Assembly (NCBI RefSeq): GCF_006345805.1
Contig: NC_043013.1
Span: 40,362,001-40,426,000, forward strand
Source of the DNA: Octopus sinensis
Taxonomy: Eukaryota
Reading direction: 5' to 3'
Length of the DNA stretch: 64,000 nt
Shown: piece after piece, positions 1-64,000 of the stretch
Layout: each line of letters starts with the position of its first letter
Numbering within the stretch: the first letter of the stretch is position 1
The notes under the pieces: model-generated
What the model was told of the DNA's origin: nothing
Databases searched by the model: none
The model's input: the letters and a program-made list of their open reading frames with translations, nothing else
Made by a program: the position numbers and the translations under genes

Positions 1-3000
1 CAGTTGTAGTAATTTCTGGCAACTTTGTAGTTGACGCCTTAGTTGTATATTGAGTTGTAGTTTGATCAGTAATTAGTTTTTCACTGGTAGTAGTGTGTTC
101 TGTTGTTGCTGAAGGAATTGTTGTTTGTGGTGCTGTATACAGTGTTGTAGCAACGATCGTTGTTGGTTCATCTTTGGCTCGAGTAGACAGAGATGGTTGT
201 TCTGTAGTTGAGGTGAGAGGTGGTGTAGTCTCTGTTGTTTGAATATCTGTGAATTCTGTTGTGCTTTCAACAGTTGGTGTATGAATGTGTGTTGTTTTAG
301 GAATTTGAGAAGTAGACTTCTTTGTTTCCGGAGGAATTTGACTCGTCGAAGTAATCTTGGTTGTTGTGGATGTTATATTTTGTGTCAGGATTTCTGGTGT
401 GGTTGCTGTTGTTATAATTTCTGGCAACTTTGTAGTTGACGCCTCAGGTGTATATTGGTGTGTAGTTTGATCAGTTTTAATTTTTTCACTGGTAGTAGTG
501 TGTTCTGTTGTTGCTGAAGGAATTGTTGTTTGTGGTGCTGTCTGCAGTTTTGTAGCAACGAGCGTTGTTGGGACATCCTTTGACTCGAGTAGACAGAGAT
601 GGTTGTTTTGTAGTTGAGGTGAGAGGTGGTGTAGTCTCTGTTGTAAGAATATCTGTGAATTGTGTTGTGCTTTCAGTCGTTGGTGTGTGAATGTGTGTTG
701 TTTGAGGAATTTGAGAAGTAGATTCCTTTGTTTCCGGAGAAATTTGACTCGTCGAAGTAATCATGGTTGTTGTGGATGTTATATTTTGCGTAAGGAATTC
801 TTGGTGTTGTTTCTGTTGTAGTAATTTCTGGCATCTTTGTAGTTGATTCCTCAGTTGTATATTGAGTGGTAGTTTGATCAGTTATTAGCTTTTCACTGGT
901 AGTAGTGTGTTCTGTTGTTGCTGAAGGAATTGTTGTTTGTGGTGCTGTATGCGGGTTGTAGCAACGAGCGTTGTTGGTACATCTTTGGCTCGAGTAGACA
1001 GAGATGGTTGTTTTGCAGTTGAGGTGAGAGGTGGTGTAGCCTCTTTTGTTAGAATATCTGTGACTTCTGTTTTGCTTTCAACAGTTGGTGTGTGAATGTG
1101 TGTTGTTTGAGGAATTTGAGAAGTAGATTTCTTTCTTTGTGTCCGGAGAATTGACTCGTCGAAGTAATCTGGGTTGTTGTGGATGTTATATTTTGCGTAA
1201 GGAATTCTGGTGTGGTTTCTGTTGTTGTAATTCCTGGCAACTTTGTAGTTGACGCCTCAGTTGTATATTGAGTGGTAGTTTGATCAGTTATTAGTTTTTC
1301 ACTGGTAGTAGTGTGTTTTGTTGTTGCTGAAGGAATTGTTGTTTGTGGTGCTGTATGCAGTGTTGTAGCAAAGATCGTTGTTGGTTCATCTTTGGCTCGA
1401 GCAGACAGAGATGGTTGTTCTGTAGTTGAGGTGAGAGGTGGTGTAGTCTCTGTTGTTAGAATATCTGTGAATTCTGTTGTGCTTTCAACAGTTGGTGTGT
1501 GAATGTGTGTTGTTTTTGAGGAATTTGAGAAGTAGATTCCTTTGTTTCCGGAGAATTTGACTCGTCGAAGTAATCATGGTTGTTGTGGATGTTATATTTG
1601 CGTGAGGAATTCTGGTGTGGTTTCAGTTGTAGTAATTTCTGGCAACTTTGTAGTTGACGCCTCAGTTGTATATTGAGTGTTAGTTTCATCAGTATTGGTT
1701 TTTCACTGGTAGTAGTGTGTTCTGTTGTTGCTGAAGGAATTGTTGTTTGTGGTGCTGTATGCAGTTTTGTAGCAACGAGCGTTGTTGGGTCACCTTTGAC
1801 TCGAGTAGACAGAGATGGTTGTTCTGTAGCTGAGGTGAGAGGTGGTGTGTCTCTGTTGTTGAATATCTGTGAATTGTGTTGTGCTTTCAACAGTTGGTGT
1901 GTGAATGTGTGTTGTTTGAGGAATTTGAGCAGTAGATTTCTCTGTTTCCGGAGGAATTTGACTCGTCGAAGTAATCTGGGTTGTTGTGGATGTTATATTT
2001 TGCGTAAGGAATTCTGGTGTGGTTTCTGTTGTTGTAATTTCTGGCAACTTTGTAGTTGACGTCTCAGTTGTATATTGAGTGGTAGTTTGATCAGTTATTA
2101 GTCTTTCACTGGTAGTAGTGTGTTCTGTTGTTGCTGAAGGAATTGTTGTTTGTGGTGCTGTATGCACTGTTGTAGCAACGAGCGTTGTTGGTACATCTTT
2201 GGCTCGAGTAGACAGAGATGGTTGTTCTGTAGTTGAGGTGAGAGGTGGTGTAGTTTCTGTTGTAAGAATATCTGTGAATTGTGTTGTGCTTTCAGTCGTT
2301 GGTGTGTGAATGTGTGTTGTTTGAGGAATTTGAGAAGTAGACTCCTTTGTTTCCGGAGAAATTTGACTCGTCGAAGTAATCAGGGTTGTTGTGGATGTTA
2401 TATTTTGCGTAAGGAATTTTGGTATTGTTTCTGTTGTAGTAATTTCTGGCATCTTTGTAGTTGATTCCTCAGTTGTATATTGAGTGGTAGTTTGATCAGT
2501 TATTAGCTTTTCACTGGTAGTAGTGTGTTCTGTTGTTGCTGAAGGAATTGTTGCTTGTGGTGCTGTATGCAGTGTTGTAGCAACGAGCGTTGTTGGTACA
2601 TCTTTGGCTCGAGTAGACAGAGATGGTTGTTTTGCAGTTGAGGTGAGAGGTGGTGTAGCCTCTTTTGTTAGAATATCTGTGACTTCTGTTGTGCTTTCAA
2701 CAGTTGGTGTGTGAATGTGTGTTGTTTGAGGAATTTGAGAAGTAGATTTCTTTGTTTCCGGAGGAATTCGACTTGTCGAAGTAATCTGGGTTGTTGTGGA
2801 TGTTATATTTTGCGTAAGGAATTCTGGTGTGGTTTCTGTTGTTGTAATTCCTGGCAACTTTGTAGTTGACGCCTCAGTTGTATATTGAGTGGTAGTTTGA
2901 TCAGTTATTAGTCTTTCACTGGTAGTAGTGTGTTCTGTTGTTCCTGAAGGAATTGTTGTTTGTGGTGCTGTATGCACTGTTGTTGGAACGAGCGTTGTTG

Positions 3001-6000
3001 GTACATCTTTGGCTCGAGTAGACAGAGATGGTTGTTCTGTAGTTGAGGTGAGAGGTGGTGTAGTCTCTGTTGTTAGAATATCTGTGAATTGTGTTGTGCT
3101 TTCAACAGTTGGTGTGTGAATGTGTGTCGTTTGAGAAATTTGAGAAGTAGATTTCTTTGTTTCAGGAGGCATTTTACTCGCCGAAGTAATCTGGGTCATT
3201 GTGGATGTTATATTTTGCGTAAGGAATTCTGGTGTGGTTTCAGTTGTAGTAATTTCTGGCAACTTTGTAGTTGACGTCTTAGTTGTATATTGAGTGGTAG
3301 TTTGATCAGTTATTAATTTTTCACTGGTAGTAGTGTGTTCTGTTGTTGCTGAAGGAATTGTTGTTTGTGGTGCTGTCTGCAGTTTTGTCGCAACGAGCGT
3401 TGTTGGGTCACCTTTGACTCGAGTAGACAGAGATGGTTGTTCTGTAGCTGAGGTGAGAGGTGGTGTAGTCTCTGTTGTTCGAATATCTGTGAATTGTGTT
3501 GTGCTGTCAACAGTTGGTGTGTGAATGTGTGTTGTTTGAGGAATTTGAGCAGTAGATTTCTTTGTTTCCGGAGGAATTTGACTCGTCGAAGTAATCTGGG
3601 TTGTTGTGGATGTTATATTTTGCGTAAGCAATTCTGGTGTGGTTTCTGTTGTTGTAATTTCTGGCAACTTTGTAGTTGACGCCTTAGTTGTATATTGTGC
3701 GGTAGTTTGATCAGTTATTAGTCTTTCACTGGTAGTAGTGTGTTCTGTTGTTGCTGAAGGAATTGTTGTTTGTGGTGCTGTATGCACTGTTGTTGGAACG
3801 AGCGTTGTTGGTACATCTTTGGCTCGAGTAGACAGAGATGGTTGTTCTGTAGTTGAGGTGAGAGGTGGTGTAGTCTCTGTTGTAAGAATATCTGCGAATT
3901 TTGTTGTGCTTTCAGTCGTTGGTGTGTGAATGTGTGTTGTTTGAGGAATTTGAGAAGTAGATTCCTTTGTCTCCGGAGAAATTTGACTCGTCGAAGTAAT
4001 CAGGGTTGTTGTGGATGTTATATTTTGCGTAAGGAATTTTGGTGTTGTTTCTGTTGTAATTTCTGGCATCTTTGTAGTTGATTCCACAGTTGTATATTGA
4101 GTGGTAGTTTGATCAGTTATTAGCTTTTCACTGGTAGTAGTGTGTTCTGTTGTTGCTGAAGGAATTGTTTTTTGTGGTGCTGTATGCGGGGTTGGAGCAA
4201 CGAGCGTTGTTGGTATATCTTTGGCTCGAGTAGACAGAGATGGTTGTTTTGTAGTTGAGGTGAGAGGTGGCGTAGCCTCTTTTGTTAGAATATCTGTGAC
4301 TTCTGTTGTGCTTTCAACAGTTGGTGTGTGAATGTGTGTTGTTTGAGGAATTTGAGAAGTAGATTTCTTTGTTTCCCGAGGAATTTGACTCGTCGATGTA
4401 ATCTGGGTTGTTGTGGATGTTATATTTTGCGTAAGGAATTCTGGTGTGGTTTCTGTTGTTGTAATTTCTGGCAACTTTGTAGTTGACGCCTCAGTTGTAT
4501 ATTGAGTGGTAGTTTGATCAATTATTAGTTTTTCACTGGTAGTAGTGTGTTCTGTTGTTGCTGAAGGAATTGTTGTTTGTGGTGCTGTATGCACTGTTGT
4601 TGGAACGAGCGTTGTTGGTACATCTTTGGCTCGAGTAGACAGAGATGGTTGTTCTGTAGTTGAGGTGAGAGGTGGTGTAGTCTCTGTTGTTAGAATATCT
4701 GTGAATTGTGTTGTGCTTTCAACAGTTGGTGTATGAATGTGTGTTGTTTTAGGAATTTGAGAAGTAGATTCTTTGTTTCCGGAGGAATTTGACTCGTCGA
4801 AGTAATCTGGTTGTTGTGGATGTTATATTTTGCGTAAGGATTCTGGTGTGGTTGCTGTTGTTATAATTTCTGGCAACTTTGTAGTTGACGCCTCAGGTGT
4901 ATATTGTGTGGTAGTTTGATCAGTTATTAATTTTTCACTGGTAGTAGTGTGTTCTGTTGTTGCTGAAGGAATTGTTGTTTGTGGTGCTTTCTGCAGTTTT
5001 GTAGCAACGAGCGTTGTTGGGACACCTTTGACTCGAGTAGACAGAGATGGTTGTTCTGTAGTTGAGGTGAGAGGTGGTGTAGTCTCTGTTGTAAGAATAT
5101 CTGTGAATTGTGTTGTGCTTTCAGTCGTTGGTGTGTGAATGTGTGTTGTTTGAGGAATTTGAGAAGTAGATTCCTTTGTTTCCGGAGAAATTTGACTCGT
5201 CGAAGTAATCATGGTTGTTGTGGATGTTATATTTTGCGTAAGGAATTTTGGTGTTGTTTCTGTTGTAGTAATTTCTGGCATCTTTGTAGTTGATTCCTCA
5301 GTTGTATATTGAGTGGTAGTTTGATCAGTTATTAGCTTTTCACTGGTAGTAGTGTGTTCTGTTGTTGCTGAAGGAATTGTTTTTTGTGGTGCTGTATGCG
5401 GGGTTGTAGCAACGAGCGTTGTTGGTACATCTTTGGCTCGAGTAGACAGAGATGGTTGTTTTGCAGTTGAGGTGAGAGGTGGTGTAGCCTCTTTTGTTAG
5501 AATATCTGTGACTTCTGTTTTGCTTTCAACAGTTGGTGTGTGAATGTGTGTTGTTTGAGGAATTTGAGAAGTAGATTTCTTTGTGTCCGGAGGAATTCGA
5601 CTTGTCGAAGTAATCTGGGTTGTTGTGGATGTTATATTTTGCGTAAGGAATTCTGGTGTGGTTTCTGTTGTTGTAATTCCTGGCAACTTTGTAGTTGACG
5701 CCTCAGTTGTATATTGAGTGGTAGTTTGATCAGTTATTAGTCTTTCACTGGTAGTAGTGTGTTTTGTTGTTGCTGAAGGAATTGTTGTTTGTGGTGCTGT
5801 ATGCAGTGTTGTAGCAAAGATCGTTGTTGGTTCATCTTTGGCTCGAGCAGACAGAGATGGTTCTTCTGTAGTTGAGGTGAGAGGTGGTGTAGTCTCTGTT
5901 GTTAGAATATCTGTGAATTGTGTTGTGCTTTCAACAGTTGGTGTGTGAATGTGTGTTGTTTGAGAAATTTGAGAAGTAGATTTCTTTGTTTCAGGAGGCA

Positions 6001-9000
6001 TTTTACTCGTCGAAGTAATCTGGGTCATTGTGGATGTTATATTTTGCGTAAGGAATTCTGGTGTGGTTTCTGTTGTAGTATTTCTGGCAACTTTGTAGTT
6101 GACGCCATAGTTGTATATTGAGTGGTAGTTTGATCAGTTATTAGTTTTTCACTGGTAGTAGTGTGTTTTGTTGTTGCTGAAGGAATTGTTGTTTGTGGTG
6201 CTGTATGCAGTGTTGTAGCAAAGATCGTTGTTGGTTCATCTTTGGCTCGAGCAGACAGAGATGGTTGTTCTGTAGTTGAGGTGAGAGGTGGTGTAGTCTC
6301 TGTTGTTTGAATATCTGTGAATTCTGTTGTGCTTTCAACGGTTGGTGTATAAATGTGTGTTGTTTTAGGAATTTGAGAAGTAGACTTCTTTGTTTCCGGA
6401 GGAATTTGACTCATCGAAGTAATCTTGGTTGTTGTGGATGTTATATTTTGCGTAAGGAATTCTGGTGTGGTTCCTGTAGTAATTTCTGGCAACTTTGTAG
6501 TTGACGCCTCAATTGTATATTGTGTGGTAGTTTGATCAGTTATTAGTTTTTCATTGGTAGTAGTGTGCTCTGTTGTTGCTGAAGGAATTGTTGTTTGTGG
6601 TGCTGTATGCGGGGTTGTAGCAACGAGCGTTGTTGGGAAATCTTTGACTCGAGTAGACAGAGATGGTTGTTCTGTAGCTGAGGTGAGAGGTGGTGTAGTC
6701 TCTGTTGTTACAATATCTGTGACTTCTGTTGTGCTTTCAGCAGTTGGTGTGTGAATGTGTGTTGTTTGAGGAATTTGAGAAGTAGATGTCTTTGTTTCCG
6801 AAGGAATTTGACTCGTCGATGTAATCTGGGTCGTTGTGGATGTTACATTTTGCGTAAGCAATTCTGGTGTGGTTTCTGTTGTAGTAATTTCTGGCAACTT
6901 TGTAGTTGACGCCTCAGTTGTATATTGAGTGGTAGTTTGATCAGTTATTAGTTTTTCACCGGTAGTAGTGTGTTCTGTTGTTGCTGAAGGAATTGATGTT
7001 TGTGGTGCTGTATGCACTGTTGTTGGAACGAGCGTTGTTGGTACATCTTTGGCTCGAGTAGACAGAGATGGTTGTTCTGTAGTTGAGGTGAGAGGTGGTG
7101 TAGTCTCTGTTGTTGAATATCTGTGAATTGTGTTGTGCTTTCAACAGTCGTTGTGTATGAATGTGTGTTGTTTTAGGAATTTGAGAAGTAGACTTCTTTG
7201 TTTCCGGAGGAATTTGACTCGTCGAAGTAATCTTGGTTGTTGTGGATGTTATATTTTGCGTAAGCAATTCTGGTGTGGTTTCTGTTGTTGTAATTTCTGG
7301 CAACTTTGTAGTTGACGCCTCAGTTGTATATTGTGTGGTAGTTTGATCAGTTATTTGTCTTTCACTGGTAGTAGTGTGTTCTGTTGTTGCTGAAGGAATT
7401 GTTGTTTGTGGTGCTGTATGCAGTGTTGTAGCAACGAGCGTTGTTGGTACATCTTTGGCTCGAGTAGACAGAGATGGTTGTTCTGTAGTTGAGGTGAGAG
7501 GTGGTGTAGTCTCTGTTGTAAGAATATCTGCGAATTTTGTTGTGCTTTCAGTCGTTGGTGTGTGAATGTGTGTTGTTTGAGGAATTTGAGAAGTAGATTC
7601 CTTTGTTTCCGGAGAAATTTGACTCGTCGAAGTAATCAGGGTTGTTGTGGATGTTATATTTTGCGTCAGGAATTTTGGTGTTGTTTCTGTTGTAGTAATT
7701 TCTGGTATCTTTGTAGTTGATTCCACAGTTGTATATTGAGTGGTAGTTTGATCAGTTATTAGCTTTTCACTGGTAGTAGTGTGTTCTGTTGTTGCTGAAG
7801 GAATTGTTGTTTGTGGTGCTGTATGCGGGGTTGTAGCAACGAGCGTTGTTGGTATATCTTTGGCTCGAGTAGACAGAGATGGTTGTTTTGTAGTTGAGGT
7901 GAGAGGTGGCGTAGCCTCTTTTGTTAGAATATCTGTGACTTCTGTTGTGCTTTCAACAGTTGGTGTGTGAATGTGTGTTGTTTGAGGAATTTGAGAAGTA
8001 GATTTCTTTGTTTCCCGAGGAATTTGACTCGTCGATGTAATCTGGGTTGTTGTGGATGTTATATTTTGCGTAAGGAATTCTGGTGTGGTTTCTGTTGTTG
8101 TAATTCCTGGCAACTTTGCAGTTGACGCCTCAGTTGTATATTGAGTGGTAGTTTGATCAGTTATTAGTTTTTCACTGGTAGTAGTGTGTTTTGTTGTTGC
8201 TGAAGGAATTGTTGTTTGTGGTGCTGTATGCAGTGTTGTAGCAAAGATCGTTGTTGGTTCATCTTTGGCTCGAGCAGACAGAGATGGTTGTTCTGTAGTT
8301 GAGGTGAGAGGTGGTGTAGTCTCTGTTGTTAGAATATCTGTGAATTCTGTTGTGCTTTCAACAGTTGGTGTGTGAATGTGTGTTGTTTGAGGAATTTGAG
8401 AAGTAGATTCCTTTGTTTCCGGAGAAATTTGACTCGTCGAAGTAATCATGGTTGTTGTGGATGTTATATTTTGCGTAAGGAATTCTGGTGTGGTTTCAGT
8501 TGTAGTAATTTCTGGCAACTTTGTAGTTGACGCCTCAGTTGTATATTGAGTGGTAGTTTCATCAGTTATTGGTTTTTCACTGGTAGTAGTGCTTTCTGTT
8601 GTTGCTGAAGGAATTGTTGTTTGTGGTGCTGTATGCAGTTTTGTAGCAACGAGCGTTGTTGGTACATCTTTGGCTCGAGTAGACAGAGATGGTTGTTCTG
8701 TAGTTGAGGTGAGAGGTGGTGTAGTCTCTGTTGTTTGAATATCTGTGAATTGTGTTTTGCTTTCAGTCGTTGGTGTATGAATGTGTGTTGTTTTAGGAAT
8801 TTGAGAAGTAGACTTCTTTGTTTCCGGAGGAATTTGACTCGGCGAAGTAATCTTGGTTGTTGTGGATGTTATATTTTGCGTAAGGAATTCTGGTGTGGTT
8901 TCTGTTGTTGTAATTTCTGGCAACTTTGTAGTTGACGCCTCAGTTGTATATTGTGTGGTAGTTTGATCAGTTATTAATTTTTCACTGGTAGTAGTGTGTT

Positions 9001-12000
9001 CTGTTGTTGCTGAAGGAATTGTTGTTTGTGGTGCTGTCTGCAGTTTTGTAGCAACGAGCGTTGTTGGGTCACCTTTGACTCGAGTAGACAGAGATGGTTG
9101 TTCTGTAGCTGAGGTGAGAGGTGGTGTAGTCTCTGTTGTTCGAATATCTGTGAATTGTGTTGTGCTTTCAACAGTTGGTGTGTGAATGTGTGTTGTTTGA
9201 GGAATTTGAGCAGTAGATTTCTCTGTTTCCGGAGGAATTTGACTCGTCGAAGTAATCTGGGTTGTTGTGGATGTTATATTTTGCGTAAGGAATTCTGGTG
9301 TGGTTTCTGTTGTTGTAATTTCTGGCAACTTTGTAGTTGACGTCTCAGTTGTATATTGAGTGGTAGTTTGATCAGTTATTAGTCTTTCACTGGTAGTAGT
9401 GTGTTCTGTTGTTGCTGAAGGAATTGTTGTTTGTGGTGCTGTATGCACTGTTGTAGCAACGAGCGTTGTTGGTACATCTTTGGCTCGAGTAGACAGAGAT
9501 GGCTGTTCTGTAGTTGAGGTGAGAGGTGGTGTAGTTTCTGTTGTAAGAATATCTGTGAATTGTGTTGTGCTTTCAGTCGTTGGTGTGTGAATGTGTGTTG
9601 TTTGAGGAATTTGAGAAGTAGACTCCTTTGTTTCCGGAGAAATTTGACTCGTCGAAGTAATAAGGGTTGTTGTGGATGTTATATTTTGCGTCAGGAATTT
9701 TGGTGTTGTTTCTGTTGTAGTAATTTCTGGCATCTTTGTAGTTGATTCCACAGTTGTATATTGAGTGGTAGTTTGATCAGTTATTAGCTTTTCACTGGTA
9801 GTAGTGTGTTCTGTTGTTGCTGAAGGAATTGTTGATTGTGGTGCTGTATACAGTGTTGTAGCAACGATCGTTGTTGGTTCATCTTTGGCTCGAGTAGACA
9901 GAGATGGTTGTTCTGTAGTTGAGGTGAGAGGTGGTGTAGTCTCTGTTGTTTGAATATCTGTGAATTCTGTTGTGCTTTCAACAGTTGGTGTATGAATGTG
10001 TGTTGTTTTAGGAATTTTAGAAGTAGACTTCTTTGTTTCAGGAGGAATTTTACCTCGTCGAAGTAATCTGTGTCATGTGTGGATGTTATATTTTGCGTAA
10101 GGAATTCTGGTGTGGTTTCAGTTGTAGTAATTTCTGGCAACTTTGTAGTTGACGCCTCAGTTGTATATTGAGTTGGTAGTTTGATCAGTAATTAGTTTTT
10201 TTCACTGGTAGTAGTGTGTTCTGTTGTTGCTGAAGGAATTGTTGTTTGTGGTGCTGTATGCAGTGTTGTAGCAACGAGCGTTGTTGGTTCATCTTTGGCT
10301 CGAGTAGACAGAGATGGTGTTCTGTAGTTGAGGTGAGAGGTGGTGTAGTCTCTGTTGTTTGAATATCTGTGAATTCTGTTGTGCTTTCAACAGTTGGTGT
10401 ATGAATGTGTGTTGTTTTAGGAATTTGAGAAGTAGACTTCTTTGTTTCCGGAGAATTTGACTCGGCGAAGTAATCTGGTTGTTGTGGATGTTATTTTGCG
10501 TAAGGATTTCTGGTGTGGTCTGTTGTTATAATTTCTGGCAACTTTGTAGTTGACGCCTCAGGTGTATATTGTGTGGTAGTTTGATCAGTTGTATAATTTT
10601 TATTTTTGTTATTGTTTTTTTATTTTAGCACTGGTAGTAGTGTGTTCTGTTGTTGCTGAAGGAATGTTGTTTTGGTGCTGTCTGCAGTTTTGTAGCAACG
10701 AGCGTTGTTGGGACACTTTGACTCGAGTAGACAGAGATGGTTGTTCTGTAGTTGAGGTGAGAGGTGGTGTAGTCTCTGTTGTTAGAATATCTGTGATTGT
10801 GTTGTGCTTTCAGTCGTTGGTGTGTGAATGTGTGTTGTTTGAGGAATTTGAGAAGTAGATTCCTTTGTTTCCGGAGAAATTTGACTCGTCGAAGTAATCA
10901 TGGTTGTTGTGGATGTTATATTTTGCGTAAGGAATTTTGGTGTTGTTTCTGTTGTAGTAATTTCTGGCATCTTTGTAGTTGATTCCTCAGTTGTATATTG
11001 AGTGCTAGTTTGATCAGTTATTAGCTTTTCACTGGTAGTAGTGTGTTCTGTTGTTGCTGAAGGAATTGTTGTTTGTGGTGCTGTATGCGGGGTTGTAGCA
11101 ACGAGCGTTGTTGGTACATCTTTGGCTCGAGTAGACAGAGATGGTTGTTTTGCAGTTGAGGTGAGAGGTGGTGTAGTCTCTGTTGTTTGAATATCTGTGA
11201 ATTGTGTTGTGCTTTCAGTCGTTGGTGTATGAATGTGTGTTGTTTTAGGAATTTGAGAAGTAGACTTCTTTGTTTCCGGAGGAATTTGACTCGGCGAAGT
11301 AATCTTGGTTGTTGTGGATGTTATATTTTGCGTAAGGAATTCTGGTGTGGTTTCTGTTGTTGTAATTTCTGGCAACTTTGTAGTTGACGCCTCAGTTGTA
11401 TATTGTGTGGTAGTTTGATCAGTTATTAATTTTTCACTGGTAGTAGTGTGTTCTGTTGTTGCTGAAGGAATTGTTGTTTGTGGTGCTGTCTGCAGTTTTG
11501 TAGCAACGAGCGTTGTTGGGTCACCTTTGACTCGAGTAGACAGAGATGGTTGTTCTGTAGCTGAGGTGAGAGGTGGTGTAGTCTCTGTTGTTCGAATATC
11601 TGTGAATTGTGTTGTGCTTTCAACAGTTGGTGTGTGAATGTGTGTTGTTTGAGGAATTTGAGCAGTAGATTTCTCTGTTTCCGGAGGAATTTGACTCGTC
11701 GAAGTAATCTGGGTTGTTGTGGATGTTATATTTTGCGTAAGGAATTCTGGTGTGGTTTCTGTTGTTGTAATTTCTGGCAACTTTGTAGTTGACGTCTCAG
11801 TTGTATATTGAGTGGTAGTTTGATCAGTTATTAGTCTTTCACTGGTAGTAGTGTTTCTGTTGTTGCTGAAGGAATTGTTGTTTGTGGTGCTGTATGCACT
11901 GTTGTTAGCAACGAGCGTTGTTGTTACATCTTTGGCTCGAGCAGACAGAGATGGTTGTTCTGTAGTTGAGGTGAGAGGTGGTGTAGTTTCTGTTGTAAGA

Positions 12001-14930
12001 ATATCTGTGAATTGTGTTGTGCTTTCAGTCGTTGGTGTGGATGTGTGTTGTTTTAGGAATTTGAGAAGTAGATTTCTTTGTTTCAGGAGGAATTTTACTC
12101 GTCGAAGTAATCTGGTGTTTGTGGATGTTATATTTTGCGTAAGGAATTTGGTGTGTGTTCTGTTGTTGTAATTTCTGGCAACTTTGTAGTTGACGCCTTA
12201 GTTGTATATTGAGTGGTAGTTTGATCAGTAATTAGTTTTTCACTGGTAGTAGTGTGTTCTGTTGTTGCTGAAGGAATTGTTGTTTGTGGTGCTGTATGCA
12301 GTGTTGTAGCAACGATCGTTGTTGTTCATCTTTGGCTCGAGTAGACAGAGATGGTTGTTCTGTAGTTGAGGTGAGAGGTGTGTAGTCTCTGTTGTTTGAA
12401 TATCTGTGAATTCTGTTGTTGTGCTTTCAACAGTTGGTGTACGAATGTGTGTTGTTTTAGGAATTTGAGAAGTAGACTTCTTTGTTCCGGAGGAATTTGA
12501 CTCGTCGAAGTAATCTTGGTTGTTGTGGATGTTATATTTTGCGTAAGGATTTCTGGTGTGGTTGCTGTTGTTATAATTTCTGGCAACTTTGTAGTTGACG
12601 CCTCAGTTGTATATTGTGTGGTAGTTTGATCAGTTATTAATTTTTCACTGGTAGTAGTGTGTTCTGTGTTGCTGAAGGAATTGTTGTTTGTGGTGCTGTC
12701 TGCAGTTTTGTAGCAACGAGCGTTGTTGGGACACCTTTGACTCGAGTAGACAGAGATGGTTGTTCTGTAGTTGAGGTGAGAGGTGGTGTAGTCTCTGTTG
12801 TAAGAATATCTGTGAATTGTGTTGTGCTTTCAGTCGTTGGTGTGTGAATGTGTGTTGTTTGAGGAATTTGAGAAGTAGATTCCTTTGTTTCCGGAGAAAT
12901 TTGACTCGTCGAAGTAATCATGGTTGTTGTGGATGTTATATTTTGCGTAAGGAATTTTGGTGTTGTTTCTGTTGTAGTAATTTCTGGCATCTTTGTAGTT
13001 GATTCCTCAGTTGTATATTGAGTGCTAGTTTGATCAGTTATTAGCTTTTCACTGGTAGTACTATGTTCTGTTGTTACTGAAGGAATTGTTGTTTGTGGTG
13101 CTGTATGCAGTGTTGTAGCAACGAACGTTGTTGGTACATCTTTGGCTCGAGTAGACAGAGATGGTTGTTCTGTAGTTGAGGTGAGAGGTGGTGTAGTCTC
13201 TGTTGTTAGAATATCTGTGAATTGTGTTGTGCTTTCAACAGTTGGTGTGTGAATGTGTGTTGTTTGAGGAATTTGAGAAGTAGATTCCTTTGTGTCTGGA
13301 GGAATTTGACTCGTCGAAGTAATCTGGGTTTTCGTGGATGTTATATTTTGCGTAAGGAATTCTGGTGTGGTTTCTGTTGTTGTAATTTCTGGCAACTTTG
13401 TAGTTGACGCCTGAATTGTATATTGTGTGGTAGTTTGATCAGTTATTAGTTTTTCACTGGTAGTAGTACTTTCTGTTGTTGCTGAAGGAATTGTTGTTTG
13501 TGGTGCTGTATGCACTGTTGTAGCAACGACCGTTGTTGGTACATCTTTGGCTCGAGTAGACAGAGATGGTTGTTCTGTTTTTGAGGTGAGAGGTTGTGTA
13601 GTCTCTGTTGTTAGAATATCTGTGAATTCCGTTGTGCTTTCAACAGTTGGTGTATGAATGTGTGTTGTTTTGGGAACTTGAGACGTAGATTTCTTTGTTT
13701 CCCGAGGAATTTGACTCGTCGAAGTAATCTGAGTTGTTGTGGATGTTATATTCTGCGTAAGGAATTCTGGTGTGGTTTCTATTGTAGTAATTTTTGGCAA
13801 CTTTGTAGTTGTCGCCTCAGTTGTATATTGAGTGGTAGTTTGATCAGTTATTAGTTTTTCACTGGTAGTAGTGTATTCTGTTGTTGCTGAAGGAATTGTT
13901 GTTTGTGGTTCTGTACGCAGTGTTATAGAGACAGGCGTTGTTGGCACATCTTTGGCTCGAGTAGACAGAGATGGTTGTTCTGTAGTTGACGTAAGAAGTG
14001 GTGTAGTCTCTTTTGTTAGAATATCTGTGAATTGAGTTGTGCTTTCAACAGTTGGTGTGTGAATGTGTGTTGTTTGAGGAATTTGAGAAGTAGATTCCTT
14101 TGTTTCTGGAGGAATTTGACTCGTCAAAGTAATCTGGGTTTTCGTGGATGTTTTATTTTGCGTAAGGAATTCTGGTGTGGTTTCTGTTGTAGTAATTTCT
14201 GGCAACTTTGTAGTTGACGCCTCAGTTGTATATTGAGTGGTAGTTTGATCAGTTATTAGTTTTTCACTGGTAGTAGTATGTTCTGTTGTTGCTGAAGGAA
14301 TTGTTGATTGTGGTGCTGTATGCAGATTTGTAGCAACGAACGTTGTTGGTTCATCTTTGGCTCGAGTAGACAGAGATGGTTGTTCTGTAGTTGAGGTGAG
14401 AGGTGGTGTAGTCTCTTTTGTTAGAATATCTGTGAATTCTGTTGTGCTTTCAACGGTTGGTGTGTGAATGTGTGTTGTTTGTGGAATTTGAGAAGTAGAT
14501 TTCTTTGTTTCCCGAGGAATTTGAATCGTCGAAATAATCTGGGTTTTTTTGGATGTTATATTTTGCGTAAAGAATTCTGGTGTTGTTTCTGTTGTAGTAA
14601 TTTCTGGCAACTTTGTAGTTGTCGCCTCAGTTGTATATTGAGTGGTAGTTTGATCAGTTATTAGTTTTTCACTGGTAGCAGTGTGTTGTGTTGTTGCTGA
14701 AGGAATTGTTGTTTGTGGTGCTGTATGCAGTGTTCTAGCAATGAGCGTTGTTGTTACATCTTTGGCTCGAGTAGACAGAGATGGTTGTTCTGTAGTTGAG
14801 GTGAGAGGTGGTGTAGTCTCTTTTGTTAGAATATCTGTGAATTCTGTTGTGCTCTCCACAGTTGGCGTGTGAATATGTGTTGTTTGTGGAATTTGAGAAG
14901 TAGATTCCTTTGTTTCTGGAGTAATTTCAG
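1..14930 (-). repeat. Coding tandem array B: 405-bp / 135-aa unit, ~37 copies within the window
   Basis: Shadow ORFs recur every 405 bp (2118, 2523, 2928, 3333, 3738). Unit: ...ITSTSQIPPETKKSTSQIPQTTHIHTPTVESTTQFTDILTTETTPPLTSTTEQPSLSTRAKDV...QNITS. Confidence 0.95.
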
Positions 14931-17900
14931 TTGTTGCTTGAGTGCTAGTTTGATTGGTGAGTCGTGTTCCTGTAGAACTGATTTGTCCTGTTGATGAAGG
15001 ATATGATGCTGGCGTTAGTGTGCGCATTGTTGAAACACCAAGTGTAGGTCGAATAGATGTTTGTGAGAATGCTTCTTGGGTAATTGTGGTAATAGGTGAT
15101 GTAATGTCTTTTGTTGCAATACCTGTAATTTCTGTTGCACTTTTAGTTGTTGTTGCCTTGATATGTGTTGTTTGAGGCATTTTAGTTGTAGATTTTTGTG
15201 ATTGTATTTGAATGTGCGTTGTTGAAGGTATGTGTTTTCTTGTAGTCTTGGTGAGAAATTGTGTAAGGAACTGTGGTGTTGTTGCTGGTGTATGAGTCTC
15301 GAAAATCTTATCAGGTGGTTCTTGAGGTGTATATTCTGTTCTTGTTTCATTTGTACCCAGTGTGTAGTTTTTTTGTTGTGTTGATAAAGTTATTGTAGTG
15401 TGAGTTGGTATGTGTGTCATGCTAGAAACATCTGTGATTGGTACAGATGTTTGTCCAGTTTTTGTTGTCTGAGGTAGTGGAGTGTTTGTCTTTTGTTCTG
15501 TTTTCAGAATATCTGTAATTTGTGGTATGCTTTCAGTGGTAAACGTGTGAACATGTGCAGTGTGTGGAATTTGAGAAGTTGATTCAGCAGTTACCGTGTG
15601 AATTCGACTTGTTGATGGAATGTGTGTTCTAGTTGTGTCTTTGGTAGTTTGTGTAAGGGATTCTAGTGTGTATGCTGGTATTGTAATTTTGAGAGTCTTC
15701 TCAGTACTAGTGTGATCAGTTTGTGTTATTTCAATGGTGTGTTCTGTTGATGAAACAAATTTCTGATCAACTGGTGTGTGCATTGTGCTAGTTGCAGATG
15801 TGATTGGTATAGATGTTGGTGCATGTTTGTCCACAACCGACTGAGTTTGTTGTTTGGTAGTTTTTAGTGTTGGTGTAATCTTTGCTGTTCCTTCCGTTTT
15901 TAGAAGACTTGTCAATTGTGTTGTGCTTCCACTAGTAGATGTGCCAATGTTTGTTGTGTGAGGAAGCTGAGAAGTAGATTTAGCTGTTTCATTTTGTCTT
16001 GTTGAAGGAATGTGTGTTGTGTTGGTGATATTTTGTGTAAGCAGTTCTGGTGTACTTGTAGTTATATGTGTGAAAAATTTTTTAGTTGATTCCTGAGTTG
16101 TGTATTGAATGCTACTTTGACTGGTTAGTGGTGTATGAATGGTGTGTTCTTTGGAGAAAGTTACTGTTTGAGAGGGCGTGTGCATTGTGCCAGTGTCTTC
16201 AGCTTGAGTGGGCAGTATTGTTTGTTGTGTAGTAACAGCATGCATAGTAATTTCTGCCTCTGGATGTTTATCCTGTGTTATGATATCAGTCTCTGTTTCT
16301 TGAGTGGTTATGTTGTGAAATTTTGTTGTTTCAAGGAAGTCAGTAGTTACCTTAGTTCTTGCTGTGGAAATTTCTTGAGTTGTTGGTCGTCTTGTGGTTG
16401 TTGGTCGTCTTGTGGTTGTTGGTCGTCTTGTGGTTGTTGGTCGTCTTGTGGTTGTTGGTCGTCTTGTGGTTGTTGGTCGTCTTGTGGTTGTTGGTCGTCT
16501 TGTGGTTGTTGGTCGTCTTGTGGTTGTTGGTCGTCTTGTGGTTGTTGGTCGTCTTGTGGTTGTTGGTCGTCTTGTGGTTGTTGGTCGTCTTGTGGTTGTT
16601 GGTCGTCTTGTGGTTGTTGGTCGTCTTGTGGTTGTGGTTGTGGCTGTGGTTGTCGTTGTCGTTGTGGTTGTAGTTATTGGGAGGAACTCGATTTGAACTT
16701 CTGGAGTACTTGCTGCAGTTCTTGGTTGTGCTGTAGAATATTCAGTTATCTTTCGGCTTTTATCTGCATGTGTTATTCTTGACTCCAGTTCTGCTGGCTG
16801 AAAAGATAGAGTTGGTTGTTGAGTACTTGTGGTTAGCTGTTGTGAAAGGTATGTCTGGGTTGGGAGTTCAGTTTCAATATCTGTAATTTGTGTTGTGCTT
16901 TGAACAGTACTTTTGTCTACGTCAGTTTTTCGAGGAAAATTGGATGTCACAGGAGCAGTTTCTGTTTGAATAGAATTGGTCATATAAAGCAAAGTGGTCA
17001 TATTGCTGGTAGTTTGAGTGGGCATATGTTTTGTAATTGCTTTCTGAACAGGATACTCAAGATTTTCTGGTGATGCTGAAGTTCTAAGTACAGCATTAGA
17101 TTTGTCAGTTACTAGTAATTTAGCAGGGTGTTCTGCTGATGAAGCAGATGTCGTTTGAGATGGACTGTGCGGTGTATTAAAAGAAGCTGTACGAAGTACT
17201 GGAGTAGATTCCTCAGTTTCTCTCTGAAATTTACTTGTCGAAGTAATCTGTGTTGTGTCTGAGACAGGTGTTATAAGCATTTCTAGTGTGCTTCTTTGGG
17301 TTGTAATACCTGGAGTATTTTCAGTCGATGTTAAAGTGGCAGCTTCAGTGCTAGTTATATCACTGCGTGGGAGTTCAGTGACTGTCATTTGTTCTGTAGT
17401 TGAGAAAGCAATAGTTGTTTGAGTTGGTGTGGTCATAGTGGTATGAAAAATTGTGGTGGGCATAGATGTTTCTACTTTTTCAACTAGAGTTGATAGTGGA
17501 GGTAGTTTTGTTGCTGTGGTGAGAGGTTGTGCAGTCTCAGTTTTTGCAATATCTCCAAGATGTGTTGTGCTTTTGCTAATAGGTGTTATAACGTGTGTTG
17601 TTTTAGGAAGATGGAAAGTTGACTCCTCAGTTTCTGTCTGAATTGGAATTGTTGATGCAATGTGTGCCATTGTGATTCTGACAGGTGATGTAAGCATTTC
17701 TGACGTGCTTGTTTGTGTTGTAATTCCAGGAGTCTTTTCAGTCGATGTCAAAGTAATAGTTTCAGTGCTAGTTTTATCAGTGTGTGGCAGTCGACTGACA
17801 GTCGTATGTTCTATTATTGAGGAAGCAATAGTTGTTAGAGTGGGTGGGGTCATTATGGTATCAGAAATTGTGCTTGGCATAGATGTTTCTACTTCTTCGG

Positions 17901-20900
17901 CTGGGGTTGATAGAGGTGGTAGTTTTGTTGTTGTGGTGAGGGGTTGTGCAGTCTCAGTTTTTAGAAAAACAACAGGTCGTGTTGTTCTTTCAGTAGTAAG
18001 TGTTATAAGATGAGTTGTTGTAGAAAGTTTGGAAGTTGACTCCTCAGTTTCTGTTTGAATTGGAGTTGTTGATGTCTGTGCTGTGTCTGTAATAGGTGTT
18101 GTGAGCATTTCCGGTGTGCTTGTTTGTGTTGCAATTTCTAGAGACTTTTCAGTCGGGGTGAATGTGGAAGCTTCAGTGCTAGTCTTATTAACGTGTGGCA
18201 GTTTAATGACACTTGTTTGTTCCATCGTTGATGAAGCGATAAATGTTAGAGTTGGTGTGCTCGTTGTTGTACCAGAAATTATGGTGGGCATAGATGTTTG
18301 TACATCTTCGGCTGGAGTTGTTAGAGACGGTAGTTTTGTTGTCGCTGTTAGAGGTTCTGAAGTGACAGTTGTAATAATTTCTTCAGGTTGTGTTGTTGTT
18401 TCAGTAGTAGGTGTTATAAGATATGTTGTTGTAGGAAGTTGGGAAGTTGACTTCTTGGTTTCTGTTTGAATTTGTATTGTTGATGCTATGTGTGCAGTTG
18501 TGTCCGTGACAGATGCTGTAATCATTTCAGGTGTGACTGTTTGTGTGGTTGTTTCTGGAGTCTTTTCAGTCGATGTGAATGTGGTAGCTTCAGTTGTAGT
18601 TTTGTCAGTGCGTGGCAGATAAGTGACAGTCGTATGTTCTGCAGTTGAGGAAGCAATAGTTGTTTGAGTTGGTGTACTCACTGTGGGAGCAGAAATTGTG
18701 GTGGGCATAGATGTTTCTACTTCTTCGGCTAGAGTTGTTAGAGATGGTAGTTTTGTTGTCGCTGTTAGAGGTTCTGCAGTGTGAGTTGTAATAATTTCTT
18801 CAGGTTGTGTTGTTGTTTCACTAGTAGGTGTTAAAAGATGTGTTGTTGTAGGAAGTTGTGAAGTTGTCTTCTCGGTTTCTGTTTGAATCTGAGTTGTTGA
18901 TGCTATGTGTGCAGTTGTGTCCGTGACAGGTTCTGTACTCATTTCTGTTGTGCCTGTTTGTGTGGTTGTTTCTGGAGTCTTTTCAGTCGATGTGAATGTG
19001 GTAGCTTCAGTTGTAGTTTTGACAGTGCGTGGCAGTTCAGTGACAGTCGTATGTTCTGCAGTTGAGGAAGCAATAGTTGTTTGAGTTGGTGTACTCAATG
19101 TGGGAGCAGAAATTGTGGTGGGCATAGATGTTTCTACTTCTTCGGCTAGAGTTGTTAGAGATGGTAGTTTTGTTGTCCCTGTTAGAGGTTGAGCAGTGTG
19201 AGTTATAATAATTTCTTCAGGTTGTGTTGTTGTTTCAGTAGTAGGTGTTATAAGATGTGTTGTTGTAGGAAGTTGGGAAGTTGTCTTCTCGGTTTCTGTT
19301 TGAATTTCTGTTGTTGATGCAATGTGTGCAGTTGTGTCCGTGTCAGGTGCTGTAATCATTTCTGGTGTGCTTGTTTGTGTGGTTGTTTCTGGAGTCTTTT
19401 CAGTCGATGTGAATGTGGTAGCTTCAGTTGTAGTTTTGTCAGTGCGTGGCAGATCAGTGACAGTCGTATGTTCTGCAGTTGAGGAAGCAATAGTTGTTTG
19501 AGTTGGTGTACTCACTGTGGGAGCAGAAATTGTGGTGGACATAGATGTTTCTACGTCTTCGGCTAGAGATGTTAGAGATGGTAGCTTTGTTGTTGCTGTT
19601 AGAGGTTCTGCAGTGTGAGTTGTACTAATTTCTTCAGGTTGTGTTGTTGTTTCAGTAGTAGGTGTTAAAATATGTGTTGTTGTAGGAAGTTGGGAAGTTG
19701 GCTTCTCTGTTTCTGTTTGAATCTGAGTTGTTGATGCAATGTGTGCAGTTGTGTCCGTGACAGGTTCTGTTATCATTTCTGTTGTGCCTGTTTGTCTGTT
19801 TTCTTCTGGAGTCTTTTCAGTCGATGTGAACGTGGTAGCTTCAGTTGTAGTTTTGTCAGTGCGTGGCAGTTCAGTGACAGTCGTATGTTCTGCAGTTGAA
19901 GAAGCAATAGTTGTTTGAGTTGGTGTACTCACTGTAGGAGCAGAAATCGTTGTGGGCATAGATGTTTCTACTTCTTCGGCTAGAGTTGTTAGAGATGGTA
20001 GTTTTGTTGTCGCTGTTAGAGGTTCTGCAGTGTGAGTTGTAATAATTTCTTCAGGTTGTGTTGTTGTTTGTTTCAGTAGTAGGTGTTAAAATATGTGTTG
20101 TTGTAGGAAGTTGGGAAGTAGGCTTCTCTGTTTCTGTTTGAATCTGAGTTGTTGATGCAATGTGTGCAGTTGTGTCCGTGACAGGTTCTGTTATCATTTC
20201 TGTTGTGCCTGTTTGTCTGTTTTCTTCTGGAGTCTTTTCAGTCGATGTGAATGTGGTAGCTTCAGTTGTAGTTTTGTCAGTGCGTGGCAGTTCAGTGACA
20301 GTTGTATGTTCTGCAGTTGAGGAAGCAATAGTTGTTTGAGTTGGTGTACTCATTGTAGGAGCAGAAATAGTTGTGGGCATAGATGTTTCTACTTCTTCGG
20401 CTAGAGTTGTTAGAGATGGTAGTTTTGTTGTCGCTGTTAGAGGTTCTGCAGTGTGAGTTGTAATAATTTCTTCAGGTTGTGTTGTTGTTTCAGTAGTAGG
20501 TGTTAAAAGATGTGTTGTTGTAGGAAGTTGGGAAGTTGATTCCTTTGTTTCTGTTTGAATTTGTGTTGTTGATGCAATGTGTGCAGTTGTGTCCGTGACA
20601 GGTGCTGTAATCATTTCTGCTGTGCCTGTTTGTGTGGTTGTTTCTGGAGTCTTTTCTGTCGATGTGAATGTGGTAGCTTCAGTTGTAGTTTTGTAAGTGC
20701 GTGGAAGTTCAGTGACAGTCGTATGTTCTGCAGTTGAGGAAGCAATAGTTGTTTGTGTTGGTGTACTCACTGTAGGAAAAGAAATTGTGGTGGGCTTAGA
20801 TGTTTCTACTTCTTCGGCTAGAGTTATTAGAGATGGTAGTTTTGTTGTCGCTGTTAGAGGTTCTGCAGTGTGAGTTGTAATAATTTCTTCAGGTTCTGTT

Positions 20901-23900
20901 GTTTCAGTAGTAGGTGTTATATGATGTGTTGTTGTAGGAAGTTGTGAAGTTGTCTTCTCGGTTTCTGTTTGAAATTCTGTTGTTGATGCAATGTGTGCAG
21001 TTGTTTCCGTGACAGGTGCTGTAATCATTTCTGGTATGCTTGTTTGTGTGGTTGTTTCTGGAGTCTTTTCAGTGGATGTGAATGTGGTAGCTTCAGTTGT
21101 AGTTTTGTCAGTGCGTGGCAGTTCAGTGACAGTCGTATGTTCTGCAGTTGAGGAAGCAATAGTTGTTTGAGTCGGTGTACTCAGTGTGGGAGCAGAAATA
21201 GTTGTGGGCATAGATGTTTCTACTTCTTCGGCTAGAGTTGTTAGTGATGGTAGTTTTGTTGTCGCTTGTAGAGGTTCTTCAGTGTGAGTTGTAATAATTT
21301 CTTCAGGTTGTGTTCTTGTTTCAGTAGTAGGTGTTATAAGATGTGTTGTTGTAGGAAGTTGGGAAGTTGATTCCTCCGTTTCTGTTTGAATTTGAGTTGT
21401 TGATGCAATGTGTGCAGTTGTGTCCGTGACAGGTGCTGTAATCATTTCTGGTGTGCCTGTTTGTGTGGTAGTTTCTGGAGTCTTTTCAGTCGATGTGAAT
21501 GTGGTAGCTTCAGTTGTAGTTTTCTCAGTGCGTGGCAGTTCAGTGACAGTCGTATGTTCTGAAATTGAGGTAACAGTAGTTGTTTGAGTTGGTGTACTCA
21601 CTGTGGGAGCACAAATTGTGGTGGGCATAGATGTTTCTACTTCTTCGGCTAGAGTTGTTAGAGATGGTAGTTTTGTTGTCGCTGTTAGAGGTTCTGCAGT
21701 GTGAGTTGTAATAATTTCGTCAGGTTGTGTTGTTGTTTCAGTAGTAGGTGTTATAAGATATGTTGTTGTAGGAAGTTGGGAAGTTGATTCCTCTGTTTCT
21801 CTTTGAATTTGAGTTGTTGATGCAATGTGTGCAGTTGTCTCCGTGACAGGTGCTGTAATCATTTCTGGTGTGCCTGTTTGTGTGGTTGTTTCTGGAGTCT
21901 TTTCAGTGGATGTGAATGTGGTAGCTTCAGTTGTAGTTTTGTCAGTGCGTGGCAAATCAGTGACAGTCGTATGTTCTGCAGTTGAGGGAGCAATAGTTGT
22001 TTGTGTTGGTGTACTCACTGTAGAAGCAGAAATTGTGGTGGGCATAGATGTTTCCTCTTCTTCGGCTAGAGTTGTTAGAGATGGTAGTTTTGTTGTCGAT
22101 GTTAGAGGCTCTGCAGTGTGAGTTGTAATAATTTCTTCAGGTTGTGTTGTTTCAGTAGTAGGGGTTAAAAGATGTGTTGTTGTAGGAAGTTGGGAAGTTG
22201 TGTTCTCTGTTTCTGTTTGAATTTGAGTTGTTGATGCAATGTGTGCAGTTGTGTCCGTGACAGGTGCTGTAATCATTTCTTGCGTGCCTGTTTGTGAGGT
22301 TGTTTCTGGAGTCTTTTCAGTCGATGTGAATGTGGTAGCTTCAGTTGTAGTTTTGTCAGTGCGTGGCAGTTCAGTGACAGTCGTATGTTCTCCAGTTGTG
22401 GAAGCAATTGATGTTTGAGTTGGTGTACTCAGTGTGGGAGCAGAAATTGTGGTGGGCATAGATGTTTCTACTTCTTCGGCTAGAGTTGTTAGAGATGGTA
22501 GTTTTGTTGTCGCTGTTAGAGGCTCTGCAGTGTGAGTTGTAATATTGTCTTCAGGTTGTGTTGCTGTTTCATAAGTAGGTGTTAAAAGATGTGTTGTTGT
22601 AGGAAGTTGGGAAGTTGATTCCTCTGTTTCTGTTGAATTTGAGTTGTTGATGCAATGTGTGCAGTTGTGTCCGTGACAGGTGCTGTAATCATCTCTGGTG
22701 TGCCTGTTTGTGTGGTAGTTTCTGGAGTCTTTTCAGTGGATGTGAACGTGGTAGCTTCAGTTGTAGTTTTGTCAGTGCGTGGCAGTTCAGTGACAGTCGT
22801 ATGTTCTGCAGTTGAGGAAGCAATAGTTGTTTGAGTTGGTGTACTCATTGTAGGAGCTGAAATTGTTGTGGGCATAGATGTTTCTACTTCTTCGGCTAGA
22901 GTTGTTAGTGATGGTAGTTTTGTTGTCGCTTGTAGAGGTTCTTCAGTGTGAGTTGTAATATTGTCTTCAGGTTGTGTTGTTGTTTCAGTAGTAGGTGTTA
23001 AAAGATGTGTTGTTGTAGGAAGTTGGGAAATTGATTCCTTTGTTTCTGTTTGAAGTTGAGTTGTTGGTGCAATGTGTGCAGTAGTGTCCGTGACAGGTGC
23101 TGTGATCATTTCTGATGTGCCTGTTTGTGTGGTTGTTTCTGGAGTCTTTTCTGTCGATGTGAATGTGGTAGCTTCAGTTGTAGTTTTGTAAGTGCGTGGA
23201 AGTTCAGTGACAGTCGTATGTTCTGCAGTTGAGGAAGCAATAGTTGTTTGTGTTGGTGTACTCACTGTAGGAAAAGAAATTGTGGTGGGCTTAGATGTTT
23301 CTACTTCTTCGGCTAGAGTTGTTAGAGATGGTAGTTTTGTTGTCGCTGTTAGAGGTTCTGCAGTGTGAGTTGTAATAATTTCTTCAGGTTCTGTTGTTTC
23401 AGTAGTAGGTGTTATATGATGTGTTGTTGTAGGAAGTTGTGAAGTTGTCTTCTCGGTTTCTGTTTGAAATTCTGTTGTTGATGCAATGTGTGCAGTTGTT
23501 TCCGTGACAGGTGCTGTAATCATTTCTGGTATGCTTGTTGTGTGGTGTGGTTGTTTCTGGAGTCTTTTCAGTGGATGTGAATGTGGTAGCTTCAGTTGTA
23601 GTTTTGTCAGTGCGTGGCAGTTCAGTGACAGTCGTATGTTCTGCAGTTGAGGAGAAGCAATAGTTGTTTGAGTCGGTGTACTCAGTGTGGGAGCAGAAAT
23701 AGTTGTGGGCATAGATGTTTCTATTCTTCGGCTAGAGTTGTTAGTGATGGTAGTTTTTTTGTCGCTTGTAGAGGTTCTTCAGTGTGAGTTGTAATAATTT
23801 CTTCAGGTTGTGTTCTTGTTTCTGTAGTAGTAGGTGTTATAAGATGTGTTGTTGTAGGAAGTTGGGAAGTCGATTCCTCTGTTTCTGTTTGAATTTGAGT

Positions 23901-26900
23901 TGTTGATGCAATGTGTGCAGTTGTGTCCGTGACAGGTGCTGTAATCATTTCTGGTGTGCCTGTTTGTGTGGTAGTTTCTGGAGTCTTTTCAGTCGATGTG
24001 AATGTGGTAGTTTCAGTTGTAGTTTTGTCAGTGCGTGGCAGTTCAGTGACAGTCGTATGTTCTGCAGTTGAGGAAGCAACAGTTGTTTGAGTTGGTGTAC
24101 TCACTGTGGGAGCAGAAATAGTTGTGGGCATAGATGTTTCTACTTCTTCGGCTAGAGTGGTTAGAGATGGTAGTTTTGTTGTCGCTGATAGAGGTTCTGC
24201 AGTGTGAGTTGTAATAATTTCTTCAGGTTGTGTTGTTGTTTCAGTAGTAGTTGTTAAAAGATGTGTTGTTGTAAGAAGCTGGGAAGTTGATTCCTCTGTT
24301 TCTATTTGAATTTGAGTTGTTGATGCAATGTGTGCTGTTGTGTACGTGACAGGTGCTGTAATCATTTCTGGTGTGCCTGTTTGTGTGGTAGTTTCTGGAG
24401 ACTTTTCAGTCGATGTGAATGTGGTAGCTTCAGTTGTAGTCTTGTCAGTGCGTGGCAGTTCAGTGAGAGTCGTATGTTCTGCAGTTGAGGAAGCAGTAGT
24501 TGTTTGCGTTGGTGTACTCACTGTGGGAGCAGAAATTGTTGTGTGCTTAGATGTTTCTACTTCTTCGGCTAGAGTTGTTAGAGATGGTAGTTTTGTTGTC
24601 GCTGTTAGAGGTTCTGCAGTGTGAGTTGTAATAATTTCTTCAATTTGTGTTGTTGTTTCAGTAGTAGGTGTTAAAAGATGTGTTGTAGGATGTTGGGAAG
24701 TTGATTCCTCTATTTCTGTTTGAATTTGAGTTGTTGATGCAATGTGTGCAGTTGTGTCCGTGACAGGTGCTGTAATCATTTCTGGTGTGACTGTTTGNNN
24801 NNNNNNNNNNNNNNNNNNNNNNNNNNNNNNNNNNNNNNNNNNNNNNNNNNNNNNNNNNNNNNNNNNNNNNNNNNNNNNNNNNNNNNNNNNNNNNNNNTCA
24901 TATATGGTGTGCCTGTTTGTGTGGTAGTTTCTGGAGTCTTTTCAGTCGATGTGAATGTGGTAGCTTCAGTTGTAGTTTTGTCAGTGCGTCGCAGTTCAGT
25001 GACAGTCGTATGTTCTGCAGTTGAGGAAGCAATAGTTGTTTGAGTTGGTGTACTCACTGTGTGATCAGAAATTGTTGTGGGCATAGATGTTTCTACTTCT
25101 TTGGCTAGAGTTGTTAGAGATGGTAGTTTTGTTGTCGCTGTTAGAGGTTCTGCAGTGTGAGTTGTAATAATTTCTTCAGGTTGTGTTGTTGTTTCAGTAG
25201 TAGGTGTTATAAGATGTGTTGTTGTAGGAAGTTGGGAAGTTGATTCCTCTATTTCTGTTTGAATTTGAGTTGTTGATGCAATGTGTGCAGTTGTGTCCGT
25301 GACAGGTGCTGTAATCATTTCTGGTGTGCCTGTTTGTTTGGTTGTTTCTGGAGTCTTTTCAGTCGATGTGAATGTGGTAGCTTCAGTTGTAATTTTGTCA
25401 GTGCGTGGCAGTTCAGTGACAGTCGTATGTTCTGCAGTTGAGGAAGCAATAGTTGTTTGAGTTGGTGTACTCATTGTAGGAGCAGAAAATGTGGTGGGCA
25501 TAGATGTTTCTACTTCTTTGGCTAGAGTTGTTAAAGATGGTAGTTTTGTTGTCGCTGTTAGAGGTTCTGCAGTGTGAGTTGTAATAATTTCTTCAGGTTG
25601 TGTTGTTGTTTCAGTAGTAGGTGTTATAAAATGTGTTGATGTAGGAAGTTGGGAAATTGTCTTCTCGGTTTCTGTTTCAATTTGTGTTGTTGATGCAATG
25701 TGTGCAGTTGTGTCCGTGACAGGTGCTGTAATCATTTCTGGTGTGCCTGTTTGTGTGGTAGTTTCTGGAGTCTTTTCAGTCGATGTGAATGTGGTAGCTT
25801 CAGTTGTAGTTTTGTCAGTGCGTGGCAGTTCAGTGACAGTCGTATGTTCTGCAGTTGAGGAAGCAATAGTTGTTTGAGTTGGTGTACTCATTGTAGGAGC
25901 AGAAATTGTGGTGGGCATAGATGTTTGTACTTCTTCGGCTAGAGTTGTTAGAGATGGTAGTTTTGTTGTCGCTGTTAGAGGTTCTGCAGTGTGAGTTGTA
26001 ATAATTTCTTCAATTTGTGTTGTTGTTTCAGTAGTAGGTGTTAAAAGATGTGTTGTTGTAGGAAGTTGGGAAGTTGATTCCTCTGTTTCTGTTTGAATTT
26101 GAGTTGTTGATGCAATGTGTGCAGTTGTGTCCGTGACAGGTGCTGTAATCATTTCTGGTGTGCCTGTTTGTGTGGTTGTTTCTGGAGTCTTTTCAGTCGA
26201 TGTGAATGTGGTAGCTTCAGTTGTAGTTTTGTCAGTGCGTGGCAGTTCAGTGACAGTCGTATGTTCTGCAGTTGAGGAAGCAATAGTTGTTTGAGTTGGT
26301 GTACTCATTGTAGGAGCAGAAATTGTGGTGGGCATAGATGTTTCTACTTCTTCGGCTAGAGTTGTTAGAGATGGTAGTTTTGTTGTCGCTGTTAGAGGTT
26401 CTGCAGTGTGAGTTGTAATAATTTCTTCAGGTTGTGTTGTTGTTTCAGTAGTAGGTGTTATAAGATGTGTTGTTGTAGGAAGTTGGGAAGTTGTCTTCTC
26501 GGTTTCTGTTTGAATTTGAGTTGTTGATGCAATGTGTGCAGTTGTGTCCGTGACAGGTGCTGTAATCATTTCTGGTGTGCCTGTTTGTGTGGTTGTTTCT
26601 GGAGTCTTTTCAGTCGATGTGAATGTGGTAGCTTCAGTTGTAGTTTTGTCAGTGCGTGGCAGTTCAGTGACAGTCGTATGTTCTGCAGTTGAGGAAGCAA
26701 TAGTTGTTTGAGTTGGTGTACTCACTGTGGGAGCAGAAATTGTGGTGGGCATAGATGTTTCTACTTCTTCGGCTAGAGTTGTTAGAGATGGTAGTTTTGT
26801 TGTCGCTGTTAGAGGTTCTGCAGTGTGAGTTGTAATAATTTCTTCAGGTTGTGTTGTTGTTTCAGTAGTAGGTGTTAAAAGATGTGTTGTTGTAGGAAGT

Positions 26901-29900
26901 TGGGAAGTTGATTCCTCTGTTTCTGTTTGAATTTGAGTTGTTGATGCAATGTGTGCAGTTGTGTCCGTGACAGGTGCTGTAATCATTTCTGGTGTGCCTG
27001 TTTGTGTGGTTGTTTCTGGAGTCTTTTCAGTCGATGTGAATGTGGTAGCTTCAGTTGTAGTTTTGTCAGTGCGTGGCAGTTCAGTGACAGTCGTATGTTC
27101 TGCAGTTGAGGAAGCAATAGTTGTTTGAGTTGGTGTACTCATTGTAGGAGCAGAAATTGTGGTGGGCATAGATGTTTCTACTTCTTCGGCTAGAGTTGTT
27201 AGAGATGGTAGTTTTGTTGTCGCTGTTAGAGGTTCTGCAGTGTGAGTTGTAATAATTTCTTCAGGTTGTGTTGTTGTTTCAGTAGTAGGTGTTATGAAAT
27301 GTGTTGTTGTAGGAAGTTGGGAAGTTGTCTTCTTGTTTCTGTTTGAATTTGAGTTGTTGATGCAATGTGTGCAGTTGTGTCCGTGACAGGTGCTGTAATC
27401 ATTTCTGGTGTGCCTGTTTGTGTGGTTGTTTCTGGAGTCTTTTCAGTCGATGTGAATGTGGTAGCTTCAGTTGTAGTTTTGTCAGTGCGTGGCAGTTCAG
27501 TGACAGTCGTATGTTCTGCAGTTGAGGAAGCAATAGTTGTTTGAGTTGGTGTACTCACTGTGGGAGCAGAAATTGAGGTGGGCATAGATGTTTCTACTTC
27601 TTCGGATAGAGTTGTTAGAGATGGTAGTTTTGTTGTCGCTGTTAGAGGTTCTGCAGTGTGAGTTGTAATAATTTCTTCAGGTTGTGTTGTTGTTTCAGTA
27701 GTAGGTGTTATAAGATGTGTTGTTGTAGGAAGTTGGGTTGTTGTTTCTCTGTTCTTTTTGAATTTGAGTTGTTGATGCAATGTGTGCAGTTGTGTCCGTG
27801 ACAGGTGCTGTAATCATTTCTGGTGTGCCTGTTTGTGTGGTTGTTTCTGGAGTCTTTTCAGTCGATGTGAATGTGGTAGCTTCAGTTGTAGTTTTGTCAG
27901 TGCGTGGCAGTTCAGTGACAGTCGTATGTTCTGCAGTTGAGGAAGCAATAGTTGTTTGAGTTGGTGTACTCATTGTAGGAGCAGAAATTGTGGTGGGCAT
28001 AGATGTTTCTACTTCTTCGGCTAGAGTTGTTAAAGATAGTAGTTTTGTTGTCGCTGTTAGAGGTTCTGCAGTGTGAGTTGTAATAATTTCTTTAGTTGTG
28101 TTGTTGTTTTTCAGTAGTAGGTGTTAAAAGATGTTTTGTTGTAGGAAGTTGGGAAGTTGTCTTCTCGGTTTCTGTTTGAATTTGTGTTGTTGATGCATGT
28201 GTGCAGTTGTGTCCGTGACAGGTGCTGTAATCATTTCTGGTGTGCCTGTTTGTGTGGTTGTTCCTGGAGTCTTTTCGGTGGATGTGAATGTGGTAGCTTC
28301 AGTTGTAGTTTTGTCAGTGCGTGGCATTTCAGTGACAGTCGTATGTTCTGCAGTTGAGGAAGCAATAGTTGTTGAGTTGGTTGGTGTACTCTGGGGAGCA
28401 GAAATTGTTGTGGGCATAGATGTTTCTACTTCTTCGGCTAGAGTTGTTAGAGATGGTAGTTTTGTTGTCGTTATCTGTTAGGGGTTTGCAGTGTGGAGTT
28501 TTAGGATTTCTTCAGGTTGTGTTGTTTTTTCAGTAGTAGGTGTTATAAGATGTGTTGTTGTAGGAAGTTGGGTACTTGTTTTTCTTTTCTTTTTGAATTG
28601 TGTGTTGATGCAATGTTTGCAGTTGTGTCCGTGACAGGTGCTGTAATCATTTCTGTGTGCCCTGTTTGTTGGGTTGTTTCTGGAGTCTTTTCAGTCGATG
28701 TGAATGTGGTAGCTTCAGTTGTAATTTTGTCAGTGCGTGGCAAGTTCAGTGACAGTCGTATGTTCTGCAGTTGAGGAAGCAATAGTGTTTGAGTTGGTGT
28801 AACTCATTGTAGGAGCAGAAAATGTGGTGGGCATAGATTTCTACTTCTTGGCTAGAGTTGTTAAAGATGGTAGTTTTGTTGTCGCTGTTAGAGGTTCTGC
28901 AGTGTGAGTTGTAATAATTTCTTCAGGTTGTGTTGTTGTTTCAGTAGTAGGTGTTATAAAATGTGTTGATGTAGGAAGTTGGGAAATTGTCTTCTCGGTT
29001 TCTGTTTCAATTTGTGTTGTTGATGCAATGTGTGCAGTTGTGTCCGTGACAGGTGCTGTAATCATTTCTGGTGTGCCTGTTTGTGTGGTAGTTTCTGGAG
29101 TCTTTTCAGTCGATTTGAATGTGGTAGCTTCAGTTGTAGTTTTGTCAATGCGTGGCAGTTCAGTGACAGTCGTATGTTCTGCAGTTGAGGAAGCAATAGT
29201 TGTTTGAGTCGGTGTACTCATTGTAGGAGCAGAAATTGTGGTGGGCATAGATGTTTGTACTTCTTCGGCTAGAGTTGTTAGAGATGGTAGTTTTGTTGTC
29301 GCTGTTAGAGGTTCTGCAGTGTGAGTTGTAATAATTTCCTCCATTTGTGTTGTTGTTTCAGTAGTAGGTGTTAAAAGATGTGTTGTTGTAGGAAGTTGGA
29401 TGTGCCTCCTGTTTCTGTTTGAATTGAGTTGTTGATGATGCAATGTGTGCAGTGTGTCCGTGACAGGTGTTGTAATCATTTCTGGTGTGCCTGTTTGTGT
29501 GGTTGTTTCTGGAGTCTTTTCAGTCGATGTGAATGTGGTAGCTTGAGTTGTAGTTTTGTCAGTGCGTGGCATTTCAGTGACAGTCGTTTGTTCTGCAGTT
29601 GAGGAAGCAATAGTTGTTTGTGTGGGTGTACTCAATTTGGGTGCAGAAATTGTGGTGGGCATAGATGTTTCTACTTCTTCGGCTAGAGTTGTTAGAGATG
29701 GTAGTTTTGTTGTCGCTGTTAGAGTTTCTGCAGTGGGAGTTGTAATAATTTCTTCAGGTTGCGTTGTTGTTTCAGTAGTAGGTGTTATAAGATGTGTTGT
29801 TGTAGGAAGTTGGGAAGTTGTCTTCTCGGTTTCTGTTTGAATTTGTGTTGTTGATGCAATGTGTGCAGTTGTGTCCGTGACAGGTGCTGTAATCATTTTT

Positions 29901-32900
29901 GGTGTGCCTGTTCGTGTGGTTGTTTCTGGAGTCTTTTCAGTCGATGTGAATGTGGTAGCTTCAGTTGTAGTTTTGTGAGAGTGTGGCAGTTCAGTGACAG
30001 TCGTATGTTCTGCAGTTGAGGAAGCAATAGTTGTTTCAGTTCGTGTACTCACTGTGGGAACAGAAATTGTGGTGGGCATAGATGTTTGTACTTCTTCGGC
30101 TAGAGTTGTTAGAGATGGTAGTTTTGTTGTCGCTGTTAGAGGTTCTGCAGTGTGAGTTGTAATGATTTCTTTAGGTTGTGTTGTTGTTTCAGTAGTAGGT
30201 GTTAAAAGATATGTTGTTGTAGGAAGTTGGGAAGTTGTCTTCTTTGTTTCTTTTTGAATTTGTGTTGTTGATGCAATGTGTGCAGTTGTGTCCGTGACAG
30301 GTGCTGTAATCATTTCTGGTGTGTCTGTTTGTGTGGTTGTTTCTGGAGTCTTTTCAGTCGATGTGAATGTGGTAGATTCTGTTGTAGTTTTGTGAGTGCG
30401 TGGCAGTTCAGTGACAGTCGTATGTTCTGCAGTTGAGGAAGCAATAGTTGTTGGAGTTGGTGTACTCTCTGTGGGAGCAGAAATTGTGGTGGGCATAGAT
30501 GTTTCTACTTCTTCAGCTAGTGTTGTTAGAGATGGTAGTTTTGTTGTCGCTGTTAGAGGTTCTGCAGTGTGAGTTGTAAGAATTTCTTCGGGTTGTGTTG
30601 TTGTTTCAGTAGTAGGTGTTATAAAATGTGTTGTTGTATGAAGTTGGGAAGTTGTCTTATCTGTTTCTTTTTGAATTTGCGTTGTTGATGCGATGTGGGC
30701 AGTTGTGTCCGCGACAGGTGCTGTAATCATTTCTGGTGTGCCTGTCTGTGTGGTTGTTTCTGGAGTCTTTACAGTCGATGTGAATGTGGTAGCTTCAGTT
30801 GTAGTTTTGTCAGTGCGTGGCAGTTCAGTGACAGTCGTATGTTCTGAAGTTGAGGAAGCAATAGTAGTTTGAGTTGGTGTACTCACTGTGGGAGCAGAAA
30901 TTGTGGTGCGCATAGATGTTTCTACTTCTTCGCATAGTGTTGTTAGGGATGGTAGTTTTGTTGTCGCTGTTATGGCTTCTTCAGTGTGAGTTGTAATAAT
31001 TTCTTCAGGTTGTGTTGTTGTTTCAGTCGTAGGTGTTATAAGATGTGTTGTTGTAGGAAGTTGGGTTGTTGTTTTCTCTGTTTCTTTTTGAATTTGAGTT
31101 GTTGATGCAATGTGTGCAGTTGTGTCCGTGACAGGTGCTGTAATCATTTCTGGTGTGCCTGTTTGTGTGGTTGTTCCTGGAGTCTTTTCGGTGGATGTGA
31201 ATGTGGTAGCTTCAGTTGTAGTTTTGTCAGTGCGTGGCATTTCAGTGACAGTCGTTTGTTCTGCAGTTGAGGAAGCAATAGTTGTTTGTGTTGGTGTACT
31301 CACTGTGGGAGCAGAAATTGTGGTGGGCATAGATGTTTGTACTTCTTCGGCTAGAGTTGTTAGAGATGGTAGTTTTGTTGTCGCTGTTAGAGGTTCTGCA
31401 GTGTGAGTTGTAATGATTTCTTTAGGTTGTGTTGTTGTTTCAGTAGTAGGTGTTAAAAGATGTTTTGTTGTAGGAAGTTGGGAAGTTGTCTTCTCGGTTT
31501 CTGTTTGAATTTGTGTTGTTGATGCAATGTGTGCAGTTGTGTCCGTGACAGGTGCTGTAATCATTTCTGGTGTGCCTGTTTGTGTGGTTGTTCCTGGAGT
31601 CTTTTCGGTGGATGTGAATGTGGTAGCTTCAGTTGTAGTTTTGTCAGTGCGTGGCATTTCAGTGACAGTCGTATGTTCTGCAGTTGAGGAAGCAATAGTT
31701 GTTTGAGTTGGTGTACTCACTGTGGGAGCAGAAATTGTTGTGGGCATAGATGTTTCTACTTCTTCGGCTAGTGTTGTTAGGGATGGTAGTTTTGTTGTCG
31801 CTGTTATGGGTTCTGCAGTGTGAGTTTTAAGAATTTCTTCAGGTTGTGTTGTTTTTTCAGTAGTAGGTGTTATAAGATGTGTTGTTGTAGGAAGTTGGGT
31901 ACTTGTCTTTTCTTTTTCTTTTTGAATTCGTGTTGTTGATGCAATGTTTGCAGTTGTGTCCGTGACAGGTGCTGTAATCATTTCTGGTGTGCCTGTTTGT
32001 GTGGTTGTTTCTGGAGTCCTTTCAATCGATGTGAATGTGGTAGCTTCAGTTGTAGTTTTGTCAGTGCGTGGCAGTTCAGTGACAGTCGTATGTTCTGCAG
32101 TTGAGGAAGCAATAGTTGTTTGAGTTGGTGTACTTACTTTGGGAGCAGAAATTGTGGTGGGCATAGATGTTTCTACTTCTTCGGCTAGAGTTGTTAGAGA
32201 TGGTAGTTTTGTTGTCACTGTTAGAGGTTCTGCAGTGTGAGTTGTAATAATAAATTCAGGTTGTGTTGTTGTTTCAGTAGTAGGTGTTAAAAGATGTGTT
32301 GGAAGTTGGGAAGTTGTCTTCTCGGTTTCTGTTTGAATTTGTGTTGTTGATGCAATGTGTGCAGTTGTGTCCGTGACAGGTGCTGTAATCATTTCTGGTG
32401 TGCCTGTTTGTGTGGTTGTTTCTGGAGTCTTTACAGTCGATGTGAATGTGGTAGCTTGAGTTGTAGTTTTGTGAGTGCGTGGCAGTTCAGTGACAGTCGT
32501 ATGTTCTGCAGTTGAGGAAGCAATAGTTGTTTGTGTTGGTATACTCAATGTGGGAGCAGAAATTGTGGTGGGCATAGATGTTTCTAGTGTTTTTATAGTG
32601 GGTGCTTTAGTTGTATACTGATTGCTAGTTTGAGTTGTGAGTGGTATTTTAGTCACATTGATGTGTTCTGTTGTCGATGAAGTAGTAGTCATGTTTTTTT
32701 TTGTGTGCATTTTGGTAGTGGTAAGTGTGGTTTGCATAGATGTTTGAACATATTCAGGTAGAGTTGAGAGCGTTGTTTTTTCAGCAGTTGTGTTGTTCGG
32801 CCATGGAATCTGAGGTGTTTGAACCTCTGTGAGTTGCGTTGTGCTTTCAACAGTAGATGTGTGAATGTGTGCTGTGTGAGGAAGTTTAGCAGTAGTTTCG

Positions 32901-34395
32901 TCAGTTTGTGTTTGAATGTGACTCATGGAAGTAATCTGTGTTGTATCTGTGATAGGTTGTGAAAGCAGTTTTGGTGTGCTTGATGGCGTAGTATTTTCTG
33001 GAGTCTTTTCTATTGATGAATGAGTTCTATACTTAGTCATAATTTGATCGGTGAGTGGTATTTCAGTGGCAGAAGTGTGATCTGTTGTTGATGAAGCAAT
33101 TGTTGTTTGAGTTACTACGTGTAGTTTGCTAGCAGTATCTGTGATTGGCATGGACGTTTGTACAACTTTAGCTAGAGTTGTTTGTTTGGTAGGTGTGGTG
33201 AGAAGTGGTGTAATCACTGTTGTTAGAATATCTCTGAGTTGTGTTGTATGTTCACCAATAGATGTGTGAACGTGTGTTATTTGAGGATGTTGGGAAGTTG
33301 ATTTCATAGTTTCTGTTTGAATTTGGCTTGTTGACGGAATGTGTGTTGTTGTGACTGTGATAGGTTTTGTAAGCAATTCTGGTGTGCTTCGTGGTGGAGT
33401 CATTATGAGAGTCTTTTCAGTTGATGCCTGAGTTGTATATTGCTGTTCACTTATAATGTTAGTGGGTGCTGTTTTGACATGATATTTATGAATTTGTGTG
33501 TATTCAGGTATTTTTTCTGTTTTATGTATATATTCTTGTGTAATTCCTTTTGTCGTTTGTCTTTTCATGTCATCTTGCTCTGTAATTCCTTGTATTTCTA
33601 TACTAGTGTGTGCTGTGTTTTGTAAAGATCCCTGTGTACTTACATTTTCTTTTGTGATATTAACATGCTCTTGAGTATGTGTTGTTATATTATTATATGA
33701 AATGGGTTTTTCTGTTATTGTTGTTATGTTCCTATGCACTATGGTAGTGTTTGGAGTGTTAAACTCTTTTATTTTTGTTATTTGGTTTGGGTGTGTCATT
33801 ACTGTGCTTGTGAATGATGTAAGGTGATCAACCATTTTGGTATCTGTTTCATTTTGTAATGTCTTATTCCAGTTTTTGTTGTATATCAATTCAGTTGTTT
33901 TATTCTGAAGTTGTGTTAATGTAGATTCTGTTGTATTCTCCTTGTGTTCCTTTGGTGTTGAATATGTTGTTACATTGTGTGTTAATTTTGTTTGTTGCAA
34001 GTTTGTATTTGTGTCTGTTAATACTGCGGTTGTGGTTTGTTTCATGGGTGTCTTTGTTATTTTATGTGTAGTTGTTATAAGTGTCATTACTGGTGTTGTA
34101 GTAAGTCTTTTAGAAGTTGTCATTGAAGGTGTAGCTTTCGATAGTGGTTTCTTTGTCACTGTTTGTTTAACCATTGGGAATGTTATGCTTGGCGTCAATG
34201 TTGTCAGGGTTTGTGTTTTGTCATCGTCACTTTTACCCCTGTGTTCCCTATTTTCAAATGTTAATGTAATTTCAGGTATTTGAGATGCTGTTGTAATTTC
34301 AGTTATTTTTTTTGATGAAAGTTGATAAAATATCTGTGATGTTACCTCAGGTATCCTTGCTGTAGTTGGTGCATATGCTGGGGTTGTCATCTTCT
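1..34395 (-). CDS. Giant PTS (Thr-rich) mucin-domain exon of a VWA-mucin gene; 3' end lies outside the window
   Basis: Minus-strand acceptor ttaatttttcttcag|AGAAGATGACAACC at 34396/34395. Long ORFs (1849, 797, 802, 2440, 931, 934 aa) all encode the same Thr/Ser/Pro/Glu repeats. Breaks between them are small indels inside repeat units or the N gap, with no intron-like sequence. Confidence 0.85.
16381..16632 (-). repeat. Perfect 18-bp minisatellite x14 encoding (TTTRRP)14
   Basis: Plus-strand unit tgttggtcgtcttgtggt repeated 14 times without mismatch, in frame within the 2440-aa ORF. Confidence 0.97.
17200..32585 (-). repeat. Coding tandem array A: 417-bp / 139-aa unit, ~36 copies (true number unknown because of the gap)
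   Basis: MPTTISAPT starts are 417 bp apart (27169, 26752). Unit: MPTTISAPTVSTPTQTTIASSTAEHTTVTELPRTDK...LAEEVETS. The last three units (17.2-18.3 kb) are diverged. Confidence 0.95.
24798..24897. other. Assembly gap (100 N placeholder) inside array A
   Basis: Run of exactly 100 N. Confidence 0.99.
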
Positions 34396-35149
34396 CTGAA
34401 GAAAAATTAAGATGTATATTAATGTATTTTCATATAATAATTTTTGCTTGAAGGAAGTTGCTAGAAGGAATGTCTTGCACTATTTAGTTTTACACATGTA
34501 AACTCTGACTTCAACTCTTTATTAAATTTAAACCAATATTACACAAGGACTGATTGAAGTAATTATATCCAATTTCCCTACAATACCAGGATTTATGATT
34601 AGCCTAACAAAATACATATGCATTTTTGTCAATTGAGAAACGTTTTTATTTAATTGACATTTTTCTAATGCAGATTTTTTAAAATTTCTAAATTTTATAA
34701 TTAGTCTGAAGATAAAGTACTTTTAGACTAAAGAATAAGAACAGCTGAATATATGTAAGTTTTTACTTTTTTAAGTTGATGGGGAAATATATGTAAAATC
34801 GAACTTTAACATTTTCTGAGAAGTATTGATTGGTTAAGTTTGTGTGATGCAGTAAAATTGACAATTTCTAGCTATGTAAAAGCAAATTTTATGGGAAGGA
34901 TATACAGACAGTTGATCTGCTCTGATATATTATTTATTTTATTAGCAGGTTAGAATTAAGCTTAAGCTTGCACAAAATTTCAAATGAAAACAGTGTAGTG
35001 TCAAACTAGATATAGTAAAGCAGTCATTCAAGCATTCTTCTCCATGGACCACTCATTATGTCCTCTTGTTTCTTATATAAAGATATTTAAAACTAAACCA
35101 AAATTTCTTCTTTTATCTTTGTAACAAACTTTAATCATTTTTAAAAATC

Positions 35150-35320
35150 ATTCATCATCATTATATGTCTGCTTTTCATGGTGACATGAATTGAACAAGT
35201 TGTCATGATCTAAATTTACAAAGTCATTTGGTTTGGTTTCTATGACTGGATGTCCTTCCTAATGTCAACCATGTTACATAGTGTTCTGGGTGCATTTTCT
35301 CATGGTAGAAACATTAAGTG
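35150..35320 (-). mobile_element. RTE-LINE 3' tail / RTE-related SINE fragment
   Basis: Reverse complement resembles the tails at 38880-39050 and 48780-48930 (ggatgtccttcctaatgtcaacc; catcatcat tail). Confidence 0.55.
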
Positions 35321-35808
35321 GGTTGAATAATCCTGAGTGAGACAATGCTATTATACTACACTATCTCTGCTCATTTAGTCAATAACTTTGCAGTGTGAAC
35401 AATAAGTGGGGGATGCCATGTTCACAGTGAATGTAAATTTGGAAAGGAACAGTGTTGGCAGAAGGGTCAGAAATAGTTATTTACGAGGTGGGAATAGGGG
35501 AGTAAATATAAGTATAGGAAGTCTTCAATAAATTAAGGGGTGTACATTTTCACATGTGACTGAGGAAAAGAGTTGGAGAGAAACAACAATGACATCAAAA
35601 TGAGAAAGGTAGAATGGATGATAAGATGGGCAAGAGTATATGAGGAATGGCAGAAGAGATGATTCAGAGGAGAGAAAGAGAGTGCTGGCTGGCAGGACAA
35701 GTCTGTGAAGTTAGAGTGTATTAGATGACCTAATGGAGTCTCATCCAATGACAAAGAAGCTTATGAATTAAATACTAAAAAATGTGACCTATTTCCCCTT
35801 CACTTTGC

Positions 35809-35897
<89 letters not shown>
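35809..35897. repeat. (TA)n microsatellite
   Basis: Near-perfect TA dinucleotide run. Confidence 0.95.
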
Positions 35898-37609
35898 TGA
35901 AGCAAACTGATTTTTCTTTTTTTCCCCCAAAGTTATGCATTTGTTCATCTGAATAGATTTTGGTGATATATACACTATGTTGAAGGGTTTTTGTAGTTGA
36001 GACAGTATAAGTTTTTTATCAAGCATTGATGTCTTCTCAAGACCTGTATGTATTCATATAGACAATTTCTGTCTCCATCCTCACACTAAGTACTCTTACT
36101 TAATAGGACTGTATATATATATAAATATATATATATATCCTATATGGATGAGTTTTTCCCCACACATCTCTGCTCACAGACTTGCAACCACATCATATTC
36201 TCTTCCTTTCTTTATTGTTAATGAAATTGTTATAATGTATATTAAGACCTCAATCCATTTATTTTGATCAACACTATAAATAAGGTTTTTTAAAAGAATA
36301 ATCTTTTTATTAAAAGAATAATGTTTTTATCCAGCCCACAAGATCTAGTTTATACTGCAATGTGGCACAAAATCAAACAAGTTTGACAGTTCTGCTGTAG
36401 GGAACAAGTCAGTTGGGTTTTGAACAGTTTTATTCCTGATAATGGCACTTATAAAAGTTCTCATTCAATGAATCATAGAACAAGGCAGTGCTATTAAATT
36501 TGTATAATTAGACTTATTTTATTTTAATTCATTAGTTTAAAGAGGAAAAGTCATGTCTATGACCTTAAATTAATTTAATTATCTATTATTATATGGAGGT
36601 AGTTGATCAAATACTAGGGTTCACAAGTAACAAGCAAGATATTACAGTGCATAGGTTGTGAGTTGGATATATCTTGAGATTCAGTGAGACACTTAAGGGA
36701 GTTGGGTTTTGATAAAAATGATTGAATAAATGGAATGAAGTGGCATCTATAGTGAAAAATATTGGAGCAGTAAAAACAGTAGAAGTAGAAAGAAAGACTA
36801 TACAATTGTTTTTATATGGGTTGGAAATTTTTATGATTAATTTTCTTTTGAACAGGGTCATTCGGAGTTGTGACAAAAGGAAGAATACAAGTATATTTTG
36901 TTGGTAGTAATAGTCTTATGCATATTATCTAAGTCAACATGTTTTACAGGAACATTCTTAGAAGATAAAAAACCAGTGTCATGTTGCAGAACTGACAATA
37001 AATAGCGTAAAATTGATCTTTCTAAAATGGAAGTCATATAGTGATACATTTCACAGCACAAAAACACACATATTCACTCCTACAATTTTATATTTATTAC
37101 TTCAGAAAATCATGAACATCACAACTTTTGATTTTCTTGACATAAAATACATTATTCTTGATTTTAGTGAATGATAAAGGTTAGGTATTTGAGCACTGCT
37201 CAAAATCTATCAATGAAGCAACTTGTAAGTTATGATTCCAGTTTGAAGGTTAGAAACTTATGTCTCTTCAAAAGTACTATATGAAAAAATAAAACTAGTA
37301 TTAATGCTACTGCTGTTGTTACTTTTACTCACATTGATATTATTTACATACTAAGAAATGTATAAATAAACTATGGATGTTACTTATCTCTAAAAATATA
37401 AATATATAACATGCTTTTTATACAGAAAACTGGATCTATGGATCTTATATTCTAAGCTTTGGAAATAATAAGATCTAAATGTTTTGCTGGAAACAAAAAT
37501 AGTTTGGACACACAAGTTTTAAATATTTGCCATAATTATCTTAAAATCTCATTTTATCATTGAAATTATTGGAGTGTCTGACAGGCAATCATTTTTTTAT
37601 ATATACAAG

Positions 37610-39058
37610 CCATGTACATGAATGTTGCCAGTAAGGTGATGGTTGGCAACGAGTGTAGCAATTAATTCAGTGTAGAGGTACGAGTTCACTAAGGATGAGT
37701 TCTCAGTCCCCTCTCGTTTATCCTAATCTTCCATGCCATAACAGAGGAATTCAAGACTGTCTGTCCCTGAGAGCTCCTCTTTGCTGATGATCTTATAGCT
37801 GAATCACTACATGACCTAGAGAAGACATTTCAGGTGTGGAAGTGAAGCCTTGAATCTAAGAGCCTTAGAGTTAATCTAGCAAAGACCAAATTCCTCCTAA
37901 GTAGGAAAACAAACAAATCACAAGTCTCTTCAGGAAAATGACCCTGCTCTATATGTAAGAAGGATGTTGGTAGAAACTCTATGCATTGTACCCAGTGCAA
38001 GCTTTGGACATATAACAGGTGTAGCAGTATCACAGGAAGGCTAACAGAAAAAATAATCTTTGTATGTGGCAAATGTGCAGTTACAGTAAGCATTAAATAT
38101 TTGCAGACAATAGACATCTTCAAATACCCAGGGAGATCCTTAGAAATAGTAGATAACTTCTGTTGCCTTGGCAACCAAGTTAGCAGTGGAGGAGGATGTT
38201 CTGAAAGTGTAGTTGCTAGAATAGGAATGAACTGGGTAAAGTTCTAAGAGCTTCTGTCTCTGTTGGTAACTAAGAACCTCTGTCTCAGAGTAAAAGGCAG
38301 ATTCTTTGATGCCTGTGTACATACAGCTATGCTACATGGCAGTGAAACATGGGCTGTGATTCTAGAGGACTTATAAAAGCTTGAAAAACATGAAGCTAGC
38401 ATGCTCCAATGGATGGGTAATGTCAATGTGCACGCATGACAGATTGATCTAAGAGAAAACTGGATTTAAGAGGCATCAGATGTTGTGTGTAAGAAAGAAG
38501 GCTGCATTGGTTTGGTTATGTGATGCATGTGGATGAGAACAGCTATGTAAAGAGTTGTCAATCTCTAATTGTGGGGACTGGGGGGAATCTGTGGAAGGGG
38601 TAGACGTAGGAAGATGTGGGATGAAGTATTAAGAAAAGATCTTCAGATGCTGAACCTCACTGAGGAAACGACAAGGGACTGGGAGTTGTGGTGATTTGCT
38701 GTACTTGAGAAGATGTGTCAAGATAAATAAAATTGTGGTCATCCATACATACAGGCAAATTCTTTGCAGGTGCCAGTGCCATGTAAAATGCACTTACACT
38801 GGTGCTGTGTAAACACCCTTGTGCCAGTGGTGCATAAATGCACCCATGCCAGTCACACGTAAAAAGCACCCAGCACACTTTGTAAAGTGGTTGGCTTTAG
38901 GAAGGGCATCCAGCTGTAGAAACCATGCCAAACAGAAAACTCAAGTCTGGACAGCTCCCTGGCTGGCAAACTCCTGTCAAACCAACCATCCCATGCCAGC
39001 ATAGAAAATGGATGTTAAACTATGATGGTGATGCTGCTGCTGAAGAAGATGATGAAGA
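37610..39058 (+). mobile_element. 5'-truncated, decayed RTE-clade LINE (RT C-terminal half, PHD-like insert, 3' UTR, GAT-rich tail)
   Basis: Decayed GVHQGSVLSP-like motif, ELLFADDL (RT YADD motif), CSICKKDVGRNSMHCTQCKLWT, LEIVDNFCCLG, AMLHGSETW, tail ccatgccagcatagaaaatggatgttaaactatgatggtgatg. Confidence 0.85.
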
Positions 39059-39644
39059 TTTTCCCAAAGAAACTCAGGCTATTAAATCATGTTTAAGAGC
39101 ATGCTAGTTATTTAAAGGATGGACAATTGCACTCGTTCTCATTGTTTAAAAAATCTTGGAAATTAAATTTCAAATTTGAAATGGCCTTCATGTAAATTCA
39201 ATTGTCATGGTATTACCAAAATTAGCTTCTTTTTGAAAGTTAAAAGGCCCTTAAGATCTTAAGAGAAGATAGCTATGCACAAAACTTATTATAATCTCTA
39301 TTTATCCAAGTTAATATCTTTTAGCTCAACCCCAAACCAAACATTGTTTTACATATGCTTTCTACTTCAATAATATTTTAATGTTAAAATGCTTTGCATT
39401 AGATATTGTTTATGAAATAAAATATGATTTGTATCTTTTTTAAATTTCACATCTGTTTGTAAGTTGTTTCACCTATATGAATAAAAAAAATACCAAGTGA
39501 GTATTTTTTGGACTTTTCAGTTTTACATGGACTTCTAATAGTAATTGTTCTTGCACTTTCTTTTTGGTAAAATATATCTAATTTATTTTAAAAAATAGAA
39601 TAATGGAGATTATATTTTTAAATGTGATAAAAAGGACTACTTAC

Positions 39645-40196
39645 TGACGTTAAAACTGATTGCAATCTGTTCAAGAGCTTTATAGCTTGGTACACGAACA
39701 ATTCCTTTCGGGTATGTACTGGCAATGTCCACTAATTCTTGCAAATCAACATTGTTTCCTACTCCAACAGAGTATGTATGAATGCCGGCATCCTTTAATT
39801 TCTGAGCTTTTCTTCTTGTTTCTAAACGATTGTCTGATGTTCCATCAGTGACAATAATAGCAACTTGGGGTCTTTCAGGTTGTGGATAAGGACGTTCAAA
39901 CATTTTCCTTGTAAGGTCCAAAGCATCAGCTGTGTTTGTCTGTCCCATTCGATAAGGAACATCTTTAATTGCATCTGATACAGCCCATCTATCTTTGTAT
40001 TTGTCGAGTGGTATGTCAACATGTGCCTTGTCGCTGTATGATACCACACCCATTTTTATTTGGCATGGCCCTTGTCCAATATCATAGTTTTTTGCAAAAT
40101 TATCAACAAATGACCGCAATCTGTTATAGTCTGGAGGCCAAATACTGCTAGAGGAGTCCAGAACAAATACAAAGTCTGCCACGTCTCCATAGCATT
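39645..40196 (-). CDS. von Willebrand factor type A (VWA) domain exon, 552 bp, phase 1-1
   Basis: Acceptor tttttttcttag|AATGCTATGGAGAC at 40197/40196. Translation CYGDVADFVFVLDSSSSIW...MGVVSYSD...GQTNTADAL...AIIVTDG...GVG: MIDAS DxSxS, T and D are all present. Donor gtaagt follows. Confidence 0.92.
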
Positions 40197-40619
40197 CTAA
40201 GAAAAAAATAATAGAAACAAGTTAGTCATAACGAAAATCTTGAAAAGAATTTGGCATTTAATTAATGAACACTTGCCTAACAAATCAACAATAATGATAC
40301 TCTGTAATTATATATCATCACAGAAAATGATATTTCACAAACATAAATATTATGAGAAACCTCAATATCAAACAGTCTTCATTTATCAATTCAGACACTG
40401 ACTGTATTCAAGATATGGAAAGCAAAGCAATATTAAAGGTTTGTTGTCTCTATTTCAATGTATTTTACTCTAATAATTATAGCTACCAACATCTGAAAGA
40501 AATTGTGCTGATAGCAATCAGCTTTGTATAAGACTTAGGTTTTATCATATCATATCATAACATGTATGAAAAGTGCTGTGGTTGTGTGCCAGGTTCTTGA
40601 TCTGCAAGATGTGATTTCC

Positions 40620-41811
<1,192 letters not shown>

Positions 41812-41934
41812 TGTTGTAGGGAATTAGTAATAATGGTACACCCCTCCCGTGTGATGAATGGCATAACCTAGTCACTATAAGTAAAGAGAGTATGTAGCAG
41901 GCAGTGAGAGATAGTCGTGTTTAGGATGTAAACA
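41812..41934 (+). repeat. 5' LTR (internally deleted by ~60 bp relative to the 3' LTR)
   Basis: Starts TGTTGTAGGGAATT, matches the 3' LTR for ~105 bp, then jumps to ttaggatgtaaaca, which resembles the 3' LTR end ttaaggatgataaca. Confidence 0.7.
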
Positions 41935-44307
41935 ACTCATAAGGAATTAATAAACTTGACAAGGATTTTAAAAACTCATGAGGAATTAAGAAACTCGAAG
42001 AGGAGTTAATAAATTCACAAAATTGGTGTATGAATTTTACGATAATCCGTAAAAGTATAGAAAATTTGTTGGCAGGTTTGCTCGAGTTGCAAAAGCAACA
42101 ACAACAACAGCAGATACAACTGTTAGAACAACAACAACAACAAATAATATTACAGCAACAAAAGCTGCAATTACTGAAGTCATCAGGAAAGTCAGAAAAA
42201 GTGTTCTCAACAGACTACATCATGAACTCCATAACGGAGTTCAAATACGAACCTAATGAAGGAGTTACTTTCGAAGCATACTACAGAAGATATGAGCAAA
42301 TCTTCAAGAAGGAATGTAAAGACTGGAATGACAAGATAAAAACGTGCTTAATCTTGAGAAAACTGGTGGCAACAGAACATGAATGATACACTAATTACAT
42401 ACTCCCAAGAAAACCTTTGGATATAAACTTTAATGACACAAGAGATATATTGTGGTAAAATTTTCAGTGAAAAAAGCTCATTGTTCAACACACGTTGTTA
42501 GTGTCTGAACTTAGAGGAAAACTTAAAACCAGAACTTTTGCAAAGCTGGAACAAAACTAGGATGTAACCCTACAGCAAGTGTCAGAAGAATATGAAAGGA
42601 CAGCCAAATTAAGACATGACACAGAGGAAATTGAACTTAAAGATTGTTTCTAAGTAAAGCAAGTGCAAAATAATCAGAATAGAGATAATGTGCTCTCTAA
42701 AAAACACAACAAAAATCAGGAAATAAACCCATGTTTTGCATGTGGGGGTATACACCTGAGAAAAAATTGTCCATTTAAAAAACTGGAGTGCTTTCATTGT
42801 CAAAATATAGGACATATAAAGATGCATTGTAGAACGAAGATGACAAAACGTTAGAACAAAGGAAAAAGAATAAATAGCATGTCATTGGAAGAAACTGGTA
42901 ATATAACGATGAGAAAATTTGTGAAAATGAAAATTAAAAATACAAATATTGAAATGCAGTTAGACACTGGTAGTGATATCACCATTATAAATGAAAACCC
43001 TTGGATATATGTCAGTAAGCCAAAATTAATTAAATTGAAAAAGGTAGCACATTGTTACGGGAAAAATATTATATTTTGGTGGGGAATTCATATGTAATGT
43101 ATCATTTCAAGGTCAAACAAAAAAAAGTAAAGATATATGTGTTAAAAAGTTCACTTAATTTATTCAGCACAGAGTGGATGGAACTATTTAAATTATGGAA
43201 TACACCTATAAGTGTTTCAAATGGAAATGTAGTCAGTTTGGTTGAAGGTTTGAATGTGGCTTAGGGACTGAAACAAAAATTTGCAGTAAACCAGAGTGGA
43301 ATACCTGTATGTAAGCCACAAAGAAATGAAAAATTGTCCACGATAAAAAGTAAACATTGTTCAAAAGTAGATGTTCCATGGTCAAGACTATGCATTGGTT
43401 TCACTGGTTCTTTAAATGGTTCTTACTATTTGGTGGTAGTTGATAGTTTCTTGAAATGGCCTGAAATTTGTAAGTGTAAAAAATCAACCTCTTCATCAGT
43501 GATAAACTTTTTATATGACTTGTTTGCAAGATTTGCATCCCAGACAAGATAGTGTCTAACAATGGAATGCAATTTGTGTCAAATGAATTAAAAAAATTTT
43601 GTGAAATGTTCATGATAGAATATATAACTACAGTGCCATACTATCTCTGAACTAACAAACGGACAGAATGCTTTGTTGATACCTTCAAAAGTGTCCTTAG
43701 AAAATCAAGCAAGGAAGTTACGGATGAGGCAGCTCTACAACAATTTTGTGACACCAAATATAAATACACCAGCAGGTAGCTCACCAGCAGAGCTGATGTT
43801 TGCAAGGAAAGTAAAATCAGTTTTTGATAAATTGCTACCTGGCAAGAAAAAAAGAAGTGCCAGGGAAGACATAGCAAGATTCTTTAAAGTTGGTGAAAAC
43901 ATGTATATGAGGGCATACAAGAATGGACTGTAGAGTTGGGAAGATGGCAAAATTACCAAATGCATAGGTAAAATGATGTATTGGGTAAAAAGTAGTAAAG
44001 GTATACGAAAAAGACACTGGAACCAACTGAAAAAAGATTTGTGGAAAGTGAATCCAAAGAAGTTGGAGGAACCAATGAAATGGTTGTATGATATATTTCA
44101 AGTACCAATACCACTGCAGGTGATTGAACCCAGGCATACAAGTGAGAAGAAAACAAAACATATAGAGTTCCTGAAAATAGATGTCAAGTGCAAAAAATAT
44201 TAAATTGTACAGAAAAAGAAAATCCTCAAGAAAAGAGATGTGGGGTGAATAAAAAAAAATATTGCTAAATAAAATGATACTTCCCAAGAAAAACTTAAAA
44301 GGGGAGA

Positions 44308-44488
44308 TGTAGGAATTAATAATAATGGTACACCCCTCCCATGTGATGAATGGAATAACCTAGTCACTCTAAGTAAAGAGAGTACATAGTAGGTGGTGAG
44401 AGATAGTTGTGTCTTTACTAGTTTTACTAAGTAAACTGCATACTGAAGTGGATGTTATAACAATCCTAATATTTTAAGGATGATAACA
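44308..44488 (+). repeat. 3' LTR (~181 bp)
   Basis: Follows the polypurine tract, starts TGTAGGAATT, ends GATAACA directly before the TSD. Confidence 0.8.
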
Positions 44489-44850
44489 GTTACATGGTTG
44501 TAGAATGGGAGTCATGAATGCTGAGAACAATGAAAGATCAGAATGGATGTACAATATAAGTGTGCATGTTTAACAAAGTGCAAATATATTGAGAGAAAAA
44601 ATGGGTATAAATAGCATGAGATGTAATGTGCAAGATAGACAACTGTGTTGGTATTGTCACACGAGGACAGGTGCATAAAGAAGTGCTAAGGGCTAAACTT
44701 GGTTGGAAGTTACGGAAGAGGGTGGCCCAGGATGATGTAGGATGAAGAAATGAAGACCAACTTCATGTTGAGCTTTATGGAGGAGATGAATGGTGATTTA
44801 TCATGCTCATGAAGAACCATTCATCTCAGCAAACATGAGGTCCTAAAAGC
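44489..44850 (+). mobile_element. RTE LINE, right part, resuming after the Gypsy insertion
   Basis: Removing the Gypsy element and one TSD restores GTA GTG TTA CAT GGT (V-V-L-H-G), matching AMLHG in the 37.6-kb copy. Decayed REKMGI...QDRQLCWY follows. Confidence 0.75.
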
Positions 44851-45679
44851 ATATTATATCTTTGCCCCTACACTCAACCTGTACTTATGAAGCCTTCCCA
44901 GCAACTCATTTTTTGTAGCACCAATCTCTCTTTTCCTCCACTAACTGCAGCGCTAGTCCTTAGCTGCTGTAGTTGTATGAAAGCAGAGCTACTAGAGCTG
45001 CATTTATTCCACTTGCCCTTCCATGCTACCAATAATCCCTCTTCTTGGAACCACTTCCCTTGCCACTATATTTACACTGAACACCCTCTCATGTCTGTGA
45101 CCAAGTCCCATTCCTTTTATTGCGACCAACTATATTGACTTTTTGTGCCTCTGATTTAGATCTCTGTCACTCTACCTCTTCACTCCGCACCATACTTCAT
45201 TCCAGCTCCATATTTTTCATCTATCTACATTTATATTGTTGTTCCAGCCCATCCCTATATATTACCACTTATCACCTCTTCCTCTTTGACCTACTCCTAT
45301 TTTCTTTACATTCCTCCAAACTGAGATTCACCATTGTTCATGCATCTACCTACGTTTGTCATTCACTGCTTTCACTTGTATCCTTATTTCTACCACCTGT
45401 CACCTTTCACACTGTCATGAACCTACCTACCCACCAACCAATCCTTGATTCTCTGTCCCTGTTCTCTCTTTATCTACCTTGTATTTGAAGATATTCCCTG
45501 ACACCTCATTTCCACTATCCTTTCTCCTTCTCCTGCTGGCATAGCCATGTATCTCCTTTATAGTAAGATGTCTGTTACTCTTCCACTATCAAACTTCAAT
45601 CTCTCAATATCTGGCACTAAGCTGCTTCGCCAGTTGTTTATCCAACTGCAGCAAGTGTTATTGTCTTGTGAGTTACTTG

Positions 45680-45885
45680 GTGACCTAACTAGTACAGGTG
45701 CTATGGAAAAAACCCCCACCTTGTATGGTCTGTTAAGTGGTTGGCATTAAGAAGAGCATCTAGCTATAGAAACCTTGTCAAAGCTGATGTTGGAGCCCAA
45801 TGCCACCCTGTGGCTCATCAGATCCTTTTGATCTGTTCAACTCATGCCAGCATGGAGTACAGAAGTTGATGATGATGATGAAGAT
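45680..45885 (+). mobile_element. RTE 3' tail / related SINE fragment
   Basis: aagtggttggcattaagaagagcatctagctatagaaacc ... catgccagcatggag ... gatgatgatgatg. Confidence 0.65.
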
Positions 45886-46789
45886 AAAATACTATGAGTC
45901 TCTAGGCAAGGCACTTTATTTAATTTACTCTATTTAACAGATATTTATTATATATGGAAGAGAACATTTTTTTTCTTAGATAGTCTCATGCTTTCAATGT
46001 ATTTATCAATACATGCCAGCAAAGAATATAAAACTACTGGAACTAGTAATCCCTCCAATTCATAGACTATGAGCACTGCACTATGTCTGCCAGTTTTAAA
46101 AGTAAGATATTGTCAGATATTTCCAGTTTAGAGAAATACTATTGAGATTCAAAGAGACATAAGGTTAAGATACTGGTTTAAAGACTAATGTTAAGATACT
46201 GGTTTAAAATTTTCTAAAAGGCTTGCACATTTAGAAAAGAAACATCTATATAATAATCTGATTGTTCATTATACTTTAGTTAGAGAGGTGGAGTAAAAGT
46301 GAGAGGGAAGAGAAATGTGAGTAGTAAAGAAAGAAGAGAGGAGTATAATAATACACTAAGGCCAAATACGTCAGTTAAAGGGAGAGGTGAAGAGTGAGAG
46401 AAAAACTGGGAAAGAAAGGTGAAGAGAAATAGAAACATGCTAAAGACAGGAAGAGGGGAATTATATGGTGAAAATGTTTGTTGAAGAGGTAAAAAGAAAG
46501 AGAGAAATATGAAGTCCTTAGCAGAGGGAAATTTTAAAATCATATAATATATTATTGTGACTGGAAATGAAATAGCTTAGCAAAATAGAAACAAGAATCA
46601 CTCTTTCTTTCTTAAATAGCTTCAGTTAATCTTTTCTGTTCTGTGGAATTTCCACAGGTCCCACAATTATCACTATGATGTGATTATCTTACTATCAGTA
46701 TACCCCATAACTAAAACTAATGCTTTAGCGACTATCAGTGTTTATTATTTATAACAAACTTTAGTTATGACACATGACTGGAAGTCTAG

Positions 46790-46885
46790 AGGAGGTTAAA
46801 TGCTTGACAGTAATGATTTTATTGATCACGGAAGTGTAAAAGGCAAAATAAACATTGTCTAGGTTTGAACTCAGAAAGTAAAGGA
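46790..46885 (-). mobile_element. Degenerate tRNA-derived SINE fragment
   Basis: Reverse complement ttctgagttcaaacc..tttgccttt resembles a B-box and the SINE at 62831; family assigned by recognition only. Confidence 0.4.
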
Positions 46886-47452
46886 GTATTATGAAAATTT
46901 TTTGTGTGTGTGTTTGAGTGTATAACAAAGTTTTTATTGTAAATAAACACTAAAATATATACTTTACAAGCACAAATCTAAGATGGAAAAAATGTACACA
47001 GACCATGGGAATGAGTGATGTATCTGTCAGAATCCAACCAGCTCTACTAACCATCATGACAGAGCACCTATGGCACACTTCATCCAAACTCAAATTAGTG
47101 CTTATAGAGTGTTGCTATGCAAGGCATATTGTTTTTTACCTACCTCAAATCTCACATGAAAATCTTTAGATTTTGCAGCTAGACTGTAGACAAATTGTTT
47201 CTGAGTTTTCATCTAGAAATTTTTACTTATCTTGTGACTGAAGCAATCTCATGCATACTATTAGTTAGTAGTAATAGATGAAAAAGTAAACAGTTAAAAC
47301 TTTTGATTGTAAGCATTAAATTAATTAGACCTGTGTGATATGTGCTGGGTGATTGTTTTTCTTTTGATATACATCTATATATCTATGTAACTGTGTGTGT
47401 GTGTGTGTGTATGTGTGTGAATACCCACCCACATACACATAAATACACATAC

Positions 47453-47625
47453 ATGAGGTGGTGGTGAAAAGTTCCTGGCTTTGGGTAAAAGAAAATAAAG
47501 GAGGATCAGTTAATTATGATTTTATTGAACATATTCCCTTCTAATTTCAGTGGTCCTTCAGTTTTACTAAGCCCTGTAAAAGAACTTGAAAGGTTGGGCC
47601 TTCATCTAACCTTTCACAACACCCT
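47453..47625 (+). mobile_element. Mariner-type element, left terminal fragment
   Basis: tgaggtggtggtgaaaagttcctggctttgggtaaaagaaaat resembles the GAGGGG..GAAAAGTTCC mariner TIR class; recognised from memory. Confidence 0.5.
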
Positions 47626-47858
47626 TTAATGTATATAAATACATATACATGCACACACACACTTATATGTACTAACTGGACCCATGAAAAATTCATGGAA
47701 ATTATAAAAATGTAAGCATCTCTAAATTGTGTGCTGGTGTCATGAAAAATGTTTCTATATTGTGATAGTTAAAGGTGGCAAGCTGGCAGAATTGTTAGTA
47801 TACTGGTCAAAATGCAGTATTTCGTCTTTCTTTACACATATACATTCTTATATATATA

Positions 47859-48372
47859 CTAGCAGTATCGCCCGGCGTTGCTCGGGTTTGTAAGGGAAAT
47901 AACTATATAAGCATTTTTAGTGAGTTATAGCAAAAAAATGCATTAAAAAAGGAATAAAAAATGATGGTAATTTTGGTGTCTTCAAGCCATGAAGTCGTTG
48001 TTCTAAAAGAACGCTGGTCTCCTTGACAACGCTTTACGATGTTGATTTCCTTACACTCCCTTCCTCACAGCTTCACGAGGGAGGGAAGAAGGGGGAGAAG
48101 CAAACAGGTGCAGGTGTGACCATGGACGCCAACTCCGCCGCCATCGACACACGAAAAATTATGCATTAAAATGGAATTAAAAAATGATGTTAAATTATTT
48201 TTAAAATCGTAGACTCATCGTAGACGCGCACTAATACTCAGACGGGCTCGATATGAATCACGACTATAAGATACCCGAATTTGGTTAAACTGCACCGCAA
48301 AATGTGGGAGTAGTTAGGAATCTAAATCGAAGGGGACAGACACTCACACAACTACAGTTTTATATATATAGA
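47859..48372 (-). mobile_element. Non-autonomous Helitron-type element (514 bp)
   Basis: Minus strand starts A|TCTATATATATAAAAC and ends with hairpin CCCGAGCAACGCCGGG then CGATACTGCTAG|T: 5'-TC, 3'-CTAG, inserted between A and T. Confidence 0.8.
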
Positions 48373-48659
48373 TATATGTGTGTGTGTGTCTTTTGGTTTT
48401 TGTTTACTTATGCACATCAACAAATGAGCCAACTGAACAACTCTGTGTGGTTGTTCAGTTTGCTAGAAATAACTGCCAAATCTGTCTCCTACTATGCTTT
48501 TGTTAGGATTAAGGAAAGGGTAAAAATAGAATAAATATTTTTGATTTTGTTTGGCTCTATGAATTTAATTTTTTTAAAAATGCTTTTGTCCATTACTTGA
48601 TACAAGAAAAAAAAAAAAGGAAAAATCTTGACCAAAACAGAGAAATTGTAATTTCCCTA

Positions 48660-48933
48660 CCCTGACTAGCTCTTGTGCTGGTAGCACATAAAATGCACCA
48701 TCCAAATGTGGCTGATGCCAGTGCCACCTGACTGGCTCCCATGCCGGTGGCACGTAAAAAGCACTCACTACACTCTCATAGTGGTTGGTGTTAGGAAGGG
48801 TATTGAGCTATAGAAACATTGCCAGATCAGATTGGAGCCTGATGTGGCCTCCTGGCTTGCCAGTCCCCAATCAAACTGTCCAACCCATGCCAGCATGGAA
48901 AACGGATGTTAAGCGATGATGATGTTGATGATG
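48660..48933 (+). mobile_element. RTE 3' UTR/tail fragment
   Basis: gtggttggtgttaggaaggg...ccaacccatgccagcatggaaaacggatgttaagcgatgatgatg, same family as 38880-39050. Confidence 0.75.
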
Positions 48934-49082
48934 AAAGAAAAGGTTGTATTCGAAAGCCAAAAGATGTTTTTTTAGCCGAGGTGTAATTTTATAATAAAAA
49001 CAAATTAAAAATTTAAATTTCAGGATTGATCATGTTATCTGGTGTATGGCCAAATTCAAATGGGTTGAAGACCAAAAACAAA

Positions 49083-49120
<38 letters not shown>

Positions 49121-49564
49121 GTTGGGCCTTTAATAGCCAGGGGTCAATTTCAGTTCAATTGTAGAAAGGAATTCAAATACCCATCAGCCGTTCAGTTTCA
49201 TGCCATCATCTCCCTTTCTCTCTCACCATCTCTCTTTCTCTCTCACTTCCTCTCATACACATGTCAAATTTAAGTATCTTAATTTTCTCATTAAAAATGT
49301 TGCTGCTTTGATAGCCCAGTAAGCGTAGGTGTTGAGAAGTAGCAGTACAACACATTGGTGGGTTTCAAATCTCTACATGAAATTACAAGTGACAGGAGAT
49401 ATAGTTAAAATTTTTTATTTAAACAACAAAATTTCTTTCTCTTAAGCATGACACATGCATCAGGTATGTACAAAAAGCAAATTGGCATATTGATATTATG
49501 TATATATAGATATATATGTTACTTATACATATATTTGGCTTCCCACCTCTATTGAGGCAGTAAA

Positions 49565-49750
49565 GGTCATGTCTACTTTGGGCACACAGTGAATATGCAT
49601 CAAGATGTAGACACTGAAATCTCAAAGAAAATAAGGGCATGATGGAAGGCATTTAAACTCAATAAAAGATGTGCTCCAAACAAAGCTAGACATTGCCTTA
49701 CATGGCAGACTCTTCAATAGCACCATCCTACCGGCACTCTTTTATGTAAG
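49565..49750 (+). mobile_element. LINE RT C-terminal fragment (RTE-like)
   Basis: Translates to HVYFGHTVNMHQDVDTEISKKIRA.WKAF...LFNSTILPALFY (YxYLG and LFxxxILPxLxY pattern). Confidence 0.55.
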
Positions 49751-51180
49751 TATTTAGAAAGGATTATTATTATTATTATTATCTATATCTATAAAAGAGA
49801 GTTTGTATATGTGTGCATATGTTCCTTATGCATTCCAAAACCAAGTTATCAATAATTGATGTATGGGGTAACAAAAGATTCAGTAAGCTTTTGGCTACTA
49901 ACTAAACTATATTTTCATTCTCATATTTGCATTACAAAAATTTAACATTATCATTTTTCTATTAGTCACCTATTGTAAACGACATTTTATACCACCAACA
50001 CAATGACGATGGCATCACATTTTCTATATGGGTATGTTTGCACGTTCATTATGTACGTTAGGCAGATGACTGACAAGTATATGTGTGTGATGGTGTATGT
50101 GTCTGTCAGTATACATACATTTTGTGATGACTGACACACACACACACACACACACACATCTAAAGACAGACAGACACACATAGGGACAGAGATAGTCTTG
50201 AGGTGTGCGTTAATGTATGTCTGTATGTGTGTGTGTCTTAGTGTATGTATGTGACTTTACTCACCCCACCCCTGCCAACAGTGAAATACGCTGATTTGAA
50301 AGTTTAGTTTAGTTGCAGCCTAGACTTTAAACGAACAACAGCATTCACTTTCAAGTACTATCAACATGAAGATTTGGCTGATTTGACAGCACTCACAGTA
50401 CTCACAAATGTATCTGAAAAAAAAAATGTTAGTCTTATTATTATAACAAATTCAGAAACTTGGTGAAGTAGAAAGCCTCATCGACTCTTTCAATATAATG
50501 ACAGGAATGTTATTCTACTCTTTCTAACGAGTTTGAAGATAATGCTTTTTTTAACAGTCCTTATTGTATTCCTGCTGTGCTTTTTCATCATTGTGAGTAT
50601 CAATGTTGCACAACCTTTTTACTACGTTAATATTTATTCTACTACCTATAACATTACACAGTTAAAAATATATATAGTAATGTCAAATTAATGTATATCT
50701 TGCTACATACATCCTTCAGCAAATGTTTTAAATTAATGTTCACAACAGCAGCATATTCCTTTCTATACACTTTGTTCAGTGTTCATTTCAAAATTGTAAA
50801 ATAAATTATTTTTGAATGAAGAATTGAATTATGCTTTCAGAATTTTCTTGGCCTTTCACTTTCTTCACCGTGACATTCATTCAGTCGTGAATTTTATAAC
50901 ATTTAGTACATGTTCCAAATAAATGTTTACTTTCTGTCCTTTGTTACATTGGTGACGCATAGTAACTTTTGCTAAATTGGTGACTTTCCATTTTTTTTAT
51001 AGCATACCTATGCTACAGAAAGTATGTTTTGCACCTATATTGACTACATTTCGTTTTGCATGAACTTCGTGTATGTATGTTTTGCTGTTTTCAAAATTAT
51101 CAATTCTATGAGTGTTTACGTGTCTGTGAGTATGTGTGTGTTTCTGCATTCATTACATATATAGTAAAGAACATTTTATG

Positions 51181-51480
51181 CTGTTTTAATGAGCCCACAT
51201 CTAATGAAGTAGCCATCTTATTGTTGGTGATCCCCATGAAAATCATGATATTCTCATTCATGTTTGAGATAACAACATTAAACATGTTTCACAAACTCAT
51301 CCCTCTTATGATGCTCTCCAGTATCCTCTTATTCTGTGGAATGGACAAGATGGGTGTCATTTCAATATTCCACAGATTGAACATACAACAAGAGAGCCAA
51401 TTACAAACCAAAAGGTGTGGTCAAATGACTTCAATTCTTACCAACTGATGTTAAGACCAGAACAATCAAGTCAATTACAC
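51181..51480 (+). mobile_element. Helitron Rep/helicase gene fragment (pseudogene)
   Basis: FNEPTSNEVAIL, then after a frameshift VGDPHENHDILIHV*DNNIKHVSQTHPSYDALQYPLILWNGQDG...KVWSNDFNSYQLMLR. This fits the Helitron NxPT..EVA / HxSYDxLQYPL motif. Confidence 0.75.
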
Positions 51481-51711
51481 ATGTCAAATATATTTTCATT
51501 TACATATTTTCTATGTTATCTCAACAACCAGTTATAGATATTTGAAATACACTTCTCTACAATGACCAGATTTCATGAGAAAGTGAAAATAGTTTCACAC
51601 TTTCAATTTGAACCAAAATTACAGAGTAATGATGTGCAAATAATGAAAGTAATGTTTCTCAGAATTAGCCACATCTGTATTATAATAAAGAAAGCTATTT
51701 ATTATCTATCT

Positions 51712-52272
51712 ACCATCAATGAAACATGGCAGCCATTCTGTGATGGTCTGGGGAGCAATTTGGAGCAATGGTTGATCGGAGCTGGTGGAGTGTGAGGGAA
51801 ACATAAACTCAGATAAATATGTGTCCATATTGCAGAAAGGACTCCTTCCAATCTTCTCCAGTGGTAAAATGATTAAAGAAGACTCTTTATTTATGGAAGA
51901 TGGGGCTTCTTGCCACCCGGCTAAAATGATCCAAGATTTGTTGGATGAGAATGGCATTAAAAAGCTTCCATGGCCAAACAATCACCAGATATGAACCCTA
52001 TTGAACATCTCTGGAACATAATGGACAACACACTCCATAAAAAGAACAAGAAAGCTTCTTCAAAGCCAAATCTTTTAAGATTACTGCATGAAACTTGGCA
52101 AAAAATTCTGCAAGAGAATATTTGTCATCTGATTAGTAACATGCATAATAGGGTCTACTAAATATTGAATATTCACATTATAGCAATTAATAAATAATTT
52201 GAACATACAATTTCAGATTTAAATAAATTTTAATGATTATAATGGTGTCTATTTACTTCTGTTATGTCTGTG
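51712..52272 (+). mobile_element. Tc1-family (DD34E-type) transposase 3' fragment with probable right TIR
   Basis: SMKHGSHSVMVWGAI, FMEDGASCH, WP.QSPDMNPIEHLW with a stop and a frameshift. Putative TIR ggtgtctatttacttctgttatgtctgtg|TA. Confidence 0.8.
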
Positions 52273-52929
52273 TATATATTGTAATATTTATATATATCAA
52301 CAATACTAATAATAAGGATTATAATGAAGTGGCATAGCATTACCTTTAATTCTATTTATATATATACAGCTTTACATAGACCTACACATGTTCCAACAGC
52401 ACCAATTAGTAACCATTGAAATTGCAACCCTATCATAACACTGGTGCAATTTCTTCTTAACTGTTTAAAGTTTTTCATTTATCTACTCTGCATTGGATGA
52501 TGTTTGTTAAGTTAGATGCGAACTATCTTCAATTCAAGTTTTGAATGAATAATCACTTATGGTCTGTTATTTCAAAACATTCCTTTGTTTAAATGTTCAT
52601 TATTCATTTATACTGGGCAAATGTGAATTTCCTCATGTGCAAGCATCTTGAAGCTTGTTCCTGTCTAGAACTTATTATATTACCCTTAGATGTAAAAATT
52701 GGCAAAATTATTCTAAACATGTCACAATTTTTAGTTCCAGGTTTGTATGGTTTTGCAGTATAAATTAATTCCCAATTGATAGTATAGTCTTTGTTTCCAT
52801 CTTCAATAGACCAGATTAATTTACTAAGACTTTTATTTTATTTTTATTTTTATCTCTAAATGAGCTCAAGTGATTTGCCAGTCTCCTCTTGAAAATTAGT
52901 GATGTTACACCGATGTAAAAGTATTCATT

Positions 52930-54704
52930 ACCCTAAGATATAATGTTACTACTATATAGCATATGTGGTGCACCTTGTCCACCACCTCTAGGTCTGGTCT
53001 GTTATGCTCTAGCACCTGATCTGTTTGGATTGGGAAATCCCAGAGGATATTGCTAGTCTCCAACTCTACCACTCTTTGAAGTTTGTGCTCATACCACATT
53101 TTGCCTCTCTCTAGCCCCCACTTTTCACACAGTTTCCAGTTTAGCACTTTCTCTACCTGATTATGTCTCCACAACTTGTAATGGTTTTGGGCAAGTCTAG
53201 GGCATTTGTTCATGATATGGGCAATGGTTTCATCCACCCTATTGCAGATACAGCTCAGTGAAGACGTTTGCTCATTCCTAAGGTTGACCCTCCAGTTCGT
53301 GGCCAAGTTCATGGTCTTGTGCTGCCAGTATAGTGCTCTCAGCCTCTTTTTTTAAGGTTCCTTTCATCAACCAATCCCACCTATTTTTTCCAGCAACTTC
53401 TGTTGTGGCTACATGGAACTGATTATGTAGTCCCTTCTTGCATAATTGTTCTTCATGTCTTTTTTGTACTTCCTCCTTTGTTTTCCCTTTTTTCTCTGCT
53501 CTCTATACTCCCTCGTTCCTAACTGTCATTAGCAAGACTTCCTTACTTTGGGCTAGCTATTTCAATTAAGCTCTTGAGTTCGATACGCACTTAGTCTTCA
53601 CACTTATCAGTCTCCTTCCTCCATTTGCTGTCTTCATGTATAGGCAGTCAGTGTCTGCATGTGGATGGTGAGTGAGCTCCATGCATCATTAGGAGCTTTC
53701 TTGACTTCCTGTTCATCTCTTTTAGCACCTCATCTGTCCACTGCAGGATTCCAGTGCCATATCAAACTACTGTGACTGCATGCGAGTTTATTGTCAAAAT
53801 TATGTTTCTAGCATTCAGCTTTGAAACCAATATTTTTCTCACTTGTTACAGGTACTCTCTTTTTGTCTTTTCCTTCATGTTGTGGTGTTTGATTCCATCT
53901 ACCTCAAATATTCCCAGTTCACCAGCCAAAGCACCTGACATTAGTTTCCACATTAGCGGAAAGGCATGTTATTGGTCTAAAGTTGGATGCAACATTTCCT
54001 TTTTCAGGATCCTTGGCATATAACAAAGTCTTTCCCTTTGTCATCCAGCTGGGTACTGTGCTTTTCTGCAAGCACTTACCTAGTTGTGCTATCCTTTCAT
54101 GGAGCCCTCTCAGCTTCTTCATCCAGTAACCTTGGACCCCATCCAGTCATGGGTTCTTCCAATTTGGGGATTTTCTTAACTGCTTTTTTATCATTTCTGT
54201 AGTTATTTTTATGTCTTCTTGGACTTCTATATTTCTTAACCTATCTTGGATTTCATGCTGCCACTCTCCTTCATCATTATGCTCTACAGGTTGGTCCCAG
54301 ATCCCTCTCCGGAATGTCTTGCTTTCCTCTGCATCTGGTATCATTGTTACGTGTATTTGGCCATCTAGTTCCTGAAACAGTTTCTTCTGATTTGCTTCAA
54401 ACAATCTGTTTTGCCTGAAGTGTCTTTTTCTATTATCATATCTTCCCAGTTTTGCTTTGATTGCCACTACTCTTTGCTTCAATTCTTCCAATATCACATC
54501 ATAACCTATATCTCTTATTCTACATGTTCTTTCCAGCATTATTCTTATGCTTTCATTCTGCAATTCCCCTCTTCTCAATCTATCAACTTGTCCTAAATAT
54601 CTTTTTAACTTTGTTTGCTTCTCACAAATTCATCTAAGCCAGTATGGTTCTTTATGTTCTGTTTGTTCTTTTCTTTTGTATCCAACTGTCTGCAGCAACC
54701 ATAG
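52930..54704 (-). mobile_element. R4/Dong-like (restriction-like endonuclease) non-LTR retrotransposon, 5'-truncated and decayed
   Basis: [48 protein letters not shown] knuckle CICNRVDETIAHIMNKC, RHNQV, WDFPIQTDQVLEHNRPDL (RLE). Confidence 0.85.
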
Positions 54705-54740
54705 CTATGGTTGCTGCAGACAGTTGGATACAAAAGAAAA
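54669..54740. repeat. Perfect 72-bp spacer-less palindrome
   Basis: ttttcttttgtatccaactgtctgcagcaaccatag|ctatggttgctgcagacagttggatacaaaagaaaa; the two 36-bp arms are exact reverse complements. Confidence 0.97.
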
Positions 54741-55106
54741 TTTTTTAAAAACAAAATTAAAAAAAAAAAATTGCAGCAATCCATCCTGATCAAAAGGTCT
54801 TTTCATCAGGGAAGACATGGTCTAACATGGAAAAAAATTAACATAAAGGCATTCTATTGTGAAAATTGCCTAGCAATGGCAGACTGCTCAGATACAATCT
54901 TGTAAAGTCAGTGCCATACTTTTCTTCTACTCTTTGATACAGGTTTTGTTTCAAGTGTCCCATAACTGAGTTTACATAAACTAGAGCTCCATGCCTTTAA
55001 TTTCCCCATCAGCATGCCTCTAATCTGAAAATAATTTTTCCCACCGTTCATTGATGTAATGTTTTGCATTCGTAATAATCAATAAAAATTTGTCATAACA
55101 ATTTTG

Positions 55107-57015
55107 TTTTCATTTTGTGCAGAAAATGCCAACTTCCAAATTCTGCTTTCTGATTAGGTAAAAATGATCAAACTTTAAATGTCTGTAACATTTTTCTAGA
55201 ATTTTTCTGCAACAAATAAAAAACAAAATCAGATTCAGCATGAAAAATTACATCGATATACCAAATTTGAAAATTTTCACACAGTTTTAAAATTTCAAAA
55301 CCTGTGACACCAACAGAAAAGGCCCAAGTGAGGTAGATAGACAGACATTTATAAGATGCGACACACGAGACATGCTGTCTTGTATTGTGTTTTATCTAAT
55401 CTTTTTAACTGTAAATATGTATGTGTATATATACAGGGTGCAATGGGTAAATTGTCGCCACTTTGTATTTTTAATTTTGTACATGCACATTATTTTGAAT
55501 TTTGTTGATTGCATGGTATATTAGGGTCAGTTGGGCGCCAACTGTGAGAAAAACAGAACTATGACACAACATGCTGTGCTGCTTGTCATTCACACTAGAA
55601 GCTCCAACATGAACATTTCTGAGTGTTTGGGTTTCAATCTGAGCATAGTACAGAAAATTTTTTTCTATAGCATTCCTTGATGGATTTTCAGAATAGTACA
55701 CCCCCATAAATTGGATTTTCTCTGTTTTTATGGAGATTTTTCAAATTTTTGTTCTACTACACCCTTGCAAATGATGGGGGTGGACATATGAGCTTTTCAT
55801 AAAAGCATTTTTGAAAATTTACGAACTTTTTCCCCCAGGACTGATTTTGCCCTTTTTTTTTTTTACATTATGCACTTAAAAACAACAGGGGACATTCCTT
55901 TGGTTAAAAAAATATGGGGAAATTCATGAATTTTCTCAAACCTTACTCCTCAACTCACTATCAATTTTGGCCTTTTCTTTTTTGTACTATACTAGAAATT
56001 GATGGCAAAGCCTTTGTGGTGAAAAAAAAGATAAAATTTTTGGAAATCAGTGATCACCATTATAATTCTCACATCCTTTATTTTCAAACAGAAAATGAAA
56101 TGTTATTAAAAATGATAGTGAAATCTTTAATTTTTTTCATTAACCCTCTCTGTAAATCCTAAATTTTTGGCTTTGTTTTGAAAATTATTTTAATCGTAGT
56201 TGATTAACATTCTTTTAATCATTAGATGGACTGTCCAAATCTACAATTTGTTTGTGTTTATGATTTCAAAATAATTTCATATGAATGGTGTGTGATTTAA
56301 AGGAAGTTTAGCTGTTGTTTCTAGCACGTCCCACGACCACCTAGTACCTTACTTGTTTCTTTGTCATTCTGACGTGTAAATGTTTTACAATATTTTTCTC
56401 CCCATAAATGCATTTGATGGAATGATGACACAGTGACCCTTTGCTGGGATTTAAGCAATAGCAAAAACAATCTGTAATTTAAATTTCTACTCCCCCCCCC
56501 AACACTGCATCAGCTAATTCCATGTGTGTGTGTGTGTAAGAAAAACATATTTACTAACAGAAAAGTATGGTATTAAAATAAATTATCTTTTACAAACTTT
56601 TTAAATCACTGTCACCCTAATGTAATTCCTTACACACATGCATACACACACACTGACAAACATACACATACTCAGACACACTGAAAAACACACACATACT
56701 CAGTGTGAACATTATACTTTTATAGAGAGTAAGAGAGAGTGTGGTAAAAATGTATAGAGAGGGGGAAAGTATTCCATGTTGAAAGTAAAAAAATGAAAGA
56801 GGTATTTTTCTGTTGCTGTCACGGATTTTGAAATTTGAAAATTGTGTGAAAATTTTCAAATTTGGTATATTGATGTAATTTTTCATGCTGAATCTGAGTT
56901 TGTGGTTCATTTATTCCAGAATAATTTTTTTAAAATGTTACAGAGGTTTAAAGTTTGATCATTTTTACTCAATCAGAAAACAGGATTTGATGTAATAGTT
57001 TTGATAAAATGAAAA
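55107..57015. repeat. Inverted pair of ~210-bp repeats (55107-55320 and 56806-57015)
   Basis: catgaaaaattacatcgatataccaaatttgaaaattttcacac pairs with gtgtgaaaattttcaaatttggtatattgatgtaatttttcatg; similarity extends over both arms with scattered mismatches. Confidence 0.8.
55434..55660 (+). mobile_element. Tc1/mariner-superfamily left end with transposase N-terminal remnant
   Basis: TA|CAGGGTG terminus, followed by MTQHAVLLVIHTRSSNMNISECLGFNLSIVQKI (HTH-like). Confidence 0.5.
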
Positions 57016-58264
57016 TAAACATTAGAAGATGAAGTTTTAAATTAAATGAAAGCACTGTGAAGTTCAATTGTGTTAGTGTTTTTTTTCTTCAGAATCATAT
57101 TTTATAAATTTTTCACTGTGTGTATATTACTTTTCACTGTATGAAGTTCGATTCTATGTTAGAGTTCAAATCCTTCAAACTTTCTTTCATTGTTCTTGAA
57201 CGTAGGTCTTCCATTTTGACACTCCTATGAGCATTGGTAACCTTGTTATCATTGTTATAACAACACTGTTATACAGTGGGAGGTATCCGCATCGCCACTG
57301 TTATGTCCCACATTATGACAACACATTTCTTTGTCACTGCGGTACTGGTCTGAACAGCATACCTTACTGACTGACATTACCGACTGTGTCAGTCAACTAT
57401 TTATTAGTAGTGGACCAGTCCACTACTCACCTGGGGGCGTCTGCCACAGCAGTGTTGCAAAATTCCTGATGTGAAACCATGTTGAAACAGATATTGTTAT
57501 ATTTTGGGATGGTCATTTCTTTTTACCAAATAAACACATGCACTATATATTTGTTCTTCACTCATTTATTACTGTTCTTATTTTAACTGATGTCCATTGT
57601 TTGGAAATTTTTAATCACACATCTGTGCCCTCTTCAGTGACACTGTCTGTCTTCATGCATCTTCCTGCTCTGCTTAGTCCAGTATGTCCTTCAATATTGT
57701 GTACCCTTATCTGCGCATGCATTTGCATCCATATCTATGTGTATATGTGTATTTGTGCATGCATGTGTATACACATGTCTATGTGTTTCACATGTGTGCT
57801 TATATGTGTGTGTGTATGTATGGGCTTGCCTACTACACTGTTTATATCCATGTCCTTTATATTGTTGTAATCATTATTGTCATTGCTCTTACTGGTACTT
57901 TGACCCTTCCCTCACGTTTTCTCTTCTGTTGCTGCTGCAGCTGTTCTTGGCCTTTACTTTTGATATTGTTCTAGTATCTTTCTGTGTTTGTGTGTTTGTT
58001 TATGTTGTTGTTGTTGCAGCCATTTGTGAAGTTGCTGTATGTGTGTTTGTGTGTGTATATAGGTTTGCTCACTTTATTTGTATCCATCCCCTTTATATAG
58101 TTTTATTTTTTCCTTACTTATTTATCTCTATTTCTTATATTTATCGTGGGCATGTGTATATTTGTCTTTTGTGTGTGTATTATGCTGTTTGTACCTGTGT
58201 CTTTTTTTCTCCCTTCTGTCTTTAGTTGTTGTGTTGCATGGTGTGGTGGTGGTGGTGGTGTGGT

Positions 58265-59100
58265 GTCATTGTTCCATTCATGTTTTCTGTTGAGGCTCGG
58301 TCTGTTTATTACTATGTGTGTAGCCTCTGTTATCTGTCTAAGTGTCGTGTCAATTCTGTGTTGATAATACCTTAATCTCTATGTTATTAACCAAGCCTCT
58401 ATGTTCTGCTTGAGCATGTTTAAGCATTGACGAACATTTCTTCTCTTTGAGTTCCTACCAGTGTTTGCTTATTCACTCCACTGTGCTGCATGCCATCTCG
58501 CCAATGTAAGTTGTCTTGTTTCTACACTATCACTCAAAACACCATAAGCAAAAGACTATATACTTCATATTACAGTTAACCTGTGAATTCATTCTATGTA
58601 CTACACAATTATTCTCCATACATGGGGACATATTGAAGGGACAGTTCTACAGATTAGGGTTTTTATGGGGGCCCCAGGCCTTTCCGCTACTTTAATCTGT
58701 AGATTTACCTTATCTAATGCATTTCTAAAAAGGTATGCTAGTTCACCACCAACAAACACAACACTAGTATCTTGCATTGTCATACCATGAATTAGCCGTA
58801 TCTATCTTTTTTTTGGTCTTTTCTGTGCTGTTCCGGGATTTACTCCTGTATAGCAGGCAGATCCCATTTGCATCACTCTGTATGATAGCCTTGTTCTTCG
58901 TCCTGGCTGTTTTGTACACTCTAATGCTGCTCAGCAAAGCCAATGAATGCAACCATGCCTATGACCTGATGGGCTGCATAATAGGCAGTATTTATGTAAT
59001 ATCCTTGTACCCATCTATTGATGATTTTACTGTGGAGAAATGCATGGAGGTGATTAGCAAAAGCTGATGAAGTAGCCCAAATTCTGCATTATCTTCAGTT
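58265..59100 (-). mobile_element. Penelope-like retroelement remnant (RT thumb/linker plus GIY-YIG endonuclease)
   Basis: DANGICLLYRSKSRNSTEKTKKKIDTANSWY, VGGELAYLF..IKVAERPG, KYIVFCL..TTYIGE, RQITEATHIVINRPSLNRKHEW; many stops and frameshifts. Confidence 0.75.
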
Positions 59101-59279
59101 AACTTTTCACATTTTGCATTAATGCAGACATGTAAATAACTTATTTATTATTAAATACAATAATATGAGCTATTTGCATGTTTTGAGGTTACTAAAACAA
59201 ATTTGTCATGATGCTTTGATGTTTATTATAAAATAAAGTTCATCATAATATTTCTCCATCATTTATATCTTTACATATA

Positions 59280-60551
59280 TTGGGTCATCCCATAAATAAT
59301 GTGGTCTTTATATACTTCTTTTATTTTTCAAAATTAAGATAAAGTTCTTTTTTAATCTAAAATATACTCTCCTTCATTTTCTACAATGCTCTTCCATCTA
59401 TCCGGTAGACTTTCAAGCCCCCTCTTCCAAAATTCACTTGTCCGTGATGAAAAATACTCCTCTAGTTCTGTTCTGATCTCATATACAGAATTAATATTGT
59501 TTCCATCCAAATGATTTTGAAGACTGTGGAATGGATAGTAATCAGATGGATCAATGTCTAGTGAATATGATGGGTGGGGCATCATTTCCCCTTCAAACTG
59601 CTCCAGCCTTTGGAATGTAATCCTCACCGTATGTGGCTGAACATTATCCTGATGGAAGAACACCTTTTGTCTTGAAACCAAAGATGGTCGTTTTTCTTCT
59701 AGTGCTGACTTAAGCCGTTCAAGCTGCTTGCAGTAGATCTGCTGTGTTATCGTTTGGTTTGGGTTTAAAAATTCAAAATGGACTAAACCTTTCATATCCC
59801 ACCAAACAAATAACAACATCATACTAGGATGAAGACCTTCTTTAGCCTGGGGTGCTGGTGCTTCTCCTTTCCCTACCCGCTGTGTCTGGCACTTGACATT
59901 TTTATAGAGAACCCATTTCTCATTACCGGTCACTATTTTGTCCAAAACAGGCTTATTTGTGAGAGATAACAGCAAAGAAGAGCACACATTCACTTTTTCA
60001 GTTTCTGCATGCAATTAAACTCAGAAAGTTTGTGAGGAACCCACTGACCCAAGTTGCTGACTTTTTCGATGGCATGCAGGTGTCAATGAATGGTTGAATG
60101 ACCAAATCCAAGCTTCTCTGCTAGTTCCTCAACAGTTACGATAGGACTTTGTTCCACCAGGGTTTGCAGGATGTCCTTGTCGAGCTCTACAGATCTTCCA
60201 GGATGAGGTTCATCTTCTAGCTTGGAGTTTCTGGAACCACCGTTGACACTGGCTTAAGCTTATTTGTCTGATTTCCATATACTGCATTAATATTACTCAC
60301 CCTTTCTGTTGCGCTGTTGCCTTTATTGAACTCATAAAGCAAAATATGTTGAATATGCTCCTTTGTTCCATTATAGCTTTGAAAAAATAACTGTTAAAAT
60401 CAAACTGTGCTCTTCATAACTTGTACTAAGAATAAAGACAAAGTAAAATTACTACCTGCTTTTACAGAAAATTAATGCAGATAATTTTTCCCGTCTCCCT
60501 CTGACTTTTAGTTCAGGCAATTGGAAAAACCATATTTATGGGATGACCCAA
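59280..60551 (-). mobile_element. Full-length (1,272 bp) mariner DD34D element, inactive
   Basis: TIRs TTGGGTCATCCCATAAATA at both ends, each flanked by TA. Transposase MEQREHIQHILLYEF, WVPHKL, IVTGNEKW, FHQDNVQPH, HPSYSLDIDPSDY, with stops and frameshifts in the N-terminal half. Confidence 0.93.
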
Positions 60552-60674
60552 TATATATGTGTGTGTGTATAGTAACAAGAAGGGAGGAGGAGAATTTCTC
60601 AATGTGATGAGTTGTAATGCAAAAAATATATATATATATAAATTTTTCCTTCTTTTATTTTATATCCACATGTG

Positions 60675-60736
<62 letters not shown>

Positions 60737-60879
60737 ATTATTCAACAAATGGCTAATGTATAAGGAATTGTTGAGAAAATATGTCAAGTTTATTTTTAAA
60801 ACTGCTCTTTAACTGTGAATTTCTTCAATCATAAGCAGCTTTATTACTCTCTCTTTCTCCTTAATTGGGCATATAAATA

Positions 60880-60924
<45 letters not shown>

Positions 60925-61152
60925 TATGTATCTGATTATGTTTATGTACATGTTTAATTTATGTATGCATATGTGTGAATGTTTAAGTATGAAGTGAAGA
61001 GACAGAAGTGTTAGTTTTTAAAAAGCTTTATAAATCGCAAACAATTTAAATTCTCTTGGTATTTTTAATATTCTGGCAAAATTCCAAAATCAATATTTTA
61101 CTTATTATTCTTTCCTGAAAGAAATATTTTATTGTAGAAGAAATTACTATTA

Positions 61153-61526
61153 TCTTTATATATAAAAGAGAGGTTGTGTGCTGTCTGTCTCCTACGATTT
61201 AGATTCCTAACTACTCCCACATTTTGCAGTGCAGTTTAACCAAAACCGGGTATCTTCTGGGTATTAGCACGTGTCTACGATGAGTCTACGGTTTAAAAAA
61301 AAATTTACCATCAATTTTTCCCATTTTTTAATGCATTTTTGGCATATATAAGGGAAGTAACTCTCTAAAAATTTATTATTAAATCTCAGAACATAAAAAG
61401 CTACAGTAACACCCCTCCCCCTTTGTGGTTAGCCATATTGAGATGGCTATTATACTTTACATCTCTAAAAATGCTTATATAGTTATTTCCCTTACAAACC
61501 CGAACAACGCTGGGCGATACTGCTAG
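61153..61526 (+). mobile_element. Non-autonomous Helitron-type element (374 bp), same family as 47859-48372
   Basis: A|TCTTTATATATAAAAGAG ... gatttagattcctaactactcccacattttgc ... CCCGAACAACGCTGGGCGATACTGCTAG|T. Confidence 0.8.
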
Positions 61527-61829
61527 TAATATAATGAATTGTTAATAATTTGAAATTTATCTTACAGAATTCAGGCCTGCTAAAATGTTTTCAAACTACT
61601 TTTAAATATAGTTGAAAATGTTTTTAATTGGTTATTTTCATTTGTAGAAGCCTTTCTTACAGCTGTCTGAATGGCCTCTTCTTATGAGTGAATGGTGGAG
61701 TTTCTACATGGTCACTAATTTTGCTATATATATATAGCAGCTAAATCTTCTTCAAATAGTATCCTACTGTTTCTTTATCCTTCAAAGGGAAGGACATATT
61801 AAACAATGTGAATGAACGAATATTTTCAC

Positions 61830-62430
61830 TTCCAGGACAGAAGTCACACTTTGCAGTTTCATGTTGCAGCCATGCACTCTACCAGGGTCCTTTCTATCCA
61901 GTCATCATTTCTGTGGGCCACCCAACAGATCCACAGTGCTTATCTGTAGCACATCACCTTAAAAAAATACTCTTACTTGTTTGGTGTCAGCCATTCTAAG
62001 GGTTCATGGTTTATATCTGTACAATGCCACTGGCCAAACCAGCTTGATGCTTTTGCTGAGGGTATAGTCTCTCCATATTGTATTTAATAACTCCATGTCT
62101 GATCTTTCTGCAGTGAGTCTTGTTCTGACTTCCTGATTGCAGTTCATTGTTTAGTCAAAATGATGCCCGAGTACTTGAACTTATCAATCTCCTGGGCTAG
62201 CATGATACCCTGACATTACATGGTAAGCTGCTCTGATTCCCTGGTGGCAGCTATGATCTTGATAATTTTAGTGCTAATCTCTAGCTGAAACTTGCTGGAA
62301 ACTTGACTGTGTCACTCAGTCCTTGGAACTCAGCATTGTAAAGATTATTTAGTCACCAGCTACTGATGCATACACCACCAATCCAGCCAAGACTATCTGC
62401 TGACCACTGCATCACTTCCTCATAGCAGAG
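61830..62430 (-). mobile_element. Old RTE/BovB-like LINE RT fragment
   Basis: QEIDKFKYSGII ... VRTRL ... LNTIWRDYTLSKSIKL..VWPVALY pattern; heavily decayed. Confidence 0.5.
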
Positions 62431-62830
62431 GATAAAGCAAACAATTGAAATGAAATATCTCAAGTCAGTGACAAATCTAGAGGCTTATATCAGAGGTTAA
62501 CAACAAATTCAAGATCCTAGATGTGCTCAAAATTAATTGTTAACAATTAATTTTTGAAATAGTAATGGTTGTTGATTTCTGCCAATTAGGACACAGCCAG
62601 CCAAAGGAATGTATCTTGTGAAGAAGGACTTCACAATGGCTGTAACCTATTTGGGACTAATTTATTCCCTGGTTCTACACGGTTATATTACAGTTATTAT
62701 GCTACAAGTGATAATTTCATAATATATAATACATTAAGCAGCAAAATAAATACGTTAAATGACAAAACACACCATTTATCAACAAGCAAGATATATTCTC
62801 CATGACAAAATGCAGTGAATAGCTTGTTTC

Positions 62831-62940
62831 CCAAGGTCAACTTTGCCTTTCATCATTTTGGGGTTAATGAAATAAGTACTAGTTGAGCACTGGGGTTAAT
62901 GTAATTGACTTGTTCCCTTCCCCTAAAATTTTAGACCTTG
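62831..62940 (+). mobile_element. SINE 3' portion
   Basis: ggtcaactttgcctttcatcattttggggttaatgaaataagtactagttgagcactggggttaatgtaattgactt resembles a common octopus SINE; recognised from memory. Confidence 0.6.
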
Positions 62941-64000
62941 GATTTATAGAAGAAAGGATCATTGAATACTCATTACTTTGATTATGTGATTTGATTATGT
63001 TGCTTGAAAATTCTTTTAAAAAACGAGTTCTAAAAATGCTTTCATTATTGAATAAATATAAATTTCATTATTTTGTGCAGGTTGTAGGAAGCCCTCCCTG
63101 GAAGTTAATGTCCGATGTATCAATACACAGGAATTATTAATTTTACTTTGGGCTTTTGTTTTCAAAAAGTCTTTGAAAAATATCTAATCAAAAGGTTAGT
63201 ATTATTGTACAGATTACATTAATTGATTGGCTAAAAAATTTTCTTTGAGAAAATCTTTTGGAAAAATTTTTTTAAAACATTTGGTTCTTTTGATATATAA
63301 AATGGCTGACAATAAACTGAATGATAACCACCAATAAATTATTGGTAATAAAACTGAAGCATTTTTTTCTGAATTGTTTACATACTAAAGAAATAATTGC
63401 ATGTGGTAGACTGAAAGCCTATGTAACAATCAAAGGAATCATTTTCTATGAAATATTCATGAGATAACTCCCAATACTGATTAAGCAATTGAATTTCTTG
63501 AACTCACTGGATTCATTCGCAATTCAGTACTATGTTGTAATCAAGCAATAGGTTTGTTAACTGTGAGGAGAATAATTTTCTTTCAGTTTCTAGATTTTAT
63601 TAAAAAAAAACCCAAAGCTTCATAAAAAATATCATTTGTATTTTAGTGATAAATCAGTTATCTAAAAACCAATAAATGAATCTAAAATTATTCTATTTGT
63701 GAAAAATCATTTTCCTTCACTTTCATTTTATTGTTGGCTATTTTATATACTTAAATTGAAATATCGCAAAAAGTTACAAGGAGGTGGGATTTAAAGGACT
63801 GAATTTGTGGGGGGAAAAAAAGCAACAAAAGACAAAATGTGTTTTTTGGGCTGGATAATAATCTCTTGTGCCTAAAACATAACTCAAAGAGGATTTTTGA
63901 AGAAAAAAACATCTTAAATATGCAAAAGTTACAGTGAATTGCTCCCCACACTTTACCATCAAAGAAGGTAGTGCAAAAGAAAAGAATTGGTTTTAAGTTC

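Follow-up and report, generated by a model that had tools for sequence, protein, structure and literature searches.

Very large mucin exons have been described in human long-read haplotypes, in which one central exon of MUC12 encodes up to 23,080 aa and the repeat exon of MUC4 measures 27.8 kb (PMC13345508). The copy number of such exons is hard to assemble and breaks of their ORFs by sequencing errors or indels are reported; the central exon of MUC19 shows no complete ORF in any long-read haplotype examined (PMC13345508). The spider glue gene AgSp1 needed long reads with short-read correction; its 42,270-bp coding sequence lies in two exons of ~21 kb each (PMC6553539). Mollusc mucus is already known to contain VWA proteins (PMC10475054).

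We analysed a window of 64,000 nucleotides from Octopus sinensis (contig NC_043013.1; positions below are counted from the first base of the window). It probably holds the 5′ portion and the middle of a single very large Octopus minus-strand gene for a mucin-like O-glycoprotein, in which the breaks of the assembled frame would be technical and the true exon would span at least 34.4 kb. Since giant mucin exons and VWA proteins of mollusc mucus were both known before, the conceptual advance is small. The size of the exon had been considered exceptional in a preliminary description of this DNA, but human MUC12 alleles have larger exons (PMC13345508).

On the proposed reading the octopus gene, like MUC12, MUC4 and MUC16, would place a PTS domain of in-frame tandem repeats in one very large exon. 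It has no sequence homology to these three, which are of the SEA/EGF-type tethered kind, whereas the octopus gene carries a VWA at the N-terminal end; unlike those of the human mucins, its repeat units are as long as 135-139 aa and of two array types. Extracellular matrix VWA domains are a feature common to collagen VI alpha3 and PTMP1; these, however, are VWA arrays, with or without a collagen helix, whereas in the octopus a single VWA would precede >11,000 PTS residues. Proteins of the collagen VI, matrilin and PTMP1 type have several VWAs in tandem, whether or not a collagen triple helix or coiled coil accompanies them, in contrast with the one VWA exon found in the window. AgSp1 is comparable as an invertebrate secreted glycoprotein glue with extreme repetitive exons (PMC6553539), but is of a family unrelated to the octopus VWA-mucin.

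The VWA domain exon (39645-40196, minus strand), as delimited by its Pfam match and splice sites, is 552 nt long with symmetrical phase 1-1. The PF00092 profile matches it with E = 4.5e-33 and 115 bits (cut-off 23.8), over profile positions 1-171 of 174. All MIDAS residues are present in the translation of the exon (D9-S11-S13, forming D-x-S-x-S, T82/T84 and D113), and the D-x-S-x-S, T and D are invariant in an alignment of four sequences (the window exon and P0001-P0003). The head is thus MIDAS-complete at the sequence level and is predicted to be metal-ion competent. The acceptor reads ttcttag/AATGC and the donor GTCA/gtaagt; both sites are kept in a second octopus species (L001), and the dN/dS of 0.12 between the window and that species indicates purifying selection on the exon. 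By sequence, its closest solved relatives are VWA domains of collagen VI alpha3 and mussel PTMP1 (PDB matches 9han_C, E = 8.4e-91 summed over seven domains, and 4cn8, E = 3.8e-25). No second VWA exon was found in the 64-kb window by tblastn.

The VWA exon is separated from the giant exon by a putative GT..AG intron of 5,249 nt (34396-39644, minus strand; donor gtaagt, acceptor ttaatttttcttcag), within which there are just short junk or TE-like ORFs. The giant-exon acceptor at 34395 reads ttcttcag/AGAAGATG, and the predicted join GTCA/AGAAGATG, in phase 1, reads ..N-V-K-K-M-T-T-P... The preliminary description had proposed a MIDAS-intact VWA exon and its canonical GT-AG, phase-1, in-frame join to the repeats; the exon is borne out by the Pfam match and the invariant MIDAS residues, and the join is compatible with the donor and acceptor as read.

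This junction, predicted from genomic splice sites, could be wrong in several ways: the two exons might belong to separate genes, extra small exons might lie within the 5.2-kb intron, or the PTS exon might be entered from another upstream exon. The annotation of Octopus bimaculoides does have the VWA part and the PTS part as separate models (P0008 and P0006, respectively), and an ATG sits 5 nt inside the PTS exon. We nevertheless consider a wrong junction rather unlikely. The VWA and PTS exons are on one strand, 5.2 kb apart, with canonical GT..AG and both in phase 1; P0008 stops without a stop codon exactly at the VWA donor and is therefore an incomplete model; a protein beginning MTTPAYAP has no signal peptide, a poor fit for a 50% PTS polypeptide; and the frame 5′ of 34395 is shut within 37 nt, in a stretch that is the polypyrimidine tract. 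A signal-peptide exon was sought across 40.2-64 kb, where a strict scan gave none and a relaxed scan gave 12 weak candidates, most of them antisense in a retrotransposon remnant; the candidate at 51499-51442 alone looks plausible. No VWD-like ORF was found across 34.4-64 kb, and upstream of the PTS exon the window contains no domain other than the VWA.

The repeat body lies entirely on the minus strand. The giant exon starts with a non-arrayed, Thr-rich region of degenerate repeat units (32587-34395) in an open frame of 28844-34429, and the O. bimaculoides repeat is matched by one of these units (32829-33442). A 417-bp (139-aa) array follows, divided by an N gap, for which TRF gave an upstream block of 18.5 copies that are 97% identical to the consensus (24898-32586) and a downstream block of 18.1 copies, the last three units being ~17-20% diverged (17252-24797), hence at least 36.6 copies in total. 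A fully open linker of degenerate units (14928-17251), part of the open frame 12640-20085, contains an 18-bp (TTTRRP) sub-array of 16 copies (16379-16671, TRF). The last part is a 405-bp (135-aa) array of 36.8 copies (1-14927, TRF), which leaves the window at base 1. The 405 unit is homologous to the 417 unit by unit-to-unit protein alignment over 135 aa, and the sequence is Thr-rich and of even composition, free of foreign inserts, all the way from 34395 to base 1. Homologues of the repeats, searched with the 2,482-aa open frame, were compositional matches only (horseshoe crab, shrimp), with no orthologous repeat protein.

The encoded polypeptide is acidic, and its 8,557 translated residues are 33.7% T, 8.3% S and 8.1% P (P+T+S = 50%). 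Cys makes up ~0.1% of the repeats and is absent from the 2,482-aa open frame. This composition, half P, T and S and essentially Cys-free, supports the mucin-like character of the VWA-headed giant gene first proposed. Gel-forming mucins and von Willebrand factor are likewise very large secreted PTS glycoproteins forming networks, if the octopus protein is secreted, as we infer. The N-terminal VWD-C8-TIL of the MUC2/5AC/5B/6/19 type was not found within the 64-kb window, and neither it nor CysD or cystine-knot domains were found among the window domains, in the repeats or in the C-terminal part of the O. bimaculoides model P0007. Since these domains were not found and Cys is so rare, disulfide polymerisation of the gel-forming type is not expected.

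Arrays of this kind could also be a non-coding A/C-rich minisatellite, open in one frame simply through its base composition. The repeat strand does have a strong bias (GC skew = 0.47), and synonymous and non-synonymous changes among the repeat copies are near random expectation, with a dN/dS-like ratio near 1; selection is therefore visible only as stop avoidance and composition. Yet each consensus unit has exactly one stop-free frame, a Thr-rich one, of the three on the minus strand, the others having 6-7 and 4 stops, and the periods of 417, 405 and 18 bp are all multiples of 3. The non-arrayed parts (~4.1 kb; 32587-34395 and 14928-17251) are free of frame breaks, staying open over 600 and 775 codons, and the O. 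bimaculoides repeats run in frame into unique C-terminal sequence at only 73% nucleotide identity. A minisatellite origin can hardly be right on this evidence, and we treat the arrays as coding.

As assembled, the frame entered at 34395 reaches its first in-frame stop at 28843, after ~1,850 codons, and the longest stop-free stretch is 2,482 codons (12640-20085). When the three frames are traversed at minimum cost, at least 26 frame switches or stop read-throughs are required, and alignment of every unit to its consensus gave 87 indels, 74 of them with a length not divisible by 3. The preliminary description had the frame continuing over 34,395 bp uninterrupted, which the assembled sequence contradicts; of the one coding exon of 34.4 kb or more that it proposed, the uniform Thr-rich repeat body up to base 1 stands, while its frame is broken as assembled. 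Small introns that restore the frame were rejected, the breaks being 1-4-nt indels inside otherwise consensus-identical units.

The indels are clustered, with 20 in 28849-28095 (the worst frameshift cluster, in the upstream 417-bp block), 9 in 12667-11854, 14 in 10796-10054 and 14 in 1860-457, and the units in the clusters do not have elevated substitution divergence. Most non-3n indels (64 of 74, 86%) are private to one copy, as against the 70-84% of substitution cells that are common to several copies; against a technical origin, a few frameshift indels recur at an identical unit offset in two copies. One-base deletions outnumber one-base insertions (44 versus 12), and 34 of the 56 one-base events are homopolymer length changes, where 41-44% would be expected. 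Atypical for a one-base consensus error is a 27-bp A-rich insertion at ~10602-10628, which brings TAA codons into the consensus frame.

The gap within the 417-bp array (24798-24897) was examined by the repeat register of its flanks. The pre-gap sequence ends at consensus offset 198 and the post-gap sequence resumes at offset 176, a register overlap of 22 nt in which 3 positions mismatch. The run of 100 N is thus no measure of the gap but a placeholder, the true length missing being 417k-22. Dropping the 100 N and the 22 nt (122 nt) leaves both flanks in a shared frame, the single open consensus frame.

Read in consensus-guided frames, ~9,970 codons with ~1,290 substitutions contain 0 stops, where random placement gives ~35. 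Sharing through concerted evolution makes the variants non-independent and inflates such cell-based statistics, a problem addressed in part by counting each distinct variant once (16.7 nonsense expected, 0 observed). Four apparent nonsense cases are double changes that avoid a stop (e.g. GAA>TTT or TAT). Downstream of the 27-bp insertion 11.1 nonsense changes were expected and 0 observed. These counts indicate that the reading frame is selected along the whole array.

If the frameshifts were real, the exon would be in decay or partly pseudogenised; translation would end at 28843, giving the VWA and ~1,850 aa of PTS, or at some other early stop, and the ~29 kb left over would be an untranslated relic. 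The sequence as given has the frame breaks and non-3n indels that such an exon would show, and an insertion with in-frame TAA; there is human precedent in the central exon of MUC19, with an ORF-disrupting indel in CHM13 (PMC13345508). Neutral decay, however, should yield nonsense substitutions and frameshifts alike, evenly spread, whereas past 28843 there are 0 nonsense substitutions against 31 expected, and the indels are single-copy, deletion-biased, homopolymer-enriched and clustered, with substitutions common to several copies. The frame is perfectly intact in the linker at 14928-17251 and through 7.4 kb around it. We judge real decay to be improbable; the most likely source of the ~74 frameshifting indels and of the N gap is faulty long-read assembly of a near-identical tandem array. 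The evidence favours errors, short of proof, and in the same way favours a single giant exon, which requires the ~74 indels to be assembly errors.

The orthologue in O. bimaculoides is spread over three unconnected models: UPI0006954E1A (P0008), UPI0006959731 (P0006) and LOC106879988/XP_014785251.1 (P0007). P0008 carries the VWA exon at 94.6% amino acid identity up to its donor; the 146 aa at its start match nothing in the 64-kb window and are probably spurious or encoded outside it. P0006 begins at an internal ATG and has 81% amino acid identity to the start of the giant exon (the 32587-34395 region). P0007 begins in 405-type repeats, which are open in that independent assembly, and continues to the C-terminus; it is these terminal repeats of LOC106879988 that were compared with the 405-bp array of the window to give the nucleotide identity stated above. 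The O. bimaculoides array adjoins N gaps, into which it is collapsed in that assembly, whereas the window shows the array itself, with the tail and last exon outside. The fragmentation in annotation that had been anticipated is thus seen in this species, as three models around assembly gaps.

Past the repeats, the orthologue has a Ser/Thr-rich tail and then one last exon with a small globular domain, which together correspond to residues 330-862 of XP_014785251.1. Pfam gave no match to the C-terminal part of P0007 at E <= 1. The domain was tried as a second VWA and rejected (hhalign probability 22%, E = 9e-4), being weakly VWA-like at best, and a single-sequence AF2 model of it (pLDDT 43) was too poor for a fold search.

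We propose that the VWA exon, with its complete MIDAS, is joined in phase 1 to a giant exon that would encode a Cys-free acidic PTS polypeptide, 34% Thr, with 139-aa units, a degenerate linker and then 135-aa units. Dense O-glycosylation of the repeats would make it an extended, hydrated bottle-brush, which the VWA head, via its MIDAS, might tether or cross-link to the matrix or a partner, in contrast to the disulfide-linked VWD/cystine-knot polymerisation of gel-forming mucins. With the errors corrected, the gene could have one coding exon, 34.4 kb or longer, that ranks among the largest known in invertebrates. The product could be a mega-mucin without Cys, unstructured except for a MIDAS-competent VWA head and a small domain at the C-terminus, and cephalopods could build a mucus or matrix network by metal-dependent VWA tethering instead of VWD/cystine-knot disulfides; we put this full picture forward as a speculative one that is unlikely to hold in every part.

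The locus illustrates compactly how frameshifts are left by long-read assembly in coding arrays of near-identical tandem units. It also illustrates how, even where reads are lacking, the lack of nonsense substitutions allows coding constraint to be told apart from technical indels. Cephalopod annotations split such genes into unrelated 'uncharacterized threonine-rich' fragments, and in proteomic or expression work on octopus skin, mucus or glands the protein will therefore be mis-assigned or missed. As a giant PTS protein with a VWA head and no Cys, the product would be a candidate for a structural role in the mucus or matrix of octopuses.

An ORF at 39637-40182 gives a full-length hit to the Pfam VWA profile (E = 4.5e-33). 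Among proteins of solved structure, mussel PTMP1 and the N-terminal VWA domains of collagen VI alpha3 come closest to it. The MIDAS residues (D-x-S-x-S, T and D) are all present and are invariant across relatives. The exon itself spans 40196..39645 on the minus strand (552 nt), is phase 1 at either end, and is bounded by an acceptor (ttcttag before AATGC) and a donor (gtaagt after GTCA). The giant exon starts at 34395, preceded by ttaatttttcttcag, and the join translates as ...N-V-K-K-M-T-T-P.... The junction with the Thr-rich exon is thus exactly as the preliminary description gave it, and from these signals we infer that the VWA exon is spliced to the giant exon. In another octopus, a 2-kb genomic contig with 90% nucleotide identity has retained the acceptor and the donor of the VWA exon, from which it differs by 20 synonymous and 10 non-synonymous changes; the resulting dN/dS of 0.12 marks a functional coding exon.

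Throughout window positions 1-34,000 the plus strand carries a constant, extreme bias (GC skew ~+0.47, AT skew ~-0.38) that stops at ~34.4 kb. Tandem Repeats Finder splits this region, in minus-strand reading, into four parts: a non-arrayed Thr-rich start (32587-34395), a 417-bp array (17252-32586) with a 100-N gap inside (24798-24897), a 2.3-kb linker (14928-17251), and a 405-bp array of 36.8 copies (3-14927) running off the window. In either consensus unit a single frame is free of stops, encoding 139 residues (53 Thr) in the 417 unit and 135 residues (49 Thr) in the 405 unit; the two remaining same-strand frames hold 6-7 and 4 stops. An alignment of the two units extends over 135 residues; both arrays thus descend, with divergence, from a single ancestral unit. 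Pooled repeat composition (T 33.7%, S 8.3%, P 8.1%, E 8.3%, C 0.1%, W 0) is typical of a PTS (mucin) domain, here one that lacks cysteines. Within the linker, an 18-bp sub-array encoding (TTTRRP) x16 (16379-16671, minus strand) forms a basic stretch rich in Arg in a PTS protein that is acidic elsewhere. Next to the linker, three 417-bp units (17252-18300, minus strand) are 17-20% off consensus and still open, against 1-6% for other units, which is the homogenisation gradient expected at an array edge.

The assembled sequence does not contain the uninterrupted 34,395-bp frame reported earlier. Reading on from 34395, the first stop comes at 28843; no open stretch is longer than 2,482 codons (12640-20085), and a dynamic-programming path through the three frames gets to base 1 only with 26 or more frame switches or stop read-throughs. 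When all units are aligned, with wrap-around, to their consensus, 87 indels appear, 74 of them not multiples of three (44 of -1, 12 of +1, 8 of -2, 6 of +2 and 4 of +4). One break is explained by the gap: its upstream flank ends at consensus offset 198 and its downstream flank restarts at 176, a 22-nt register overlap that includes three mismatches. The run of 100 N stands as a placeholder for a missing length of 417k-22, with k not fixed. Dropping the 100 N and the overlap (122 nt) puts both flanks in the single open consensus frame, so the frame change here is a placeholder artefact.

Several independent features indicate that the other frame breaks are probably technical. No stop occurs in ~9,970 consensus-guided codons bearing ~1,290 substitutions; the same substitution types placed randomly would yield ~35, variants spread by concerted evolution being non-independent, and 16.7 would be expected with each distinct variant counted once. 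The four variants that alone would create a stop always have a second change in the codon (e.g. GAA to TTT or TAT). The deficit persists when only codons downstream of the 28843 stop (31 expected) or of 10600 (11.1 expected; simulation minimum not below 5) are counted. Variants common to several copies make up 70-84% of substitution cells, whereas 64 of the 74 frameshifting indels are confined to one copy. One-base deletions outnumber insertions (44 versus 12), and homopolymer length changes account for 61% of one-base events versus 41-44% expected. Indels cluster strongly (28849-28095, 12667-11854, 10796-10054 and 1860-457) in units whose substitution divergence is not elevated; stretches of 2.4-7.4 kb are clean, and non-arrayed sequence is open throughout. 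There are also frame-preserving indels (3, 6 and 27 nt), one 3-nt deletion being common to three copies, as expected for real variation under a selection filter. The substitutions look selected and the indels do not, a combination that residual consensus errors of long reads in a tandem array explain best, and judged from the assembled sequence the indels are probably such errors. In contrast to the one-base indels, a 27-bp A-rich insertion within one 405-bp unit (~10602-10628, minus strand), which places TAA codons in the consensus frame, is no typical base-level consensus error and looks like AAAAACTAATAAC-tract slippage. At 29399-29453 (minus strand) compensated indels (-1, +2, -2, -2; net -3) replace ~26 consensus residues with 25 off-frame residues (..TDTLHTLHHQQLNSNRNRRHIQLP..) and create no stop.

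Window positions 40200-64000 hold mostly the decayed remains of mobile elements: LTR-retrotransposon gag, protease and integrase fragments (42.0-44.2 kb, plus), a DDE_3 fragment (~51.97-52.16 kb, plus), zf-RVT (52.9-53.3 kb, minus) and a mariner Transposase_1 (59352-60014, minus). An (AG)52 microsatellite lies at 40685-40789. No signal-peptide exon was established amid the transposable-element debris upstream of the VWA exon within the window. A short ATG-initiated ORF (51442-51499, minus), MKIYLTCVIDLIVLVLTSV, adjoins a DDE_3 transposase fragment and is followed by a phase 1 GTAAGA donor; it is a possible candidate for that exon.

The non-arrayed start of the giant exon, used as query, found two Octopus bimaculoides models. 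P0006, 81% identical to it, begins at an internal ATG (MTTPAYAPTT). P0007 (XP_014785251.1, 'uncharacterized protein LOC106879988') starts within 405-type repeats and continues through a unique Ser/Thr-rich tail and an intron to a 193-aa C-terminal domain. In the genomic locus of P0007 (L003), an N gap immediately precedes the repeat exon and more gaps lie upstream, which leaves the array unassembled; the 1-kb repeat stretch that is present is open and shares 73% identity with the 405 units of the window and 65% with its 417 units. P0008, a 332-aa model in the cluster of the VWA ORF, ends stop-less exactly at the VWA donor, and its first 146 residues have no match within the window. Together these models indicate one gene annotated as three unconnected pieces in O. 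bimaculoides, the fragmentation that had been anticipated. The last exon of the O. bimaculoides orthologue (L003 17851-18429; CM046617.1) encodes the 193-aa domain. This domain has a beta-alpha-beta pattern, lacks D-x-S-x-S and resembles VWA weakly and colinearly (hhalign probability 22%; single-sequence AlphaFold pLDDT 43); it may be a degenerate second VWA.

The predicted gene product has a conserved MIDAS-type VWA as head on a Cys-free, acidic, Thr-rich polypeptide of >11,000 residues. By analogy with known PTS domains, dense O-glycosylation of the repeats would produce an extended hydrated brush, and the head, as in other VWA proteins, may bind a matrix or partner protein in a metal-dependent manner. 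VWD, CysD and cystine-knot modules are absent, which speaks against disulfide polymerisation of the mucin type. Mucins as a rule have giant exons that encode repeats: in human long-read haplotypes a single central exon yields MUC12 proteins of up to 23,080 aa, and MUC4 repeat exons measure 27.8 kb (PMC13345508). ORF breaks caused by errors or by real indels (MUC19) are a familiar problem in mucins (PMC13345508). With the larger MUC12 protein known and the frame broken as assembled, the proposal that this exon exceeds familiar human ones is neither secure nor a record. Spider AgSp1 has two exons of ~21 kb each (PMC6553539), snail mucus is known to contain VWA proteins (PMC10475054), and proteins with a VWA domain appear in skin-mucus proteomes of octopus (PMC11431876). 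Set beside these giant exons and mucus VWA proteins, the octopus locus is a poorly annotated addition to a known class.
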